Assembly: GCA_045546275.1 (NCBI GenBank)
Contig: JAZQCM010000042.1
Span: 70,146 to 134,145 of the forward strand
DNA: 64,000 nucleotides
DNA from: Clostridia bacterium
GTDB lineage: Bacteria; Bacillota; Clostridia; UMGS1883
Direction: 5' to 3'
Part shown: one piece after another, positions 1 to 64,000 of the stretch
How the letters are laid out: each line of letters starts with the position of its first letter
Position numbering within the stretch: position 1 is the first letter of the stretch
Made by a program: the position numbers and the translations under genes
The notes under the pieces: generated by a model
The model's database searches: none
Told to the model about the DNA's origin: nothing
The model's input: only the letters and a program-made list of their open reading frames with translations

Positions 1-1
1 C

Positions 2-2650
2 AATAACATTGAAAACTACAAATCAAACATACTTACCATAGAAGCTGAGCAATTGGCTAACGAAAAGCTTAAGGAAGATGCAAAGAGCAATCTTGAAAAA
101 ATAAAGGAAGAGGGCGTTGCACTTTCCGAAAAGCTTAAAAACACCGAAAACGAGCTTTCTCTTCTTGAAAAAGAAGGGGCAGATGCTTCAAGCGACATGA
201 ACCAAAAGGGCATTATGCTTGAAGAGGTCCGTTCACGTATCCGTACAAACGAGCGTGAAATTATGGAGGCTGAAAACAAAACCAGCAGCCTTGAAGCTGT
301 TAAGGAAGGCATTGAAACAAGGCGTTTTTCGATTGAGGTTGACATTACAAACAGCCGTGAAAACGAAAAAAGACTTTACAATCAGCTGCAGCTTTCTTTA
401 AAGGACATTGAGGTTGTTCAGAAAGAGCGTGACGAGCTTAACAAAATTTTTGTGAAGGCGCAGGCTGATGCAGAAAAGCTTTCAAAGGAAACCGAGGATA
501 AAAAGGACGAGTTTAACCGTTTGAGTGCACGCATTGGTGAAAAGCAGGGCAGACTTAAAATGCTTGAAGAAATGGAAAAGGCACTTGAAGGCTATCAGCG
601 AAGTGTCCGTGACCTTATAAATGCTCACAAGGAAAAGCGTTTTACAGGCACTATTACAGGCATTTTTTCAAAGCTTATAAATGTTCCTAAGGAATATTCC
701 ACTGCAATCGAGGTTGCTTTGGGCGGTGCATTGCAAAATGTTGTTGTGCCCGACGAACAGGCAGCCAAGGAAGCGGTAAACTATCTTAAAGAAAACAAAT
801 TAGGTCGAGTTACCTTCCTTCCATTGTCAAGCCAGGAAAAAAAGCGACTTGACAACGAAGCAAAGCTTCTTTCCGAAAAGGGCGTTATAGGCGTTGCGGC
901 AGACTTGGTTGAAAGAGAAAGCTATCTTGACAACACCGTTGAGGCTCTTTTGGGCAGAGTTTTAGTAACCGATAACCAGGACACAGCAATCCGTCTTTCA
1001 AAGCAGTACAGGTATAAATTCAAAATTGTAACCCTCTCAGGCGAATTATTCCAGGTGGGCGGTTCAATCACAGGCGGTAGCATGAATCGTGTTTCCAGTG
1101 TTTTAGGCAGAGGTGAGGAAATTGAAGAGCTTAAAAAGGAAGTTAGAAAGCTTTCAAACCTTTCCGAAAAAGCCGAGGACGAAATTGATGCTGTTTACGA
1201 AAAGGCAAGAGAAATGGCAGAGGAAAGAGAAGAAGCAAGACTTAATCTTTCCGAAAAGGACATTGTTTTGTCAAGACTTGTTGCTGAAAAGAACGCAATA
1301 GAATCCCGTCACAGTGAAGAAAAGGACCGTCTTGAAAAGCTTGAAACAGAAAAAAATGAAATTGCCTTTAAAATTATGAATACCGATGAATTGAAGAGAA
1401 ACAATATTCTTGAAATTGCAAAGGCAAAGGCAGAGCTTGAAAAAGCTGAAAGAGAGCTTGAAGAAAAGCAAAAGGCTTTAAGTCAGGCTATGGATAAAAA
1501 GGACGAGTTTTCAAATAAAATATTTGAAAAGAGAATGTTGGTTACATCCATTTCAAAGGACATTGACATAAACAACGAAAAAAGAGAAAACACTCTTTCA
1601 AGAATTGATGCTCTTTGTGCCGAAAACGATGCCAAGACAAAGTCCAAGGAAATGATTGAGTCAAGCATTGTGAAAACAGAAAAGATTATTAAGGGCATTG
1701 AGTCTGATGCAGGCAAGCTCAAGGTGGAAATTGAGCGCATTGAAGAAAAAATCATTGCAGCAGCCCAGGGTAAAACCGGCACCGACGTGAGAGTGGGTGA
1801 GCTTCGTGAGCTTATAAGAAGCTTTAACGACAACATTTACTCACTCCAGAACGAATGCGTAAGATTGGAAAGCGCCAAGAGCAAGATTGATTATAACATT
1901 GAAAATGCCGTTAACAGACTCTGGGACGAATACGAGCTTTCCTATTCTGCCGCGAAGGAATGCTATGTGCCTGTTGAATCAATTGCCGAAGCACAAAAGA
2001 AAATTGCATCCTTAAAGGGCTACATACGTGCACTTGGCAATGTAAACGTGGACGCTATTGAAGAGTACAAAGAGGTTAAGGAGCGTTATGAATTCTTGTC
2101 AACTCAGGTTAAGGACCTTGAAGAGGGCAAGGCGTCGCTTTTAAAGCTCATAAAGGAAATCACCGTTGTCATGCGTGATATTTTCCAGGAGAAATTTGTT
2201 ATTATCAACAAATATTTCGGCGAAATATTCGAAGAGCTTTTCGGTGGCGGTAAGGCTTCGGTATCACTTCTTGACAAGGAAAATATCTTGGAGAGTGGTA
2301 TTGAAATCGAAGCTCAGCCTCCGGGCAAAAAGCTTTTGTCAATAAATCTTTTGTCCGGTGGCGAAAGAGCACTTACTGCAATTGCACTGCTCTTTGCACT
2401 TATGAAGGTTTCGCCCTCGCCCTTTGTTGTGCTGGATGAAATCGAAGCGGCACTTGACGACATTAACGTGTACCGATTTGCAAATTACATGCGAAACCGT
2501 ACCGAAACAACCCAGTTTATTGTTATTACTCACCGTCGAGGCACAATGGAATCTGCCGATGTGCTCTATGGTGTAACAATGCAGGAAAAGGGCGTTAGTA
2601 AGCTGCTTTCCATGAGCTTACAGGACGTAAAGGAATACGAAGAAGTATAA
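2..2650 (+). CDS. smc: Chromosome partition protein SMC, C-terminal ~880 aa (5' end upstream of window)
   Basis: The frame is open from nt 2; the track ORF starts at an internal Met at nt 53. Long E/K/L-rich coiled coil and a hinge-like block (GYQRSV...ALGGALQNVVV). C-terminal ABC signature LSGGERALTAIALLFAL and Walker B FVVLDEIEAALD. Directly followed by ftsY, the conserved smc-ftsY pairing. Confidence 0.92.
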   Translation, partial: NNIENYKSNILTIEAEQLANEKLKEDAKSNLEKIKEEGVALSEKLKNTENELSLLEKEGADASSDMNQKGIMLEEVRSRIRTNEREIMEAENKTSSLEAVKEGIETRRFSIEVDITNSRENEKRLYNQLQLSLKDIEVVQKERDELNKIFVKAQADAEKLSKETEDKKDEFNRLSARIGEKQGRLKMLEEMEKALEGYQRSVRDLINAHKEKRFTGTITGIFSKLINVPKEYSTAIEVALGGALQNVVVPDEQAAKEAVNYLKENKLGRVTFLPLSSQEKKRLDNEAKLLSEKGVIGVAADLVERESYLDNTVEALLGRVLVTDNQDTAIRLSKQYRYKFKIVTLSGELFQVGGSITGGSMNRVSSVLGRGEEIEELKKEVRKLSNLSEKAEDEIDAVYEKAREMAEEREEARLNLSEKDIVLSRLVAEKNAIESRHSEEKDRLEKLETEKNEIAFKIMNTDELKRNNILEIAKAKAELEKAERELEEKQKALSQAMDKKDEFSNKIFEKRMLVTSISKDIDINNEKRENTLSRIDALCAENDAKTKSKEMIESSIVKTEKIIKGIESDAGKLKVEIERIEEKIIAAAQGKTGTDVRVGELRELIRSFNDNIYSLQNECVRLESAKSKIDYNIENAVNRLWDEYELSYSAAKECYVPVESIAEAQKKIASLKGYIRALGNVNVDAIEEYKEVKERYEFLSTQVKDLEEGKASLLKLIKEITVVMRDIFQEKFVIINKYFGEIFEELFGGGKASVSLLDKENILESGIEIEAQPPGKKLLSINLLSGGERALTAIALLFALMKVSPSPFVVLDEIEAALDDINVYRFANYMRNRTETTQFIVITHRRGTMESADVLYGVTMQEKGVSKLLSMSLQDVKEYEEV

Positions 2651-2669
2651 TTACGGAAGGAATGATAGT

Positions 2670-3806
2670 ATGCTTTTCTGGAAAAAGAAAAAGGAAGAAG
2701 TACAGGAAGTAACTGAGGAAATCAAAGAGGAAATTTCTGAAATAGCTGAAGAAATAAAAGAAGAATTTCAGGAAATTAAAGAAGAGGTAAAAGAAGAAAT
2801 TTCCGAAATCAAGGAAGAAATTGAAGAGAAGATTGAAGAGATAAAGGAAGAAATCACCGAAACAGTTGAAGAAGTCAAAGAAGAAGCAGAAGAAAAGAAG
2901 GGCTTTTTTGCCCGTCTTCGTGATGGCTTGGGAAAAACAAGAACTTCTATTTCCGACAAAGTAGGCGAGGTTTTCAAGTCCTTTAAAAAAATTGACGAGG
3001 AATTTTACGAGGAGCTGGAAGAAGCGCTTATCTTAGCCGATATAGGCATGAGCACAAGTTTAGAAATTGTTGAAAGACTTCGTGAAAGAGTTAAGGAAAA
3101 GCATCTTCACGAGGAGGACGAGGTTAAAAAGGAATTACGTGACATTGTTGCGGAAATTTTAAAAAGTGACGACAGCGAGTTAAAGCTTGACACAAAGCCT
3201 ACAGTTGTTCTTGTAATAGGCGTAAACGGTGTTGGTAAAACAACAACAATCGGCAAGCTGGCATCACGCCTTAAGAAAAACGGCAAAGAGGTTGTTCTTG
3301 CCGCTGCCGACACTTTCCGTGCCGCTGCTGCTGACCAGCTTGAAATCTGGGCAGAAAGAAACGACGTACGAATTGTAAGATTGCAGGAAGGGGCCGACCC
3401 TGCCGCAGTTATTTTTGACGGCTGTGTATCTGCAAGACAAAAGGGTGCGGATGTATTAATCTGCGACACAGCAGGCAGACTTCATAACAAGAAAAACCTT
3501 ATGGACGAATTGAAAAAGATTTACCGTGTTATTGAGCGTGAGCTTCCCGGTGCAACAAAGGAAGTGCTTTTGGTGCTTGATGCAACAACAGGTCAGAATG
3601 CGGTAATTCAGGCAGAGGAATTTAACAATGCCGCACAGATTACAGGTATTGTCTTAACAAAGCTTGACGGTACTGCTAAGGGTGGTATTGTTATTACAAT
3701 CCGCGAAAAATTGGGTATTCCCGTTAAGTTTGTAGGCGTAGGCGAAGGCATTGACGATTTGCAGGCATTTGATGCAGAAAGCTTTGCGGATGCGCTGTTC
3801 TATTAA
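2670..3806 (+). CDS. ftsY: Signal recognition particle receptor FtsY
   Basis: RBS GGAAGGA at 2655-2661. Acidic EEIKEE low-complexity N-terminus, then the SRP-GTPase NG domain: GVNGVGKTTTIGKL (G1), DTAGR (G3), TKLDG (G4), GVGEGIDDL. Confidence 0.93.
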   Translation: MLFWKKKKEEVQEVTEEIKEEISEIAEEIKEEFQEIKEEVKEEISEIKEEIEEKIEEIKEEITETVEEVKEEAEEKKGFFARLRDGLGKTRTSISDKVGEVFKSFKKIDEEFYEELEEALILADIGMSTSLEIVERLRERVKEKHLHEEDEVKKELRDIVAEILKSDDSELKLDTKPTVVLVIGVNGVGKTTTIGKLASRLKKNGKEVVLAAADTFRAAAADQLEIWAERNDVRIVRLQEGADPAAVIFDGCVSARQKGADVLICDTAGRLHNKKNLMDELKKIYRVIERELPGATKEVLLVLDATTGQNAVIQAEEFNNAAQITGIVLTKLDGTAKGGIVITIREKLGIPVKFVGVGEGIDDLQAFDAESFADALFY

Positions 3807-3822
3807 TAAAGGAGACTTTGAA

Positions 3823-6456
3823 TTGAAAAAACGATTGTTTGTTATTATTCTTGCAGTAGCTTTGGTGTTGTCGGGGATTATTTTCGGTGCCTTTTACACC
3901 GATTATATGGAAATAAGGGAAATCGGACGTGAGTACACCTCGGTTTTCTTTACCGACATTTTTGCACGTGTTGAAATGGGGATAGGTTTATTTATACTGA
4001 TTTTTGTTTTAGCCTTGATAAACCTTTTCATGGTAAGGCGCAACATTGTCAGGATAAAGGGCGAAGCACCCTTTTATTTAAAGCGCAAGTTTATTGCTTT
4101 GGAAAGTGTTGCGCTTGCAGTTTTTGGTGCAGTTACCTTTTCCGAGGGACTTTACCGAAAGTTTTTGCTTTTTTTAAACAGAGTTGACTTTGGAGTTACT
4201 GACCCTATTTTCAATTTTGATTTAAGCTACTACTTTTTCACCCGCGACTTTTTGCAAAGCGGTGCACAGGCTGTTATGGGCATACTTACTGTTTCCCTTG
4301 TAATAAATATTGCATTGTACTTTACAATTATTGCAAAGGGAATTTTCCAGAACGTAAGGCAAACAGTCTCAGACGGCGGAGTTTTCGTTCACATTGCAAT
4401 AAACGTTATAGCAATGTGCGTTTTGCGTGGCTTTATGTATTTCTTTGATGCACAGGGTGTGCTTTTAAAGCAGGGCGGTGTTGCTCCGGGGCCCGGCTTT
4501 GTGGAAACGAACATTATGCTTCCTTTCTACACCGCAGCACCTTATATACTTCTGGCAGTTTCAATTGTGGGTGCAATTTTCCTGTTTTTGAAAAAGTTCA
4601 AGGGTGCGGTTATAACCATTCTTATATTCCCTGTTCTTTTAGTGCTGGTGAACACAGGCGCATTTTTGGTGCAGGCACTTTACGTTGAACCCAACGAAGC
4701 AACCCTTGAAAAGGAATATATTGAAAACAGTATAAAATACACAAAAATCGGCTTTGGTCTTGACAAGATGGTGGAAAGAACCTTCCCTGCCGAGGAAAGC
4801 CTTACCCGTGAAAGCCTTCAGAAAAACAGCGATATTATTAATAATATCCGCATTACCGACCCCACAGCCACAAAAGAGGTTTTAAACTCAACAAAAAGTA
4901 TCCGAAGCTACTACACCTTCAACGACACCGATATTGTTGAGTACACAGTTGACTCAAAACCCAGAGCTGTTAGCATTGCTGCAAGAGAGCTTGATGTTAA
5001 TAAGCTTTCGGGCAACGCCAACAACTACATTAATAAAACCATGAAATACACCCACGGCTACGGTATTGTGATGAACCCTGTAAACGCTGTTAACAGCGAG
5101 GGTCAGCCCGAATTTATTATCTCCGACATGCCTATTGCCTCGCAAGTGGGTGCACCCGTTGTAACCGAGCCGAGAATTTACTACGGTGAAAAAACAAATA
5201 ACTATGTTATTGTAAATACCGATATAAAAGAGTTTGACTATGCTTCAAACAACGAAAACATTGAAAAAAATTACGAGGGTACAAAATCGGGAATAAAGCT
5301 TAATTTAATTAACAGGCTTATTTATTCCATTAAAAACATGGACTATACCATGCTTATTTCGGGATATATCAATTCCGACAGCCGCCTTTTAACCAACAGA
5401 AATATTATGGAAAGAGTTAAAATGGCAGTTCCCTTTATGACCCTTGATCCTGACCCTTATATTATAATCGACGGTGAAGGCAGGCTTAAGTGGGTTGTGG
5501 ATTTATACACACATTCTGACCAGATGCCCTACTCAAAGCTTACAGGCTCTGTAAGCTACATCCGTAACAGTGCAAAAGCCGTTGTGGATGCTTATGAGGG
5601 AGAGGTTAAGGTTTATATAACAGATACGAGTGACCCCATTGTTATGACCTATAGCGAAATTTATCCTTCCGTATTTGCAAATGGACTTCCCGAGGATATT
5701 TCTTCTCACATCCGTTACCCTGAGTTTTTGTTCAGTCTCCAAAGCGAGGTGTATTTAAAGTATCACATGTCAGATGCAGAAATTTTTTACACAAACTCGG
5801 ATTTGTGGATGAAGGCAAAGGAAAAGTATTACACCGATTCAGTGGTGGATGTTCAGCCTTATTATAACCTTCTTTCAGTAGAGGACTTTGGCCGTGACGG
5901 TGCACAGCTTGTGCTCATGATGCCCTTTGTGCCTGCAAACAAGGAAAATCTTGTTTCCTGGCTTGCGGCTGACAGCTACGGAAACCTTATTTCCTATAAA
6001 TTCCCCTCTGGACGAACCGTATACGGCACACTTCACATTGAAAACCGAATTGATTCCGATGCGGAAATTTCAAAGGAGCTTTCTCTCTGGGACCAGGGCG
6101 GAAGTGAGGTTTTAAGAGGCAATGTGCTTGTTGTTCCCATTGAAAATTCACTCATTTATGTTGAACCTGTTTACATTACAACCACAAACGAAGCGGCTGT
6201 GCCCGAGGTTAAGAGAATTATTGTGGCATACGGCGATAAGGTTGTAATGCGTGAAACTCTGGAAGAATGCTTCAGCGTTCTTTTTGGTGAAGGAAACAGC
6301 GAATTTACCCAGGATGAAATTGAGGAGAGCTTTAACAATGCATCGGATGTTGTGAAAGCTTACGACAATTTGCAACAGGCTTTCAAAAACGGTAACTGGC
6401 AGGCGTTTGCCTTTGCCATGGAAGACTTGGGCAAAGCTGTTGACAACGTAAGATAA
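3823..6456 (+). CDS. Large polytopic membrane protein, UPF0182-like
   Basis: The track start at 3751 overlaps the ftsY 3' end. GGAG (3811-3814) plus TTG at 3823 gives an LKKRLFVIILAV... N-terminus. Several N-terminal TM helices are followed by a large soluble region, ~880 aa in total. The size and architecture recall the UPF0182 family (from memory, unverified). Confidence 0.7.
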   Translation: MKKRLFVIILAVALVLSGIIFGAFYTDYMEIREIGREYTSVFFTDIFARVEMGIGLFILIFVLALINLFMVRRNIVRIKGEAPFYLKRKFIALESVALAVFGAVTFSEGLYRKFLLFLNRVDFGVTDPIFNFDLSYYFFTRDFLQSGAQAVMGILTVSLVINIALYFTIIAKGIFQNVRQTVSDGGVFVHIAINVIAMCVLRGFMYFFDAQGVLLKQGGVAPGPGFVETNIMLPFYTAAPYILLAVSIVGAIFLFLKKFKGAVITILIFPVLLVLVNTGAFLVQALYVEPNEATLEKEYIENSIKYTKIGFGLDKMVERTFPAEESLTRESLQKNSDIINNIRITDPTATKEVLNSTKSIRSYYTFNDTDIVEYTVDSKPRAVSIAARELDVNKLSGNANNYINKTMKYTHGYGIVMNPVNAVNSEGQPEFIISDMPIASQVGAPVVTEPRIYYGEKTNNYVIVNTDIKEFDYASNNENIEKNYEGTKSGIKLNLINRLIYSIKNMDYTMLISGYINSDSRLLTNRNIMERVKMAVPFMTLDPDPYIIIDGEGRLKWVVDLYTHSDQMPYSKLTGSVSYIRNSAKAVVDAYEGEVKVYITDTSDPIVMTYSEIYPSVFANGLPEDISSHIRYPEFLFSLQSEVYLKYHMSDAEIFYTNSDLWMKAKEKYYTDSVVDVQPYYNLLSVEDFGRDGAQLVLMMPFVPANKENLVSWLAADSYGNLISYKFPSGRTVYGTLHIENRIDSDAEISKELSLWDQGGSEVLRGNVLVVPIENSLIYVEPVYITTTNEAAVPEVKRIIVAYGDKVVMRETLEECFSVLFGEGNSEFTQDEIEESFNNASDVVKAYDNLQQAFKNGNWQAFAFAMEDLGKAVDNVR

Positions 6457-6466
6457 GGAGAAAACC

Positions 6467-7024
6467 ATGAAAAAATTTTTATTGTTACTTCTGGCGGTAG
6501 TTTTATTGATTTCAGGCTGTGAAGGCGTTCAGATTGACGAAAACGAAATAATTACAGGTAACGGAACAGAAAAAATTGTAAAGGGTACTGATGTGTACAC
6601 CGTTGAAGGCAATGAAGTTACCAAAAATTCCGAAACCCTGTACGAGTTTGACAATATTAAAGAAAATAAGCTTTTTGCCTTGGGCGAGTATCTTTATTTA
6701 AACACCGAAAAAGGTGCAATGCAGCTTACCTTAGACGGCAAAAAGGCTAAAAAGTTCGGTAGCGGAGAAGTGGTTGCAACAGGCGGACGATGGATTTACT
6801 ATCAGTCAAGTGACAACAAGGTTGGCAACATGATTCTTTACAAAATCGACATGACAGACGGCAGACAGTTAAACCTTTTCCAGGACACAATTGTTGAAGT
6901 TAAGCTTATTGAAGATGGTGTTTTCTATTTTAAAGGTGAAAGCGGAAACGAATATATAAATGAGCTTAATAACGACAACGGCTACTTCTACCACCAATGG
7001 CTTAATGAAGACGTTACAGAATAA
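6467..7024 (+). CDS. Putative lipoprotein (DUF5050-like repeats)
   Basis: Lipoprotein signal MKKFLLLLLAVVLLISGC with a lipobox Cys. RBS AAGGAG lies just upstream. Segments such as GGRWIYYQSSDN and LYKIDMTDGRQ resemble DUF5050-type beta-propeller repeats (tentative). Confidence 0.65.
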   Translation: MKKFLLLLLAVVLLISGCEGVQIDENEIITGNGTEKIVKGTDVYTVEGNEVTKNSETLYEFDNIKENKLFALGEYLYLNTEKGAMQLTLDGKKAKKFGSGEVVATGGRWIYYQSSDNKVGNMILYKIDMTDGRQLNLFQDTIVEVKLIEDGVFYFKGESGNEYINELNNDNGYFYHQWLNEDVTE

Positions 7025-7030
7025 AACAAC

Positions 7031-7064
7031 AAAAAACCGTATTGCTTTTGCAATACGGTTTTTT
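7031..7064. terminator. Bidirectional intrinsic terminator between convergent genes
   Basis: A-run, stem CCGTATTGC (7037-7045) / GCAATACGG (7050-7058), then T-run 7059-7064. Confidence 0.75.
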
Positions 7065-7110
7065 GATTAATGAAAGGTTTTATAGGAAGATACGGTACGC
7101 CCGTATCGTA

Positions 7111-7716
7111 TTAGCAGTAGCAACAACGAATGCCACAGCAAAGATTCAGTGCCGCATTTACTGCACAGCAGCGCACGCAGTAATCCATGTCAAAATTAAA
7201 CTGCCTGCCGTAATCGGAGCCTCTTGTGCGGTATTCCTGATAAAATGCACCTTCGCCGTTTAAAGATGCGGCTAAGTTTCTGTAGGCTGTGTTGCCGGGC
7301 TCCATCCGGGATGCTTCTTTCGCGTGCTCACGTGCAATAATGTTGTTGCCAACTCTTGCATTTGCAATGGCACTTAAATAATACCACATGGCACTTCTGT
7401 CGGTTATGGAGTTAAGAGTGTTTATTGCCTCGCGGAAATATCCGCGCTGAATATACATAGCTGCCGCATTAAGCCTTGAATCGGAGGTGGACGAAGTGTC
7501 GGAATATCCGTAAGACGATGTTTTTCCGCTTCTTTCCTCCATAATAAGGCGATAAGCTTCGCCGATTTGTTTAAATTTTTCCTCCGCCTGTGCTTTGTTG
7601 GGGTTGTCAATATTAGTATCGGGATGATACTGCCTGCACAGCTTGCGGTACACTTTTTTTATTTCATCGTTTGAAGCGCTCCTGGGAACGCCCAAAACAC
7701 TGTATGGGTCTGACAT
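7111..7716 (-). CDS. J-domain (DnaJ-like) protein with TPR-like middle and Cys-rich C-terminal tail
   Basis: N-terminal J domain (DPYSVLGV...[11 protein letters not shown] with the HPD motif). The C-terminus [22 protein letters not shown] carries 9 Cys in 22 residues. Confidence 0.85.
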
Positions 7717-7717
7717 A

Positions 7718-8527
7718 TTATGCTCCTTTTGCGGGGGAATTTAATTTTGTCCAAATTCCGCCGTAGAGTATATTTCGTAAAATTTCAACATTTTCGATTA
7801 AGGGAAGCTTTTCAAATTCGTTTGCTGCTTCCGCTGCCATCATATTTAAAATAATTTCACATTCCTTGTTGCGATTTTCTTCAGCCATTGCCTTTAATGG
7901 GTTAGGGCGGTTTTTCTTAATATCTTCGGGCAAATCAATAAATGCGTCGGCAATGTAAATAAATTTGCCTAAATAAAAGCCCATGTTTTTTAAAATATCC
8001 GTCCACATATCCTGATAGGGGGCAAAAACCTCGGATAAAATGTTGCCGAAAAGATTTGCGCATGCTTCAATGTCGGCAACATTTTCTTTTTCCGAAAGCA
8101 TTTTTAAGAAGGAATGTATGTTCTTTGATTTTTCAGCATAAAGCTTTTCAATTTTTTTAACCTTAGGTTTAAGATATAATGAAGCAATAAGCTTTAAAAT
8201 ATTCTTATCGTCATTAAAATCGTCAATACACTTGTAGTAGGTTAAAAGAGTGCTCATATGAGCTACGTACTTTGTAAGGTTGTCGCTTGCCTCGGTGTGC
8301 TTTTTGCACACATGGCACACACAACGTCTCTTTTCGCACTTCAATTCGCCTTCGTAAAGGGAGTTCAACAAAATTGAAAGAAACGTCATGTCGTAGCTTA
8401 ATCCAAGTGAAGACAAAAAGCCTGTTTCATTTTTCAAATTGCGGCAAAGACCGCAGTAGAAAGAGCGATAAACATCGTATTCGCGAAATTTAAGCTCACT
8501 TTTATTTACAACAACATGTCCGAACAT
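7718..8527 (-). CDS. Conserved hypothetical protein, DUF5685-like
   Basis: 269-aa ORF abutting the J-domain gene. N-terminal [31 protein letters not shown] plus a later [14 protein letters not shown]ys cluster. Resembles the Firmicute DUF5685 family (from memory). Confidence 0.6.
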
Positions 8528-8892
8528 CAGCTTTTTTTATGAAGGGTGTTGCCGCAGGGGCAGGAAAGAGTAATCTTACCTTTGCCTTTGGGAACACGAA
8601 GAGTTCTTTTGCACTTGGGACACAAAAAAACCTTGTGGGTTTTTCTGTTTGCAAATACCGCCTTAACAAAAGAGTAATACGGCATTATCTTAGCATTTTC
8701 CATACGCCTTTGATAAATGTTTTTCGAAAAGGCACGGTAGATTGCATAAAAAATACAAACTAACCCAAGCCCTGAGAAAAACGAAACAAAATTTGAAAGA
8801 AGCATGCAAATAAGATAACCTATAAGAAGGGTATAATTAAGCTCGTCCAAGCCATACCTTCCGTACATGAATTGTCTTATTTTTTGTTTCAT
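8527..8892 (-). CDS. Small membrane protein with C-terminal zinc ribbon
   Basis: 121 aa with two hydrophobic helices, then CPKCKRTLRVPKGKGKITLSCPCG (CxxC...CxC). Overlaps the start of the downstream gene by 1 nt, suggesting an operon with 7718-8527 and 7111-7716. Confidence 0.6.
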   Translation of the reverse strand: MKQKIRQFMYGRYGLDELNYTLLIGYLICMLLSNFVSFFSGLGLVCIFYAIYRAFSKNIYQRRMENAKIMPYYSFVKAVFANRKTHKVFLCPKCKRTLRVPKGKGKITLSCPCGNTLHKKS

Positions 8893-9038
8893 CTTGTCAC
8901 ATCCTTTAGGTTAAATATAATTATCAAAATTTTACCTGTTATTGACAGATTGTAAACAATGTGTAAATAACCATTCTAAAATATGGTTGATTATTTTTAT
9001 AAAGAAGAATATAATTAAGTTGTAAAGGAAGTGACGAA

Positions 9039-10658
9039 ATGGGTAAAAATAAGGCTCAGTCGTTTATGGCAAGTGTTATGATGGTTGTAGGCAGTCAGGT
9101 TGTCATAAAGCTATTGGGATTTTTATATCGTGTTGTAATCACAAACATCGACGGCTTTGGCGATGCCGGCAACGGCTACTACAACTATGGTTATCAGATA
9201 TATGTGCTTTTACTTGCAATTTCTTCAGTGGGCATTCCAAATGCCATTGCAAAATTAGTAAGTGAAAAGTGCGCAACAAACGATTTTAAAAGTGCATACC
9301 GCATTTTCAGATGTGCTTTAATTCTTTTTGCAGTAATCGGATTGGTATTGTCAGTAGGACTTTTCGTTTTTGCGCCTTTTATTTCTACTGTTATATGTGC
9401 CGAGCCAAAGGTTGTGCACACCTTAAGGGTTTTATCGCCTGCGATTTTTTTTGTGTCGGTATCAAGTGTTGTCCGTGGCTTTTTCCAGGGCATGAAAAAC
9501 ATGCGTGCCACCAGCACCAGTCAGGTGCTTGAACAGCTTATAAAGTGCGTGTCAACTGTTCTGATTGTTGTTGCAATGACAGGTGAAGCACCCGAATACA
9601 TGGCGGCAGGTGCCACAATGGCAACCACAATTTCCACCTTTTTGTCCCTTTTGTACCTTGCAGGCTTTTACAAGTCAAACAAAAAGGACATACAGGAAAA
9701 GCTCAGAAATTCAAAGCCCCTTGTTGTGGAAAGCTTTAAAAAAATTGCAAAGGGTATACTTTACGTTTCAATCCCCATTTCATTGGGTTCAATTATTGCA
9801 AGCTTAAACCGTGTTGTGGACCTTATGACAGTTGTACGAGGATTGCAAAGTGCGTTTTGTAGTACAATAACGGATGTAGAGCTTTTGAAAAACGAAGCAA
9901 TGCGCCTTTCGGGCATGCTCAGTAAGGGCGATGTTATCATTAACCTGCCGTTAGCATTAAACATTGCTTTTTCAACTGTTTTGGTGCCAACTGTTGCAGG
10001 AGCGTTGGCAGTAGGCGACAGGAAAACTGCAGTTGATAAAGTAAGCTCATCACTTTTAATTTCAATTATTATTGCACTTCCTGCAACGGTTGGTTGCATG
10101 GTTTTAGCCGACGAAATTTTCCTTTTGCTTTATCCCAATGCACCTGAGGGCGGAGTGCTTTTTGCAATCAGCGCAATCACAATTTTCTTCAGTGCAATCA
10201 CCCAAACAAATGCTGGAAGTCTGCAGGGAATGGGCAAAGTGTTTGTGCCTGCAACAGCTCTTTTAATCGGCGGTGTGTTAAAGCTTGTTGTAAACTTGGT
10301 GCTTATACCAATTCCTTCTGTTAACATTTACGGTGCACCTATCGGCAGTGTGCTTTGCCAGGCGGCAGGCTGTATTATTACCTTCCATGTTGTAAGGAAA
10401 AATCTTGATATGAAGCTTGATAAGGTGAAGTATTTCATAAAGCCCTTTTTGTCAGCTTTTGTGATGGGCGTGGTTGTTTACCTTTTGTCCCTTACAGCAA
10501 GGTTTGTGGGCAATACCATTGCAACCATTGTTTCCATAGGCGCAGGAGTCTTGGTTTATTTTATTCTCATATTTATCGTTTTCAAGGTGTTTACCGACGA
10601 TGAAATAATAAACCTTCCCATGGGGAAGAAGCTTTTGAAAATCGTTCACATGATATGA
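9039..10658 (+). CDS. MOP-superfamily polysaccharide/lipid II flippase (SpoVB/MurJ-like)
   Basis: 539 aa and about 14 predicted TM helices throughout. The N-terminus (VMMVVGSQVVIKLLGFLYRVVITN...GNGYY) is typical of SpoVB-type polysaccharide biosynthesis proteins. Confidence 0.8.
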   Translation: MGKNKAQSFMASVMMVVGSQVVIKLLGFLYRVVITNIDGFGDAGNGYYNYGYQIYVLLLAISSVGIPNAIAKLVSEKCATNDFKSAYRIFRCALILFAVIGLVLSVGLFVFAPFISTVICAEPKVVHTLRVLSPAIFFVSVSSVVRGFFQGMKNMRATSTSQVLEQLIKCVSTVLIVVAMTGEAPEYMAAGATMATTISTFLSLLYLAGFYKSNKKDIQEKLRNSKPLVVESFKKIAKGILYVSIPISLGSIIASLNRVVDLMTVVRGLQSAFCSTITDVELLKNEAMRLSGMLSKGDVIINLPLALNIAFSTVLVPTVAGALAVGDRKTAVDKVSSSLLISIIIALPATVGCMVLADEIFLLLYPNAPEGGVLFAISAITIFFSAITQTNAGSLQGMGKVFVPATALLIGGVLKLVVNLVLIPIPSVNIYGAPIGSVLCQAAGCIITFHVVRKNLDMKLDKVKYFIKPFLSAFVMGVVVYLLSLTARFVGNTIATIVSIGAGVLVYFILIFIVFKVFTDDEIINLPMGKKLLKIVHMI

Positions 10659-10670
10659 AAGGAGTAACAA

Positions 10671-12194
10671 ATGAAGAGATTATTTTTAGTTTTATTGGCA
10701 CTTATTCTTGCAGGCTGCACAACTTTTGAAGAAATGCCAACAGAGCCTACCGAAGTAATTGAAATTGAAAAAAACGAGCCTTTTAACGTGATGGTTAAAA
10801 CAATATATTCACAGGAATCGGAAGGCAACAAAACAGTTTTCGAATCGGAAATTGACAATCTGGTTTTAGAGGACAGCGTAAAAGAAAAATACCCTCTGCT
10901 TGCAAAAAGCATCGAAGAGGAAAACCAAAAAAATATAGAATACGCCATGCAGGATTATGATGCATATCTGCAGGATGCAAAGGAAAACTACTTTTACGGT
11001 GATGAATACTTTGCTGCCCACGACAACAACATTAAAGCAAGTGTTAAGCGAAGCGATGAAAAGGCTTTCAGCGTTACCTATTGCTACAATTCCTACACAG
11101 GTGGTATGCATCCCAACTATTACTATGATGCCTCAAACTTTGAAAGCAAAAGCGGTAAAAAGCTCACTTTGGGTGATGTTTTCACCGATGTAACAAAGCT
11201 TTCCGAAATAGTGAGGAATGAGCTTATCGAAAAATACGGAGTTGAAGCCTTCTTTGACATTGAAACCGAAGAATTTAGTGGCTTAACTGCCTCCAATACA
11301 AATGCATGGACAATAGGCTACGACAGGGTAACTTTCTACTTTTCTCCTTATGAGCTTGCGCCCTATGCGGCAGGGCTCATAACAGCAGAGCTTTTCTTCA
11401 CTGACTATTCTGACATAATAAATGAAGAATTCACCGTTGTTCCAAAGGGCTATGCAGTGGAAATCACCGATGATTGGAACGGCTATGTTTGTGACCTTAA
11501 TCCCGAAAAAGAAGGCAAGGATATTATAAATATTATACCTGAGTATCAGGATGACATGTATGGAAGAATTATTCTTGAGCTTAATTCCAACGGCTACGGT
11601 CACGATACATGGTTTTACGATTCAAGAGAGTTTTTTGTGCATCTTGAAGAAAATGGTGTGGCGAAAAACTACATATACATTGAAACAATCAGCGATAACG
11701 ATTACCCCACAATACTTGCCTTTAATGTGGGCGAGAAAAACATAAGCTTCATAGGTGAAATTCCGGGAACAGGTTTTGTAAGTGAGTATGAGGATGACGG
11801 ATTGATAAAACCTGCATTTACAAATCCCTACAATTTCACTTTAGGCACAAGAATGGATATGTTAAGCACATATTCCGGATTAAAAACCTATTATGCGGAT
11901 TTTAAAACAGGTATGCCAAAAGCGGACATGGAATACTACAACATTGACGTGGACTATGTTTTAAAAAACCTCGTTCCCGTAAAGGTTTTGGTTTTGCCTG
12001 AAAAGGTTGAAGAAACAATTCCCGAGGGCGAAAGCTTTACATTCTTAAGAACTGACAACGAAACCTATGTTGACATGAAGCTTTCAGATTCACGAGAAGT
12101 AAAAATTATGGTTGAAATGATTGACGGCTGGATGGCATGCGTGGAAGGAAAACCCGCCTGGGATGTGTTTAGCGGCACAGTGTACGCAGGATAA
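10671..12194 (+). CDS. Lipoprotein with DUF3298/DUF4163-like domain
   Basis: Lipobox LILAGC. The segment CYNSYTGGMHPNYYYDASNFESKSGKKLTLGDVF matches the GG(A/M)HP signature region of DUF3298 (RsiV/PdaC-N-like) domains, from memory. Confidence 0.65.
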   Translation: MKRLFLVLLALILAGCTTFEEMPTEPTEVIEIEKNEPFNVMVKTIYSQESEGNKTVFESEIDNLVLEDSVKEKYPLLAKSIEEENQKNIEYAMQDYDAYLQDAKENYFYGDEYFAAHDNNIKASVKRSDEKAFSVTYCYNSYTGGMHPNYYYDASNFESKSGKKLTLGDVFTDVTKLSEIVRNELIEKYGVEAFFDIETEEFSGLTASNTNAWTIGYDRVTFYFSPYELAPYAAGLITAELFFTDYSDIINEEFTVVPKGYAVEITDDWNGYVCDLNPEKEGKDIINIIPEYQDDMYGRIILELNSNGYGHDTWFYDSREFFVHLEENGVAKNYIYIETISDNDYPTILAFNVGEKNISFIGEIPGTGFVSEYEDDGLIKPAFTNPYNFTLGTRMDMLSTYSGLKTYYADFKTGMPKADMEYYNIDVDYVLKNLVPVKVLVLPEKVEETIPEGESFTFLRTDNETYVDMKLSDSREVKIMVEMIDGWMACVEGKPAWDVFSGTVYAG

Positions 12195-12200
12195 ATAAGT

Positions 12201-12232
12201 GAAAACGTGTCGGATTTTCTGACACGTTTTTT
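12201..12232 (+). terminator. Intrinsic terminator
   Basis: Stem AAAACGTGTC (12201-12210) / GACACGTTTT (12220-12229), followed by a T-run. Confidence 0.75.
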
Positions 12233-12306
12233 TGCCGTAAAAAATATTGCATTTAAAAGAAAAATGTGCTAAACTATGAGAAATACTTTTAAGAGGTGAC
12301 ATAAAA

Positions 12307-13335
12307 ATGAACATGAATTTTGTGAAAAAACTGCCTATTCCCATGGAAATCAAGGAAAAATTCCCTGTTTCCTTTGAAACAGCAACAGTTATTGCAAAAA
12401 GAAACAACGAAATCAAAAAGGTTTTTTCATCGGAGAGCGATAAGTTTTTACTTATCATAGGCCCCTGCAGTGCCGACAGAGAGGATTCTGTTTTGGATTA
12501 TGTAACAAGACTTAAAACTGTGCAGGACAAGGTTTCCGATAAAATTCTTATCATTCCTCGTATATATACAAATAAGCCCAGAACAACAGGCGAAGGCTAC
12601 AAGGGCATGGCATCTCAGCCCGACCCCCTTTCAAACCCCGACATTTTAGAGGGCCTTATAGCAATAAGAAGGCTTCACACAAAGGCTGTTGAAGAAACAG
12701 GCATGACCTGTGCAGACGAAATGCTTTACCCCGAAAACCACAGATATTTATCCGACATTTTAGGCTATGTAGCAATTGGTGCCAGAAGCGTTGAAAATCA
12801 GCAGCACAGACTTACCGCATCGGGCATAAACATTCCTGTTGGAATGAAGAATCCCACAGCAGGGGATTTGTCTGTTATGCTCAATTCCATTGTTGCGGCA
12901 CAGAAAAGCCACACTTTCCTCTACCGTGGCTGGGAGGTTGAAACGCAGGGCAATCCCTATGCTCATGCAATACTCCGTGGTTATGTGAATAAGCACGGCA
13001 ACACAATTCCCAACTATCACTACGAGGATATTGCTTTCCTTCTTGACCTTTATCAAAAAAAGGATGTCAAGAACATGAGCGTTATCATCGACACAAACCA
13101 TTCAAATTCAGGCAAAAAGTATCTTGAACAGGTGAGAATTGCAAAGGACGTTGTGATGAGTCGTCGTCACAGCAAGGATATGGAAACGTTTGTGAAGGGT
13201 CTTATGATTGAAAGCTACATAGAAGACGGTGCCCAGAAGGTTGAAGAGGGCGTATACGGTAAGAGTATTACCGACCCCTGCCTTGGTTGGGACAAAACCG
13301 AAAAGCTTATTTTAGACCTTGCCGACATGCTTTAA
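12307..13335 (+). CDS. 3-deoxy-7-phosphoheptulonate (DAHP) synthase, class I (AroF/G/H-like)
   Basis: LLIIGPCSADREDSVLDYVTRLKTV and IIPRIYTNKPRTTGEGYKGM closely parallel the E. coli AroG motifs (IGPCS..., KPRTT.GWKG). Length is 342 aa. Confidence 0.88.
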   Translation: MNMNFVKKLPIPMEIKEKFPVSFETATVIAKRNNEIKKVFSSESDKFLLIIGPCSADREDSVLDYVTRLKTVQDKVSDKILIIPRIYTNKPRTTGEGYKGMASQPDPLSNPDILEGLIAIRRLHTKAVEETGMTCADEMLYPENHRYLSDILGYVAIGARSVENQQHRLTASGINIPVGMKNPTAGDLSVMLNSIVAAQKSHTFLYRGWEVETQGNPYAHAILRGYVNKHGNTIPNYHYEDIAFLLDLYQKKDVKNMSVIIDTNHSNSGKKYLEQVRIAKDVVMSRRHSKDMETFVKGLMIESYIEDGAQKVEEGVYGKSITDPCLGWDKTEKLILDLADML

Positions 13336-13377
13336 TCTGTTTATTCACAAAAAAATGTAAATATTCAAAAAAAGTTC

Positions 13378-13406
13378 TTGCAACTAAAGACAAAGCGTGA
13401 TATAAT
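13378..13406 (+). promoter_or_regulatory. Sigma-A-type promoter upstream of secG
   Basis: TTGCAA (13378-13383), 17-nt spacer, TATAAT (13401-13406). Confidence 0.6.
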
Positions 13407-13450
13407 CCATTTGTTGATTATGAGTAAAAATATAAAGGCGGTGTGTATAA

Positions 13451-13684
13451 ATGAAAATAGCTTTAGCAATAATCTATATTATAGTAGCTGCAGTTCTTAC
13501 GGGCGTTGTTCTTATGCAGCAGGGTAAGGACCCCAGAGAAGCAAGTGCTGTTATGGGCGGTTCCGGTTCCTTCTTCTCCAAGAACAAGGGTGCAACTAAG
13601 GAAGCATTATTCGAAAAGCTCACAGCAATCGCTGCAGTACTTTTCGTAGTTCTTTCCATAGTTATGTTTATTTTTGTAAAATAA
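13451..13684 (+). CDS. secG: Preprotein translocase subunit SecG
   Basis: 77 aa with two TM helices flanking a G-rich loop (LMQQGKD...GGSGSFF). Sits in the conserved secG-rnr-smpB-ssrA position of Firmicutes. Confidence 0.85.
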   Translation: MKIALAIIYIIVAAVLTGVVLMQQGKDPREASAVMGGSGSFFSKNKGATKEALFEKLTAIAAVLFVVLSIVMFIFVK

Positions 13685-13694
13685 TTTTGCAATT

Positions 13695-13728
13695 AAAAGC
13701 ACTTCCGTAATGAGGAAGTGCTTTTTTT
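13695..13728 (+). terminator. Intrinsic terminator after secG
   Basis: Stem AAAAGCACTTCC / GGAAGTGC(TTTT) with loop GTAATGA, then T7 at 13722-13728. It covers the track start (13718) of the next ORF, which argues for the 13745 start. Confidence 0.75.
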
Positions 13729-13744
13729 CCTTAAAGAGGTTACA

Positions 13745-15976
13745 ATGGACAGAAAAGAAAAAGTAAAAGCTTTTATTGAAAGTGATGTTTATGTTCCTAT
13801 GACAAAAGGCGACATTGCCCATGTTTTAAGCGTGCCGGAAAGCGACAAAGCCGAATTTGTCAAAATTTTAGACCAGCTTGAGGATGAGGGACATATTCTT
13901 TTAACTAAAAAGAGAAAATACGTGTCCTGTAAAAAGGGCGGTTATATACTTACTGTGTTTTCCGGAAGCGGCAAGGAATACGGCTTTGCCAGGATGGAAA
14001 ACGGTGAGGATTTGTTTATTCCTCCCGAGGCAACCTGTGGTGCTCTTGACGGCGACAGAGTGCTTGTAAAGCCAACGGGTAAGGGCAAAAACGGTATGAG
14101 TGGCGAGGCTGAGGTTGTGAAGGTTATAAAAAGAGCAAATCTCCGCTTTGTGGGCACCTTTAAAAGTGACCGCTATTACGGCACTGTGACTGCCGACAAC
14201 CCTCGCATTGGCTGTAAGTTCATGGTCACAGAGGATGACTCCTTAGGTTCCCTTAACGGACAAAAGGTTTTGTGCGAAATTGAACGCTTTCCCACCCGTG
14301 ACTATTATGCAGTGGCAAAGGTTATTGAAGTGTTAGGTTTTCCAAGTGACTTCGGGGTGGATGTTTTAAGCGTTATATATAACTACGGCTTTGAAATTCC
14401 TTTCCCGGAAGCTGTTTTAAAAGAGCTTGACGAAATCCCCGACGAGGTTAGTGAAATAGAAGAGGGAAGAATTGATTTAACCGACAAAATCATCTTCACC
14501 ATTGACGGCAAAGACACTAAGGATATTGACGATGCGGTAAGCTGTGAAAAAGTAGGGGATTTGTGGCGTTTGGGGGTTCATATTGCCGACGTTTCAAACT
14601 ATGTAAAGCCAAACTCCCCTCTTGACAAGGAAGCGATGAAGCGTGGCACAAGTGTTTACCTTACGGACCGTGTTATTCCAATGCTTCCTCCTAAGCTTTC
14701 AAACGGCATATGCTCACTTAACGAGGGTGTACTCCGTAACGCTATGAGCGTTTTTATGGATATTGATAAAACCGGCGAGGTAGTAAGCTATTCTTTTAAT
14801 AAAAGCGTTATAAAATCCTGCAAAAAGGCAACATATGACGATATTTACAGCATCATTTCAAACGAGGCAGACGAAAAGCTCGCCGAGGAATATTGCAATC
14901 TTTTCGGCAGTATACATGAAATGTATGAGCTTTTTAAAGTTTTGAAGGATGCGTCGAAAAAGCGTGGAAATGTGGACTTTGACATGCCCGAAGCAAAAAT
15001 TGTGCTTGATGAAAAGGGCGAAGTAAGTGACATTGTTCTTCGTGAAAGAAATCATGCTCACATGATGATTGAGGAATTTATGGTAATCACAAATTCCACG
15101 GTTGCAGAGCATATGACAAAGTGCAATCTCCCTTCAATTTATCGTGTGCATGAAGCTCCCGACGGAGAAAAGCTTGATAGCTTCAAGGCATTTGTTTTAA
15201 CACTTGGCATCAATCCGCCGCAGGGCGAGCTTACACCTAAAAAAATGCAGGCGTTTTTAGATGGCATTAAGGACAAAAAAGAGTTTCCCATTGTGTCACA
15301 GGTGGCGCTTCGCAGTATGCAAAAGGCAAAATACATGAACGAAAACTTAGGCCACTACGGTCTGGCGTTAGGCTTTTACACACATTTCACATCCCCCATC
15401 CGCCGTTATCCCGACCTTGTGTTTCACCGCAGCTTAAAGGCAGCAATTGAAAAAGACAAGGCAATGCTGCAGCATATAAAAGTAACAAGCAAGGAAGCAG
15501 CAATAATTTCAAGTGAGCGTGAGCTCAGTGCCGAAAGATGCGAAAGAGATGTGGACGACATTAAAAAAGCACAGTGGATGAGCCATCATATCGGTGAAAA
15601 CTTTAACGGTATCATTTCTTCGGTTACAAGGTTCGGCTTTTTCGTTCAGCTTCCAAACACTGTGGAAGGTCTTGTCCGTATTGAAAACATGACCGGTGAC
15701 AGGTTCGACTATGACGAAAAATCCTTGTCAATACGAGGAAACAAAACCACATACAGATTAGGCGACGAAATAACAATCACAGTTGTGGGTGTTAACGAAG
15801 CTCAGGGACAAATTGATTTTATGCCGGAGGGTATGGAATATGGAGAAAAACAAAAAACAGTTAGCAATAAACAGAACAGCAAGGCACGAGTATTTCATCG
15901 AGGAAACAATCGAAGCGGGAATAGAGCTGTTCGGAACAGAGGTAAAAAGCGTTCGTCAAGGAAAGGCAAATCTTAA
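13745..15976 (+). CDS. rnr: Ribonuclease R
   Basis: RBS AAAGAGG upstream of ATG 13745. RNB catalytic region ([39 protein letters not shown]), C-terminal S1 domain ([15 protein letters not shown]) and a Lys/Arg-rich tail. Confidence 0.92.
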
Positions 15977-16304
15977 GGAAAGCTATTGTGAAATTGACAA
16001 TGGTGAAATGTTTATTCACGGCATGCACATATCTCCCTACGAAAAGGGCAACATTTTCAACCGTGACCCCTTAAGAGTTAGAAAGCTTCTTCTTCACAAA
16101 AGGGAAACAATGAGACTTTTGGGCAAAGTAAAGCAGGACGGCTACACAATTATTCCTCTCGACATGCACCTTTCAGGGCAATATGTTAAAATGGAAATTG
16201 CACTTGCAAAGGGTAAAAAGCTCTACGACAAGCGTGAGGATGCTGTAAAACGAAGTGCAAAACGTGACATCGACCGTGCAATCAAAGAAAGAAATGCCTA
16301 TTGA
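15840..16304 (+). CDS. smpB: SsrA-binding protein SmpB
   Basis: [39 protein letters not shown] is the canonical SmpB N-terminus. ATG at 15840. The gene overlaps the 3' end of rnr by 137 nt in a different frame. Confidence 0.92.
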
Positions 16305-16395
16305 TTTTAGGCAACGTGTATGTTAAAATAACAAAAGTGAATTTATTCACTATTACCTGTTAACTATTACCTGCGGCGTTAATCGCCGCATATAT

Positions 16396-16738
16396 GGGGG
16401 CGTAACGGCTTCGACGGGGATTTTGAAAACTGAAGAGCGGGCAGAGGTGGAGACTCTTAAAACTCCGAAATTAAAATTAAACGCTAACAATAATTTAGCT
16501 TACGCTGCCTAATTACGGCAGCCGTCCTGTTTAAGAGTACCGCGACTTAAATAAGGGCGTCGACCAGCGGTGAACGTGATACGGCTAAGCTTTGCGCCGT
16601 ACATGAAAAATGAAGCTACCAAACTGTGAAGGCCGTCAATAGCCGGCGCAGGGAGGAAATTTTAAAATGTTGACTGCGCCCGGAGAGAGCAGTTGGATGG
16701 GTTTTCGGACAGGGGTTCAACTCCCCTCGCCTCCACCA
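16396..16738 (+). ncRNA. ssrA: tmRNA (SsrA)
   Basis: 5' GGGGGCGTAACGGCTTCGACGGGG pairs with the 3' end ...GGACAGGGGTTCAACTCCCCTCGCCTCCACCA (tRNA-like T-arm and acceptor plus CCA). The internal tag frame 16483-16512 (GCT AAC AAT AAT TTA GCT TAC GCT GCC TAA) encodes ANNNLAYAA-stop. Located just downstream of smpB. Confidence 0.93.
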
Positions 16739-16972
16739 ATCATTTTCACGGAAAATGTGAAATTATTAGAATACGCCGTAATTACAAGCTTTTTGTGATT
16801 GCGGCGTATATATTTTTGGCAAAAAAAGGGAGTAAAACTGCTAAAATAGCAGTTTTTTGTTATATAACCGTAACCAACCCACGTCAAGGGTGTGAAAAAG
16901 TTTGTAATTAAGGGAAATTTACAGAGCATAAAAAATTTTGTTTTTGAGAGCGAAACCAGCTGATTTTGCGTC
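16727..16972 (+). repeat. ssrA 3'-end repeat copy 1 (authentic gene end plus type-A flank)
   Basis: TCGCCTCCACCA plus the hairpin TTTTCACGGAAAATGTGAAA, then two further hairpin/T-run elements. About 245 nt are near-identical to 35249-35494. Confidence 0.85.
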
Positions 16973-17075
16973 CCTAAAAGCAAACAAATGTTCGAAAACA
17001 CCTTGTAATTTTGTTGGGTTTATGATATTCTAATATTTGATAAGACATAATGTATTTAAAAGAGAGGGACAAATA

Positions 17076-17612
17076 ATGAAAGAAATCCTGTTAGAAAATA
17101 TTGATGTGATAGTAACTATCATCGGTTTTATTATTACATATAAGATGACAATAAAGTCATTTGGAGATGAAATTAGAAAAAGTAAAATATCACATAATAT
17201 TGAAATGATACATTCCTTGCCCTATGAAGTTTGCGAATTAATGACAAAGGTCCAGAAAAGTACAAAAGGAGGGGGGAATAATTCTTTTCATGCCCAAGAA
17301 TATGAGAAGTTAATGACAAAAATATTTGCATATGGAAGTAGTGCTGCAGTTACTATTATCACTGAGGTGCAACAAACGTCCTATAGAATGAATCATTTGG
17401 AGAAAAAGGATTCTCAATATCGAATTCTAATACTTTATGCTTTGCTGATAACACAATTGAAATATGATATTAGCGATGAAATAGTTTCTCCGGAAAATTG
17501 GTTTAAATTAAAAATTAATGACTACTATAAAATGAGAAAAACTATTGTAAAAGAGATAAACGAAATTGTTTCAGAACTTGAATTAAATGAAAAGTTTTAT
17601 GTAGAGAAATAA
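17076..17612 (+). CDS. Hypothetical small membrane-anchored protein (partner of KAP NTPase)
   Basis: RBS AGAGAGGGA, then ATG at 17076 (MKEILLENIDVIVTIIGFIITYKM: one N-terminal TM helix). The rest is helical with no motif I recognise. It ends 24 nt before the KAP gene. Confidence 0.55.
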   Translation: MKEILLENIDVIVTIIGFIITYKMTIKSFGDEIRKSKISHNIEMIHSLPYEVCELMTKVQKSTKGGGNNSFHAQEYEKLMTKIFAYGSSAAVTIITEVQQTSYRMNHLEKKDSQYRILILYALLITQLKYDISDEIVSPENWFKLKINDYYKMRKTIVKEINEIVSELELNEKFYVEK

Positions 17613-17636
17613 TGGTTTATATAAGGAGCAAAAGAT

Positions 17637-18971
17637 ATGCAAAAGATAAGCGGAGATCACTTATATAGAACGCAGATAATAGATGATATAATTACTGTTA
17701 TTGCGTCCTGTGTAAAAATGAAACAACCTGTATGTTTTTCTATTGAGGGAGAATGGGGCAGAGGAAAAAGTTGGATAGTACAGCATGTAGTTAAAAAACT
17801 TAAAGGGTATGATTTGTCAATAGAGTGTAGCAAAAATAGTGCGTTGAGAGATATATGTAATGAATATATTGTATTTAATTATAATGCGTGGGAAAAAGAT
17901 TATTATGCCGAGCCACTGTTAGGAATTTTATTAACAATGGTAAATCAACTGAACGAAGTGTTAAAATTAGAGAATTTTTTGAAAGCTGAGTTAAAGGTTT
18001 TATACGCAGAAATTAAAGACATTTTGGAGAAGGTATTAGGTGCAATATCTTTAAAAATGATAGGTGTAAATGTTGTAGATGTTGGGAAACGAGGGTTAGG
18101 TATTTTTACTCAGATAAAGAAAAAGCAGGATATTAAGCTATCAAGTGCAACAAACAGTAATGTAGAGGAAGATATTGGCTTAGTGGTTAATACATTAAAT
18201 AGGTTGTCTAAAAGAATCCCAATCGTTTTTATTGTTGATGAATTAGATCGTTGTCTGCCAGAGCATGCTATCAAGACATTGGAAAGACTGCACCATGTTT
18301 TTAGCAAAATTAATTCATCTGTAACCATTGTGGCGGTTAACGAGAAACAACTTAAGAATAGCGTAATTCAGATGTTTGGGAAAGATATTTCTTTTGATAC
18401 ATATTTAAGGAAATTTATAGACTTTCGAATAAATATAGATAATGGGACTGTTGATGGAGATGAACTGAAGAAGAAACTTCAAGAATATAAAGGTTTTTTT
18501 AGTGATAGAGGAAATGAATCTATTTTTGATGATGTGTTAGGTGGTATTTTTAGAACTTTAAATGCTAGGGAGATTGAAAGGGTTTGCAGTAATGCAATGC
18601 TCTGCCATAGGCTTGTTGATGTAGATACGAGAAATTTTGAATATGATTATATGGTGGCAGAATTGTTTTTGTTCGCTCATAAAATCGTTTCTGAAAAAGA
18701 AGGAAATTCATCAAATCTTTCTCCAATATACGGAAATCGTGCAACAACAAATGGGGGACAGTTTATAAAAACATTTTTAACTGATGCGAAAAATAGAAGA
18801 GTAATAAATGTTACTGATTCTAAAAGTGTTATATTCTATATTGCGGTAATTGTTTTAGATTTGCAAACTCATGGGGCGATGAATTTACAGATAGAAGAAA
18901 GCGAAGGTTTAAATGATATTATAAATTATTTCAACAAGTACAAAAAGTTTTATAAGATGATAAGAATTTAA
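17637..18971 (+). CDS. KAP-family P-loop NTPase
   Basis: Walker A GEWGRGKS (17748-17771), NYNAWEKDYY, and Walker B IVFIVDELDRC (DELDRC at 18237-18254) followed by LPEHAIKTLERLHHVF. This is the KAP signature set. I see no obvious TM insertion between Walker A and B. Confidence 0.8.
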   Translation: MQKISGDHLYRTQIIDDIITVIASCVKMKQPVCFSIEGEWGRGKSWIVQHVVKKLKGYDLSIECSKNSALRDICNEYIVFNYNAWEKDYYAEPLLGILLTMVNQLNEVLKLENFLKAELKVLYAEIKDILEKVLGAISLKMIGVNVVDVGKRGLGIFTQIKKKQDIKLSSATNSNVEEDIGLVVNTLNRLSKRIPIVFIVDELDRCLPEHAIKTLERLHHVFSKINSSVTIVAVNEKQLKNSVIQMFGKDISFDTYLRKFIDFRINIDNGTVDGDELKKKLQEYKGFFSDRGNESIFDDVLGGIFRTLNAREIERVCSNAMLCHRLVDVDTRNFEYDYMVAELFLFAHKIVSEKEGNSSNLSPIYGNRATTNGGQFIKTFLTDAKNRRVINVTDSKSVIFYIAVIVLDLQTHGAMNLQIEESEGLNDIINYFNKYKKFYKMIRI

Positions 18972-18976
18972 AATAG

Positions 18977-19019
18977 AAAACACATTGTAAGTGAAACTTT
19001 TGGTTGCAATGTGTTTTTT
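18977..19019 (+). terminator. Intrinsic terminator after the KAP gene
   Basis: AAAACACATTG ... CAATGTGTTTTTT with a large loop and a T6 run. Confidence 0.6.
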
Positions 19020-19048
19020 CTATATGCATTGCAAATTAAAAAATGATA

Positions 19049-19077
19049 TTGCTTTTGTTCGAGGTTTGGAATATAAT
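19049..19077 (+). promoter_or_regulatory. Putative promoter of the R-M operon
   Basis: TTGCTT (19049-19054), 17-nt spacer, TATAAT (19072-19077). Confidence 0.5.
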
Positions 19078-19091
19078 AAACATATCAACAC

Positions 19092-19113
19092 GTAAACATG
19101 TTTACATGTAAAC
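19092..19113 (+). promoter_or_regulatory. Putative operator: three alternating half-sites GTAAAC-AT-GTTTAC-AT-GTAAAC
   Basis: Two overlapping perfect 14-nt palindromes (19092-19105 and 19100-19113) lie between the predicted -10 and the RBS AGGAGG (19114-19119) of the HTH-fused methylase. Confidence 0.5.
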
Positions 19114-19126
19114 AGGAGGTTTCGTT

Positions 19127-20197
19127 ATGAGTTTTATATCTGCAAGAGAAGCGGCTGATAAATGGGGAATATCTCAAAGAAGGGTTGCAGTTCTCTGTTC
19201 TGAAAATAGAATTGATGGTGCGATTATGGTGGGCAATATGTGGATTATTCCTAATGAAGCTAAAAAGCCTGTTGATGCCAGAAGTACACGGTATATAAAT
19301 AGTGATGAAAAAACCGTAAAGCCATTTTTGAAATGGGCAGGGGGTAAAGGGCAACTTATTAAAGAAATTGAACAGTATTACCCCTTTGAAAGCGATAAAA
19401 TAACAAAGTATGCAGAACCCTTTATCGGTGGCGGTGCAGTATTATTTGATATCTTAAACAAGTATGACTTGGAAGAAGTATATATCAGCGACATCAATCA
19501 TGAGCTTATAAATACGTATTGTACTGTCCGTGATGAAATAGATGCATTGTTGAATTTGCTGTCAATATATCAGGAGGAATATGTTCCACTTGATACCGAA
19601 ATGCGTAAGGAATATTACATGGCAAAACGTAATAGATTCAATGATTTGAAAGTTAATGGGAATATCAGAGCAAATGTAGAAAAAGCTGCATTGATGATAT
19701 TCTTAAACAAAACTTGTTTCAACGGATTGTTTAGAGTAAACAGAAAAGGTTTGTTTAATGTTCCGATGGGAGCGTATAAGAATCCTCTTATCTGTGACGA
19801 AACAAATCTTCGTGCAGTGGCAGAAAAGTTGAAGAAGGTTACCATCGTTTGTGGCGACTATAAGGAATCGGCAGACTTTATTGATCAAAATACCTTTGTG
19901 TATTTTGATCCGCCATACAGACCTATAACAGAAACTGCAAGTTTTACATCATATGCTGAAAATCCTTTTGAGGATGAACAGCAGATAGAGTTGGCACGAT
20001 TTGTTGATTCAATGAGTGACAGAGGAGCAAAGATTGTTGTAAGCAACTCCGATCCAAAGAATATCAATGAAGAAGATGATTTCTTTGATGATATTTATAG
20101 TGCGCATAATATAAGAAGAGTTGAAGCAACTCGAATGATTAATAGCAATTCAGATGCGAGAGGCAGGATAAAGGAATTATTAATATCAAATTTTTGA
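19127..20197 (+). CDS. HTH-fused Dam-type N6-adenine DNA methyltransferase (DpnM/M.MboIA-like, GATC)
   Basis: The first ~60 aa form an HTH module (ISAREAADKWGISQRRVAVLCSENRIDGA). The remainder parallels S. pneumoniae DpnM: FLKWAGGKGQL, EPFIGGGAVLFD, FVYFDPPYRPITETASFTSY, VEATRMINSNSDARGRIKELLISN. Confidence 0.88.
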   Translation: MSFISAREAADKWGISQRRVAVLCSENRIDGAIMVGNMWIIPNEAKKPVDARSTRYINSDEKTVKPFLKWAGGKGQLIKEIEQYYPFESDKITKYAEPFIGGGAVLFDILNKYDLEEVYISDINHELINTYCTVRDEIDALLNLLSIYQEEYVPLDTEMRKEYYMAKRNRFNDLKVNGNIRANVEKAALMIFLNKTCFNGLFRVNRKGLFNVPMGAYKNPLICDETNLRAVAEKLKKVTIVCGDYKESADFIDQNTFVYFDPPYRPITETASFTSYAENPFEDEQQIELARFVDSMSDRGAKIVVSNSDPKNINEEDDFFDDIYSAHNIRRVEATRMINSNSDARGRIKELLISNF

Positions 20198-20211
20198 GGG
20201 AGAATGAAAAA

Positions 20212-21069
20212 ATGAGAAATTTTGAAACTTGGATGTCGACGTTTAAAGATAATATTGCTACATGGAGATACTATACTGATTTTGACAAGGTTATTAGAAA
20301 TGTTGACAAAATTAAGGATGAACTTAATATTTTGAATGGCCTTATAGGGGTAGAAAATATTGAAAGTGAGTTTAGAAGGATAGTTGAAAAATATCCTAAT
20401 ACATTAAAAGTCGTTCCAATACTTATAGCAAAGCGTGAACACGAAATAAAAATTACTGCAGCAGAGGGTACATATCTGTTTAATTTTAAAAATCCTAATT
20501 ATTCCATTGATGAATATGTTAAGTTTATGGAGAAAACAGGTCTGTTTGAATTGTTGCAAAAACACATTATCCATTCATTAATTGACTATGTTATGGGCGT
20601 AGAAGCAGGAATGGATACTAACGGTCGTAAAAACCGAACAGGTGATGCGATGGAAGATTTGGTTGAGTCTTATATTGTAAAAGCCGGATTTGTCAAGGAT
20701 GAAACATATTTTAAAGAAATGACAATCAGTCGTATCACAGATAAGTGGGGCATAGACTTATCAGCGATTTCTAACACAGGGAAAACAGAGAAGAGATTTG
20801 ATTTTGTAATAAAGACTGATAGTATGATTTATGCTATTGAAACGAACTTCTATGGTAGTAATGGCTCTAAATTGAATGAAACATCCCGTAGCTATAAAAA
20901 CCTTGCATTGGAAGCGGATACTATTGATGGATTTACATTTGTTTGGTTTACTGATGGTAGGGGTTGGATAGGTGCTCGACATAATCTTGAAGAAACATTT
21001 GAAGTTATGGAGCATATTTATTCGATTAACGATTTAGAAAATGGTATTATGAACGAGGTTTTTAAATAA
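20212..21069 (+). CDS. Type II restriction endonuclease, DpnII/MboI family (GATC)
   Basis: RBS GAGGGAG, then ATG at 20212. NFETWMSTFKDNIATWRYYTDF, VVPILIAKRE, GVEAGMDTNGRKNRTGDAMEDLVESY, RFDFVIKT and GSKLNETSRSYK closely track the DpnII (DpnB) sequence as I remember it. Confidence 0.88.
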   Translation: MRNFETWMSTFKDNIATWRYYTDFDKVIRNVDKIKDELNILNGLIGVENIESEFRRIVEKYPNTLKVVPILIAKREHEIKITAAEGTYLFNFKNPNYSIDEYVKFMEKTGLFELLQKHIIHSLIDYVMGVEAGMDTNGRKNRTGDAMEDLVESYIVKAGFVKDETYFKEMTISRITDKWGIDLSAISNTGKTEKRFDFVIKTDSMIYAIETNFYGSNGSKLNETSRSYKNLALEADTIDGFTFVWFTDGRGWIGARHNLEETFEVMEHIYSINDLENGIMNEVFK

Positions 21070-21818
21070 TGGCAACAAAAAAAATAAAAAAATGGGAGCC
21101 TGAAAACTTTGAATTGGAAATGACAACACATTGGTCATTTCCTAAACGAGGCGATTGGGCAACCCATGATGCTAAATGGAGAGGAAACTGGTCGCCTTAT
21201 ATACCGAGAAATATAATGCTTCGATATTCGCAAGAAGGAGATTTAGTGCTTGACCAATTTGCAGGTGGTGGTACGACACTTGTTGAAGCAAAGCTTTTAA
21301 ATCGTGACATAATCGGTGTTGATGTTAATGATGTCGCACTTGAACGATGTAGAGAGAAAACTGATTTTGAATATGAGAATGCAAAAGGCAAAGTGTACAT
21401 AAAAAAGGGCGATGCAAGAAACCTTGATTTTATACCTGATGGAAGTATTGATTTAATATGCACACATCCACCATATGCAGATATTATTAAGTATAGTGAT
21501 GGTATCGAGGAAGATTTGTCGCAATTGAAAGTAAAAGACTTTATTGAAGAAATGAAAAAGGTAGCCAGTGAAAGCTACCGTGTATTAAAGAAGGACAAGT
21601 TTTGTGCTGTGTTAATGGGAGACACCAGGCAAAAAGGGCATATGATACCTATGTCTTTTGATGTTATGAAAATCTTTCAGGATGCAGGTTTTAAACTGAA
21701 AGAATTGATAATAAAAGAGCAACATAACTGTAAAGCAACAGGATACTGGAAGACAAACAGCGTTAAGTATAACTTTTTACTTATTGCACATGAGTATTTA
21801 TTTGTGTTTAGGAAGTAA
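21069..21818 (+). CDS. Second DNA methyltransferase (N6/N4 type; motif I before motif IV)
   Basis: ATG overlaps the endonuclease stop (TAATG). VLDQFAGGGTT (AdoMet motif) and ICTHPPYADII ((D/N/S)PPY-like motif). The M-R-M gene order is the one known for MboI. Confidence 0.75.
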   Translation: MATKKIKKWEPENFELEMTTHWSFPKRGDWATHDAKWRGNWSPYIPRNIMLRYSQEGDLVLDQFAGGGTTLVEAKLLNRDIIGVDVNDVALERCREKTDFEYENAKGKVYIKKGDARNLDFIPDGSIDLICTHPPYADIIKYSDGIEEDLSQLKVKDFIEEMKKVASESYRVLKKDKFCAVLMGDTRQKGHMIPMSFDVMKIFQDAGFKLKELIIKEQHNCKATGYWKTNSVKYNFLLIAHEYLFVFRK

Positions 21819-21933
21819 ATACGTAATAAATAATATAGTTTATAAATAGTGTGAAGAGTTGTATTTAAAAAAGATACTGTTGGAATTGACATTAACCAAA
21901 TAGAAAGTTTGTGAACTTTTAGGAGAAATAATT

Positions 21934-22611
21934 ATGGAACGGAACAATAAATTTATGTTTGCATATATCTTGTTTATTGTGTTTTGCGGTTTTGCAAGAC
22001 TGTTTGTAGAATATAGTGCATGGGAGGAAATTGTAGCAGCAGTTACATGCTCTAGCTGGTTTTTTGCGGTATCAGACTCTTATAGGGCTGATATAGAAGA
22101 TATACAGGAATATATTAATATCACATCAAATTATAGTACATCTTGCCTTAAAAGTATTAAGATTATTATTGAAGGAATACAAAATAGCATTTCTCAAGCC
22201 AAGGCTGATGTTAATGTTAACAGAGATAATGTTGATTACGTATCCAAAGGAGAGGATATTATTCAAACTCTTGAAGAGATTATACCATATTTTCAAGATA
22301 AGGAAAAGGAAAGCAAGGATAAACAATCTAAAATTAAACGCAAAGAAATAGGCGAGACAATTTTTACTATTGGAGGATACTTTACTTTTTTTGTTATTTT
22401 GACTTTTAATACGATCGCTGAAATTGCTATAGCGGTTCAAGATGTTTTGACGGTTTTTGCATTTGCATCTATCCTAGTTACGCAATTCTTTACAACTCTT
22501 AACAGAAAGGTTAATGCTAAAAAACAGGATGAGTTTAACGAAATGATTCGAAAATTTGAGAAATTGAGTGATAGATACACTAACTGCTGTAATCGCTCCA
22601 TGGGAGAATGA
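21934..22611 (+). CDS. Hypothetical membrane protein
   Basis: 225 aa: two N-terminal and two C-terminal hydrophobic helices flank a charged helical segment. RBS AGGAGA upstream. No motif recognised. Confidence 0.5.
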   Translation: MERNNKFMFAYILFIVFCGFARLFVEYSAWEEIVAAVTCSSWFFAVSDSYRADIEDIQEYINITSNYSTSCLKSIKIIIEGIQNSISQAKADVNVNRDNVDYVSKGEDIIQTLEEIIPYFQDKEKESKDKQSKIKRKEIGETIFTIGGYFTFFVILTFNTIAEIAIAVQDVLTVFAFASILVTQFFTTLNRKVNAKKQDEFNEMIRKFEKLSDRYTNCCNRSMGE

Positions 22612-22987
22612 TTCAAGGACTGTTGCAGTTGCTACGCCTGTAAGAAAACTAATCATGAGCTTACAACCTCCCCTATGGTTAATATAGCAAGTGTAGTTGC
22701 AAAACCTAAAAATGCGTATTTCATTAGTCTTCATCAAAACAGAGCGAATCGAACCATAACGACCAAAATAATACGCCCGTAGTCAAAGAGGACTACGGGC
22801 TTTCATATTTTCTCCCAAAACACTTTTTTCGTGGGTTTGTGGCGATAGGCTCCACCAAGTGAACGAAACAGAAACATGGAGGAGAAAAAAGTGCCGAAGT
22901 GATGGGGTACATAGATTTTCTGAAATTGTACGTGTTCGCTTGTGCAGAGAAAACACCTTATTTTCGGTGAAAACTTCTGAGTGGGTA

Positions 22988-23165
22988 TCGCCTCCACCAT
23001 TCATTTTCACGGAAAATGTGAAATTATAAAAATACACCTTATAGCTAGATTCCTTGCCATAAGGTGTATTCTTTCGTTTGAGCCAGTATCGGCAAAAATT
23101 GCAAACTTTTTGAATTTTTGTAAAATTACAAGTCGGGGATAGGCAGGATGTAGTCAGTAAAATAG
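22988..23165 (+). repeat. ssrA 3'-end repeat copy 2 (type-B flank)
   Basis: TCGCCTCCACCATTCATTTTCACGGAAAATGTGAAATTAT plus the hairpin AATACACCTTAT...ATAAGGTGTATT plus AGCCAGTATCGGCAAAA...TTTGTAAAATTACAAGTCGGGGATAGG. Matches 37738-37917 and, in part, 43504-43653. Confidence 0.85.
23099..23126 (+). promoter_or_regulatory. Possible outward-facing promoter inside the type-B flank
   Basis: TTGCAA (23099-23104), 16-nt spacer, TAAAAT (23121-23126), pointing into module B. The equivalent site in copy 4 reads TCGCAA. Confidence 0.3.
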
Positions 23166-23341
23166 AGAGAGGGTAAATTTGCCAAGGAAATGCAAGATTT
23201 TTATTTGAAAAAACGCAGAATTTTATTAGCAGCAAAAAGTCCTGAAGAATGGTGATTAGAAGCATTGACTTTGGTAATAAATAGCGATATAATTATAGTG
23301 TATAATTAGGTGGATTTTATTCTGATTGAAGGAGGGGTATA

Positions 23342-24739
23342 TTGAAAAACAAATTACTTTTAATTATTACTATAATAGTGTTAATGTTGTACCCTTCTTT
23401 TGGCGTAGATGCTGACAGCGGAGGCTACATTGTAAAATTAAAAAATGTTAATGTTCCGATTGAACTGACAAAAATGCTTACCGAGGTTAATGCAGAACAT
23501 CGAATATATACGGCTGATAGTATTAATCAACTTGAGGATTTCAGTGAATACATAGAATACACAGAAACAAATGATGAAGTTGTGCTTATTGAGGGCGAGT
23601 CTTCTGCAAGCCTATATTCATTGCCAAGTGATGAGCTTTATGGTGAACAATGGCAAACACAAATGGTGAATGCGGAGTTTGCTTGGAAAATGGAGACATA
23701 CGGGAATGGTATTAAAATTGCTGTCATAGATTCAGGATGCTTCCCTCATGATGATTTAAAAGTAAATTTACTTGAAGGGAAAAATTATTTTGATGGAAGT
23801 GTTGATACAACAGATGCAGATGGACATGGCACTCATGTAAGCGGCATTATTGCAGCCGAAAATAATGATTTTGGAATTATAGGGGTTGCGCCTAAAGCTA
23901 AAATTGTTCCATTAAAATGTTTTGAAAATAATAATGCATCTTTTGATATAATTGCCGAAGCTATATATGACGCAGTGGACATTTTTGATTGTCAAATAAT
24001 TAATATGAGCTTCGGAACATCTATTAATAGTCGTACAATAAAAGAGGCGATTAATTATGCATACAAAAATGGATTAATTCTAGTTGCAGCCGTTGGAAAT
24101 TACGGCACAAGTACGATATATTATCCGGCAGGGTACGAAGAGGTTATTGGTGTTGGTTCTGTAGGCATTGATAAAGAAAAATCCGAGTTTTCGCAATCAA
24201 ACGAATCGGTAACAGTAGTCGCACCTGGTGAAATGGTAAAAAGCACCTCTAATACAAATGGTTATGAGTATAAACAAGGCACGTCACAGTCTGCACCATT
24301 TGTGTCCGGTATGGCGGCAATATTATTATCAATGAATAATAATATTTCGAATGAAGATTTCAAACAAATACTAATTGAACTTTCTGATGATATAGGGCAA
24401 GAGGGTTATGATATTGTTTTTGGATATGGTGTTTTAAACGGTGTTAATTATATTGATTTTATACTGGAAAATGTTAAATATTATGTTTCACCCATAAATC
24501 AGTCAACAAATGGCTCATATGTGTATATAAAAAATAATACAAATGAACCATTAGAAGCTATTAGTATTTTTGCTTGTTATGAAAATCATAGGATGAAAAA
24601 CAGTAAAATTTCAAATTTGACTTTAATGCCGGCAGACGAAATTATTTCATATTGTGAATATAATGATTGCTCAATTTCACATTTTTTATGGGGAAGTGTA
24701 AATAATATAAAACCGCTCACAAATAAGAAAGAAAGGTGA
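23342..24739 (+). CDS. Secreted subtilisin-like serine protease (S8)
   Basis: TTG start after RBS GAAGGAGGGG, followed by a signal peptide. I9-like propeptide (GGYIVKLK...), catalytic triad contexts IAVIDSG, HGTHVSGIIAA and GTSQSAPFVSG, plus a C-terminal ~90-aa extra domain. Confidence 0.88.
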   Translation: MKNKLLLIITIIVLMLYPSFGVDADSGGYIVKLKNVNVPIELTKMLTEVNAEHRIYTADSINQLEDFSEYIEYTETNDEVVLIEGESSASLYSLPSDELYGEQWQTQMVNAEFAWKMETYGNGIKIAVIDSGCFPHDDLKVNLLEGKNYFDGSVDTTDADGHGTHVSGIIAAENNDFGIIGVAPKAKIVPLKCFENNNASFDIIAEAIYDAVDIFDCQIINMSFGTSINSRTIKEAINYAYKNGLILVAAVGNYGTSTIYYPAGYEEVIGVGSVGIDKEKSEFSQSNESVTVVAPGEMVKSTSNTNGYEYKQGTSQSAPFVSGMAAILLSMNNNISNEDFKQILIELSDDIGQEGYDIVFGYGVLNGVNYIDFILENVKYYVSPINQSTNGSYVYIKNNTNEPLEAISIFACYENHRMKNSKISNLTLMPADEIISYCEYNDCSISHFLWGSVNNIKPLTNKKER

Positions 24740-24746
24740 TATTAAA

Positions 24747-27700
24747 GTGCAAAATAGAATTTTCTGTGTTATTCTATCTATATTGTTATTAGTCAGTTAT
24801 GTAAGTAATATGAATACATTAAAAGTATATGCGCAAGATACGCAGAAATCAGATGAAAAAGAAGAAATAGTACAGTTATTTTCTAATTTAGATAGTTCAA
24901 CAATGCAAAATGCAAAGACCTTATCTACATCTACCCAAACCACAACTGTTGTTGATATAAAAACAGGAGGAGAATATAAATGTTTTAAATTTACTCCTTC
25001 GGCTACCGCCACATATGTGTTTGAATCTACAGGTGAGTTTGATACGTATGGATACTTGTATGATTCGAGCGGGGTTCAAATTCAGTCCAATGATGATGGT
25101 GGTGAAAGTAGGAATTTTAAATTGACTTACCAATTGACATCTGGAACAACTTATTATTTCAGAACAAGGTTTTACTCTGCAAGTCAAACTGGAGTTTTTG
25201 ATGTTTATTTGAGGAGAAACTATGTAATCTCTTATGATTCTGGTGGGATTAATTCGACAATGCCGCCAGAACAGCTTGTGCCATATGGAGATTTTACAAA
25301 AATTTGTTCGGAAATTCCCACAACCACAGATACTCAGCTTGGCAGCACATATACGTTTGCAAATTGGAAAACAAATTCCATTACTTATAAGCCAAATGAT
25401 GAATTTTATGTAACGACTAATACAACGTTGTTAGGAAAGTGGACTGGTGGTATAGTTAGCGAAGCGTATAAGTATAATTTAAGATATGATGTGAATGGCG
25501 GAAGTGGTACACCACCAACGGAAGGAACAATGTCACTAATTTTAGGTGGCAACGGAACAAAAAACCTAACATCACATATTCCAATAAGATTTGGCTATAG
25601 ATTTTGTGGATGGGAAGATTCAAGCGGAAATCTATATCTCCCAAATGAAGAAGTTCATATTAATTTTTATACAGACTTGACCGCTAAATGGGAAGAATCT
25701 GAAAGCATATCCGAAAACACGCAAGCTACAAATAACGCAACTATATCTATTGGCAATACAATGAGGTATTATAGCTTTACCCCAAGTACAACTGGAACAT
25801 ATGCTTTTGAGTCAGTTGGGTCTTCGGATACATATGGATACATATACAATTCAACAGGTCAACAGCTTGCATATAATGATGATGGTGGTGAAAGCGCCAA
25901 TTTTAGAGTTACATATAAAATGACAGCAGGAACGAAATATTATTTGGCTGCCAAGTACTACAATTCAAGTAAAACTGGTTCATTTGATGTTAAACTGCGC
26001 AGACAATACACTATTTCATATAATGCTAACGGCGGTTCAGGTGCACCTATGGCTCAAATAAAGTTGTATGGCGACACATTAACTTTGTCATCTGCAGTTC
26101 CTACAAAAGAAGGATATAAGTTTGTGGGATGGGCAACATCTTCCGATGCGACTACTGCTTCGTATGCTTCAGGAGGCGAGTTCTCGTCAAATGGCAACTG
26201 CACTTTATATGCCGTATGGCAAAGCGAAACTTTAGAACCACCAACGATTACAACAAATAATTTAGTAGGTGGAAAACAAATAATAATAAACTGTCCTGGA
26301 ACAACTATTTACTATACCAGGGATGGAAATACTCCAACCACAGATAGCAGTAATGGTCAGGATTCGGTTTATCTATTTGCTTCTTCTACACAGACGATAA
26401 AGGCATTTGCAATGAAAGATGGGTATCAAAGCGATATAGTAACAAAAACTGTAACGGTTAATAAAACGGCATCACCCACCGGAAGCGAAACGTCCGGGAA
26501 ACTGGAATTGTCTTGTAGTGATAGTGGTGCAACGATATATTATACTACAGATGGAACAACACCTACTGTGAGCAGTACGATATACTCATCTGATATAGAT
26601 GTAACTAATATAACTACAGTAAAGGCTATTGCAGTTTTAAGCGGAAACTCAAATAGTAATGTTTATACATGGAATAAAGTATCGTATACCGTAACATATG
26701 ATTATGCAACTAACGGCGGTACATTTGCAACAAAAACAACAGATACTGTTTCTGCCGGAGAAACGGCAGATTTATCTGTGACAGCGACTAAAAATGGTTG
26801 GGAGTTTGTAGGATGGAATACCAACAAATATGCTACAGCTGGATTGCTTTCCTATACAGTAAATAGTAATGCAACATTATATGCTATTTATAAAAAAACA
26901 TATACTGCAAATTTTTATTCTGGCAATAATGAGTTTCAAGAAGCAAAATCCGTAACCATCTACAATACAAGAATACAGGGGACAATTGTTCCGCCTATTC
27001 AAAATGAATATGAAGGATGGAGCCCTAAGGACGTTTGGTGGAGCGAAACTGAAACAGGCAGCGTAACATATCATCAAAGTATAACTATGGGAGAACCTGG
27101 ACACGCTCAAGATGGTGTTAATCTTTATGCTGTGTATTACAGAAATATAGCTGTTTCATACAAAAGCGATGATGTTGAAATAAAAAAAGAAATGATAGAA
27201 CAGATCTATAATTCAAAAACAGGCAAAGAAAAGAAAACTATAACCTTAATTGATGAACCACAAAAAGACGGATTTATCTTTGAAGGTTGGATGTTGGATG
27301 GTGATTTGAATCAAGTTTATGCCGCTGGGGAACAAATAAAGATTGATGATAATTGCACATTGGAGGCTGTTTGGAGGTCTGAATCAATTGTCGCAAACGG
27401 TACTTGTGGCGAAAATGCAACTTGGGAACTTGATAACGAAGGAATTTTAACGATTAGTGGTTTTGGTGATATGTATGACTGGGACTATGAATCTCCCTGG
27501 GAATTGTATTATGATAGCATAACAGCTATTAACATAGAAGACGGCATCACCAGTATCGGTAATAATGCTTTTGATACTTCTTGGACATCGAATGGATATC
27601 AAATAAAAAATGCTGTTATTCCAAATAGTGTAACAAAGATAGGTGAAGATGCCTTTTCAGGATGTAGACTTTTGGAAAGTGTTTCACTATCCAACAATTT

Positions 27701-30700
27701 AATTAGCATAGGAGAAGATGCTTTTGGTTACTGTGATAGTTTGAAAAGCATAACGCTCCCTGATAGCGTGGAAAGTATTGATAGTGGAGCTTTTAGAAGT
27801 TGCAAAACTTTATCAAGTATTTGTTTGCCTATAAATATAACAAATATTAGTTGGGGCATGTTTGATTCGTGTATTAATTTAAAAAGCGTAACTATTTCAG
27901 GAGATATAGATTCCATTGAAAAAATGGTGTTTTATGGGTGTACTAATTTAACTGACATATATTATTGGAGTACGCAAGATAAGTGGGATAAAATAACGAT
28001 TGATAAATATGGTAATGATCGGTTGGATTCAGTTAATATTCATTTTTCATATACATTACCTGTAATCAGTGTATCAGATATTCTCGGTGGAAAAAAAGTA
28101 GAAATTTCTTGTGAACTTGAAAATGCAACAATCTACTATACAACAGACGGAACACCAGCTACGACAGAAAGCTACGTCTATACAGATGCTTTCGAAATAT
28201 ACGACATTGGAACTACAGTTATACAAGCAATTGCTGTTGTCGACGGACATAGTGATAGTGAAACTGTAGCGGAAGAAGTAACTGTGGAAATTATGCCATC
28301 TCCCAAAACCAGCTATACCTCAAAAAGCATAGCCTATAATACAGGTATTGTTCTTTCTGTTAATGGAGACTTTGAAAATTGTATAATATATTATACAACA
28401 GATGGAACATTACCAACAAGCGACAGCGAAGTGTTTGATGGTAAAATCACAATATATGATGATGTCACTATCAATGCCGTAGCTATTGCGGACGGATATG
28501 CTACGAGTGAGATGTCAAGCTTTTTATATGTTGTTCCTAAATTTACAATTACATATGATGCAAATGGTGGCATTGGTGAACCTAATGACCAAACAAAAAG
28601 ATACGGTGAAACTATTTATATAAGTGAAACCTCACCAATAAGAACAAATTTCTTGTTCAGAGGATGGAGCCTGAATGAAAACGGACAAATAATCGCTTTT
28701 AAACCAGGTGACCCATATCAAAAAGAAGAAAGTAACACTCTGTTTGCTTCGTGGGTTGATATTTCTGCCAATATTCCGTCCTTGTCTACATCTTCAGCAA
28801 CGGAAATTACAAAGAATAGTGCCGTTTTACACGGCGCTATAGTGGATGACGGAAATAGTGATGTTATAACGAAAAGATTTGTTTATTATGAAAAAGATAA
28901 CCCAAATGCTGAATACTCAGTAGTGGCAGACGAAAATTTTAGCGCTACTATTGATAACCTTAAAAGCGGAACTGAATATTGGTATTATGCAGAGGCAAGT
29001 AATATAAAAGGATATGCTAATGGTAATATCGTAAAATTCACAACGGAAACTGACACAAGTAAGATATCAAAGTTTACAATTACTCCATCAGTAACAAGAT
29101 TGAAAAAAGGGAAAACTTTGAAACTTTCAACAACAATTTTGCCATCCAATGCAGATAATAAAACAATCATTTGGGAAAGTGAAAACGAGAACATTGCTAC
29201 TGTAGATTCAACAGGCAAAATAACAGCTGTTGATTATGGAACAACTGTTATTAAAGGTATAACAGAAGTCGGTAGATTGGTTTCTAAGTGTAATATAACA
29301 GTTTCAGATGACGTTGATGAAATTGATTTTTCTGAGTGGAATATGGCAAGTAATACAAGTTCAGCTTCTGCGGTTGGATGGGCTATTCCTTTGGCGGATT
29401 TAAGTATGGGTGGAAATATCCAAAGAGCAAGTGGGTATTTGACCAGATGGAGTGGACCAATTTTAGAAGGAACAGACACATATCCTAGCGACAATAAAGG
29501 CAGACCATTATTGGAGACAACCGGAATTAAACATGTTCAGGAAATAATATTTATTCCAAAAAGAAAAACTGCGTTAGATAACGATACAATTAAACAAATG
29601 ATTATGCAATATGGGGCGGTTCATTCATCGTATAACTCATCGAGTCAATATTATTCTGATGGCAAAAAGACATATTATACACCTATAGAAAAACCAGCAA
29701 AATCTGGAGGACATGCGATAACAATAGTTGGCTGGAATGATGACTATGATAAGTCTAACTTTGTAATAACCCCTGAAGGAAATGGTGCTTTTATATGTAA
29801 AAACAGTTATGGAGAAGCTACTGGAGAAAATGGATATTTTTACATATCATATTATGATAAAAGCCTTGCAATAAAAAGTATGTCTGCTGTTTATTGCAAT
29901 CCTGAAGAAGTTGACAATTATAATAGTGTATATCAATATGATCCATTGGGACCACTTACTTCAATATCAGGTAGTAGTGAATTTTCTTACTGCGCTAATG
30001 TTTTTCCTGAAAAAGGAAAAACTACCCAATCGAATGAGCTACTAACCGCCGTAAGTTTTTACACGCATACACAGGGAATGAAATATGATATTTTTATAAT
30101 TCCTGATTACACAGATAGTACAGATTTCTTAAATATGAAAGATCCTGTTCTAAGCGGAACAATGAAGTATGCGGGTTATCATACAGTTGATTTGAAAGAA
30201 GCAATTAGCATTGAAAAAGGAAAGCGGTTTGCTGTTGTAGTAAAGCTAACTTCAATTGGAGGAGACGCTAGACAATATGTCGAAAAGCCTCTTAGTTATG
30301 CCAAAGCCAAAGCAAACGAGGATGAAAGCTATTTTAGTTATGATGGCAAACTTTGGGAAGATTTACACAAAAAGGCAGAAAACACGAATGCTTGCATAAA
30401 AGCATTTACCAAAAATCTAAATACACTTTCTCTTGAACAAAATGGTTTGACAGATGTAATTGATAACGCAAATCGTCCATATGTTTCGGATAAGGTATAT
30501 ACCGTGGAAGAATGTTTGGCATCCGGAGATATACTCAGTCAAGAATATATTGATTATTGTAGCCAAATGGAACTGTTTTCTGATAATGGAGATACAGAAG
30601 CAACTGCTGAGATACCTAACAGTATAGAGGTTGATAACGATGCAACATATTTAGATGGATCAGATTTACCTGCTAAATATGATTTGAGAGATTATGGCTT

Positions 30701-31649
30701 TGTAACATCAGTAAAGCATCAGGGAGATTATTTTAATTGTTGGGCATTTGCTGCAATTGGGTCATTGGAAAGTTGCTATCTTAAAGCTAATTTTGAGTCT
30801 ACCGATGGCGGAGAACTTGATGGTGCTGAAAATGGAATTTCTTTTGTTAATGATTCTCAAAAAATGGCGGTAAGTACAGAGTTACAATTAAATTTGAATT
30901 GTTACCCATATGACTTAAAAAATGATGTGGTTTATCGTAGTAGTAATCCAAGTGTTGCGTCTGTTGATACTGGCGGTAGAGTAACTGCAATAAAAAGCGG
31001 AACTGCGACGATTATAGCAGAGATAGATGGTGCTGGGTTATCAAGTGCTTGTGATATTACAGTTACATCAGGAACATCAGTAGAATCCGTATCGTTATCA
31101 GATGATTCAATAATTGTGCAAAATGGCAAGAGTATAATGCTAGATTATGAGGTGTATCCTGCTGATGCTGTAAATAAAAACGTTACGTGGTGCAGTAGTG
31201 ATGAAAAAGTCTTTACAGTTAATGAACTCGGAACCGTAACTATACTTTCTCCAGGCATAGCAACATTAACGGTAAAAACGGTTGATGGAGGTCATACGGA
31301 TATTTGTGATATTATTGTAAAAGGGAACACCCCTTGTGTACAAAAAGTGATTTCAAATAATATAACTAAATACCGAACTTTTATGCATGGAGACGTCATA
31401 ACACAAATTTGGAATTTGGAAAATGAGAAACAAGCAGTTGCTTTCATAGGTGTTTATGATGAAAATGGCAAGTTGGTTCATTTACAAAAAGATACTGTGG
31501 ATCTAGTAAACGGTAATAATCAAAAAAGTTTCACTTTAGATATCGATGGTATAAATAAAGATAAACCATATGATATAAAGATTTTCTTATGGGAGGGATT
31601 TGATACACTAATGCCTTTATGTAATCAGAATATAATAAATATTGATTAA
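24747..31649 (+). CDS. Giant secreted multidomain protein (2300 aa) with a split/permuted papain-like (C1) peptidase unit
   Basis: GTG start after AAAGGTGA, with a signal peptide ending ...VYA. By-eye domains: 2x PPC-like modules (DTYGY.Y...NDDGGES.NF), several Listeria-Bacteroides/InlB-B-type repeats (Y.ISY.ANGG.G...GY.F.GW), TIYYTTDGT.PT modules, BspA-type LRRs (IPNSVT.IG..AF..C), fn3-like and Big_2-like (ATVDSTGKITA..) domains, a C1 body with His (GGHAITIVGWNDDYD), a lectin-like region, an isolated Cys-helix segment (QGDYFNCWAFAAIGSLES) and a C-terminal beta-rich domain. Confidence 0.85.
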   Translation: MQNRIFCVILSILLLVSYVSNMNTLKVYAQDTQKSDEKEEIVQLFSNLDSSTMQNAKTLSTSTQTTTVVDIKTGGEYKCFKFTPSATATYVFESTGEFDTYGYLYDSSGVQIQSNDDGGESRNFKLTYQLTSGTTYYFRTRFYSASQTGVFDVYLRRNYVISYDSGGINSTMPPEQLVPYGDFTKICSEIPTTTDTQLGSTYTFANWKTNSITYKPNDEFYVTTNTTLLGKWTGGIVSEAYKYNLRYDVNGGSGTPPTEGTMSLILGGNGTKNLTSHIPIRFGYRFCGWEDSSGNLYLPNEEVHINFYTDLTAKWEESESISENTQATNNATISIGNTMRYYSFTPSTTGTYAFESVGSSDTYGYIYNSTGQQLAYNDDGGESANFRVTYKMTAGTKYYLAAKYYNSSKTGSFDVKLRRQYTISYNANGGSGAPMAQIKLYGDTLTLSSAVPTKEGYKFVGWATSSDATTASYASGGEFSSNGNCTLYAVWQSETLEPPTITTNNLVGGKQIIINCPGTTIYYTRDGNTPTTDSSNGQDSVYLFASSTQTIKAFAMKDGYQSDIVTKTVTVNKTASPTGSETSGKLELSCSDSGATIYYTTDGTTPTVSSTIYSSDIDVTNITTVKAIAVLSGNSNSNVYTWNKVSYTVTYDYATNGGTFATKTTDTVSAGETADLSVTATKNGWEFVGWNTNKYATAGLLSYTVNSNATLYAIYKKTYTANFYSGNNEFQEAKSVTIYNTRIQGTIVPPIQNEYEGWSPKDVWWSETETGSVTYHQSITMGEPGHAQDGVNLYAVYYRNIAVSYKSDDVEIKKEMIEQIYNSKTGKEKKTITLIDEPQKDGFIFEGWMLDGDLNQVYAAGEQIKIDDNCTLEAVWRSESIVANGTCGENATWELDNEGILTISGFGDMYDWDYESPWELYYDSITAINIEDGITSIGNNAFDTSWTSNGYQIKNAVIPNSVTKIGEDAFSGCRLLESVSLSNNLISIGEDAFGYCDSLKSITLPDSVESIDSGAFRSCKTLSSICLPINITNISWGMFDSCINLKSVTISGDIDSIEKMVFYGCTNLTDIYYWSTQDKWDKITIDKYGNDRLDSVNIHFSYTLPVISVSDILGGKKVEISCELENATIYYTTDGTPATTESYVYTDAFEIYDIGTTVIQAIAVVDGHSDSETVAEEVTVEIMPSPKTSYTSKSIAYNTGIVLSVNGDFENCIIYYTTDGTLPTSDSEVFDGKITIYDDVTINAVAIADGYATSEMSSFLYVVPKFTITYDANGGIGEPNDQTKRYGETIYISETSPIRTNFLFRGWSLNENGQIIAFKPGDPYQKEESNTLFASWVDISANIPSLSTSSATEITKNSAVLHGAIVDDGNSDVITKRFVYYEKDNPNAEYSVVADENFSATIDNLKSGTEYWYYAEASNIKGYANGNIVKFTTETDTSKISKFTITPSVTRLKKGKTLKLSTTILPSNADNKTIIWESENENIATVDSTGKITAVDYGTTVIKGITEVGRLVSKCNITVSDDVDEIDFSEWNMASNTSSASAVGWAIPLADLSMGGNIQRASGYLTRWSGPILEGTDTYPSDNKGRPLLETTGIKHVQEIIFIPKRKTALDNDTIKQMIMQYGAVHSSYNSSSQYYSDGKKTYYTPIEKPAKSGGHAITIVGWNDDYDKSNFVITPEGNGAFICKNSYGEATGENGYFYISYYDKSLAIKSMSAVYCNPEEVDNYNSVYQYDPLGPLTSISGSSEFSYCANVFPEKGKTTQSNELLTAVSFYTHTQGMKYDIFIIPDYTDSTDFLNMKDPVLSGTMKYAGYHTVDLKEAISIEKGKRFAVVVKLTSIGGDARQYVEKPLSYAKAKANEDESYFSYDGKLWEDLHKKAENTNACIKAFTKNLNTLSLEQNGLTDVIDNANRPYVSDKVYTVEECLASGDILSQEYIDYCSQMELFSDNGDTEATAEIPNSIEVDNDATYLDGSDLPAKYDLRDYGFVTSVKHQGDYFNCWAFAAIGSLESCYLKANFESTDGGELDGAENGISFVNDSQKMAVSTELQLNLNCYPYDLKNDVVYRSSNPSVASVDTGGRVTAIKSGTATIIAEIDGAGLSSACDITVTSGTSVESVSLSDDSIIVQNGKSIMLDYEVYPADAVNKNVTWCSSDEKVFTVNELGTVTILSPGIATLTVKTVDGGHTDICDIIVKGNTPCVQKVISNNITKYRTFMHGDVITQIWNLENEKQAVAFIGVYDENGKLVHLQKDTVDLVNGNNQKSFTLDIDGINKDKPYDIKIFLWEGFDTLMPLCNQNIINID

Positions 31650-31677
31650 TTTAACTTTTAAGAAGGAAGGAGTACTT

Positions 31678-34600
31678 ATGAATTTTAAAAGAGTAATTGC
31701 ATTGTTGTTAGCAGTAATGTTTGTGCTACAGGGAATACCAACTTTTGCTAATGAAACAGAAGGTGAAATGATCGATGAGAGCGTAATTTCTTCTGTTGGA
31801 GAAATTGAAGACCTTGAAGATGAATTAGATGGTTCAGAAAACATTATTACGGATATAGAACCGGAAGGAACGCTATATGTTGATGATATCGAAATTTCTG
31901 ATGATTTAGATGGTGGAGATACAGATTGGCTATTTGAAACAGAGGACGCTGTCAATGAATTAGAAGCTTCAATTATACCCGATGATATTTCTTTTGAAGA
32001 AATAACCGAAGATGAGTTAGATGGTGCTCTGGAAGAAGTTTTCGACACAACGCTTTCGGATGCTACAGGGGAACAAGTTGTTGAAGGTGAAGAAGTTGAA
32101 GAAGTTTCTACCGAAGACGAGGGCTTAGATGGAGGTTCTGCTCCAACGGGCTACAGTATGAGCATAGAAAGCACTAAAGTAAAGGTTGGCAATTCGCTAA
32201 GCATTTCATTTAATATTAGGAATGCTAACTATGCGACATTATACTGTGTTTGTGGAAGTAGCACATATACATATAGAGTTTATTCCGGAACCTATAGATT
32301 AACTTTTGGTTTGCCAGGAACATGGAGATTATATTTAAAAACCTACAATAACTATGGCTCTTTCAATGGGTACTATAATAGCCGTGGTTCACTATATGTA
32401 AATGCCGGATATGCTCCTACAGGGTACAACATGAGTATCAGTAAGACATCTTCTAAAGTAAATCAACCAATATACTTATATATTGATTATAAAAATGCGG
32501 ACTATTATTACCTAGTAATACTTAAAGATGGAAAACAATATTACAATGGTAATCATGGAAAGTCAACAGGAATTACGTTTAGACCAAATCAACCTGGTAC
32601 ATATAAATTCTATTTAAAATCGTATAATTCGTATGGGTCATATGACGGTTCGAGATATTCCGGAAAAACATTGGCCTGTTATGTCACAGGAAATGCTCCT
32701 ACGGCATATTCCCTCAGTGCAAATAGTTCGAGTGTAAATATAGGTTCAAAATTGAATTTTAGTATATCTAATTGGGGTGGTGCTACGTCTGCAAAAATTG
32801 TAATTACAAGAGATAGTACAGTTGTAGCAACAGGATCAATAACAGATGCTTATAATGGATTTTCATTTACACCAGATAAAGCTGGATCGTATAAATGCTA
32901 TATGATTACATATAATTCATACGGCAGTTACAACGGATTATATAATGGTCGAGTCGTTTATTTTAAAGCGAATGGTGCTCCTGCTGCATACGACATAAGA
33001 ATAAATAAAAGTTCAATAAAGGCTGGTGAAAAAGTCACTTTAATAATTGACCCTAAAAATGCTTCATATTATTACCTAGTAATATTAAAGAATGGTACAC
33101 AATGTTATAAACAATACCATGGTTTAGCACGAGGAATTGATGTAACTTTAAATGCTACCGGAACATATAAATTCTATTTGATAACGTACAATAGTAGCGG
33201 AAGTTATAATGGACAGAACAGCAGGTACGTAACATGTTCAGTATCTGCAGCGAACACACTATTTACAATAGGAAAGGACAATTATAGATTTACTAATAGT
33301 GGAAGTGTTTTGGGATACTCTGACAATGAAAAAATCTCATTATCTGCTTATCAGTCAGTATTTGGTTCATGGAGTGGGTACTTAAAATGGCTTTCAGCAG
33401 ATTCGTGGGGTGGGTCGTGTTTTGGATTTGCTTCATCTTCTGCTTTGATGCACAAAGGAAATATAAGTTATAAAAAATACAATTCATCAGCTAATTGTAC
33501 ATACGACTTATCAAATACAAGCAGTGTAATAAATTTATTGGAACGTTATCAGTTATCACAAGATTTAACAAAGGTTTCTAATGAAGAATATAGATACACA
33601 AACAAGTATGCATCAATAATAAATGCTGTACAATCATATCAGAATGGGTCAAAAGATCCTGTCATTATAGGTATATATCGAAATGGCGGTGGTCATGCAG
33701 TGGTTGGTAGGTATGTAACAAAAGACTCTTCCGGTAATTATAGAATATACGTATCTGATAATAATAAGCCAACAAACAATAATCTGTACATTACAATCTA
33801 TAAAAATTTGAATGGTTTTTATTATAATAATGGTTCAAGGGTTTATTCTAAGGATATATCAATGAATTATGCATCTACTATATTTAATGCGATGCCAAGC
33901 GCTGCAAAGTATTCGTTAGACGGAACAGAAAACAGTACAAATGAAGAAGTAGAACAGATTACAATTGCTTTAGATGCTGATGAATTTGATATTGTTAATA
34001 GTAGTGGTACACCGTTTGAAGAAATTGAAAATGCTTATGAAAAGAAATCATATGATGATATTACATTATCTAAAAGAATTTTTGTTCTGCCCAAAGATGA
34101 ATACACTATTACATTTAAAAATTATGAAGAAAAAGAAACAAATTGTTTGATAGACGACGGCAATGAATTTTTAGGTGTACGTTCGGTAACCAAAGAAGGT
34201 GCTTTGTATGTGGGAACAGAAGCAACAGTTGGTAAAATACGTTGTATTATGAGTCTTCCTGTTGAATCAACCATTGTAACCGAATATTTGAATGCTTCTG
34301 AACAATTGCAACAGTTTGAAATTAATGGAAAATATCTCAATTTAGGTGTTTCATCAAATGGCGATGTTATCGTAAATACAGATGTTAATACTATAAAACA
34401 AAATGGTGTTAATGTAGACTTATCATCATTTGAAGAAGATGACGAAGGCGGTTTGGATGGTGCAAGCGGAAGTTTTTCAGGAACAACACTTTCAAACAAT
34501 TTGGATGGATTAGATGGATTTGATGGTTCAGCTTCAACAAGTTTATCTATGATTTTAAGAGATAATACTATCTCAAGAGAAAACGGAACGATTAAAGGCA

Positions 34601-34851
34601 AGTTAGGTATTGCTATAAAAAATGACCTCGGATATATGATTGAAGGTAAAGCATATATTGCTGCTTATGACTCTTCAGGCAAATTACTAACTGTTAACAC
34701 AGATGAATTTGTTGCTGGTAAGGATGTAAGCTATTTTACATTGGATATACCAGATACAGAAATACTTACAACCGATACAATAACAATAAAAGTATTCTTA
34801 TGGGATGAAGATATGTCACCTATGTCAAATGCACTTGTGACATCTATATAA
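31678..34851 (+). CDS. Secreted repeat protein (1057 aa) with putative papain-fold Cys/His domain
   Basis: RBS GAAGGAAGGAG, then ATG at 31678 and the signal peptide MNFKRVIALLLAVMFVLQGIPTFA. Acidic linker, four ~92-aa tandem repeats (32140-33255), then WGGSCFGFASSS (Cys codon 33418-33420) and GGGHAVVG (His codon 33694-33696). Its C-terminal domain is similar to that of the 2300-aa protein. Confidence 0.8.
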   Translation: MNFKRVIALLLAVMFVLQGIPTFANETEGEMIDESVISSVGEIEDLEDELDGSENIITDIEPEGTLYVDDIEISDDLDGGDTDWLFETEDAVNELEASIIPDDISFEEITEDELDGALEEVFDTTLSDATGEQVVEGEEVEEVSTEDEGLDGGSAPTGYSMSIESTKVKVGNSLSISFNIRNANYATLYCVCGSSTYTYRVYSGTYRLTFGLPGTWRLYLKTYNNYGSFNGYYNSRGSLYVNAGYAPTGYNMSISKTSSKVNQPIYLYIDYKNADYYYLVILKDGKQYYNGNHGKSTGITFRPNQPGTYKFYLKSYNSYGSYDGSRYSGKTLACYVTGNAPTAYSLSANSSSVNIGSKLNFSISNWGGATSAKIVITRDSTVVATGSITDAYNGFSFTPDKAGSYKCYMITYNSYGSYNGLYNGRVVYFKANGAPAAYDIRINKSSIKAGEKVTLIIDPKNASYYYLVILKNGTQCYKQYHGLARGIDVTLNATGTYKFYLITYNSSGSYNGQNSRYVTCSVSAANTLFTIGKDNYRFTNSGSVLGYSDNEKISLSAYQSVFGSWSGYLKWLSADSWGGSCFGFASSSALMHKGNISYKKYNSSANCTYDLSNTSSVINLLERYQLSQDLTKVSNEEYRYTNKYASIINAVQSYQNGSKDPVIIGIYRNGGGHAVVGRYVTKDSSGNYRIYVSDNNKPTNNNLYITIYKNLNGFYYNNGSRVYSKDISMNYASTIFNAMPSAAKYSLDGTENSTNEEVEQITIALDADEFDIVNSSGTPFEEIENAYEKKSYDDITLSKRIFVLPKDEYTITFKNYEEKETNCLIDDGNEFLGVRSVTKEGALYVGTEATVGKIRCIMSLPVESTIVTEYLNASEQLQQFEINGKYLNLGVSSNGDVIVNTDVNTIKQNGVNVDLSSFEEDDEGGLDGASGSFSGTTLSNNLDGLDGFDGSASTSLSMILRDNTISRENGTIKGKLGIAIKNDLGYMIEGKAYIAAYDSSGKLLTVNTDEFVAGKDVSYFTLDIPDTEILTTDTITIKVFLWDEDMSPMSNALVTSI

Positions 34852-34884
34852 TTAAATACTTTGTGTCTACATAAATAATTCGTG

Positions 34885-34920
34885 CAGCGACTTTGATATA
34901 TTCGAAGTCGCTGTTTTGTT
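34885..34920 (+). terminator. Intrinsic terminator
   Basis: CAGCGACTT (34885-34893) / AAGTCGCTG (34905-34913), followed by TTTTGTTTG. Confidence 0.65.
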
Positions 34921-35248
34921 TGTGGTGGGGAAACCGCAAGATCAAACCCACGCTAACCCCCGGAAAACGCTGTCGCAAGATGGGAGCCCAAAGCTAAAAC
35001 AGCAAGGAAATCAACGCCAAAAGAGATGCGGAAAAGTTTTGCTAAAATGGAATGTAGGGGGAGGTGTAGAGGTTCCATTATTGCAACAGAGAATAGGGAG
35101 AATAGTATAAACGAGCAGTCTTATGACGATTATTTTATTCATTTTTTTAGTAAAAATAGCTTATGGATATTGAGGCTGAAAGCTATATCAAACAGAGGAT
35201 AGCGACGATATCCATATAGCAAATGACCTGATAATGGTGGTGTAGGTG

Positions 35249-35494
35249 TCGCCTCCACCATTCATTTTCACGGAAAATGTGAAATTATAAGAATACACCG
35301 TAATTACAAGTTTTTTGTGATTGCGGTGTATATATTTTTGTCAAAAAAAGGGAGTGAAACTGCTAAAATAGCAGTTTTTTGTTATATAACCGTAACCAAC
35401 CCGAGTCAATAGTGCGAAAAAGTTTGTAATTAAGGGGAATTTACAGAACGTAAAAAACTTTGTTTTTGAGAGCGAAACCAGCTGATTTTGCGTC
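35249..35494 (+). repeat. ssrA 3'-end repeat copy 3 (type-A flank)
   Basis: Near-identical to 16727-16972, with a few substitutions only. Confidence 0.85.
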
Positions 35495-35683
35495 AATTCT
35501 ACAGGATGTTATTCCTATGGTGGAGGGTGAGTGCGAGAAATCAAGTCTTAATTTGTTGGTGAGAATAATAACAATTTGTATCAATAATGTTGAAAAACTA
35601 CCAAATTAATGTATAGTGAAAATAGGAAAGTTAAATTTGTTTTGACTTCATTGAATTATAATTAGAGTTAAGGAGAGATTGTT

Positions 35684-36313
35684 ATGGCTCAAGTTTGTAG
35701 TAAATGTGGTAAAAAAATAGGAATGTTTTCGAATAACCCTTTAAATTTATTTGACGAACGAGTTTTGTGCTATGAGTGTGCAGAACCAATCGCAAACAAA
35801 TTAGACTCTTTGTATTATTTAAAAAGTCAGCAACAATTTGAAGAAGAAAAAGAGAAGATTTTAAATGAGTGTAACCAACTTTATGATGAGCAGATTACTA
35901 ATGATATAGAAAAGCGTATTGAACAAATTTCAGGATGTGTTTCATTTGATGAGGTCGCAGTGCAACGTAAAAATTTTTTGGATAACTATATGCTAACAAC
36001 GGGATTTGAGTTTAGTGGCTATACTATAAAAAAATATATGGGTGTAATAAGTGGTCAGGTTGTTTTAGGTACAGGATTCTTATCTGAATTTACGGCATCT
36101 TTTGCAGATTTTTTTGGTGAAGAATCTAATAAATTTGCAAACAAATTAGAAACCGCTAAAAATGCGGCATTGGAAAGATTGATTGAAAAATCAGAGGGAA
36201 AAGGTGGAAATGCAGTTATAGGTGTAGACTTTGACTACATAACATTTCACGGCAACATGATTGGAGTTATTGCAAACGGAACGAGTGTCATTGTGGAAGA
36301 GATTATAGATTAA
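35684..36313 (+). CDS. Zinc-ribbon protein with C-terminal YbjQ (UPF0145) domain
   Basis: RBS AAGGAGAG. N-terminal CSKCGKK...CYECAEP (CxxC...CxxC). The C-terminal ~105 aa (YMLTTGFEFSGYTIKKYMGVISGQVVLGTG...ALERLIEKSEGKGGNAVIGVDFDY...VIANGTSVIVEE) match the YbjQ_1 'heavy-metal-binding' fold family. Confidence 0.75.
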   Translation: MAQVCSKCGKKIGMFSNNPLNLFDERVLCYECAEPIANKLDSLYYLKSQQQFEEEKEKILNECNQLYDEQITNDIEKRIEQISGCVSFDEVAVQRKNFLDNYMLTTGFEFSGYTIKKYMGVISGQVVLGTGFLSEFTASFADFFGEESNKFANKLETAKNAALERLIEKSEGKGGNAVIGVDFDYITFHGNMIGVIANGTSVIVEEIID

Positions 36314-36422
36314 CATCATTATCACAACGATGAAGGATGTGCCCAGATAATGAATGGATGTGTGCATGTTTCCTGTTGAAAAAATAGGGGTATGTAATGT
36401 ATAATTTTTATGAGGTGATCAC

Positions 36423-37604
36423 ATGAAACCAATACTTCTACTTGATGCAAATATTTTTGGAACGATACCCTATGAAGACTTAAAAGAATTTATACAAAAA
36501 AGTCAAAACTTTTTAACGGACGATGTAGTTAAAGAGTTATTGGAAGGACAACGCAAACATGCAAATCATGATGAGTTTTCAAAAAAACTTAATTTAGTAT
36601 TTAATGAACAAAATGGACTAAAGAATGAATTTGCTTTACTTGTTTCGCATGTTCCGATTGATTTAGAAGATGTGATTGAAAATACAAAAAAGACATATGA
36701 TTTGAAGAGAAATCCAAATATTTGTAGTGCACATCATTTATGGCTGCGTTCAATTATATGCCCTACGTTAATATCTAATATGAATAGGACTGTAAACAGT
36801 CTTCTAACATGGCAATTAAGAAATGAAGAAGTAGATTATAATAATTCTAACTGGCAAAATATAAAGAATAAAGTAAAATTAAGCGAAATAAAAAAGGCGG
36901 ATCCCTATTTTTGCGATTCAAATGTTAAAGCAAAAAGACTCTTTAAGACATGGAACAAAAGAGATGTTGATATACGAGATGGGAAATATAAAGTATCCGA
37001 CAGTAGACTAATTGCCCATGCTATGGATTTAATGTTTGCTTATGGAATATCTGTCAATATTCTCACGGGTGATTATGATGTAATAGATCTTCAGAAGAAC
37101 TTGTTTGAATCTTTTATAGATAGTTATGCGATTTATGAAGTGTTGAAAAAGAAACTTAAATATGAAAAATTAACATCAAAACGCGAGACTATAATTGTAC
37201 CTATTGATGAGTTTAAAGATGTTTATGATGAGAGTGTAGAAAAAGCAGAAAAAACAAAAGAATGCATTAAATTAATTGTATGGTTTTACAATAGAGATAC
37301 ACGAACATATGAACTTTCTGAAAATTATCTTCCTAAATGGCTACATGAATTTGCAAAAAACTATAAAGGAAATATAGACTGTTATGCATTGAGAAAAGAA
37401 CAGTATGGACAGTATTATATTCAGTATGTTTGGGAACCACAATATGAAGAAGGAAATATTAAATTCACGGTTTGGAGAAGAGACACAAACGGAATTGCAG
37501 ATGTAATGCAACCTTTAAAGTGTAAGATTATGTGCACATATGAAATGGAAGAGATTAACAATCCAAACAACATGGGTGGGTTCATTAAATCAATAGAGAG
37601 TTGA
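36423..37604 (+). CDS. PIN-like nuclease-domain protein with C-terminal extension (tentative)
   Basis: N-terminal ILLLDANIF (Asp codon 36444-36446), VVKELLEG, and later SDSRLIAHAMDL...VNILTGDYDVIDL. These resemble the four acidic positions of PIN domains, but with a long insertion. The ~170-aa C-terminal region has no match I recognise. Confidence 0.45.
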   Translation: MKPILLLDANIFGTIPYEDLKEFIQKSQNFLTDDVVKELLEGQRKHANHDEFSKKLNLVFNEQNGLKNEFALLVSHVPIDLEDVIENTKKTYDLKRNPNICSAHHLWLRSIICPTLISNMNRTVNSLLTWQLRNEEVDYNNSNWQNIKNKVKLSEIKKADPYFCDSNVKAKRLFKTWNKRDVDIRDGKYKVSDSRLIAHAMDLMFAYGISVNILTGDYDVIDLQKNLFESFIDSYAIYEVLKKKLKYEKLTSKRETIIVPIDEFKDVYDESVEKAEKTKECIKLIVWFYNRDTRTYELSENYLPKWLHEFAKNYKGNIDCYALRKEQYGQYYIQYVWEPQYEEGNIKFTVWRRDTNGIADVMQPLKCKIMCTYEMEEINNPNNMGGFIKSIES

Positions 37605-37737
37605 CAAATAGTGAATGGTTCAGTTGCGATGGGGAAAACAAACTTTATTTATTCCCGAATAAAGTTATTTACAATCCTTGTTTTGATTATTTACAACAAA
37701 ACAACTTTGCCGTGACGCAATAGCCAACAGTTACACG

Positions 37738-37917
37738 TCGCCTCCACCATTCATTTTCACGGAAAATGTGAAATTATAAGAATACACCTTATAGCAAGGT
37801 TTGCCTTGCCATAAGGTGTATTTTTTCGTTTAAGCCAGTATCGGCAAAAATCGCAAACTTTTTGAATTTTTGTAAAATTACAAGTCGGGGATAGGAAGGA
37901 TGTAGTCGGTAAAATAG
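37738..37917 (+). repeat. ssrA 3'-end repeat copy 4 (type-B flank)
   Basis: Matches 22988-23165. It is preceded by a ~100-nt left arm (37637-37737) homologous to 43403-43503. Confidence 0.85.
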
Positions 37918-38128
37918 GTGCGAGTCTGTTTTGGGCAGTATCGTAAAACTTTTTTTGTGAAAAAATTTGATGGGGTAGGATGGTAAGGGTAGCCTTTGGC
38001 GAATGGGTGCAAGTACCTTTCAGGCTCAATATCCATAAGTAGTGTGCAGAAATGGAAGTGTTCGGAGGGTGTATGTGAACCCGCGGAAATCTATTGAAAA
38101 AGAATAGAATTGGTGTATAATTGAATAA

Positions 38129-39055
38129 ATGAATTACGAAAATATTAGTAGGAGTGGAGGGGCTAGTTTGGATATTAAATATTCCGATGAGACAAGGTGT
38201 TGTTTGTTGGATGATAAAAAAAGAAGAGAGGTAGAAAAAAGATTAGTGAATACAGTAAAAGGATTTATGGAGAAATACAATATAAAATCCTTGAATGCTA
38301 TTGAAATATATAAATTTGATGAGAAAAAACAAGAGCTAGGAGCTATAAAAAAAGAATTTGTAAACAAATTGCCGTCAACAGTGTTATTTATTTCTGATTT
38401 AAGTTTACAACAAATTAGTCAACCACACAATGTGAAATATGGCATTCATACTGTTCATCACGAGCTATGTCATGTGAAAGATTTCGAAACAATATGTAAT
38501 AATATGAATGGTATTTTAGTGACAGATTCATATGAGCATCCATATTCCATGGAAAGTTTATGCTTTATATGGGGATATGAATTGTTTGGAGAATATTTGG
38601 CATATAGAAATTCATATTCATCATATGCAGAACAAAAACAACAGCATAATTTTATATTGTATCATGAAATGTTTGATGACATTATCCAAGATATTACGCT
38701 TATATGTAATAGTAAACAACGTAGGCAAAATACATATACTAATGAGAATTTATTAAATATTACAAAAAGAATTGTAATGTTCATATGTAAAAATTTAGGG
38801 TACTATCATGCTTCAAACAATAAAGTCTTTATGAAAAATATGGCGCAGATTGCTGATGTCAAATTTATTGAATATATAAATCAATTGGATGAACAACTTA
38901 AAAAATGGTTTCAAGGATATCCAAACTGGATTAGTTATAACTCATATGTTGAAATAGGCTGTTTGGTGTTATCTGTTTTTTCTATCTATGGAGTAGATTT
39001 AGCGGTAACAAATAACGAAACATGTTTCCATATGGAAAAAGAAGTTGAACCGTAA
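38129..39055 (+). CDS. Hypothetical protein with HExxH zinc-metallopeptidase motif
   Basis: 308 aa. HTVHHELCHVKD (HELCH codons 38459-38473), with a downstream acidic/aromatic segment WGYELFGEYLAY as a possible third ligand region. No signal peptide. Confidence 0.55.
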   Translation: MNYENISRSGGASLDIKYSDETRCCLLDDKKRREVEKRLVNTVKGFMEKYNIKSLNAIEIYKFDEKKQELGAIKKEFVNKLPSTVLFISDLSLQQISQPHNVKYGIHTVHHELCHVKDFETICNNMNGILVTDSYEHPYSMESLCFIWGYELFGEYLAYRNSYSSYAEQKQQHNFILYHEMFDDIIQDITLICNSKQRRQNTYTNENLLNITKRIVMFICKNLGYYHASNNKVFMKNMAQIADVKFIEYINQLDEQLKKWFQGYPNWISYNSYVEIGCLVLSVFSIYGVDLAVTNNETCFHMEKEVEP

Positions 39056-39109
39056 TAGCTGTTATAAGAAGCGAATGAATATATAGAATAAACGAACGGA
39101 GGAAAAATA

Positions 39110-40933
39110 TTGGAACTTTATGATTTGCTGAAAGAAACCATGAAAGTTGAAAGGCGAGCATTTTTATCAAATCCTTTTTCCGATAAACTAAAAGAAACTC
39201 TCGACGCTGATGATGAAAAGTTAACGTATGAATTGCTAAAAAATATATGCAATATAGCTATGGTCGTATCTGATGATGGGGTGACATTTCAACCTTCAAT
39301 TATCATGCGTAATAAAAGGTCTTATTCACTAGAGGACATGACAGAGGAAGATTATCGACGACTGGAATCACTGGAAATTTATAAGTTGCCTGTACATATT
39401 AGGGCGCGTGTTGCTGATATTCTGTGGACACAAAAAAGAATTTATAAATACGCTAATATTGCTGCTGAAGCTTATATTGAGTTGTTTAATCTGCTATTTT
39501 CTGAAGATGATTGGCTTGAATCATTAGATGTGATTAAACGTGCGATTTGCATTTATGTTCAAACAAACAATAAAGAACGCGATAACTGTTATCAACTCAT
39601 ATATAACCATTTGGTTAGAATCGATGGGAAAGACGAGTATTTTCTATCTCTAAAATTAATTGAGATATTGCTTTTTCAGTCTTTCGATAATCTGGATGTA
39701 ATTATAGGAATACTTGATAAAATCATATCACGCAATCAGGATAATCCCAATAAAATTGAACATGCATATGAACTAAAGTTCAAGTGCATAAACAAACGAG
39801 AAGGACTGGAAAAAGCACGACAGGTAAATATAGATTTGGCAGATTACTTTGTTTCATTTGCTGAAAGGCTATTTGTTTCCCAAGAGCAAGGGGCATTAAG
39901 ATCGGAGATATATTTAAAGAAGGCAATATATTTATATCGTAACAACGGGCAACCAAGCAAAGGGGAAGTAACACATAGGCGATTAATAGAGGTTCAAAAA
40001 GAGAAAATTAAATATATGCACGCATATGAGCAGATGATAGATGTAAGTAAAGTAATTCAAAATGTTAAAAATAATATGGAAGGATTGTCTTTTGAAGAGA
40101 GCATTATAAGGATTATGCAACTCACTAAGTTCTATACAAAAGATGAAGTGAAAAAACGAGTGCTTGAAGAGAAAAATTCATTCTTTTTAGCACGCTATTT
40201 CCCCAAGAGCATTGTGAACGAAGAAGGACAAACAATTTTGGAGCTGCCACCATTAGATTTGGAAAACCCTTCGGAAAATACGGAACTGCTTGACTTACAC
40301 ATACATAATAAAATGCTCGAGTTACAAACTTATGGCGGTGATTGGTATCTTGCATTTGTGTTGTCTTATATACAAAGTAATTTTGATATATATAACGAAA
40401 GTTTAGAGTTTATAATAAAAGATAATATTATTATACCTGAAGGTAGGAAGCGCGTAATAACGTTTGGTATTCGTTTAGCATTACAAGGAGAATATTATGA
40501 GGCGTTACACATTTTAGCTCCACAAATAGAAAATATATTTAAGAATATTGCAAAAGCGGCAGGGGCTGTAACTGTTACTTTAGAGAAGGACGGTACTTCA
40601 AAAGATAAATTGCTAAGTTCTATTTTTGATTTGCATGAACTTATAGACTGCTATGATAACGATATTTTATTTTTGTTTAAAGGGTTACTAAATGAACAAG
40701 CCGGGGCAAATATAAGAAACAATATTGCTCATGGAATTATGAGCGAATCTAATGGTAGTCATGGGTCAAGTTTGTATTTTATATGCGCTGTGATAAAACT
40801 TTTTGCGATATCTTCCCCGCGGTGTTGGGAAATACTAAATGATATGAGAGAAATGAAACCATGTACACCAATTGAGGAAGGTGCATTAAAAATAGTTAAA
40901 GACAGTGAAAACTGTAATATAGAAGAAACATGA
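39110..40933 (+). CDS. Large helical protein with C-terminal HEPN-like Rx4H motif (DUF4209-like, tentative)
   Basis: TTG start 7 nt after RBS ACGGAGG; 607 aa. C-terminal LLNEQAGANIRNNIAHG (Arg codon 40715-40717, His codon 40730-40732) fits the HEPN Rx4-6H signature in its RN..AHG flavour. Confidence 0.55.
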   Translation: MELYDLLKETMKVERRAFLSNPFSDKLKETLDADDEKLTYELLKNICNIAMVVSDDGVTFQPSIIMRNKRSYSLEDMTEEDYRRLESLEIYKLPVHIRARVADILWTQKRIYKYANIAAEAYIELFNLLFSEDDWLESLDVIKRAICIYVQTNNKERDNCYQLIYNHLVRIDGKDEYFLSLKLIEILLFQSFDNLDVIIGILDKIISRNQDNPNKIEHAYELKFKCINKREGLEKARQVNIDLADYFVSFAERLFVSQEQGALRSEIYLKKAIYLYRNNGQPSKGEVTHRRLIEVQKEKIKYMHAYEQMIDVSKVIQNVKNNMEGLSFEESIIRIMQLTKFYTKDEVKKRVLEEKNSFFLARYFPKSIVNEEGQTILELPPLDLENPSENTELLDLHIHNKMLELQTYGGDWYLAFVLSYIQSNFDIYNESLEFIIKDNIIIPEGRKRVITFGIRLALQGEYYEALHILAPQIENIFKNIAKAAGAVTVTLEKDGTSKDKLLSSIFDLHELIDCYDNDILFLFKGLLNEQAGANIRNNIAHGIMSESNGSHGSSLYFICAVIKLFAISSPRCWEILNDMREMKPCTPIEEGALKIVKDSENCNIEET

Positions 40934-40983
40934 TCGTTAGAGAATAAATATATGCATTTAAAAATAACGGAGGGTGGTGCAGG

Positions 40984-42525
40984 ATGATGGAATCGACTGA
41001 TAAACTAATTGATAAGTTGGATAGATATGACTTTGTGCAGTTTGTTAAAGATTTAATTATTAATTCTGAGCAATATCGAAGGAATACCGGTGCAAAATCT
41101 TATGTTGCGGCATTAGATTCTGCGTGGGGGACAGGCAAGAGTTACTTTATAGATTTGCTCATGCAAGATATTGAAGAACAAAATAATATACGTGTGATAA
41201 AATACAATGCATGGGAAAACGATTATTGCGATAATGCTTTCAATCCTTTGATTTACGATATCTTAAAATCAGAATGTTTAAGTTTCAGTACGGAAACTGA
41301 TGCTGACATAGAGAATATTGGAAAAATGGTGAAAAGCATATTGAAAATAGGAGCCGCTTTCACAAAACAGCTTACTGTAGATGCAATAAAAGAAAAAATG
41401 GGAGTAGATGTTGAGAAAGCGCTGCAGGAAGCACTAAGTGCAGGCAAAACAGTAAAAGATTTTATGCTTAGGGAAATACCAAATATTGAAATATTGAATG
41501 AGCAGCGCGAAGCGTTTGAGGAATTTAAAAATTACTTAAGCAATGCAACAACATGGCTGAAAGAATCCGACATAAAACTTGTTGTTATAATTGATGAATT
41601 GGATAGATGTAAGCCTACATTTGCTATACAAACTTTAGAAGTGGTTAAGCACTTATTTGATATCGAAAATATTGTGTTTCTATTTGCTGTTGATATAGAA
41701 CAGCTTAGTCATAGTGTGTCAAGTGTTTATGGACAAGGTTTTGACTCTGTGGGGTATTTATGCAGGTTTTTTGACTATATTGCGAAAATGCCGATTCCAA
41801 ACATTAATGTTTATGTACAGGATCAAATAAATAGCATGGGATTAATTGGAGATATAGATGTTCCAGATGTTTCGGAAGCCTATAAAACACGGAAACTGGC
41901 AGAATTGGTTTCAGAGTTTATTGTTGAAACATACAGAAGTTTTGATTTCTCGCTAAGAGATTTAGATACACTCCTGCAAAGCTATAAAATAATGCTAAAT
42001 AACTTTTTAGGAGATTATAAAATGCTTGGTGCGCATATGATATACATATTTTATTTGGCATTGAAATATAAGAAGCCAGATATGTTCTATAAGACTTTTT
42101 TAGACACGGCATCATACAAATCATTTATACAGTCAGATCTTGCCCCTTTCATAAGAAGAAAATATCAATCAAATAAATGGCTACAAGCAACCAGCGATGT
42201 TATGTATGTAGATAAACCGTTATGTGATGTGGACTTGTTGCCGTACTTCGATGGAAGAGGGAACAACGATGGTTCAATTACAAAATACATTCGATTAGAG
42301 ACTTATGAGAATGGAAAAATTGTTGCATTAGTTAAAGTGAATGTAAGTGGAAGAATGATTAATGAAAGGCTGGAGTTGGAAAATAGATCGAATAACAGTA
42401 TGGGTAATATCCTTTTTGACCAAGATATTTTAAAATGGGAAGATATTAAAAAAATGACATACAGGGAATATCTTCATAAGCAATTAGAAAATTATAATTT
42501 TGTGTCAACAAAAGAGCAAGCGTAA
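40984..42525 (+). CDS. KAP-family P-loop NTPase (second copy in window)
   Basis: Walker A LDSAWGTGKS (41116-41142), YNAWENDY, and Walker B VVIIDELDRC (DELDRC at 41593-41610) followed by KPTFAIQTLEVVKHLF. Same motif set as 17637-18971, but otherwise divergent. Confidence 0.8.
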   Translation: MMESTDKLIDKLDRYDFVQFVKDLIINSEQYRRNTGAKSYVAALDSAWGTGKSYFIDLLMQDIEEQNNIRVIKYNAWENDYCDNAFNPLIYDILKSECLSFSTETDADIENIGKMVKSILKIGAAFTKQLTVDAIKEKMGVDVEKALQEALSAGKTVKDFMLREIPNIEILNEQREAFEEFKNYLSNATTWLKESDIKLVVIIDELDRCKPTFAIQTLEVVKHLFDIENIVFLFAVDIEQLSHSVSSVYGQGFDSVGYLCRFFDYIAKMPIPNINVYVQDQINSMGLIGDIDVPDVSEAYKTRKLAELVSEFIVETYRSFDFSLRDLDTLLQSYKIMLNNFLGDYKMLGAHMIYIFYLALKYKKPDMFYKTFLDTASYKSFIQSDLAPFIRRKYQSNKWLQATSDVMYVDKPLCDVDLLPYFDGRGNNDGSITKYIRLETYENGKIVALVKVNVSGRMINERLELENRSNNSMGNILFDQDILKWEDIKKMTYREYLHKQLENYNFVSTKEQA

Positions 42526-42559
42526 AAATTCGCGTGACAAATATATAATACCGATGAGG

Positions 42560-42585
42560 AGCTTACTGGAAACAGTAAGCTTTAT
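42560..42585 (+). terminator. Hairpin terminator after the KAP gene
   Basis: AGCTTACTG-GAAA-CAGTAAGCT followed by TTATT (weak U-tract). Confidence 0.45.
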
Positions 42586-42693
42586 TCCTTTAAAAGGGAA
42601 GAAATATTCAAAAATTTATTCAAACAATCGGTTATTGTGAATTTCTTAAAAGCATTTTATAATAAGATTAGAGATTGACAGGAGGGAAAATGT

Positions 42694-43224
42694 ATGGATA
42701 TTAAAAAAGTAGGATATCAGATAGCTGAATTAAGAAAGAATAAAGGGTTAACACAAAGTGATTTGGGCGACCGACTGGGCGTGAGCTTTCAGGCGGTAAG
42801 TAAGTGGGAACGTGGCGAAACGCTTCCGGATACGGCAATACTTGTTCCGCTTGCTGAGGTTTTAGAAACAACGGTTGATTTCATCCTGACAGGTGGTGAA
42901 AAGGCGTTAAATTATCGTGGGAAAATTAAAGTTGGCGATATGTTTGAGGGCATAAAGCACTTAGGCAAAATTGGGGAATGCTTAGGTCGCGACAATATTA
43001 TTTATCGCTATGCAATAAAGGGCATAAATGACGGAATGAATACTGACATTGAAGCGTGTTTTACTGATGACTATGTGATGGAATGCTTTGTGGCAGAAGC
43101 CATTATTCAAAATCTTAAAATGGGCGCATATGTAGACTTAACAGACGTGAAGAAAAGCTTTAAACATGAGCATTTTAGAAATATTGTTATTGATTGGTGT
43201 GCAAAGTACGGCATAACAGCATAA
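42694..43224 (+). CDS. XRE-family HTH transcriptional regulator with C-terminal domain
   Basis: The N-terminus IAELRKNKGLTQSDLGDRLGVSFQAVSKWERGETLPD is a canonical HTH_3 motif. 176 aa. Confidence 0.8.
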   Translation: MDIKKVGYQIAELRKNKGLTQSDLGDRLGVSFQAVSKWERGETLPDTAILVPLAEVLETTVDFILTGGEKALNYRGKIKVGDMFEGIKHLGKIGECLGRDNIIYRYAIKGINDGMNTDIEACFTDDYVMECFVAEAIIQNLKMGAYVDLTDVKKSFKHEHFRNIVIDWCAKYGITA

Positions 43225-43279
43225 AATGTCGGGATTTTCTATGAAGAATATTCTATAATTCATTACGGGAGGTGTAATT

Positions 43280-43399
43280 ATGGATTGGGTAGAAAGAATA
43301 CAAAAGGCTATTGACTATATCGAAGAACATCTTACCGAAAAGCTCGATGCGGAAAGTATAGAAGACCATTTGGGGACGTACATTTTTTGTCAACCTTAA
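43280..43399 (+). pseudogene. Truncated N-terminal fragment of an AraC-type regulator
   Basis: The 39-codon ORF MDWVERIQKAIDYIEEHLTEKLDAESIEDHLGTYIFCQP-stop has an AraC/GyrI-like regulator N-terminus (MDW.ER...AIDYIEE.L...L). It stops 4 nt before the conserved left arm of the last ssrA repeat. Confidence 0.45.
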
Positions 43400-43503
43400 G
43401 ATAACAAACTTTATTTAACCACCAATAAAGTTGTTTGCGATACAGGTTTTGAGTCGTTCCAACAAAACAACTTTGCCTTGACTTGATAGCCAGCAGTTAC
43501 ACG

Positions 43504-43653
43504 TCGCCTCCACCATTCATTTTCACGGAAAATGTGAAATTATTAGAATACACCTTATAGCTAGATTCCTTGCCATAAGGTGTATTTTTTAGTTTAAGCC
43601 AGTATCGGCAAAAGATGGGTATTTTATTAGGTTTTGTAAAATTGCCGGGGTAG
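43504..43653 (+). repeat. ssrA 3'-end repeat copy 5 (type-B-like; presumed ancestral downstream flank)
   Basis: TCGCCTCCACCATTCATTTTCACGGAAAATGTGAAATTATTAGAATACACCTTATAGCTAGATTCCTTGCCATAAGGTGTATTTTTT... shares the hairpin terminator and part of the following sequence with copies 2 and 4. Confidence 0.8.
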
Positions 43654-43713
43654 CATAAGGAGAAGGGATACTGTGTATAGACAATAATACAACAGAACAG
43701 TCCTCTGTGTTGA

Positions 43714-43748
43714 TTATAAGGTTATAAAGCTAACCGCTGTTAAAAATG
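43714..43748. repeat. Conserved ~35-nt module, copy 1 (TTATAAGGTTATAAAGCTAACCGCTGTTAAAAATG)
   Basis: Lies immediately after (3' of, on the minus strand) the H1 terminator. Near-identical to 44521-44555, and its core is shared with 44128-44154. Confidence 0.8.
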
Positions 43749-43749
43749 T

Positions 43750-43822
43750 AATAAAAAAGTACCTGCAGCAAGTGCAAGGGTTCAAGAGAATCTCTAGCCC
43801 AGTCACAAATACTGCAGATACC
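43750..43822 (-). ncRNA. Tandem hairpin-RNA mini-gene H1 (predicted)
   Basis: Minus strand: -35 TTGACA (43857-43852), 17 nt, -10 TATAGT (43834-43829). The 5' arm GGUAUCUGCAG (43822-43812) pairs with CUGCAGGUAC (43768-43759), followed by U6 (43758-43753). The interior has a GGG...hairpin...UUGAACCC core. Confidence 0.5.
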
Positions 43823-43857
43823 AAAATGACTATATCGAATTTATTGGATATTGTCAA

Positions 43858-43950
43858 TAAAAAGAAGAAGCAAGTCATCGAGAAGCAACCATCACCTATA
43901 CAGATGCCCTGCCAACACGTCCGAAACGTCCCGTCCACTAAATCTTCTTC
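43858..43950 (-). ncRNA. Tandem hairpin-RNA mini-gene H2 (predicted)
   Basis: -35 TTGACA (43985-43980), 17 nt, -10 TAAATT (43962-43957). GAAGAAG (43950-43944) pairs with CUUCUUC (43870-43864), followed by U5. That U-tract abuts the H1 -35. Confidence 0.45.
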
Positions 43951-43986
43951 GGTAACAATTTATCACAAGAGGATGTGTTTGTCAAC

Positions 43987-44057
43987 AAAATAAAAGTTCC
44001 CAACAGAGTATGCCAATTAATATTGACTCCCCGGCTCCGAAAGGAGATGTTGAGAAC
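43987..44057 (-). ncRNA. Tandem hairpin-RNA mini-gene H3 (predicted)
   Basis: -35 TTGACA (44093-44088), 17 nt, -10 TATCTT (44070-44065). GUUCUCAACA (44057-44048) pairs with UGUUGGGAAC (44005-43996), followed by UUUUAUUUU, which abuts the H2 -35. Confidence 0.45.
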
Positions 44058-44127
44058 GATTGTTAAGATACCATAATAATTAAAATCTGTCAAGACAAAT
44101 TTGGATAGCTTGGTCTTGACAAATAAA

Positions 44128-44154
44128 ATTATAATGCTAACCGCTGTTAAAAAT
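44128..44154. repeat. Conserved module, copy 2 (ATTATAATGCTAACCGCTGTTAAAAAT)
   Basis: Follows the H4 terminator. The shared core is GCTAACCGCTGTTAAAAAT. Confidence 0.7.
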
Positions 44155-44300
44155 AAAAAGAAGCTCTGAAACTCCTCGAGTGGACTCAAAGGTCCGAAAG
44201 CTAAAAGCTTTGGGAGAAACAGAACTTCAAAGCAAAGGCTACTCTCTCCCGGGTGACCATTGTGTCCAATGGTGAGAGCCGGGCCATCACCTCTGCTTCT
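44151..44300 (-). ncRNA. Tandem hairpin-RNA mini-gene H4 (longer, ~150 nt; predicted)
   Basis: -35 TTGACA (44335-44330), 17 nt, -10 TATATT (44312-44307). AGAAGC (44300-44295) pairs with GCUUCU (44164-44159), followed by UUUUAUUU. The closing stem is only 6 bp, so this is the weakest member. Confidence 0.35.
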
Positions 44301-44335
44301 AAGGATAATATATCATTTGGAGTGGGAGATGTCAA

Positions 44336-44403
44336 TAAAAAATCAGCAGTTGAATGCTAAAGGTTCAGGTCGAAACCATAGCCTCGTCATATCAACTACT
44401 GAC
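44336..44403 (-). ncRNA. Tandem hairpin-RNA mini-gene H5 (predicted)
   Basis: -35 TTGACA (44438-44433), 17 nt, -10 TATAGT (44415-44410). UCAGUAGUUGA (44402-44392) pairs with UCAACUGCUGA (44353-44343), followed by U6, which abuts the H4 -35. The interior has AGG...GGU-UUCG-ACC...UGAACCU. Confidence 0.5.
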
Positions 44404-44520
44404 AGGATGACTATATCAGATTTAATGGATATTGTCAAGACATATCCGCATGGCACGATGCGTCGGAGGACAGGCATCTTATACAGACCATGCAGGACAG
44501 GCTGACAGCTAACTGTCAGA

Positions 44521-44555
44521 TTATAAGGTTATAAAACTAACCGCTGTTAAAAATG
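44521..44555. repeat. Conserved module, copy 3 (TTATAAGGTTATAAAACTAACCGCTGTTAAAAATG)
   Basis: Follows the H6 terminator. One substitution relative to copy 1. Confidence 0.8.
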
Positions 44556-44558
44556 TAA

Positions 44559-44637
44559 TAAAAAAGAAGATGCTCAACGATGCTGACAGGTTCGGGAGAA
44601 GATTCTCGCACCCCTGTATGCCTCGAAGAGTATCTCT
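44559..44637 (-). ncRNA. Tandem hairpin-RNA mini-gene H6 (predicted)
   Basis: -35 TTGACA (44672-44667), 17 nt, -10 TATTGT (44649-44644). AGAGAUACUC (44637-44628) pairs with GAGCAUCUUC (44575-44566) with one mismatch, followed by U6. The interior has CAGG...hairpin...CCGAACCUG. Confidence 0.45.
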
Positions 44638-44992
44638 ATAAGTACAATATCAAATTTATAGGATATTGTCAACTAAATAAAATACACTTAACCTTTAAGG
44701 GGTTAATTCTCAATTTGAAAATAATGCTGCGAAAGCGGCTTTAAATATAGGGCAAACGGTACTTATGCCGAAGAAGGTTAAACTCTCAAGTCGCCAGGAT
44801 AGGCTTTGAAAAAATTAGTGTTTCGTTTTAGTTTTTCAGGCTTTTCAGGGGCGGGGGGAGGTCAAATCTCTACAACTAATTTTTTATACAACGGGCGTGG
44901 GGTATCGTGTGCAAAAATCGGAAATCAAACGGGTGGCCCGAAAAGCTTATGGAAGCATATATTAAGGATTTTGGCGAAAACCAGTAATAAAA

Positions 44993-45025
44993 ACACCTTG
45001 CAGTAATATGCAAGGTGTTTTTTTG
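44993..45025. terminator. Bidirectional hairpin terminator at the accessory/core boundary
   Basis: AAAAACACCTTGCA-GTAATA-TGCAAGGTGTTTTTTT, with an A-run before and a T7 after. Confidence 0.7.
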
Positions 45026-45098
45026 CTTGGGAAAAGTCTTGTGGTTTTTATTAAATTGGTATATAATGGACTTATCCTATTGTAAAGGAATGTGGAGT

Positions 45099-46193
45099 AT
45101 GAAAGTAACAGTTGAAAATCTTACAAAAATATATCCTTCACGAAACAGGAAGGACAATAAAAGTGTTGTTGCGGTGAACAGCTTCAACATAGAAATTGCT
45201 GACGGCCAGCTGGTGGGCCTTCTTGGTCCTTCGGGTTGCGGAAAGTCAACAATGCTCAATCTTCTCTCAGGTCTCCAGAAGCCTACAGGGGGAAAAATTT
45301 TCTTCGACGATGACGACGTGACAAACCTTCCGCCCGAAAACCGAGGGGTGGGATTGGTTTTTCAGAACTATGCTTTGTATCCTCACCTTACAGTAAAACA
45401 GAATATAACCTTTCCTTTGGAGAACAGGCGAGGAAAGGACAAGCTCACAAAAAGTGAAATGAGTGATATGGCGCTTGAAAGCGCAAAGCTTGTACAGCTT
45501 GAAAACCTTATGGAGCGTAAGCCGGGTGAGCTTTCGGGTGGTCAGCAGCAGCGAGTTGCAATTGCCCGTGCAATTGTGAAAAACCCCCGAATTCTTCTTC
45601 TTGACGAGCCTCTTTCAAACCTTGACGCAAGACTCAGGCTTCAGACAAGAGAAGAAATCCGAAGAATTCAGCGTTCAACGGGAATTACAACTGTTTTTGT
45701 AACCCATGACCAGGAAGAGGCAATGTCAATATCTGACCTTATTATTGTTATGAAGGACGGAGTTTTACAGCAGGTAGGCAAGCCTCAGGAGGTTTACGAC
45801 AATCCTGTTAATTTGTTTGTGGCAAAGTTTTTGGGTACTCCTCCTGTGAATACCTTTGACGGAGAAGTGAAAAACGGAGGGCTTTATATTGGGGACGAAA
45901 AGATTTTTGATGCTCCCCATATAAGTGACAGACAAGTTATTGTTGCGGTACGTCCCGAGGGCTTTGAAATAAATCCTTCAGGTGTATTTACCTGCAAGCT
46001 TGACCGTGTTGAGGTTATGGGTCGTGACGACAGCATTGTTTCAACTCATGAAAAATCACACAATCCATTTGTCCGCTCTATTATAAGCTCCGAAGAGGCA
46101 AGAAAAGTTGTGGGAGACATGGTGCGATTTGACCTTAAGAAGAATAAAACCTACATTTTTGACAAAGAAACAGAGGAACGCATTTTCTTCTGA
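45099..46193 (+). CDS. Sugar ABC transporter ATP-binding protein (MalK/UgpC/MsmX-like)
   Basis: Start at ATG 45099 (MKVTVENLTKIY). Walker A GPSGCGKST, signature LSGGQQQRVAIARA, Walker B ILLLDEPLSNLD, H-loop VTHDQ, and a C-terminal MalK-type regulatory domain. Confidence 0.9.
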   Translation: MKVTVENLTKIYPSRNRKDNKSVVAVNSFNIEIADGQLVGLLGPSGCGKSTMLNLLSGLQKPTGGKIFFDDDDVTNLPPENRGVGLVFQNYALYPHLTVKQNITFPLENRRGKDKLTKSEMSDMALESAKLVQLENLMERKPGELSGGQQQRVAIARAIVKNPRILLLDEPLSNLDARLRLQTREEIRRIQRSTGITTVFVTHDQEEAMSISDLIIVMKDGVLQQVGKPQEVYDNPVNLFVAKFLGTPPVNTFDGEVKNGGLYIGDEKIFDAPHISDRQVIVAVRPEGFEINPSGVFTCKLDRVEVMGRDDSIVSTHEKSHNPFVRSIISSEEARKVVGDMVRFDLKKNKTYIFDKETEERIFF

Positions 46194-46206
46194 TAAGGAG
46201 CAGGCT

Positions 46207-47097
46207 ATGAAAAATAATAATTTAAAAGGCTGGCTGTATTTGTTGCCTGCCATAATATTTCTCGGTGCATTTTTGGTATACCCGTTGATAGACGTGTTCA
46301 TTTACTCCTTTGAGGAGGGGTACAATTTTGCATCGGAAACATACTCCGGAGTGGGATTGTTCAACTTTTCCTATGTGTTGCGTGACCCGTATTTTCTGCA
46401 GGCTATGAAAAACACTTTGATTCTGGTTCTTATTACTGTGCCTGCATCCACAGCACTGGCACTTTTAATCTCGGTAGGGCTTTCAAGCATTGAAAAGCTC
46501 AGAAACCTTTTCCAGACAGTGTATTTTCTGCCCTATGTAACAAACACTCTGGCGGTGGGACTTGTTTTCATGATTCTTTTTAAACAAACACCCTACACAA
46601 ACGGCTTTGTAAATATTGTGCTGAGCTTTTTCGGCGTTTCACCCATTGACTTTATCGGCGGACCCTACTGGGCAAAAATGCTTGTTTTGTGCTTGTATAC
46701 GGTGTGGGTTGTTATACCCTTTAAAATTATTGTGCTCACAGGTGCAATAGCATCGGTTGACCCCATGTATTATTCAGCTGCAAAGGTTGACGGCACAGGC
46801 AAATGGCGCATATTTACACGCATAACTCTGCCCATGATTTCGCCTACTGTGTTTTATCTTATAATCACAGGCTTTATAGGGGCGTTCAAGGCCTATTCCG
46901 ATGCGGTTGCGCTTTTCGGAACAGCCCTTAACTCCTCCGAAATGAACACCATTGTAGGGTATATTTATGACATGCTCTACGGTAATTCAGGAGGCTATCC
47001 ATCCTTTGCGTCTGCGGCGGCAGTTATACTGTTTGTAATTGTGCTCACAATAACATGCATAAATCTTCTGGTGAGCAAAAAGCATGTTCACTATTAA
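46207..47097 (+). CDS. Sugar ABC transporter permease (MalF/UgpA-like)
   Basis: ATG at 46207 (MKNNNLKGWLYLLPA). Six TM helices and an EAA-type loop (YYSAAKVDGTGKWRIFTRITLP). Confidence 0.88.
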   Translation: MKNNNLKGWLYLLPAIIFLGAFLVYPLIDVFIYSFEEGYNFASETYSGVGLFNFSYVLRDPYFLQAMKNTLILVLITVPASTALALLISVGLSSIEKLRNLFQTVYFLPYVTNTLAVGLVFMILFKQTPYTNGFVNIVLSFFGVSPIDFIGGPYWAKMLVLCLYTVWVVIPFKIIVLTGAIASVDPMYYSAAKVDGTGKWRIFTRITLPMISPTVFYLIITGFIGAFKAYSDAVALFGTALNSSEMNTIVGYIYDMLYGNSGGYPSFASAAAVILFVIVLTITCINLLVSKKHVHY

Positions 47098-47107
47098 GGA
47101 GGCAGCT

Positions 47108-47971
47108 ATGGATTACGAAAAAATTGAAAAATCAACCCGAGTAAAAACAAGGGCGTTCAAAGGCTTTATATATGGCTTTTTGGCTGTGTGGGCAATTTTG
47201 GTGCTGTTTCCCTTTTACTGGATGGTTTTAACAAGCTTTAAAGCCTACGGCGCCTATAACTCCGAGTGGATTCCAAAGCTCTACACCCTAAGCCCCACCC
47301 TGCAAAACTACAAGGATGCCTTCACCCAGGTGCCTTTGGCTGATTATTTTGTAAATACAGTAATTTTCACATTGGTTACAACAGCAGTTATGGTAATAAT
47401 AACCATTCTGGCGGCATTTGCATTTTCAAGGCTTAGTTTTCATGGTCGTGATTTAGTTTTCACAATCTTTCTGGCACTTATGATGATACCAAGTGAGCTT
47501 GTTGTTATTACAAACTTTGTTACAATCACAAACCTTGATTTAAGAAATACCTTTACAGGTCTTATATTACCGTCGGTTACATCGGTGTTTTACATTTATC
47601 TTCTTAAGGAAAACTTTGCACAGATACCCGACGAATTGTACTATGCTGCAAAGGTTGACGGCACAAGTGATTTAAGGTATCTTTTAAAGGTTATGGTGCC
47701 AATATGTAAGCCTACAATAGTTACGGTAACGGTGCTTAAAGTGATTGAGTGCTGGAACAGCTACGTGTGGCCAAGGCTCATAACCGATGATGCAAAGTAT
47801 TTCCTTGTTTCAAACGGCATACAGGAAATCAGGGAAAACGGCTTCGGCCGTGACAACATTCCTGCCATGATGGCATCGGTGGTTGTTATTTCGCTGCCCC
47901 TTGTAATACTGTTTGTGATTTTCCGAAAGAAAATCATGGCAGGTGTTTCGAGAGGGGGTATGAAAGGGTGA
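47108..47971 (+). CDS. Sugar ABC transporter permease (MalG/UgpE-like)
   Basis: RBS AAGGAGG, then ATG at 47108. EAA-type loop YYAAKVDGTSDLRYLLKVMVP. Confidence 0.88.
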   Translation: MDYEKIEKSTRVKTRAFKGFIYGFLAVWAILVLFPFYWMVLTSFKAYGAYNSEWIPKLYTLSPTLQNYKDAFTQVPLADYFVNTVIFTLVTTAVMVIITILAAFAFSRLSFHGRDLVFTIFLALMMIPSELVVITNFVTITNLDLRNTFTGLILPSVTSVFYIYLLKENFAQIPDELYYAAKVDGTSDLRYLLKVMVPICKPTIVTVTVLKVIECWNSYVWPRLITDDAKYFLVSNGIQEIRENGFGRDNIPAMMASVVVISLPLVILFVIFRKKIMAGVSRGGMKG

Positions 47972-49578
47972 AAAAGTTAGTTTCGCTTTTAATTACCCTG
48001 TTAATGCTTTTTACCCTTTCGGCTTGTCACGGACAAATTGACACCGAAAATATAGCATTGCAGAATTCTTTTCAGGTGCCTGAAAAGTTTGACACATCAA
48101 AACAATACGAAATTACCTTTTGGGCAAAAAACGACACAAACCTTACCCAGGTTGAAATTTACAAAAACGCTATTGAAGAATTTCAAAACATTTATCCCAA
48201 TATAAAGGTTAATTTAAGGCTTTATACCGACTATTCAAAAATTTACAACGATGTTATAACAAACATTGCAACTGACACAACTCCCAATGTGTGCATTACA
48301 TATCCTGACCACATTGCAACGTATCTTACAGGCAGTGACACTGTTGTGGCACTTGATAATCTTATGACACACGAAAAATACGGCCTTGGCGGAAGCGAGG
48401 TTAAATTTAATTCCCCCCGATTTGAGGAAATTGTTCCAAAGTTTTTGTCAGAATGTAAAATCGGCTCAAGCCACTATGCACTTCCTTACATGCGCTCTAC
48501 CGAGGTGTGCTACGTTAACAAAACCTTTGTTGAAAAGCTTGGCTACACATTGCCCGAAAAGCTCACCTGGGACTTTGTGTGGGAGGTTTCTGGAAAAGCA
48601 ACACAAAAGGATGCGGACGGAAACTTTGTTGTAAATTCGCAAAAGGTTATGATTCCGTTTTTGTATAAATCAACGGACAACATGATGATACAAATGCTTA
48701 AGCAAAAGGGTGCAGGCTACTCTGACGACAGCGGCAGAATTGAGCTTTTTAACCCTGTAACTGAGGAAATTCTGCTTGAAATTGCAAATCATAGCAAAAC
48801 AGGTGCATTCAACACCTTCAAAATGGCAGGTTATCCTGCAAACTTCCTCAATGCAGGTCAGTGCATTTTTGCGGTTGACTCCACTGCAGGTGCAACCTGG
48901 ATGGGGTCCGAGGCTCCATTGGTGGATATAAGTGAGGATAAGTTAGTTAATTTTGAAATAAGCGTAATGCCTATTCCTCAGTATGATACACAAAACCCCG
49001 TGATGATTTCACAGGGGCCAAGCCTTTGTATATTTAATAAGGAAGATCAAGGAGAGGTTTTAGCCTCCTGGCTCTTTGCCCAGTTTATGCTCACAAATAA
49101 TGTGCAGATTGCATACGCTGAAACCGAGGGCTATGCGCCCGTTACAACCAAAGCACAAAAAAGCGGGGAGTATGTTGATTATCTGTCAAGAAAGGGCGAG
49201 GACAATAATCTTCACTATAAAGTGAAAATTGACGCAACAAATCTTTTATTGGAAAACACCGAAAACACATTTGTCACATCTGTTTTTAATGGTTCGGCAT
49301 CTTTAAGAGATGCGGCAGGACAACTGATTGAAAGCGTTAATAAATCTGTAAGAAGAGGCGAGAAGGTTGACAAAGACTATATAAAAGCACTTTACGACGA
49401 GGTAAGTGCCCTCTACCGTCTTGACGATATTAAAAGCAAAATGCAAACCGGCAATTTAGGCCCAATGCCCGTAGAGTCGGCAGTTTTGTTGATTGTTATT
49501 GCGCTTTGCTGGGTGTGTATGGGTGTTTATTATGTGACGGGAAAAATAAAAAACACAAAAATGAAAGAAAAATGTTGA
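47968..49578 (+). CDS. Extracellular solute-binding lipoprotein (CUT1 family) with extra C-terminal TM helix
   Basis: Lipobox LFTLSAC. The ~480-aa body is typical of large sugar-binding proteins. The C-terminus AVLLIVIALCWVCMGVYYV followed by basic residues forms a TM anchor. Confidence 0.8.
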   Translation: MKKLVSLLITLLMLFTLSACHGQIDTENIALQNSFQVPEKFDTSKQYEITFWAKNDTNLTQVEIYKNAIEEFQNIYPNIKVNLRLYTDYSKIYNDVITNIATDTTPNVCITYPDHIATYLTGSDTVVALDNLMTHEKYGLGGSEVKFNSPRFEEIVPKFLSECKIGSSHYALPYMRSTEVCYVNKTFVEKLGYTLPEKLTWDFVWEVSGKATQKDADGNFVVNSQKVMIPFLYKSTDNMMIQMLKQKGAGYSDDSGRIELFNPVTEEILLEIANHSKTGAFNTFKMAGYPANFLNAGQCIFAVDSTAGATWMGSEAPLVDISEDKLVNFEISVMPIPQYDTQNPVMISQGPSLCIFNKEDQGEVLASWLFAQFMLTNNVQIAYAETEGYAPVTTKAQKSGEYVDYLSRKGEDNNLHYKVKIDATNLLLENTENTFVTSVFNGSASLRDAAGQLIESVNKSVRRGEKVDKDYIKALYDEVSALYRLDDIKSKMQTGNLGPMPVESAVLLIVIALCWVCMGVYYVTGKIKNTKMKEKC

Positions 49579-49646
49579 TTTTTGAAGATATTGTTGTAAA
49601 ATAGTAGTTGTATATAAAAAACTTTATGAAAAAGGAGTAGACAAAC

Positions 49647-50378
49647 ATGAAAAAGATTTTAGCATTGTTAATGGCAGGCGCTATGGTTTTTGCACTTGCA
49701 GCATGCGGCAATGAACCTACAGACCCCACAGAGGTAGCAGTTCCTACCGAAGCTACCGAAGAAGCGGCAGTTGTTATGACTTACGATGAATACATGGCAG
49801 CTGAAATGGAAAGCGAAGTTACTGTTGAAACATATGTTCAGGCACATCAGTCCTGGTGGGACAACAAGATTACTGTTTACTGCCAGAGCGAAGACGGTGC
49901 ATACCTTCTTTATGAACTTGCATGCTCTGAAGAAGATGCAGAAAAGCTTGTTCCCGGTACAAAGATCCGTGTAAACGGTTATAAGAGCGAATGGTCAGGC
50001 GAAGTTGAAATTGTTGATGCTACATTTGAATTTGTAGACGACGGCGAAACATTCGTTGCTGAAGCACTTGACGTTACAGAGCTTCTTGGTAGCGAAGAGC
50101 TTATCAATCATCAGAATAAGTTCGCTTCCTTTAAGGGCATGAGCGTTGAAAACATCAGCTATAAGAACGACGAACCCGGTGATGACATTTACCTTACACT
50201 TGGCTACAACGGTGCTTCCTACGAGTTCTGTGTTGAAGTTTACCTTACAGGAACAGAATCCGACGTTTACACAACAGTTGGTACTCTTGAAGTTGGCGAT
50301 GTGGTTGACGTTGAAGGCTTCCTTTACTGGTACGAAGGCGTTAACCCCCACATTACAGCTATTACAGTTGTTGAATAA
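49647..50378 (+). CDS. Acidic lipoprotein of unknown function
   Basis: Lipobox FALAAC, RBS AAAGGAG, 243 aa. Codon usage looks like that of highly expressed genes. No motif recognised. Confidence 0.65.
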   Translation: MKKILALLMAGAMVFALAACGNEPTDPTEVAVPTEATEEAAVVMTYDEYMAAEMESEVTVETYVQAHQSWWDNKITVYCQSEDGAYLLYELACSEEDAEKLVPGTKIRVNGYKSEWSGEVEIVDATFEFVDDGETFVAEALDVTELLGSEELINHQNKFASFKGMSVENISYKNDEPGDDIYLTLGYNGASYEFCVEVYLTGTESDVYTTVGTLEVGDVVDVEGFLYWYEGVNPHITAITVVE

Positions 50379-50388
50379 TAACGAGTTG

Positions 50389-50418
50389 AAGGACACTCTA
50401 TAAAGAGTGTCCTTTTTG
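50389..50418 (+). terminator. Intrinsic terminator
   Basis: AAGGACACTCT-ATAA-AGAGTGTCC followed by TTTTT. Confidence 0.8.
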
Positions 50419-50539
50419 CTTTTTTATGGGGTTTTCTATTTTTGATAATTTAAAACAAAAAAATGTGCAATGTGTAATTGCATAAAGGATGGCACTATGG
50501 TATAGTTGTAGTATATTAAAAAATATAAAGGTGATGAAA

Positions 50540-52180
50540 ATGAAAAAAGTATTAGCAGGTGCTCTTATTATGGCAATGCTGCTTCCAAAGGTAGCGGTAG
50601 CATCAAATCCCGAAATTATTCAGACAAACAGCGGACAAAGGGTTTATTGTGGCGACCCTGCCGCATTGACAGTTGATACAAACGGTGATGGTGAAGATGA
50701 CAAGGTTTATCTTTACGTAGGTGAAGACACAGGAAGCGGTGCATACTACAGTATGCCTAACTATTTGTGTTTTTCTTCAACCGACATGGTTAACTGGTCT
50801 TATGAGGGGATACCCCTTAAAGCAGGAGACTTTTCATGGGGTAGTGCAAACGATGCATGGGCAAGTCAGGTAATCGAATACAAGGGAAAGTACTATTTTT
50901 ACAACAGTAAAAACAGCTCAGGTATGTCTGTTGCAGTTTCCGATAGCCCTACAGGACCTTTTGTTGACGCTCGTAACGGCTCAAGACTTATAGAGCCTGG
51001 ATGGACACAGGGCAAGGTTGGATGGGACGATATTGACCCCACAGTGTGGGTTGAAACTGTAAATGGTGAAGAGCACCGCTATCTTATGTGGGGCAACAGT
51101 AACCTTTATATGGTTGAATTGAATGAGGACATGATTTCCCTTAAGGGTGGCTCATCGGCTATACGAGAGCTTACAATAAACGGCATACCTCAAAACAGCC
51201 AGTACACAGAGGCTCCGTGGATTTATAAGCGCTCGGGAGATAACACATATTACATTTTCTTTGCCACCAACTGGCATGAGGAGCTTTCGTATGCAACAAG
51301 CGAAAACATATGGGGTCCTTATGAATACAAGGGGCTTGTAATGGCGGTGGGTGCTTCAAGCAACACCAACCATCCTGCTGTTATAGACTTTAAAGGCCAA
51401 ACCTATCTTTTTTATCACACAGGAGCACAGCCTAACGGTGGTGGATACCTCAGAAGCGTGTGCATTGACAGGATGTATTTCGATGAAAACGGCAATGTTG
51501 CACAGCTTGAGGAAAGCAGTATTGGTCTTGAGGGTGAGGCTATAAGCATTTTACTTAACGAAAAAAAGCTTTCTCAGGTGCATTTTGATAACCCTACATT
51601 ACCTTCTGCCTATCCCTTGGGCACAACCTTGCGCCTTGGGGGAAATCCTCTTTACGAAACAGATTCCGAGTGGGAAATAACCGAGGGTAACGGCGGAGTG
51701 CATATTCAATCGGTGAACAAAATGGGCTATTATATAACTGAATACCGCGGAACTGTAAAGCTGCTTCATGACGATGACGATACAGCTGAATCTCTTAACA
51801 GAAGAACCTTTAAGGTAACTGAGTCTGACGGAAAGGTTATGTACGAAAGTGTTTCAAAGAAGGGTATGTATTTAAATGCCGATGAAAGCGGAAATATTGT
51901 ACTTTCTGAAAACGGTGCATATTTCACACTGTCTTGTCGCACAGAGCAAACCCTTTCGGCAAATGTAGCAGACGATGCAATACTCATTTCAGGCACAAGT
52001 GAGCCTGAAAGCGAGCTGTTAATAGTAATTACAGGACCCGATAAAACTACAATTGGCTATGCAAAAACCAACATTAACGGAAAGTTTTCTTACCGCTTTG
52101 TGCCCGAAAACAAAGGCACATACAAAATCACAGCGGCAGGCAGAATAGCCGAGGTTCAATTTGGAGGTGAGGCAGAATGA
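50540..52180 (+). CDS. Secreted glycoside hydrolase family 43 protein
   Basis: ATG at 50540 (MKKVLAGALIM..., signal peptide) after AAAGGTGA. GH43 five-bladed propeller hallmarks by eye: CGDPAALTVD, AWASQVIEYKGKYYFY, DIDPTVWVE, TEAPWIYKRSGDNTYYIFFA. A C-terminal extra beta-domain follows. Confidence 0.82.
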   Translation: MKKVLAGALIMAMLLPKVAVASNPEIIQTNSGQRVYCGDPAALTVDTNGDGEDDKVYLYVGEDTGSGAYYSMPNYLCFSSTDMVNWSYEGIPLKAGDFSWGSANDAWASQVIEYKGKYYFYNSKNSSGMSVAVSDSPTGPFVDARNGSRLIEPGWTQGKVGWDDIDPTVWVETVNGEEHRYLMWGNSNLYMVELNEDMISLKGGSSAIRELTINGIPQNSQYTEAPWIYKRSGDNTYYIFFATNWHEELSYATSENIWGPYEYKGLVMAVGASSNTNHPAVIDFKGQTYLFYHTGAQPNGGGYLRSVCIDRMYFDENGNVAQLEESSIGLEGEAISILLNEKKLSQVHFDNPTLPSAYPLGTTLRLGGNPLYETDSEWEITEGNGGVHIQSVNKMGYYITEYRGTVKLLHDDDDTAESLNRRTFKVTESDGKVMYESVSKKGMYLNADESGNIVLSENGAYFTLSCRTEQTLSANVADDAILISGTSEPESELLIVITGPDKTTIGYAKTNINGKFSYRFVPENKGTYKITAAGRIAEVQFGGEAE

Positions 52181-54150
52181 AAAAGTTTATAATAGTTTTA
52201 ATTTCTTTATTGCTGCTCACTATTTCCGTTAAAGGGGCAGAGATTAATTGTGACTTTGAAAACAACGTAAACTCCTTTAAAAGTGTTACAAACACCCTTT
52301 CTTATGGTGGGAGTGTAAGCTTTACAAATGGCTTTGTAGGAAAAGGCATAGAACTTAACGGCACCTACGGGCTTGAAATAGGACAGGTGAACGATTGCTT
52401 CACAGTATCTGCAATGGTTAATATTACATCAGGTGGCGGAACAGAAACCGTATTTTTCAAAAACATGGGAACTTCATCACAGGAAAAATGGACAAGTGTG
52501 ATTTATGACGAAGGAACGCCTGCTCTTTGGGCGCACGGCGGAAATTACAGCTGGAGCCGCCTTATTACCTCAGGTGAAAACACACTTTCACGCTGGGCGT
52601 ATATTACCTACACTGAGGAAAACGGCATAGGGAAACTGTATGTAAACGGCAAATTGGCAGGTAGCAGCAATGCTACTGTTTCTTCGGGTACTATATATGC
52701 GGCGAGTACCTACTGGAGTGCGGATGCTCCCAATGGCATAATTGACGAAATATATTTTAACAACAGCGTAGCTCTTACCGAAAACCAAATAATGTCTATG
52801 TACACCAATCTTGCCATACAGAATGTGTCAATTCCCAAAAAGACAATAGCTGATATTTCTCTTCCCGAAACAATCGGAAATGCACAGGTAAGTTGGGTTT
52901 CAAGTGACGAAAGCGTTATTTCAAACGAAGGCAAGGTAACAAGAGGCGAAGAAAACGAAACAGTTACACTTTCGCTTTATATGGATAATGAGCTTATTGA
53001 AACCTATAATGTAACAGTTTTAAAAAATGCACAGCACACAAATGACGAGGTTTTGCTTTCCTACATTTTTGACGAAACAACCGAGGCCGTTGTGGAAGAC
53101 GTAAGCGGTAACGGCAACCACGGCACCATTTTCGGTGCAATGGTAGGCACGCATTTTGACGGTGTGGACGACTATGTGGAGCTTCCGGAAAATCTTCTTG
53201 CAAATTCACAAGAGTTTACAATTGTTATGGGTCTTAAATCGGAAATTGCAAAGACCCATCAGTTTACTTTCTGCTTTGGCAGCGGCACAAATAAATACTT
53301 CTTTTTAAACACCTCACGACCGACAACCAACACCTTAAGATTAGCTATCACGGAAAACGGTGCAGGTGCTGAAAAGGATGTTGCAAGCATTCCGGGCATC
53401 CGTGAAGGGGAGCACGCTCAACTTGCAATAGCAGTTAAGGGCAGCGAGGCAACAATGTACAAAAATGGTATTCCTGTTGCTTTCGGCGATTTAGGCATTT
53501 CGCCTGCAGAGCTTGGTAACACAACTGATAACTGGCTGGCAAAATCACCCTACAACGACCCTTACTTCAAAGGCGATATTTACGAATTTACTGTTTATTC
53601 CAAGGCCCTTGAGTTAAGTGAAATTGAATCAATGCACTACACTGAACCTTTAGAAAAAAGCTATATTGAGAAGGTTGAAACCATTTCGGATAATATAACG
53701 GTTTACCTTAACCGTTTTTGTATGATGTCGGCAATCTGCTATGATAGCCGGGGCAAAATGCTTTGTGCTACAACGAAAAAGGTTTCAGGGGATAATCTCA
53801 CTGTGGATTTTACGCTTCCTGAAAACACTGCAAATGTGGAGCTTGCGGCATATGATGCCCACAGAGGAATAATAAAGGACAAAATGGCTGTAGCTATGTA
53901 CGATGGTGTAGTCGCATACTATTCCGATGGTGAAAACATTAAAATAACAAACACAACAGCCTTTGACAAAAATGTTAGTTTAGTGCAGGCTGTTTACAAC
54001 GGAGATATTCTCAAGGATATAAAAACAATTCCCGTAAAGATAAAGGCTTTGTCATACACTGTGGTTGAAAATCCTGTGGAAAAAGGTGGCAAACTTATGG
54101 TGTGGTACAGCGTAAAATCCATGGAGCCTGCTTTGGGCTTAGAAAACTAA
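52177..54150 (+). CDS. Secreted protein with two LamG (Laminin_G_3)-like domains
   Basis: Signal peptide. Two modules end in the LamG_3-type tails IDEIYFNNSVALTENQI and GDIYEFTVYSKALELSEIE. The C-terminal beta-rich domain resembles the C-termini of the module-B proteins. Confidence 0.75.
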   Translation: MKKFIIVLISLLLLTISVKGAEINCDFENNVNSFKSVTNTLSYGGSVSFTNGFVGKGIELNGTYGLEIGQVNDCFTVSAMVNITSGGGTETVFFKNMGTSSQEKWTSVIYDEGTPALWAHGGNYSWSRLITSGENTLSRWAYITYTEENGIGKLYVNGKLAGSSNATVSSGTIYAASTYWSADAPNGIIDEIYFNNSVALTENQIMSMYTNLAIQNVSIPKKTIADISLPETIGNAQVSWVSSDESVISNEGKVTRGEENETVTLSLYMDNELIETYNVTVLKNAQHTNDEVLLSYIFDETTEAVVEDVSGNGNHGTIFGAMVGTHFDGVDDYVELPENLLANSQEFTIVMGLKSEIAKTHQFTFCFGSGTNKYFFLNTSRPTTNTLRLAITENGAGAEKDVASIPGIREGEHAQLAIAVKGSEATMYKNGIPVAFGDLGISPAELGNTTDNWLAKSPYNDPYFKGDIYEFTVYSKALELSEIESMHYTEPLEKSYIEKVETISDNITVYLNRFCMMSAICYDSRGKMLCATTKKVSGDNLTVDFTLPENTANVELAAYDAHRGIIKDKMAVAMYDGVVAYYSDGENIKITNTTAFDKNVSLVQAVYNGDILKDIKTIPVKIKALSYTVVENPVEKGGKLMVWYSVKSMEPALGLEN

Positions 54151-54166
54151 ACAAGGAGATAAAAAC

Positions 54167-54727
54167 ATGCTTACTTTAGAAAAAGCAAAAGAACTGCTTA
54201 ATAAAACCACCACCGAGGAGCATTTGTTCCTGCATGCAAAAAATGTAATGGCGGCAATGGAGGGGCTTGCAAAGCACTTTGGAGAAAACCCTGAACACTG
54301 GAAGGCAATCGGGTACCTGCACGATTACGACTACGAGCAGTTCCCCGAGGAGCACTTGCAGCACACTGAAAAACCTCTTAAAGAGGAAGGCCTGGAGGAT
54401 TTTGAAATCCGTGCAATCCTTGCTCACGGCTACATGATAATAAACAGTGTTGAACCTTTGACAAACCTGGAAAAATCACTTTTTGCAGTTGATGAACTGA
54501 CAGGCATTATTCAAGCGGCAGCAAGGATGCGTCCCATGGGTATAACCGACATGGAAGTGTCCAGCTTTATGAAAAAGTTCAAGGACAAAAAGTTTGCGGC
54601 AAAGTGTGACCGTGAGCTTATAAAAAAAGCTTGCGAAATGCTTGGCATGGAGGTTAAAGAGGTTGCAGAAATTTGTATTGAGTCAATGAAAAACTATGCC
54701 GAGGAATTACAGCTTGGGGTAAAGTAG
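54167..54727 (+). CDS. HD-domain phosphohydrolase
   Basis: 186 aa. LFLHAKNV...IGYLHDYDYEQ (H...HD) and ILAHGY are typical of small HD/HDIG proteins. Confidence 0.75.
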   Translation: MLTLEKAKELLNKTTTEEHLFLHAKNVMAAMEGLAKHFGENPEHWKAIGYLHDYDYEQFPEEHLQHTEKPLKEEGLEDFEIRAILAHGYMIINSVEPLTNLEKSLFAVDELTGIIQAAARMRPMGITDMEVSSFMKKFKDKKFAAKCDRELIKKACEMLGMEVKEVAEICIESMKNYAEELQLGVK

Positions 54728-54731
54728 TGCT

Positions 54732-54770
54732 AAAACAGAGTGGAGAGAAAAATTCTTTCCACTCTGTTTT
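54732..54770 (+). terminator. Intrinsic terminator
   Basis: AAAACAGAGTGGA ... TCCACTCTGTTTT. Confidence 0.75.
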
Positions 54771-54772
54771 TC

Positions 54773-54801
54773 TTGACAGTAATTTGCACTTGGTGTAAAA
54801 T
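54773..54801 (+). promoter_or_regulatory. Putative nadBC promoter
   Basis: TTGACA (54773-54778), 17 nt, TAAAAT (54796-54801). Confidence 0.55.
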
Positions 54802-54832
54802 AAAGGTATCTATATTGAAAGGATCTGACTGT

Positions 54833-56149
54833 ATGCTCAAGGCTGATGTTGTAATTGTCGGCAGTGGTGTTGCAGGACTTTTCTGTGCACTTAATCTGCC
54901 TGAGAACATGAATATTATTATTGTCACCAAGGACAAGGTTGAAAACAGCGATTCGTCTCTTGCACAGGGTGGCATATGCGTTTTACATGATGAAAATGAC
55001 TATGACAGCTTTTACGAAGATACAATGAGAGCAGGTCATTACCAAAACAATCCCGAAAGTGTTGACATTATGATAAGAAGCTCAAGGGACATTATAAACA
55101 CACTCATAGAAAACGGGGTTAGGTTTGAAAGGGATAAGAACGGTAATCTTCTCTACACTAAAGAGGGCGCTCATTCAAGAGCAAGAATTCTTTTCCATAA
55201 GGACGTTACAGGTAAGGAAATTACATATAAGCTCATTGACAAGGTTAAAAAGCTTGACAATGTTCAGATTATTGAAAACTTTGCAATGATTGACATTATC
55301 GAAAAGGATAATGTGTGTTTGGGCATTGTGGGCGTTGACAATGAGGGCAACAAGGGTGTAATTGGTGCCAAGTGTACTGTTTTTGCAACAGGCGGCATAG
55401 GCGGTCTTTATAAAGACTCCACCAACTACCGCCACCTCACAGGCGATGCTCTGGCAATAAGCCTTGACCATGGCATAAAATTACAGGATGTTGACTATGT
55501 GCAAATTCATCCAACAGCATTTTACTCCAAAGAATACGGAAGAAGATTTCTTATTTCTGAATCCTGCCGTGGCGAGGGTGCGCTTCTTTTGAATAAAAAC
55601 AAAGAACGCTTTACAGATGAGCTTCAGCCAAGAGATGTTGTGACAAATGCAATTTTTGCCCAAATGGAAAAAGAGGGCAGCGAGCATGTGTGGCTTGACT
55701 TAACACCCATCGGTGAGGAAGAGATAAAGGGTCATTTCCCCAATATTTACGAAAAGTGCTTAAAGCACGGCTACGATATTACAAAGGAGCCTATCCCCAT
55801 CACTCCCGCACAGCACTATTTCATGGGTGGAATATGGGTTGACATGAATTCAAAAACAACAATGGAAAACCTTTACGCAGTAGGCGAAACCTCCTGTAAC
55901 GGGGTGCATGGCAAAAACCGCTTAGCGTCAAATTCGCTTTTGGAGGCAATTGTTTTTGCAAAGCGTGCAGCACTTGAAATTGGCGAAAAATTTGAAGAAT
56001 ATGAAAAAATGGTTGAAGAAAAGTTAAACGGTGAGGATATTGAAAAAGCACGTTTGAATGAAAAGTATTTTGACCTTGACAATCTTCGTGAAAGATATAA
56101 AAAGCTTGTTTTAGATGAAATTGAAAAGGAGAGAAAAAACCGTGAATGA
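54833..56149 (+). CDS. nadB: L-aspartate oxidase
   Basis: ATG at 54833 (MLKADVVIVGSGVAGL, FAD-binding GxGxxG). SLAQGGI, HPTAF, ISESCRGEGA, HYFMGGI and RLASNSLLE match the NadB/succinate-dehydrogenase flavoprotein family. Followed by nadC. Confidence 0.9.
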   Translation: MLKADVVIVGSGVAGLFCALNLPENMNIIIVTKDKVENSDSSLAQGGICVLHDENDYDSFYEDTMRAGHYQNNPESVDIMIRSSRDIINTLIENGVRFERDKNGNLLYTKEGAHSRARILFHKDVTGKEITYKLIDKVKKLDNVQIIENFAMIDIIEKDNVCLGIVGVDNEGNKGVIGAKCTVFATGGIGGLYKDSTNYRHLTGDALAISLDHGIKLQDVDYVQIHPTAFYSKEYGRRFLISESCRGEGALLLNKNKERFTDELQPRDVVTNAIFAQMEKEGSEHVWLDLTPIGEEEIKGHFPNIYEKCLKHGYDITKEPIPITPAQHYFMGGIWVDMNSKTTMENLYAVGETSCNGVHGKNRLASNSLLEAIVFAKRAALEIGEKFEEYEKMVEEKLNGEDIEKARLNEKYFDLDNLRERYKKLVLDEIEKERKNRE

Positions 56150-56993
56150 TATTACAATGAAATTAGTTTGTGACGATTTGATTTTAGCGGCACTTAAAGA
56201 GGACATCACAAGTGAGGACATTTCCACCCAGGCAGTTATGCCCAACTATTGCAAGGGCGAGGTACAGCTTATTTGTAAAGAAGATGGCGTTATTGCAGGG
56301 TTGGACATTTTCAAGAGAGTGTTTGAGCTTTTGGACGAAAATACTGTTACCGAGCTTTATGTTAAGGATGGCGATGAAGTTAAAAATAAACAGCTTCTTG
56401 CCACCGTTACAGGCGACATTCGTGTTCTTCTCTCGGGCGAAAGAACAGCGCTTAACTATCTTCAAAGAATGAGCGGTATTGCTACATATACAAAAAAAGT
56501 TGCATCACTTCTTGAAGGCACAAACACAAAGCTTCTTGACACAAGAAAGACAACTCCCAACATGCGTATTTTTGAAAAGTATGCAGTTAAGCAGGGGGGC
56601 GGTAATAACCATCGTTACAACCTTTCCGACTGTGTAATGTTAAAGGACAATCACATCGGTGCGGCAGGTGGTGTGGCTAAGGCTGTGAAAATGGCCCGTG
56701 ACTACATTTCATTTGTAACAAAAATTGAGGTTGAATGTGAAAACCTTGATATGGTTCGTGAAGCCGTTGAAGCAGGGGCAGATATTATAATGCTGGACAA
56801 TATGACAGACGACATGATGAGAGAAGCGGTTAAGATTATTAACGGCAGAGCTTTAACGGAGTGCTCAGGCAATGTAACTGCTGAAAACATTAAAAGAATT
56901 ACCGACATTGGCGTTGACTTTGTGTCAAGTGGTGCACTTACACATTCGGCACCTATACTGGACGTAAGCTTGAAGAATTTACACGCCATATAA
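56142..56993 (+). CDS. nadC: Nicotinate-nucleotide pyrophosphorylase (quinolinate phosphoribosyltransferase)
   Basis: GTG at 56142 lies 8 nt after AAAAGGAGAG; ATG at 56157 is the alternative start. ALKEDIT..DIST, GERTALNYLQRMSGIAT, LLDTRKTTP, KYAVKQGGG.NHR, DNHI and IMLDNM match the QPRTase motifs. Confidence 0.9.
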   Translation: MNDITMKLVCDDLILAALKEDITSEDISTQAVMPNYCKGEVQLICKEDGVIAGLDIFKRVFELLDENTVTELYVKDGDEVKNKQLLATVTGDIRVLLSGERTALNYLQRMSGIATYTKKVASLLEGTNTKLLDTRKTTPNMRIFEKYAVKQGGGNNHRYNLSDCVMLKDNHIGAAGGVAKAVKMARDYISFVTKIEVECENLDMVREAVEAGADIIMLDNMTDDMMREAVKIINGRALTECSGNVTAENIKRITDIGVDFVSSGALTHSAPILDVSLKNLHAI

Positions 56994-56996
56994 GAT

Positions 56997-57096
56997 AAAA
57001 ACGGAGCAAAAAGCATTTTAAAGCAACGAAAGACCATTTTGGACAGTCCCGAAATGGTCTTTAAATTTGCCTGAGTTTAGCTTGTGCTCCGTTTTT
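56997..57096. terminator. Composite bidirectional terminator between convergent genes
   Basis: The outer stem AAAACGGAGCA (56997-57007) / TGCTCCGTTTT (57085-57095) encloses the inner hairpin AAGACCATTT / AAATGGTCTT (57030-57061). T-runs occur on both strands. Confidence 0.6.
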
Positions 57097-57145
57097 GTTA
57101 TAATGCCTACGGACTTATTTTCTTCTTTTTTGCAGCTTAAAGCGG

Positions 57146-57826
57146 TTATTCTTCCGTGGTGGCATATTCTATATTGATTTCAAATCCGTTATAGCCGTTC
57201 AATGAACCTTCGGTTTTAATAACAACTTTGTCGATTGAGCCGACATTTTTTAAAATTTTGTAGGTATCATCGTAATTGTTATGCTCGCACATTACTGAGG
57301 CAGCCTTTGCTGTGATGCGTGTAATATCATCCATTGTACATTCGGCTGCAATTTGTGGCGGTATTTTTACAGTCATACCTTTAACTGTTCCGAAAGCATC
57401 TGTTTTTAAGGATATTGTTGCAGGAGTGGGTGCCGGAATTACCTCCAGTATGCCGTCTACGATTTCTGTTGAGGCTTCGCCGACAGTGTCAATAAACACG
57501 AATACGTTTTCCCCTAAGGTGCTGTTTTTGGAATGCCTTCTTATGGTGCCTGACAGGCTTTGGGATGATTGAGAGCTCATTTTGCTCTGCCATAATTCGC
57601 AATCTGCATTCCACAGCTTTATACATTCGCCAACCTTTACGCCATTGATAAAAAACATCCAATAAAGAAATGCGATAACACAAGACAGCGAAAGAGCAAT
57701 AACCCGTCTTATAATAATTTTGACGACAGGTTTTTTATATTCAACAGGCGCCGCAGGTGCCCCGCAATGTTCGCAGAATTTTACGTTTTTTTCAAGCTCG
57801 TTCCAGCAATGCTTACAATATGCCAC
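57146..57826 (-). CDS. Zinc-ribbon membrane-anchored protein
   Basis: N-terminal CKHCWNE...CEHCGAP zinc ribbon and one TM helix (VIALSLSCVIAFLYWMFFI), then an extracytoplasmic domain. Confidence 0.65.
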   Translation of the reverse strand: MAYCKHCWNELEKNVKFCEHCGAPAAPVEYKKPVVKIIIRRVIALSLSCVIAFLYWMFFINGVKVGECIKLWNADCELWQSKMSSQSSQSLSGTIRRHSKNSTLGENVFVFIDTVGEASTEIVDGILEVIPAPTPATISLKTDAFGTVKGMTVKIPPQIAAECTMDDITRITAKAASVMCEHNNYDDTYKILKNVGSIDKVVIKTEGSLNGYNGFEINIEYATTEE

Positions 57827-57842
57827 GATATCAACTCCAGTT

Positions 57843-58265
57843 TTAATTGTTAAGCTTTATTCCGCAATGTGGGCAGAAAAGGGCAGTTTCACTTAAAGTG
57901 CCGCTGCATGAAGGACAAGTGGGGGTTTCATTAAAGGGCTTGGCAGGATTTTTGCCGCAGGTGGGACAAACTGTTGCAGCGGTGCTTACCCTTTTGTTAC
58001 AGTGCATACAATGGGTCATACCTTCTCTTGCGGTTTTAGGCTTGAATTCCCATTTAACCTTTGTATAAACCTTTTCCTTAACAGCAATTTCCTTTCCGCA
58101 GGCAGGGCAGTAGGGTTCATTTATATCAACCCACCTGTTGCAACCGGGACAATGCATAAGTCCGGGAGAAGCTGTCAGGGTTTTATCCTCATTGATTGTT
58201 GTTCCGCAGAAAGCACAAAGGTCTCCTGCCTTCCATTTACCACAGATTTTACAAAAGCTCGACAT
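57843..58265 (-). CDS. Multi-zinc-ribbon protein
   Basis: 140 aa with six or more CxxC pairs (CKICG, CAFCG, CPGCN, CPACG, CMHCN, CPTCG, CPSCS, CPHCG). Confidence 0.65.
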   Translation of the reverse strand: MSSFCKICGKWKAGDLCAFCGTTINEDKTLTASPGLMHCPGCNRWVDINEPYCPACGKEIAVKEKVYTKVKWEFKPKTAREGMTHCMHCNKRVSTAATVCPTCGKNPAKPFNETPTCPSCSGTLSETALFCPHCGIKLNN

Positions 58266-58432
58266 AGTAACACCTCATTTGATACACACCTTGTAAAAAT
58301 AATATAATAATTTTCATGCAAAATCAAGTGTTTTTAAATTTTTGAGGGAGATGGGATAATAGGGGATTTCCCGGCAAGAATATATGCAAATTAAGTATAT
58401 AGAAAAAAGGCAGAAAAAGGTTATAAAAACAC

Positions 58433-58461
58433 TTGACAATATTTTTCCTTTATGGTACAAT
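58433..58461 (+). promoter_or_regulatory. rpsB-tsf promoter
   Basis: TTGACA (58433-58438), 17 nt, TACAAT (58456-58461). Confidence 0.65.
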
Positions 58462-58467
58462 ATCGGA

Positions 58468-58612
58468 GCGTAAAAATTCACACATTCTCTGAGTGCCGCC
58501 CGGTGCCCTGAAAAATCGGGGTTGGCGGACACATTGAGGAGAGTGGAGGCTGCCTTTTCATTTTGACATGGTGAGAGGGTAAAAAAACTAAATAAAAGAG
58601 AGGTGTTTTAAC
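58468..58612 (+). promoter_or_regulatory. Long structured 5' leader of rpsB (possible autoregulatory element)
   Basis: About 145 nt lie between the predicted TSS and the rpsB ATG. They contain GC-rich nested stems (GTGCCGCC CGG..CCCTGAAAAATCGGGG..GGCGGACAC). Confidence 0.35.
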
Positions 58613-59350
58613 ATGTCAGTTATTTCTATGAAGCAGCTTCTTGAAGCTGGTGTACACTTTGGTCATCAGACAAGAAGATGGAACCCCAAGATGGCAGAAT
58701 ACATTTTTACAGAAAGAAATGGTATCTACATCATCGACCTTCAGAAGACAGTAAAGAAGATTGAAGAAGCTTACGATTTTGTACGTGAAATCGCTCAGAA
58801 CGGCGGCGAAGTTCTCTTCGTTGGTACAAAGAAGCAGGCTCAGGAAACAATCAAGGAAGAAGCTATCCGTGTTGGTATGCACTACGTTGACGCTCGTTGG
58901 CTTGGTGGTATGCTCACAAACTTCAAGACAATCAAGAGAAGAATTGACCGTCTTGAACAGCTTCACAAGATGGAAGAAGATGGCACATTTGATCTTCTCC
59001 CCAAGAAGGAAGTAAGCATACTTATGGGCGAAATGGAAAAGCTCGAAAAGTACCTTGGCGGTATTAAGAGCCTCAGAAAGACTCCCGCTTGTATGTTCGT
59101 AGTTGACCCCAGAAAGGAAAAGATTGCTATCAGCGAAGCTAAGAAGCTTGGTATTCCTGTAGTTGCTATCGTTGACACAAACTGTGACCCCGAAGAAGTT
59201 GATTACGTAATTCCCGGTAACGACGACGCTATCCGTGCCGTAAAGCTTGTTACAAGCACAATTGCAAATGCAATCGTTGAAGGCAGAGAAGGTAAGATGG
59301 GCGCTGCTGCTGAAGAACAGACAGAAGAAATCGAAATCACAGTAGAATAA
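58613..59350 (+). CDS. rpsB: 30S ribosomal protein S2
   Basis: [27 protein letters not shown] is the canonical S2 N-terminus. RBS AGAGAGG. Confidence 0.95.
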
Positions 59351-59369
59351 TATATAGGAGGAAAAAATA

Positions 59370-60287
59370 ATGGCTGCTATTACTGCTAAAAGTGTTAGTG
59401 AATTAAGAGAAAAGACAGGTTGCGGTATGATGGACTGTAAAAAGGCCCTCGTTGCAACTGATGGTGATATGGACAAGGCTATTGAATTCCTCAGAGAAAA
59501 AGGTCTTGCAACAGCTGCTAAGAAGGCAGGCAGAATTGCTTCCGAAGGTATCGTAAACGTTACTATTTGTGACGAATGCGGTGCAGGTGTTGTTTTGGAA
59601 GTAAACGCTGAAACAGACTTTGTTGCTAAGAACGAAGAATTCCGTAATTTTGTTGACGCTGTAGCTAAGGTTATTCTTAAGAAGAACCCTGCAGACGTTG
59701 AAGCTCTCCTTGCTCTTGAAATCGAGGACGGCAAGACAGTTGACGCTGCTCTTAAGGAAAAGATTGCTACAATCGGTGAAAACATGAACATCCGTCGTTT
59801 CGTAAGATACGAAGGTAACCTTATCGGTTATGTTCACGGTGGCGGCAGAATCGGCGTTATGGTTAAGTTTAACCTCGGCGACGAAGCAGTTGCAAAGAAC
59901 GAAGCATTTGCTGAATATGCAAAGAACGTTGCTATGCAGATTGCTGCTATTAACCCCCTCTACCTTGACCGCGCTTCTGTTCCTGCAGAAGTTGTTGAAA
60001 AGGAAAAGGAAATCCTTACAGCTCAGGCTATTAACGAAGGTAAGCCCGCTAATATCGCTGAAAAGATGGTTGCAGGCAGAATTAATAAGTACTACAAGGA
60101 AAACTGCCTTGTTGAACAGGAATACGTTAAGAATCCTGACTTAACAATCACATCCTACACAGCTGAAGTTGCAAAGAACCTCGGTACAACAATCGAAATC
60201 GTTTCCTACACACGTTTGGAAAAGGGCGAAGGTCTTGAAAAGAAGGAAGAAAACTTTGCAGACGAAGTTGCAAGCATGATGAAGTAA
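59370..60287 (+). CDS. tsf: Elongation factor Ts
   Basis: ITAKSVSELREKTGCGMMDCKKAL (UBA-like N-terminal domain) is diagnostic. Sits directly downstream of rpsB. Confidence 0.95.
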   Translation: MAAITAKSVSELREKTGCGMMDCKKALVATDGDMDKAIEFLREKGLATAAKKAGRIASEGIVNVTICDECGAGVVLEVNAETDFVAKNEEFRNFVDAVAKVILKKNPADVEALLALEIEDGKTVDAALKEKIATIGENMNIRRFVRYEGNLIGYVHGGGRIGVMVKFNLGDEAVAKNEAFAEYAKNVAMQIAAINPLYLDRASVPAEVVEKEKEILTAQAINEGKPANIAEKMVAGRINKYYKENCLVEQEYVKNPDLTITSYTAEVAKNLGTTIEIVSYTRLEKGEGLEKKEENFADEVASMMK

Positions 60288-60300
60288 TTTAAAAAACACA

Positions 60301-60340
60301 AAACGGAGCTTTCACTTGTGAAAGTTCCGTTTCTTTTTTT
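60301..60340 (+). terminator. Intrinsic terminator after tsf
   Basis: AACGGAGCTTTCAC-TTG-TGAAAGTTCCGTT followed by TCTTTTTTT. Confidence 0.8.
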
Positions 60341-60419
60341 CATAAACATTGACAAATCGCACAGATTGTTGTAAAATATAGAAGGATTATTGCGACATTT
60401 TGTAAAAGGAGCGGAAATT

Positions 60420-61109
60420 ATGAATTCGTCTAAAAATATTGAATATATTGACCTTATGGATATTGCGAAACGATTGTGGGCGTACAAGCTTCCCATGGTG
60501 GCTGTAGGCATTATTGTTGCGTTACTTTTTTCCATAAAAGTAGCTTTTTTCGTTGAAGACAGATATGTTGCATCAGGAATTTTGTATGTAACAAACCGTA
60601 GTGACGGCTCAGAAGAGGTTAACGGCGAAATCAGTAAGAGTGATATTGAAACCGCTATCAGTATGAGTACAACCTACAAAGAAATTCTTAAAACCCGCAC
60701 CTTCCTTGCTGAGGTAAGTGAAGATATCGGCGGAAAGTACAGCTGGAAGCAGATAAAAGGCATGATGAGCATTACAAACATTAACGAAACAGAGTTGCTT
60801 CAGATTTCTGTTTCGGCAAATAATCCTAAGGACGCGTACGAGGTTGCAAACAGCCTTATTAACCATGCACCCAAAAAGCTTTCGGGCATTTTCAAGCAGG
60901 GTCAGGCTGAAATTGTTGATGAACCCGTGCTTCCTACAGGTGCTGTGAACAAGGGTATTGCAGGCGAAGCTGCAAAGGGCTTTATTTTGGGCTTGTTCCT
61001 TGTTGTTGCAGTTGTTGTTGTAATCAATCTCTTCGACACAAAGGTAAGAAAGAGCGAAGAGGTTGCAAAGAGATACGATGTTTCTATCTTAGGTGAAATT
61101 CATCAGTAA
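60420..61109 (+). CDS. Wzz/CpsC-like polysaccharide chain-length determinant (BY-kinase modulator)
   Basis: ATG at 60420 after AAAGGAGCGG. N-terminal IDLMDIAKRLWAYKLPMVAVGIIVALLF (TM1), a periplasmic-type helical domain and a C-terminal TM helix. Confidence 0.8.
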   Translation: MNSSKNIEYIDLMDIAKRLWAYKLPMVAVGIIVALLFSIKVAFFVEDRYVASGILYVTNRSDGSEEVNGEISKSDIETAISMSTTYKEILKTRTFLAEVSEDIGGKYSWKQIKGMMSITNINETELLQISVSANNPKDAYEVANSLINHAPKKLSGIFKQGQAEIVDEPVLPTGAVNKGIAGEAAKGFILGLFLVVAVVVVINLFDTKVRKSEEVAKRYDVSILGEIHQ

Positions 61110-61122
61110 GGAGGGAATTGCA

Positions 61123-61938
61123 ATGAAATTAAAGCTTAAACTTAATCTTAACAAAAATAAAAAGCGTCTTCATGATGATTCCCTGGAAACGATGCAGAGA
61201 ATTCTTAACAAGGACTCTGACTTTACTGTTGTTGAAAAATATAAGGCAATGAGAACAAACATTATGTTCTCCATGACCAAAAAGGACCACGGCAGAGCAA
61301 TTGTTATCACAAGTTCTACTCCCGGTGAAGGTAAAACAACTACCACAATTAACCTTGCAATAACCTTTGCACAAACAGGTGCACGAGTTATGCTTGTGGA
61401 CTGTGACCTTCGTAAGTCAAGAATTCATCGCTATCTTGGTCTTGAAAAGAAAAATGGTGTTTCAAATGTTCTTTGCGGATTTTTAACACTTGACCAGGCA
61501 ATTAAAAAGAATGTAAGAGAAAACCTTGACTGCCTTACAGCAGGCGAAATTCCTCCCAATCCTGCAGAACTTCTTGCCTCTGAAGAATTTGGCAAGATGA
61601 TTGAACAGTTAAAGGAACGTTACGATTATATATTTGTTGACACACCACCTGTTACTGTTGTAACAGATGCTGCGGTTGCAATGAAGGTTTGCAGCGGTGC
61701 GGTAGTTGTTGTACGAAAGGATGTTACAACCTTCGACCTTTTGGACGAAACAATGGAAATCCTTAAAAACACAGGTAAAAAGATTATCGGTGTTACTATG
61801 CTTGGCACAGAAGATGCAAAGAAGGGTTATGGCTACTACAAGAAGGGTGGCAAGTACGGCTATAAGTACGGCTACAAGTACGGTTATAAATACGATTACA
61901 GGTATGAATATAAATACCAGGATGATAAGGATGAATAA
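61123..61938 (+). CDS. CpsD/CapB-type tyrosine-protein kinase (BY-kinase catalytic subunit)
   Basis: ATG at 61123 after AAGGAGGG. Walker A SSTPGEGKTTTTINLA, Walker A' VMLVDCDLRKS, Walker B IFVDTPP, and a C-terminal Tyr cluster YGYYKKGGKYGYKYGYKYGYKYDYRYEYKY. Confidence 0.88.
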   Translation: MKLKLKLNLNKNKKRLHDDSLETMQRILNKDSDFTVVEKYKAMRTNIMFSMTKKDHGRAIVITSSTPGEGKTTTTINLAITFAQTGARVMLVDCDLRKSRIHRYLGLEKKNGVSNVLCGFLTLDQAIKKNVRENLDCLTAGEIPPNPAELLASEEFGKMIEQLKERYDYIFVDTPPVTVVTDAAVAMKVCSGAVVVVRKDVTTFDLLDETMEILKNTGKKIIGVTMLGTEDAKKGYGYYKKGGKYGYKYGYKYGYKYDYRYEYKYQDDKDE

Positions 61939-61940
61939 GC

Positions 61941-62642
61941 ATGATTGATATGCACACTCATGCCTTGCCCGATGTGGATGACGGGGCAAAAAATGTTTCG
62001 GAAAGTTTATTAATGCTTTCAGAGAGCTTTAAACAAGGGGTCAGGCTTTGTGCCCTGACCCCTCATTGTATTATACACAAGCAAAAAGACCTTGAAACCT
62101 TTTTAAAGGTAAGAGAAGCCGCCTTTGAAGCCTTGAACGAGGCTTTGGTAAATAGCGGTGATGAAGTCCCAAAGCTTATTTTAGGCGGCGAGGTTTACCT
62201 TGATAATGATATTAATAATTATGAAGGTTTAGAAAGGCTTTGCTACACAGGCACAAACTATCTTTTGCTGGAGTTCCCCACCAATATCTTTAACCCGAAA
62301 TGGGCGGAATGGATTTATGAAATGAACCGCAAGGGGTTAAAAATTCTTGTTGCTCATGTTGACCGCTACCTTGAATGGGAACGAATGATGGCAGATTTTA
62401 AAGGGCTCGATGTTAAATACCAGGTTAATGCATCACGTTTTTTGAAGTTTTCCGACAGAAAGCTTTTAAAAAAGCTTTTTGAGTATAATAATGACTATAT
62501 TATTTCAAGCGACATGCACAACATGAAATCAAGAAAGTGCAACATGCAGCCTGCATACGAGAAGGCTATTAAAAAATATGCCCACAAGGCAAACTTGTTT
62601 TTTGAAAAAAATGCGGAAAGCTTATTAAAAAATGGACTGTAA
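61941..62642 (+). CDS. PHP-family tyrosine-protein phosphatase (CpsB/YwqE-like)
   Basis: The N-terminus MIDMHTHALPDVDDGA is the CpsB signature. Later: VAHVDRY and SSDMHN. Confidence 0.88.
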   Translation: MIDMHTHALPDVDDGAKNVSESLLMLSESFKQGVRLCALTPHCIIHKQKDLETFLKVREAAFEALNEALVNSGDEVPKLILGGEVYLDNDINNYEGLERLCYTGTNYLLLEFPTNIFNPKWAEWIYEMNRKGLKILVAHVDRYLEWERMMADFKGLDVKYQVNASRFLKFSDRKLLKKLFEYNNDYIISSDMHNMKSRKCNMQPAYEKAIKKYAHKANLFFEKNAESLLKNGL

Positions 62643-62663
62643 TTTTGATTACAGTCCATTTTT
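62627..62663 (+). terminator. Intrinsic terminator overlapping the CDS end
   Basis: AATGGACTGTAAT-TTTG-ATTACAGTCCATT followed by TTT. Confidence 0.7.
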
Positions 62664-62729
62664 GCAAATTTCCTTGACAGTTTTTTTGAGAATGATATAA
62701 TTAAATAAATAGAAAAGGAGTGTTTTTTT

Positions 62730-64000
62730 ATGAAAAAATTATTGGCAATTATTACTTTGGTTGCAATGCTTTTCACCCTTGCGCCTACAGCATTTGCACA
62801 AGATGCACATTACAAATTTGACATTCAGGCGGAGTTTAAAATGGAAATGGTTCAGGGCCTTGACTATTTGTCGGAAATGGCAAAGGAAACAGGCATTGAT
62901 GTTAACCGCATAGTAAATGAGCTTTTAAAAGCTAAGTACACAATGGCTGTTAAGGGCGATGTAAGTGATGATTTTCTTACAGGTTGCATTTATGCTGAAA
63001 GCTACGCAAATACTCCCATTACATTTTCTGAGGATTTAAAAATCAGCATTGACTCAAAGTTCCGTGTTTGGGCAGACTACGATTTTTCAAGTGTTGAAGC
63101 TTTTAAATGCAAGATAGTAGTTGTAAACCCCTTGAACGGAAAGTACACATATGTTGACCTTAATAGCGAAGAATTGAACGCAAACGAAGAGTTTGTTATT
63201 TACAGAGATGAATTTGTAAACACATTACAAAAGCTTGAAATTAGAAAGGGTACAAGCGAAATTTCCTCAATTGTAAAGAGCGTGTGCGAAGGAAAAGCGA
63301 AAATTGAAAAAGCACAGGATGGCTACACAATGAGCTTTAATAACAACTCCTTGGTGGAAGCAGGCTTTGAGCTTTTTGAAAAAATAATGGCAACTGATTA
63401 TGTAAAGGGACTTTTTGAGCTTGCCGAGGAAGAAATGCCCCAGCTTAATTCAGAAGAACTTGACGAAATTGAAAGCTTGGTAAAGAGTCTTAATATTTTT
63501 GCAGAGGATGCATACACACTTAAGGTTAAGTGCGATGCTTTTGGCAAGGTGAGCGAAATTGAAGAAAGCTCTCACATTCAGTGCAATCTGTACTCTGTTG
63601 CCGAAGCAATGGGTGCTGACATGGAATTAGAACCGGAATATATTACAAAGGAAAACACAAACCTTGACATAAAGCTTATTTCAACTACAAAGTTCAATAA
63701 CACACCCGGATTAGTTGAAATGCCCGTTTTAAACGAAGAAAACAGCATTGACTATATTGATGAATTCTTTGAAGCCTATGTTTTGCCTGATGAAACCTAC
63801 ACATATTCTCCTCAGAGATTTTCAAACAGCATAGTAGGCGCAAATGTTGATTCCGAGATTTACGTTGGAGCAGAGTTTTTCATTGACGACAGCAGATACG
63901 ACAGCGACAACCTTACAGGTAGTGTTGAAATTGACGAAAATAAAAATGTTACCATGATTATATCCAACGACTATATGGCACCTGTTAAAATTGAAGGTGT
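62730..64000 (+). CDS. Secreted hypothetical protein (3' end beyond window)
   Basis: RBS AAAGGAG, then ATG at 62730. Signal peptide MKKLLAIITLVAMLFTLAPTAFA. I translated the frame by hand to the window end and found no stop. It is absent from the ORF track, presumably because it has no stop in the window. Confidence 0.65.
   Translation, partial: MKKLLAIITLVAMLFTLAPTAFAQDAHYKFDIQAEFKMEMVQGLDYLSEMAKETGIDVNRIVNELLKAKYTMAVKGDVSDDFLTGCIYAESYANTPITFSEDLKISIDSKFRVWADYDFSSVEAFKCKIVVVNPLNGKYTYVDLNSEELNANEEFVIYRDEFVNTLQKLEIRKGTSEISSIVKSVCEGKAKIEKAQDGYTMSFNNNSLVEAGFELFEKIMATDYVKGLFELAEEEMPQLNSEELDEIESLVKSLNIFAEDAYTLKVKCDAFGKVSEIEESSHIQCNLYSVAEAMGADMELEPEYITKENTNLDIKLISTTKFNNTPGLVEMPVLNEENSIDYIDEFFEAYVLPDETYTYSPQRFSNSIVGANVDSEIYVGAEFFIDDSRYDSDNLTGSVEIDENKNVTMIISNDYMAPVKIEG

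What the first reader, a model, noticed from the sequence alone, without database searches (positions are those of the whole stretch)
16727..43653. Five direct copies of the tmRNA 3' end partition ~27 kb of A+T-rich cargo into four modules with no recognisable integrase
Seen: the tmRNA terminus TCGCCTCCACCA plus the next ~30 nt (hairpin TTTTCACGGAAAATGTGAAA) occurs five times in direct orientation, at 16727, 22988, 35249, 37738 and 43504. Only the first copy is attached to a full tmRNA. Similarity extends further in two flavours. Flavour A is 16727-16972 vs 35249-35494, near-identical over ~245 nt. Flavour B is 22988-23165 vs 37738-37917, and partly 43504-43653. The DNA between copies is visibly more A+T-rich than the flanking core (secG-rnr-smpB-ssrA on the left, sugar ABC operon on the right). 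It carries R-M, NTPase, nuclease-like and secreted-protease cargo. Established: the ssrA 3' end is a classical att site, and integration duplicates the gene end. Unusual: I recognise no tyrosine or serine recombinase, excisionase or phage structural gene in any module. In addition, the flank following copies 2 and 4 resembles the presumed native downstream flank (copy 5) for over 100 nt, which is far longer than a usual att core. Inference: either serial accretion at ssrA with subsequent integrase loss, or module shuffling by homologous recombination between long ssrA-flank repeats.
Basis: partly seen in the sequence, partly recalled or inferred. Interest (0 to 1): 0.7.

Follow-up and report, generated by a model that had tools for sequence, protein, structure and literature searches.

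The report
Recombinase-less defence cassettes stacked at ssrA
Four gene cassettes, mostly anti-phage defence, are stacked behind the tmRNA gene of an uncultured gut Clostridia bacterium, each starting with a copy of the gene's last 12 bases; this is a known kind of island pile-up, unusual only because no cassette has its own recombinase.

Summary
One intact tmRNA gene (16396-16738) is followed by five direct copies of TCGCCTCCACCA at the stated positions (0.12 expected by chance). All pairwise similarity starts exactly at that T and runs 54 nt. It then continues in two types, A (copies 1 and 3) and B (copies 2, 4 and 5). The A+T-rich DNA between the copies forms four cassettes with 16 genes, all on the + strand. 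Neither the called ORFs nor the other 138 six-frame segments of at least 50 aa match a recombinase or transposase. Related contigs show polymorphism at the repeats. One shares cassette 3 up to the last base of the 12-mer and then differs. Another has the DpnII operon as its own cassette between two type-B copies, beside an element with two large serine recombinases. Distantly related serine-recombinase phages carry the same 12-nt tmRNA end about 100 nt after their recombinase gene. My best reading is serial site-specific accretion at ssrA of cassettes that depend on a recombinase supplied in trans, with later reshuffling. This resembles the Dehalococcoides ssrA islands, so it is a new member of a known kind. 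Interest is moderate.

The parts
16396..16738 (+). Intact tmRNA gene (ssrA). Its last 12 nt are repeat copy 1.
   Evidence: ARAGORN; Rfam RF00023, 165 bits. The genes upstream of ssrA include SmpB (15840-16304).
16727..16972 (+). Copy 1: 12-mer, then the 54-nt universal block (to 16780), then the type-A trailer with two terminator-like hairpins (16771-16809, 16834-16856).
16739..22987 (+). Cassette M1. Genes: AbiN-like (17037-17612), KAP NTPase/PDC-S20 (17637-18971), Dam methylase (19127-20197), DpnII endonuclease (20194-21069), second methylase (21069-21818), 225-aa unknown protein (21934-22611).
   Evidence: Pfam and PADLOC. The segment 19040-21816 is 93% identical to a separate cassette in L173.
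22988..23206 (+). Copy 2: 12-mer, universal block and type-B trailer (long hairpin at 23028-23072 and a promoter-like site at 23099-23126).
   Evidence: It is 92% identical to L173:9528-9749.
23000..35248 (+). Cassette M2. Genes: S8 subtilase (23342-24739), 2300-aa surface protein with LRR, Big_2, papain and lectin domains (24747-31649), 1069-aa repeat protein with no family match (31642-34851).
35249..35494 (+). Copy 3: 12-mer, universal block and type-A trailer.
   Evidence: 93.5% identical to copy 1 over 246 nt.
35261..37737 (+). Cassette M3. Genes: DUF4428+YbjQ protein (35684-36313) and a 393-aa protein with PIN-like invariant acidic residues (36423-37604). It ends in R1.
   Evidence: It is 92% identical to Logan contig L081 up to base 37749.
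37634..37737 (+). R1 right-end element upstream of copy 4.
   Evidence: R1 also occurs in L081 and L167-L170 next to different cargo.
37738..37918 (+). Copy 4: 12-mer, universal block and type-B trailer.
   Evidence: The stretch 37728-37918 is 96% identical to L173:9518-9708; the trailer alone (37750-37918) is 97% identical.
37750..43503 (+). Cassette M4. Genes: 308-aa protein with an HExxH motif (38129-39055), PDC-S39/DUF7380 protein (39110-40933), KAP NTPase/PDC-S20 (40984-42525), XRE-type HTH protein (42694-43224), a truncated AraC/GyrI gene start (43281-43362), then R1.
42601..43362 (+). Imported block: the HTH-176 gene plus the first ~80 nt of an AraC/GyrI gene, cut off at 43362.
   Evidence: 99% identical to L165, where the gene pair is intact.
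43400..43503 (+). R1 right-end element upstream of copy 5.
43504..43644 (+). Copy 5: 12-mer, universal block and type-B trailer. It is the last copy.
   Evidence: 43495-43644 is 95% identical to the last copy of the L173 array; the trailer alone (43516-43644) is 97.7% identical.
43645..44932 (.). Stretch without a convincing ORF before the sugar ABC operon, holding three repeated minus-strand promoter+hairpin units. It is probably still accessory DNA.
   Evidence: The segment 44439-44932 is 80% identical to DNA upstream of the Dam gene in L167-L172.

Best explanation
The region is a tandem array of four recombinase-less cassettes accreted at the 3' end of ssrA by site-specific recombination. 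Each incoming element carried an att site that starts with the last 12 nt of tmRNA (T plus the 3' acceptor strand and ACCA). Integration therefore rebuilds the gene and pushes the older copy downstream, which explains five co-oriented copies that all begin at the same base. Each cassette's left end supplies a replacement tmRNA end, a roughly 40-nt conserved trailer and a strong hairpin terminator (types A and B). Cassette promoters follow. Two cassettes end in a conserved 104-nt right-end element, R1. The crossover is inferred to lie at or just inside the left edge of the 12-mer. The recombinase is not encoded in the array. It is most likely a large serine recombinase supplied in trans by a sibling element, making these cis-mobilizable (CIME-like) cassettes. 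Shown: the anatomy, the absence of a recombinase, boundary polymorphism between strains, and serine recombinases that use this same 12-nt block. Inferred: the crossover position, the recombinase class, and whether the cassettes can still move. After accretion the cassettes were further remodelled by recombination away from the repeats.
For: 1. Five exact 12-mers, with all pairwise similarity starting at the same T in every upstream context seen in the window and in the related contigs. 2. L081, from another sample, is 92% identical to M3 through R1 and the 12-mer. It diverges at the next base into a different terminator and a 197-nt unit, followed by another copy. 3. In L173/L175 the DpnII operon (93% identical) sits alone between two type-B copies. 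It lies next to an element carrying two large serine recombinases, 486 and 516 aa. L174 has the same recombinase element followed by a different cassette that ends in the same right-end element, R2. 4. R1 is joined to at least three unrelated cargos, and the type-B trailer precedes several different cargos or flanks. 5. IMG/VR serine-recombinase elements L180-L193 have, about 100 nt after the recombinase match and inside the recombinase reading frame...GGTCACG|T(C/T)(A/G)CCTCCACCA. This is the same block with the same left edge. L197 has an intact tmRNA at one end and this recombinase at the other. 6. Relatives L004, L043 and L097 have serine recombinase genes a short way downstream of smpB/ssrA (209 nt after the tmRNA in L004). 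Among 54 relatives, ORFs starting within 4 kb after ssrA include 6 serine recombinase ORFs and 3 tyrosine integrases. 7. Precedent: Dehalococcoides ssrA islands form tandem arrays bounded by ssrA repeats and use a large serine recombinase, and the members lacking it are read as CIMEs (PMC3146451). The CIME and accretion concept is described in PMC5704250.
Against: No recombinase can be tied to this genome. None of the 120 closest listed relatives of the L173 recombinase, nor any member of its 90% cluster, lies on a contig of the window's length, 143,686 nt. The rest of the assembly could not be read. ssrA was not seen on the L173/L175 contig, so it is not shown that that array is anchored at ssrA. 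The IMG/VR recombinases are only about 27% identical to the L173 one, and their flanking arms do not resemble R1, A or B. Conservation spans 100-250 nt on each side of the 12-mer, far more than a serine recombinase site needs. The 54-nt block contains an imperfect inverted repeat, CATTTTCAC-N7-GTGAAATTA, which could be a site of another recombinase type. No excised circle or empty site was observed.
Confidence: 0.6

Rival explanations
1. Homologous recombination only. The roughly 300-400-nt linkers (R + 12-mer + trailer) act as portable homology. Cassettes are gained, lost and duplicated by RecA-dependent exchange or unequal crossing-over, with no site-specific enzyme involved.
For: Long similarity around the copies: 246 nt at 93%, 180 nt at 94%, and 246 nt for copies 4 vs 5. 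Individual trailers are 97-98% identical to particular copies in L173. Cargo blocks have moved with breakpoints away from the repeats.
Against: It cannot create the first duplication of a gene end. Similarity begins at exactly the same base in every upstream context seen. L081 diverges immediately after the 12-mer. Unrelated serine-recombinase phages carry the same 12-nt block.
Confidence: 0.13
2. Four once-autonomous islands, each of which lost its own integrase by deletion. The array is now a fixed fossil.
For: This is the usual route proposed for CIMEs (PMC5704250). AraC is visibly truncated at 43362, so deletions do occur here.
Against: No recombinase fragment of at least 25-50 aa survives in any of the four cassettes. 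M3 is only 2.5 kb. The conserved ends R1, A and B are attached to different cargos in different genomes, which suggests ongoing use of those ends.
Confidence: 0.15
3. A tyrosine recombinase (Xer-like or an integrase in trans) acts on the inverted repeat CATTTTCAC-GGAAAAT-GTGAAATTA, which lies 13-37 nt into the 54-nt block. The 12-mer is only the outer edge of its left arm.
For: The invariant block extends about equally on both sides of that spacer. Tyrosine integrases also occur next to ssrA in relatives.
Against: The L081 junction keeps only the 12-mer and lacks the inverted repeat. The left edge coincides with that of the serine-recombinase phage sites. No tyrosine recombinase is linked to any related array seen here.
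Confidence: 0.09
4. Assembly artefact: strain variants of one locus were chained through shared repeats in a metagenome-assembled genome.
For: The relatives recovered here are almost all metagenome bins or metagenome contigs, so the window's 143,686-nt NCBI contig may be one too. Logan contigs do break at these repeats.
Against: The copies are not identical, and the longest shared exact run is 52 nt. Independent assemblies also show two copies on one contig (L081, L173).
Confidence: 0.03

Closest known systems
Dehalococcoides ssrA-specific genomic islands (McMurdie et al. 2011, PMC3146451)
   Same: Multiple tandem islands downstream of the single-copy ssrA, delimited by direct repeats of the ssrA 3' end. 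Additional conserved sequence surrounds each repeat. A large serine recombinase is involved, and members without an integration module are interpreted as cis-mobilizable elements.
   Different: There the repeat is 20 bp and the insertion point is in the T-loop. Sixteen of the identified islands carry the DsiB module next to attL on the reverse strand. Here the block is 12 nt and starts at the last base of the T-stem. No cassette in the array has a recombinase, and the cargo is mostly phage defence rather than dehalogenases.
CIMEs and tandem accretion (ICESt1/ICESt3 family in Streptococcus thermophilus; reviewed in PMC5704250)
   Same: Elements flanked by attL and attR but lacking integration and transfer genes. 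They lie in tandem at the 3' end of a target gene and can be mobilised by a related element's recombinase.
   Different: Those depend on tyrosine integrases of conjugative elements. Cis-mobilization has been shown experimentally there, not here.
Staphylococcal cassette chromosome composites and ccr-less pseudo-SCC elements (my own knowledge; SCC is compared with the ssrA islands in PMC3146451)
   Same: Cassettes stacked at the 3' end of one essential gene and bounded by short direct repeats. Some lack the large serine recombinases CcrAB and rely on them in trans.
   Different: The target is rlmH (orfX), not ssrA, and the att sequences are unrelated.
Islander/TIGER-type tRNA/tmRNA islands and 'Traffic at the tmRNA gene' (Williams; Islander paper PMC4383910; the 2003 paper is from my own knowledge)
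   Same: The intact gene plus displaced 3' fragments mark island ends, and tandem arrays occur at tmRNA genes.
   Different: Those islands are defined by an integrase gene inside the island. None is present here.
Integron cassette arrays
   Same: Co-oriented cassettes without their own recombinase, separated by a repeated recombination site.
   Different: No IntI, attI or attC is present. These cassettes hold several genes and have their own promoters, and the repeated site derives from a gene end.

Membership tests
tRNA/tmRNA-integrated genomic island (Islander definition) | Intact target gene plus a displaced 3' fragment as a direct repeat at the far end | tested here: met
   tmRNA at 16396-16738 plus four further exact 12-mers in direct orientation.
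tRNA/tmRNA-integrated genomic island (Islander definition) | Integrase gene inside the island | tested here: not met
   No Phage_integrase, Resolvase, Recombinase or transposase hit in the called ORFs or in the other 138 six-frame segments.
tRNA/tmRNA-integrated genomic island (Islander definition) | Sporadic presence among related genomes with precise boundaries | tested here: inconclusive
   Polymorphism at the repeats is seen in L081, L173, L174 and L167. No genome of the same species with an empty site was available: the best SmpB match in the genome and metagenome collections is 73-74% identical.
Cis-mobilizable element (CIME) | Flanked by att sites (attL/attR) | tested here: met
   Each cassette lies between two copies of the 54-nt block.
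Cis-mobilizable element (CIME) | No integration or transfer genes | tested here: met
Cis-mobilizable element (CIME) | A related recombinase-bearing element uses the same att site | tested here: inconclusive
   A serine-recombinase element adjoins homologous cassettes in L173/L175 and L174. Its own att sites were not resolved. The sequence about 45 nt after the 486-aa recombinase gene (ACGAACCTCCACCGCC...) only loosely resembles the block.
Cis-mobilizable element (CIME) | Excision or mobilisation together with, or by, the helper element | not testable with these tools
   This needs reads, PCR or genetics.
Dehalococcoides-type ssrA-GI | Tandem islands bounded by ssrA 3'-end repeats downstream of ssrA | tested here: met
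Dehalococcoides-type ssrA-GI | DsiB-type integration module next to attL on the reverse strand | tested here: not met
   No serine recombinase is in the window. All 16 cargo genes are on the + strand.
Dehalococcoides-type ssrA-GI | [quoted passage not shown] | tested here: not met
   Identity here starts at the last base of the T-stem, giving a 12-nt block.
Integron | intI integrase with an adjacent attI, and attC sites between cassettes | tested here: not met
   No tyrosine recombinase was found. The repeats derive from the tmRNA end.

The most novel reading that the evidence does not exclude
The cassettes are not decayed islands. They would be units of a dedicated exchange system: gene cassettes with standard ends (12-mer plus an A or B trailer on the left, R1 or R2 on the right) that never carry a recombinase. 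A large serine recombinase on a separate 'platform' element would insert, excise and swap them at ssrA. This would be a serine-recombinase analogue of an integron, specialised for phage-defence cargo in gut Clostridia.
Probability: 0.2. Interest if true: 0.7.

Novelty: new member of a known kind. Interest (0 to 1): 0.42.

Why it matters
This locus shows ssrA acting as a stacking site for phage-defence cargo in an uncultured Oscillospiraceae-like lineage of Clostridia. It also gives defined, testable sites: the 12-mer, the 54-nt block, R1 and R2, and the A and B trailers. The candidate enzymes are the 486- and 516-aa serine recombinases of L173/L175. If the cassettes move in trans, defence genes in these bacteria would be exchanged in small recombinase-free units. 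Island finders that require an integrase would miss such units. If they do not move, this is one more decayed island array at a tmRNA gene.

Tried and rejected
1. Exact-protein look-ups of SmpB and of the right-flank permease found nothing on record.
2. Exact DNA patterns for the core and for R1 found nothing in viral contigs or JGI metagenomes.
3. BLAST of the repeat regions against phage records gave only generic matches to the tmRNA end.
4. SmpB-based scans of the genome and metagenome collections gave only relatives at 74% identity or less, so no same-species empty site was available.
5. I first read R1 as a relic of the AraC gene. Alignment with the intact AraC of L165 does not support this. 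Instead, the first ~60 nt of R1 match the 5' region of a small RNA-polymerase-alpha-CTD-like ORF in L175.
6. A second right-end element, R2 (seen in L173 and L174), is not significantly present upstream of copy 3 (E = 0.07).
7. The second 12-mer in relative L137 encloses a prolyl-tRNA synthetase gene and no integrase. It is probably chance or ancient.
8. The integrase-sized 393-aa protein was checked as a possible hidden recombinase. It has no Pfam or PDB sequence hit. The first AlphaFold model was poor (pLDDT 42). With 26 homologues the model is confident (pLDDT 91), but it has no PDB fold match at E <= 0.001 and only a weak PIN-domain hit. Its invariant D8, E38, D193, D217 and D219 fit a PIN-like nuclease.
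9. A single-protein scan of viral contigs with the L173 recombinase found nothing. The profile scan was the one that worked.
10. I could not decide whether the sequence after the L173 recombinase gene is an att site.

Full report
**Observation**

The window holds one tmRNA gene at 16396-16738 on the + strand, with tag peptide ANNNLAYAA. Its last 12 nt, TCGCCTCCACCA, recur exactly at 22988, 35249, 37738 and 43504, all in direct orientation. Shuffled sequence gives a mean of 0.12 such matches. A profile of the copies finds no degenerate sixth copy.

Reading the gene end, the 12-mer is the last base of the T-stem, followed by the 3' strand of the acceptor stem and ACCA. Every pairwise alignment between the copies begins at that T. 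All ten pairs share a 54-nt block at 90-98% identity. This block is the 12-mer followed by (A/T)TCATTTTCACGGAAAATGTGAAATTAT(A/T)A(G/A)AATAC(A/G)CC.

Beyond the block there are two trailer types:
- Type A: copies 1 and 3, 246 nt at 93.5%.
- Type B: copies 2, 4 and 5, 140-180 nt at 89-94%.

Both types fold into an unusually long hairpin followed by a T-run, with different stem sequences. I call this element R1 (37634-37737 and 43400-43503).

G+C is 0.29-0.38 between the copies and 0.40-0.44 outside them. The longest exact run shared by any two copies is 52 nt, which argues against an assembly built by collapsing identical repeats.

**Content of the cassettes**

The four intervals hold 16 genes, all on the + strand.
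- M1: an AbiN-like protein, a KAP-family NTPase (PADLOC candidate system PDC-S20), and a DpnII-type restriction-modification operon with two methylases.
- M2: an S8 subtilase, a 2300-aa surface protein with LRR, Big_2, papain and lectin domains, and a 1069-aa repeat protein with no family match. This cargo is not defence.
- M3: only 2.5 kb, with a DUF4428+YbjQ protein and a 393-aa protein.
- M4: a 308-aa protein with an HExxH motif, a DUF7380/DUF4209 protein (PDC-S39), a second KAP NTPase, an XRE-type HTH protein and a truncated AraC/GyrI gene.

Positive GC skew across the whole window and mostly + strand flanking genes make the common orientation unremarkable.

**No recombinase in the array**

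Four HMM libraries searched with the called ORFs gave no integrase, resolvase, transposase or excisionase. I then translated every other stop-to-stop segment of at least 50 aa in all six frames from 16.7 to 45.1 kb. Scanning these 138 segments with Pfam gave four marginal, unrelated hits. A large-serine-recombinase HMM built later, run without filters on all window segments of at least 25 aa, gave nothing below E = 0.6.

The one integrase-sized unknown, the 393-aa M3 protein, was pursued separately. A 26-sequence alignment gave a confident AlphaFold model (pLDDT 91). That model has no PDB match at E <= 0.001 and only a weak PIN-domain hit. Its invariant D8, E38, D193, D217 and D219 fit a PIN-like nuclease.

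**Organism and relatives**

SmpB places the window among uncultured Oscillospiraceae/Acutalibacteraceae-like Clostridia. The closest match among GTDB species representatives is 74% identical, and the closest in the metagenome contigs is 73%. No same-species empty site could therefore be examined.

Among 89 related loci with a tmRNA, none has more than two copies of its own tmRNA end within the stretch held for each locus, which reaches at most about 10 kb past ssrA. Five copies is unusual in that limited view.

**Polymorphism at the repeats**

Near relatives came from protein clusters at 90% identity or more.
- L081 (Logan contig, another sample) is 92% identical to M3 from 35990 through R1 and the 12-mer. 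It stops matching at the very next base. A different terminator and a 197-nt unit follow, then another copy of the block. The 12-mer is therefore the only sequence common to all junctions, and it is a breakpoint between strains.
- L173/L175 (another assembly) has the DpnII operon, 93% identical to 19040-21816, as a cassette of its own between two type-B copies. The trailer after its first copy is 97% identical to that of window copy 4. The trailer after its last copy is 97.7% identical to that of window copy 5. Both of its copies are preceded by a different conserved right-end element, R2.
- L167-L170 carry a variant of the operon that ends in R1 and the block.

R1 is thus attached to at least three unrelated cargos, and the B trailer precedes several different cargos or flanks.

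**A candidate recombinase class**

In L175, the cassettes are preceded by an element bounded by two large serine recombinases. One is 516 aa on the minus strand at the left, the other 486 aa on the plus strand at the right. A DUF927 primase-like gene lies between them. L174 has the same element at 92.6% identity, extending to about 200 nt past the 486-aa gene. A different cassette follows, ending in R2.

A profile of this recombinase family found IMG/VR contigs encoding recombinases about 27% identical. In thirteen of them (L179-L183, L185-L188, L190-L193) the same kind of junction appears, about 100 nt after the recombinase match and inside its open frame. In the twelve from L180 on it reads ...AAGTTCGCACAAGGTCACG|T(C/T)(A/G)CCTCCACCA. 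That is the same 12-nt tmRNA end with the same left edge as in the window, where R1 ends ...GTTACACG|TCGCCTCCACCA.

Further support comes from other loci:
- L197 has an intact tmRNA at one end of the contig and this type of recombinase at the other.
- L192 has two such recombinase genes back to back across the 12-mer.
- Relatives L004, L043 and L097 carry serine recombinase genes a short way downstream of smpB/ssrA, starting 209 nt after the tmRNA in L004.
- Among 54 relatives with at least 3 kb after ssrA, ORFs starting within 4 kb include six serine recombinase ORFs and three tyrosine integrases.

Serine recombinases that cut at this position of ssrA therefore exist in this part of the tree.

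**Mechanism proposed**

An element whose att site begins with the 12-mer recombines with the end of ssrA. The element's copy completes the gene, and its trailer supplies the terminator. This would explain why every copy is followed by a strong hairpin, and why A and B keep the structure with different sequence. The older copy moves downstream with the previous cassette.

Repeating this process gives the array. The recombinase is supplied in trans.

The shown and inferred steps are these:
- Shown: the anatomy, the lack of a recombinase, the precise and polymorphic boundaries, and the existence of serine recombinases using the same block.
- Inferred: the crossover position, the enzyme class, and present-day mobility.

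This is the CIME and accretion scheme (PMC5704250). The closest described case is the Dehalococcoides ssrA island array (PMC3146451).

**Complications**

Conservation of 100-250 nt on each side of the 12-mer is more than a serine recombinase site requires. It may reflect terminator and promoter functions, shared ancestry, or homologous exchange between linkers.

Cargo has also moved independently of the repeats:
- The DpnII operon has breakpoints at 19040 and 21816.
- The segment 42601-43362 (the HTH gene plus the first ~80 nt of AraC) is 99% identical to L165, where the gene pair is intact, and is cut at 43362.

The 54-nt block also contains an imperfect inverted repeat that could serve a different recombinase. 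Three gaps remain: ssrA was not seen on the L173/L175 contig, no recombinase is linked to this genome, and no circle or empty site was observed.

The array may also extend past copy 5. The segment 44439-44932 has a homologue upstream of the Dam gene in L167-L172.

**Verdict**

The locus is a new member of a known kind of structure.

It is of moderate interest for three reasons:
- All four cassettes lack a recombinase.
- The same cassette ends recur with different cargo in other genomes.
- The cargo is mainly phage defence.

The more novel reading is a dedicated cassette-exchange system driven by a serine recombinase. It is not excluded, but I give it about one chance in five.

Noticed in passing
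window 43690-44690: Three repeated units on the minus strand lie in the ORF-poor stretch before the sugar ABC operon. Each has a near-consensus promoter (TTGACA-17-TATAGT), about 65 variable nt, a hairpin with a T-run, and the conserved motif ACATTTTTAACAGCGGTTAG.TTTATAACCTTATAATC. There is no Rfam match. They could be small RNA genes. A homologous stretch lies next to an IS21 upstream of the Dam gene in L167-L172.
   Followed up: partly
L030:9675-9847, L040:3130-3425, L124:10805-10989, L081:2213-2432: Mini-modules of 160-280 nt lie between two copies of the tmRNA end in four different genomes. Each has a terminator, an inverted copy of that genome's own tmRNA T-arm, about 100 G+C-rich nt, and then a direct copy of the T-stem 3' strand plus the acceptor end. 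ARAGORN and Rfam gave no hit on L081, the only one scanned. They remain unexplained.
   Followed up: partly
window 36423-37604: This 393-aa protein family has 56 representatives at E <= 0.001 in the 50%-clustered protein library. It has invariant PIN-like acidic residues and conserved cysteines. The AlphaFold model is confident (pLDDT 91) but has no significant PDB match. Homologues sit among defence genes (Mrr, Fic and AIPR in L083).
   Followed up: partly
window 42601-43362; L164, L165, L166: The HTH-176 gene plus a 298-aa AraC/GyrI regulator form a pair that occurs at 92-99% nucleotide identity in three other genomes, in three different neighbourhoods. In the window the AraC gene is cut after about 27 codons.
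   Followed up: yes
L192:9953-13059; L004:11037-17381; L097:4950-9378: Large serine recombinase genes are clustered at ssrA-derived sites in other loci. Two lie back to back across the 12-mer in L192. Four lie in tandem after ssrA in L004, and three in L097.
   Followed up: partly
L175:1-3618: A Gabija-like pair (an OLD-type TOPRIM ATPase and a UvrD helicase) lies just upstream of the serine-recombinase element in the related array. That array is therefore also rich in defence genes.
   Followed up: no
window 23342-34851: Cassette M2 carries an S8 protease, a 2300-aa multi-domain surface protein and a 1069-aa repeat protein rather than defence genes. The array therefore also moves cell-surface cargo.
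   Followed up: no
L165:1-9839: An element with a tyrosine integrase, a repressor, an HTH_17 excisionase-like gene and a small terminase subunit carries an nSTAND3/AAA + S8 peptidase pair. It sits directly upstream of the intact HTH-176/AraC pair.
   Followed up: no

What the first reader, a model, noticed from the sequence alone, without database searches (positions are those of the whole stretch)
43750..44672. Array of six minus-strand mini-genes: consensus promoter, one long closing hairpin, U-tract
Seen: six times on the minus strand there is an exact TTGACA, a 17-nt spacer and a TATAGT, TAAATT, TATCTT, TATATT, TATAGT or TATTGT -10. In five of the six units, the base ~7 nt downstream of the -10 is the first base of a 7-11-bp stem. 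The partner arm of that stem lies 50-70 nt away and is followed at once by a U5-6 tract. The sixth unit, H4, is ~150 nt long with only a 6-bp closing stem. The closing stems differ completely in sequence between units but keep their pairing, with G-U wobbles. H1, H5 and H6 also share an internal design: a covarying 3-4-bp stem (GGG/CCC, AGG/CCU, CAGG/CCUG) enclosing a small hairpin and an unpaired (U/C)GAA before the 3' CC. Terminator U-tracts run straight into the next -35 (UUUUUAUUGACA), giving head-to-tail groups H3-H2-H1, H5-H4 and H6. No ORF is conserved; the shared 'MTISxLxDIV' peptide is just the conserved promoter read on the opposite strand, and the third copy carries a stop there. 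Inference: a family of short, highly structured, independently transcribed RNAs sits at the distal end of the ssrA island array. I cannot match them to any RNA family I know. Possible roles include sRNA regulators, RNA antitoxins or decoys, and protein-sequestering RNAs.
Basis: partly seen in the sequence, partly recalled or inferred. Interest (0 to 1): 0.7.

Follow-up and report, generated by a model that had tools for sequence, protein, structure and literature searches.

The report
Orphan cluster of six hairpin-RNA mini-genes
A 0.9-kb stretch next to the tmRNA defence-island hotspot of an uncultured gut Clostridia bacterium carries six back-to-back mini-genes, each a near-perfect promoter, one tightly folded ~65-145-nt RNA and a terminator; they match no known RNA family and were found in no other genome, so they look like real but functionally unexplained small-RNA genes.

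Summary
Six exact TTGACA-N17-TAnnnT promoters lie on the minus strand within 43829-44672 (9 in the window against 1.26 expected). In all six units the predicted +1 is the first base of a long stem, and the 3' arm of the last stem abuts a U-tract. Five of six fold better than shuffles (z -3.8 to -5.3); H2 does not.

Corrections:
- H4 is two consecutive hairpins.
- H1 and H5 are clear homologues (65.7% over 108 nt; CM 30.8 bits; 10 of 25 pairs changed on both sides).
- H6 shares only the promoter, the design and GAACC.

New points:
- The H1, H5 and H6 promoters sit inside a 30-bp palindrome, probably an operator.
- A 55-nt repeat with an invariant 18-mer follows H1, H4 and H6.
- Outside the U tails no unpaired run exceeds 5 nt.

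Rfam, phage, plasmid, viral, JGI-metagenome and related-genome searches found no relative. The closest syntenic genome lacks the 1.5-kb segment.

Best reading: accessory, co-regulated, very stable non-coding hairpin RNAs that more likely bind a protein than base-pair with mRNAs. Transcription and function remain untested.

The parts
43829..43857 (-). H1 promoter: TTGACA-N17-TATAGT, inside the palindrome TGACAATATC-N10-GATATAGTCA (43827-43856)
43753..43822 (-). H1 RNA, about 70 nt. It has a 13-bp closing stem, an inner 5-bp and a GGG/CCC helix, a small hairpin, an unpaired GAA and a U6 tail.
   Evidence: z -5.27; model R1 was built from it
43957..43985 (-). H2 promoter: TTGACA-N17-TAAATT, with TG extended -10
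43859..43950 (-). H2 RNA, about 92 nt. GAAGAAG/CUUCUUC closing stem, weakly structured interior, U5 tail.
44065..44093 (-). H3 promoter: TTGACA-N17-TATCTT. Its -35 lies in a 15-nt inverted repeat (44085-44099 / 44110-44124).
43987..44057 (-). H3 RNA, about 70 nt. 10-bp closing stem around a three-way junction, U4AU4 tail.
   Evidence: z -3.76
44307..44335 (-). H4 promoter: TTGACA-N17-TATATT
44155..44299 (-). H4 RNA, about 145 nt. Two consecutive long hairpins; the second is followed by U5.
   Evidence: z -4.18
44410..44438 (-). H5 promoter: TTGACA-N17-TATAGT, inside the palindrome at 44408-44437
44337..44403 (-). H5 RNA, about 67 nt. Homologue of H1: 12-bp closing stem, GAGG/CCUU helix, UUCG hairpin, UGAA, U6 tail.
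   Evidence: (30.8 bits, E 1.7e-6)
44644..44672 (-). H6 promoter: TTGACA-N17-TATTGT, inside the degenerate palindrome at 44642-44671
44560..44636 (-). H6 RNA, about 77 nt. Interrupted closing stem, CAGG/CCUG helix, small hairpin, CCGAA, U6 tail.
   Evidence: z -4.16
43712..43766 (.). D1 repeat, copy 1, directly after the H1 terminator. Invariant 18-mer CTAACCGCTGTTAAAAAT at 43730-43747.
44119..44173 (.). D1 repeat, copy 2, after H4. The flanks are degenerate; the 18-mer at 44137-44154 is intact.
44519..44573 (.). D1 repeat, copy 3, after H6. 93% identical to copy 1; 18-mer at 44537-44554.
44439..44518 (-). 80-nt spacer between D1 copy 3 and the H5 promoter. It holds a perfect hairpin CTGACAG-TTAG-CTGTCAG and two copies of GCCTGTCCT. 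Status unknown.
43504..43700 (+). Context: the last copy of the ssrA 3' end (core TCGCCTCCACCA...), a terminator and the conserved island 'left end'. The array starts where this ends.

Best explanation
The array is a lineage-specific (accessory) cluster of six independent genes for short non-coding RNAs.

How each unit works: a near-consensus sigma-A promoter fires. The transcript starts at the first base of a long helix and ends at a U-tract, so the terminator hairpin is most of the RNA. Both ends are buried or capped by structure, so the RNAs should be unusually stable and abundant.

Regulation: the H1, H5 and H6 promoters lie inside a shared 30-bp palindrome and are probably switched together by one dimeric repressor.

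Likely mode of action: the RNAs expose almost no single-stranded sequence, and H1, H5 and H6 keep a small internal-loop and hairpin module with GAACC. They therefore most likely bind or sequester a protein (decoy, antitoxin-like or regulator-titrating RNA) rather than pair with mRNAs. The setting, at the end of an ssrA defence-island hotspot, suggests a role in conflicts with mobile elements.

Shown here: the sequence anatomy, the paralogy, pairing kept through substitutions, and absence from relatives. Inferred: transcription, stability, repression, protein binding and any defence role.
For: - Promoters: six exact TTGACA-N17-TAnnnT in 0.85 kb, against 1.26 expected per 64 kb; five have a TG extension.
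- Register: the predicted +1 is the first paired base in all six units, and the last stem is followed by U5-6 only on the minus strand.
- Folding: z -3.8 to -5.3 for five of six units.
- Paralogy: H1 and H5 are 65.7% identical over 108 nt including the promoter. A single-sequence CM of H1 finds H5 at 30.8 bits, E 1.7e-6.
- Pairing kept: on that alignment 95.7% of cells pair and 10 of 25 pairs changed on both sides, against 33-48% paired and 0-2 such pairs when partners are slid.
- Operator: the 30-bp palindrome occurs only at these three promoters; 6 strand-hits against 0.02 expected.
- Not coding: no conserved ORF or Shine-Dalgarno start.
- No seed: no unpaired run longer than 5 nt apart from the U tails, and no complementarity above chance to the window, tmRNA or the neighbouring G-rich element.
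- Accessory status: the closest syntenic genome, L005, has only about 80 bp where the window has 43520-45030.
- Context: the neighbouring islands carry PDC-S20, PDC-S39, an AbiN-like gene and DpnII R-M.
Against: - There are no expression data.
- No homologue was found anywhere, so selection is inferred from paralogues only. The H1/H5 alignment was fitted to the structure and has n = 2.
- H2's interior is poorly structured.
- H6, H2, H3 and H4 are not alignable to H1 as RNAs.
- No candidate protein partner or repressor was identified. The adjacent XRE gene has no such palindrome at its own promoter or at its homologues' promoters.
- Closing stems that enclose 25-60 structured nt are atypical intrinsic terminators.
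- The D1 repeat is not explained by this model.
Confidence: 0.4

Rival explanations
1. The units are ordinary trans-acting base-pairing 'sibling' sRNAs, like the LhrC1-5, Qrr or csRNA clusters. They would be co-regulated by one transcription factor and repress or activate mRNAs elsewhere in the genome.
For: - The layout is tandem sRNA genes, each with its own promoter and intrinsic terminator.
- H1, H5 and H6 share a promoter-operator.
- Short motifs are shared: TTCTC in 5 of 6 units and GAACC in H1, H5 and H6.
- Only 64 kb of the genome could be screened for targets.
Against: - No unpaired stretch exceeds 5 nt outside the U tail, and the 5' end is fully paired.
- The shared motifs are marginal (p about 0.02-0.04) and partly paired.
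- No complementarity above chance was found in the window.
Confidence: 0.2
2. The units are orphan antisense or decoy RNAs aimed at incoming mobile elements. Each hairpin would copy the countertranscript, or a protein-binding RNA site, of a particular phage or plasmid, so the array would act as an RNA-based exclusion battery. RNA anti-CRISPRs would be a special case.
For: - The architecture (strong constitutive promoter, one long imperfect hairpin running from +1 to the terminator) is that of RNA-OUT- or CopA-type countertranscripts (own knowledge).
- The bodies differ while the expression modules are shared.
- The array sits at a defence hotspot.
Against: - blastn at 65-70% sensitivity found no match to 50,697 phage and 72,556 plasmid records.
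- Apical loops are only 3-4 nt, which is poor for kissing interactions.
- There is no sense gene on the opposite strand.
- No CRISPR array or cas genes were noticed in the window (not searched for specifically), so repeat mimicry could not be tested.
Confidence: 0.12
3. The units work at the level of transcription or DNA and have no RNA function. They would be promoter-terminator modules acting as insulators or RNA-polymerase traps at the island border, or decaying remains of regulatory regions of lost island genes.
For: - The RNA is little more than a terminator hairpin.
- H2's interior is unstructured.
- The segment is accessory and absent from relatives.
- Modules are shuffled between units.
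Against: - Plus-strand terminators already flank the segment at 43545-43590 and 44989-45025.
- The exact -35, the spacing and the +1/stem register are kept in all six units.
- H1 and H5 keep 12-13 contiguous pairs while the arms diverged.
- Decay would not preserve these features.
Confidence: 0.13
4. The units are DNA repeats of a mobile element (MITE or IS ends, integron attC-like cassettes, recombination sites), with the stems being terminal inverted repeats.
For: - Hairpin-forming units about 70-150 bp long.
- The D1 repeat recurs at 400- and 407-bp spacing, with TAAC/GTTA half-sites.
Against: - The stem sequences differ between units, whereas MITE terminal repeats are shared.
- No target-site duplications were noted on reading the sequence (not searched for systematically).
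- U-tracts occur on one strand only, in register with the promoters.
- No copies exist elsewhere in the window or in 1.38 Mb of related loci.
- The order GTT...AAC is the reverse of attC R''/R' (read).
Confidence: 0.05

Closest known systems
Sibling sRNA gene clusters (e.g. Listeria LhrC1-5, Vibrio Qrr1-5, streptococcal csRNAs; review PMC4211561, surfaced)
   Same: Several related small-RNA genes lie in tandem, each with its own promoter and Rho-independent terminator. A shared promoter motif implies common control.
   Different: Known siblings keep a conserved single-stranded seed (UCCC or anti-SD type). Here the RNAs are paired from +1 to the terminator, with no unpaired run above 5 nt. Only H1 and H5 are alignable, and there is no conservation outside one genome.
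Countertranscripts of plasmids and transposons (IS10 RNA-OUT, R1 CopA, ColE1 RNA I) - own knowledge
   Same: A strong constitutive promoter drives a 60-110-nt RNA that is essentially one long imperfect hairpin and is very stable.
   Different: Those RNAs overlap a sense gene on the other strand and use 5-7-nt apical loops or a free 5' tail for pairing. Here there is no sense gene, the loops are 3-4 nt and the 5' end is paired.
Type III toxin-antitoxin RNA arrays (ToxI/ToxN, CptIN, TenpIN; AvcI/AvcD, PMC10511110, surfaced)
   Same: An array of structured non-coding RNA units in a phage-defence context, acting by binding a protein.
   Different: Type III antitoxins are near-identical tandem repeats under one promoter. 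They are cut out by the toxin, whose gene follows on the same strand. Here there are six different units with six promoters and terminators, and no downstream ORF.
RNA anti-CRISPRs / solitary repeat units of mobile elements (own knowledge)
   Same: Small promoter-driven hairpin RNAs carried by accessory DNA that act as decoys for RNA-binding proteins.
   Different: Racrs are defined by similarity to the CRISPR repeats of the host. No CRISPR locus was available to compare, and the H RNAs are 2-4 times longer than a repeat.

Membership tests
Any Rfam 15 family (including 6S, Y RNA, SRP, ribozymes, riboswitches, known Firmicute sRNAs) | Covariance-model score at or above the family's gathering threshold | tested here: not met
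   Across the window only tmRNA at 16396-16738 passes. A permissive scan of 43400-45050 gave nothing in the array above 20 bits against gathering scores of 60 or more.
tRNA / tmRNA-like genes | Cloverleaf or tRNA-like domain detectable by ARAGORN | tested here: not met
   ARAGORN finds only the tmRNA gene in the window.
Sibling base-pairing sRNA cluster | Two or more homologous sRNA genes, each with its own promoter and intrinsic terminator | tested here: met
   H1 and H5 are 65.7% identical over 108 nt; the CM gives 30.8 bits, E 1.7e-6. All six units have a promoter and a U-tract.
Sibling base-pairing sRNA cluster | A conserved, accessible single-stranded seed of about 6 nt or more | tested here: not met
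   The longest run with unpaired probability above 0.7, outside the U tails, is 3-5 nt. Shared k-mers are marginal.
Sibling base-pairing sRNA cluster | Identified mRNA targets or chaperone dependence | not testable with these tools
   Only 64 kb of the genome is available, and nothing in it rises above chance.
Type III TA antitoxin array (ToxI-like) | Near-identical short tandem repeats under a single promoter | tested here: not met
   The units differ in sequence and length (67-145 nt) and each has its own promoter.
Type III TA antitoxin array (ToxI-like) | A toxin gene immediately downstream on the same strand | tested here: not met
   Downstream of H1 on the minus strand (43700 down to 43225) there is no ORF of 60 aa or more.
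cis-antisense countertranscript (RNA-OUT / CopA type) | Overlaps the 5' region of a sense gene on the opposite strand | tested here: not met
   The plus strand of 43750-44672 holds only short ORFs that are not conserved between units, and one reading frame is interrupted by a stop.
MITE / IS terminal repeats | Shared terminal inverted repeats and dispersed copies | tested here: not met
   The stem sequences differ between units. There are no further copies in the window or in 1.38 Mb of related loci. The rest of the genome was not available.
Retron ncRNA | An adjacent reverse-transcriptase gene | tested here: not met
   No ORF follows the array, and the Pfam annotation of the neighbours shows no reverse transcriptase.
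RNA anti-CRISPR (Racr) | Sequence and structure mimicry of a CRISPR repeat of the host | not testable with these tools
   No CRISPR array or cas gene was noticed in the window (no dedicated search was run), and no genome of this species is on record.

The most novel reading that the evidence does not exclude
The array would be a repressor-gated battery of ultra-stable hairpin RNAs, triphosphorylated and base-paired at the 5' end, forming a new kind of RNA-only cargo of a defence hotspot. Once derepressed (for example on infection), the RNAs would flood the cell and titrate a phage or host RNA-binding protein, serving as decoy or antitoxin for a protein encoded elsewhere. A more speculative variant is that they are released to the animal host, where 5'-ppp blunt hairpins are classical RIG-I ligands.
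Probability: 0.1. Interest if true: 0.85.

Novelty: new variant of a known kind. Interest (0 to 1): 0.55.

Why it matters
If transcribed, these would be the first described RNA-only module at a tmRNA-linked defence hotspot in gut Clostridia. Their design is unusual: a consensus promoter, pairing from the first nucleotide, and a terminator that makes up most of the RNA. That design points to stability and protein binding rather than to the usual seed pairing.

The shared palindromic operator gives a direct experimental handle, since the repressor can be sought by DNA pull-down. The H1/H5 pair gives a starting covariance model for mining larger data sets.

If the units turn out not to be transcribed, or to be functionless, the case is still a useful caution. 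Strikingly gene-like promoter-hairpin-terminator units can then arise and shuffle in accessory DNA.

Tried and rejected
1. Known RNA families were rejected by the Rfam gathering and permissive scans and by ARAGORN.
2. Homologues by DNA:
   - Phage and plasmid blastn found none.
   - IMG/VR scans with the D1 18-mer, the strict and the relaxed palindromic promoter, the G-rich piece and the att core gave only chance hits or ordinary promoters.
   - The JGI metagenome scan with the strict promoter pattern gave two chance hits.
3. Homologues by synteny:
   - 80 GTDB loci around the ABC-transporter binding protein had no array, no D1 and no palindrome.
   - ATPase relatives at 85% and 84% identity sit on contigs too short to tell.
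   - SmpB relatives at 90-94% identity carry the same att and island-end modules but different cargo.
   - Close XRE homologues are chromosomal genes elsewhere, with no palindrome.
4. The spurious-ORF trick, a 74-aa ORF across H1 searched against 1.84 billion proteins, found nothing relevant.
5. Exact look-ups of the window's own proteins found them not on record.
6. Target search was at chance level: exact complements of 11 nt or more in the window, and duplex energies against tmRNA and the G-rich element. One search timed out.
7. A MAFFT plus RNAalifold run on H1, H5 and H6 gave no consensus because the alignment was not structure-aware. It was replaced by a CM-based alignment.
8. Ideas dropped on reading the sequence:
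   - K-turn, sarcin-ricin or T-loop identity of the CUA/UGAA loop: the 5' side is not conserved.
   - D1 as a sigma-70 promoter: the spacer would be 19-20 nt.
   - D1 as a dif, attC or ops site: only partial resemblance.
   - VIPR vrRNAs: these need GGY/NN repeats and a Vipr protein.
   - A decayed att copy at 44913: about 50% identity, not tested statistically.
Full report
OBSERVATION

The minus strand of 43750-44672 carries six exact TTGACA-N17-TAnnnT sites, at 43829-43857, 43957-43985, 44065-44093, 44307-44335, 44410-44438 and 44644-44672. The whole 64-kb window has nine, against 1.26 +/- 1.12 in dinucleotide shuffles. The six are the top-scoring minus-strand promoter-like sites in 40-48 kb, and five have a TG extended -10.

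I folded each unit from the base after the -10 to the first U-run. In every unit the outer stem opens at the 7th or 8th nucleotide after the -10, always a G, which is where sigma-70 transcription should start. The 3' arm of the last stem abuts U5-6, or U4AU4 in H3. Folding energies beat shuffles for H1, H3, H4, H5 and H6, with z of -5.3, -3.8, -4.2, -4.1 and -4.2. H2 was clipped in that call. Refolded whole it closes with GAAGAAG/CUUCUUC, but its interior is weak and no shuffle test was run on it. U-tracts run straight into the next -35. The plus-strand 'MTISxLxDIV' reading is the promoter in reverse, and the third copy carries TAG.

- H4 is two successive hairpins, not one closed structure.
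- The stems are not unrelated in sequence (see Relationships between units).
- H6 resembles H1 and H5 in promoter and design, not in alignable RNA sequence.

RELATIONSHIPS BETWEEN UNITS

A self-comparison of 43590-45030 shows the following.
- H5 and H1 align end to end, promoter to terminator, at 65.7% over 108 nt (E 3.5e-8).
- H6 shares only the 29-34-nt promoter with them, at 85-86%.
- H2, H4 and H6 share the terminator arm GCWTCTTC-T5 and a GAAG/GAGA start.

A covariance model built from H1 alone (R1) gives these scores:
- H5: 30.8 bits, E 1.7e-6 in the window.
- H6: 7.7 bits.
- H3: 9.3 bits.
- Everything else at 12-19 bits is a generic terminator.

On the model-fitted H1/H5 alignment, 95.7% of cells pair and 10 of 25 pairs changed on both sides. 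Sliding the partners gives 33-48% paired and 0-2 such pairs. That alignment is fitted to the structure and has only two sequences, so this is suggestive and not proof.

Short shared words are marginal:
- TTCTC in five of six units (p about 0.016).
- TTTCGGA in H2, H3 and H4 (p about 0.04).
- GAACC in H1, H5 and H6.

The picture is a locally evolving set of units built from shuffled modules: promoter type, RNA body, terminator arm.

NEW FEATURES

First, the promoters of H1, H5 and H6 sit inside a 30-bp palindrome, TGACAATATC-N10-GATAT(A/T)GTCA. It occurs nowhere else in the window, with 6 strand-hits against 0.02 expected. This looks like the operator of a dimeric repressor overlapping -35 and -10 (inference).

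Second, a 55-nt repeat, D1, follows the terminators of H1, H4 and H6. Its copies are spaced 407 and 400 bp apart and carry an invariant 18-mer, CTAACCGCTGTTAAAAAT. It contains TAAC/GTTA half-sites but is not a convincing sigma-70 promoter, because the spacer would be 19-20 nt. Its role is unexplained.

Third, apart from the 3' U tails, no unit has a run of more than 5 nt with unpaired probability above 0.7, and the first nucleotides are paired.

CONTEXT

The window holds smpB and ssrA (16396-16738). The ssrA 3' end (core TCGCCTCCACCA plus about 40 nt) recurs at 22988, 35249, 37740 and 43504. These copies delimit four low-GC (about 33%) segments.

Pfam found no integrase in any ORF scanned. The segments do carry defence candidates: two PDC-S20 KAP NTPases, PDC-S39 (DUF4209), an AbiN-like protein and a DpnII R-M system.

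Copies 2, 4 and 5 share about 200 nt of 'left end' downstream of the core. The array begins at 43712, exactly where that shared sequence stops.

In the closest syntenic genome (L005, binding protein 80% identical), an att copy and one terminator are followed within about 80 bp by the promoter of the ABC-transporter operon. The window's 43520-45030 is therefore extra DNA.

Three SmpB-defined relatives (90-94% identity) carry the same att, right-end and left-end modules but other cargo and no array.

The species itself is represented by a single 143.7-kb contig in the 5.8-billion-protein collection, and exact look-ups fail.

SEARCH FOR RELATIVES

None was found by any of these routes:
- Rfam.
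- Phage and plasmid blastn.
- Five IMG/VR pattern scans.
- One JGI metagenome scan.
- Motif and CM scans of 1.38 Mb of related loci.
- An ORF-based search of 1.84 billion proteins.

The only neighbouring sequence found elsewhere is a G-rich non-coding piece to the right of the array (44806-44936). It is 92% identical in contig L088, whose ATPase protein is 84% identical to the window's and which aligns to the window at 78% DNA identity over 1,665 nt. That contig ends there, so whether a second species has the array is unknown.

WHAT IT MOST LIKELY IS

The evidence argues for selected transcription units, not chance or decay:
- six consensus promoters;
- a fixed +1/stem register;
- U-tracts on one strand only;
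- pairing kept while both arms diverged.

No ORF or ribosome-binding site fits, so the products are non-coding RNAs.

The architecture, with a paired 5' triphosphate end, a 3' terminator and almost no single-stranded sequence, predicts very stable RNAs. It is a poor fit to seed-pairing sRNAs, and no complementarity above chance exists to the 64-kb window, tmRNA or the G-rich element. A protein-binding role (decoy, antitoxin-like, titrating) is therefore my preferred mechanism. The conserved internal-loop and hairpin module with GAACC in H1, H5 and H6 is the candidate binding site, and the palindrome gives common repression. These last steps are inference, and I put the whole statement at about 0.4. 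That the units are real RNA genes I put at about 0.75.

RIVALS

- Ordinary sibling sRNAs (0.2).
- Orphan countertranscripts or decoys aimed at mobile elements, including RNA anti-CRISPRs (0.12).
- Promoter-terminator modules with no RNA function, or decaying remnants (0.13).
- DNA-level repeats (0.05).

COMPARISON WITH KNOWN SYSTEMS

The array shares tandem, individually expressed genes with sibling-sRNA clusters, but fails the accessible-seed criterion. It shares the single stable hairpin design of RNA-OUT/CopA-type countertranscripts, but has no sense gene. It shares the defence setting and the presumed protein binding of type III antitoxin arrays, but lacks identical repeats, a single promoter and a toxin gene. 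It belongs to none of them.

VERDICT

This is a real and unusual sequence feature, correctly described and plausibly a set of novel small-RNA genes. It is confined, as far as can be searched, to one uncultured gut Clostridia genome and has no functional evidence. I rate it a new variant of a known kind (island-borne small-RNA gene cluster), with interest 0.55.

Noticed in passing
window 16727, 22988, 35249, 37740, 43504 (att copies); L090 9412, 10955; L005 6889-6980; L092 10865, 13882: The ssrA 3' end (TCGCCTCCACCA plus about 40 invariant nt) is repeated five times. It bounds four low-GC segments in which Pfam found no integrase. These segments share conserved ends: a 'right end' of about 90 nt with an inverted repeat, and a 'left end' of about 200 nt. 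The same modules recur at 83-95% identity in related MAGs with different cargo. This looks like a family of integrase-less, cassette-like islands at tmRNA.
   Followed up: partly
window 43712-43766, 44119-44173, 44519-44573: The D1 repeat has an invariant 18-mer, CTAACCGCTGTTAAAAAT, and TAAC/GTTA half-sites. Copies are spaced 407 and 400 bp apart and always lie right after a terminator. It is neither a good promoter nor a known site, and it is unexplained.
   Followed up: partly
window 44806-44936 (+), followed by the terminator at 44989-45025; L088 7-132: A G-rich non-coding piece (GGGGCGGGGGGAGG...CAAACGGG) is 92% identical in another species, whereas the whole 1,665-nt alignment that includes the adjacent ATPase gene is 78% identical. 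No ORF is conserved because of a frameshift. In both genomes a plus-strand terminator follows it, just upstream of the ABC-operon promoter. It may be a conserved sRNA or a regulatory element.
   Followed up: partly
window 42694-43224 (+); L099 and L100 6001-6531: The XRE-family gene at the end of the last island is 94-97% identical to a gene that sits in ordinary chromosomal contexts in two MAGs, next to an AraC-type regulator gene in both and upstream of the spoIIIA operon in L099. The promoter region is similar too, so the island seems to have captured a chromosomal regulator.
   Followed up: partly
window 17037-22611 and 38129-42525: Defence content of the islands: an AbiN-like protein, two PDC-S20 KAP NTPases, a DpnII endonuclease with two methyltransferases, and PDC-S39 (DUF7380 + DUF4209).
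   Followed up: partly
window 23342-34851: Island 2 encodes an S8 subtilase, a 2300-aa multi-domain surface protein (LRR, Big_2, papain-like C1 peptidase, lectin-like, Flg_new repeats) and a 1069-aa protein with no Pfam match. This is unusual cargo for a tmRNA island.
   Followed up: no
window 44439-44518 (-): The spacer between D1 copy 3 and the H5 promoter holds a perfect 7-bp hairpin, CTGACAG-TTAG-CTGTCAG, and two copies of GCCTGTCCT, one reading CCUCC. It may be a further small transcript or a binding site.
   Followed up: no
SmpB homologue table: Most metagenomic contigs that carry close SmpB homologues are only about 0.6-1.3 kb long. Assemblies appear to break at ssrA in this clade, which fits repeated att copies, and this limits any comparative work on the hotspot.
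   Followed up: no
L095 3235-3263 (-) and about 95 nt downstream (IMG/VR UViG_3300037840_000486): A phage contig has a promoter of the same TTGACAATATC-N10-GATATAGT form. It is followed by a short RNA-like unit that ends in a strong 14-bp terminator hairpin and U7. The body is unrelated to the H RNAs and this is probably coincidence.
   Followed up: no
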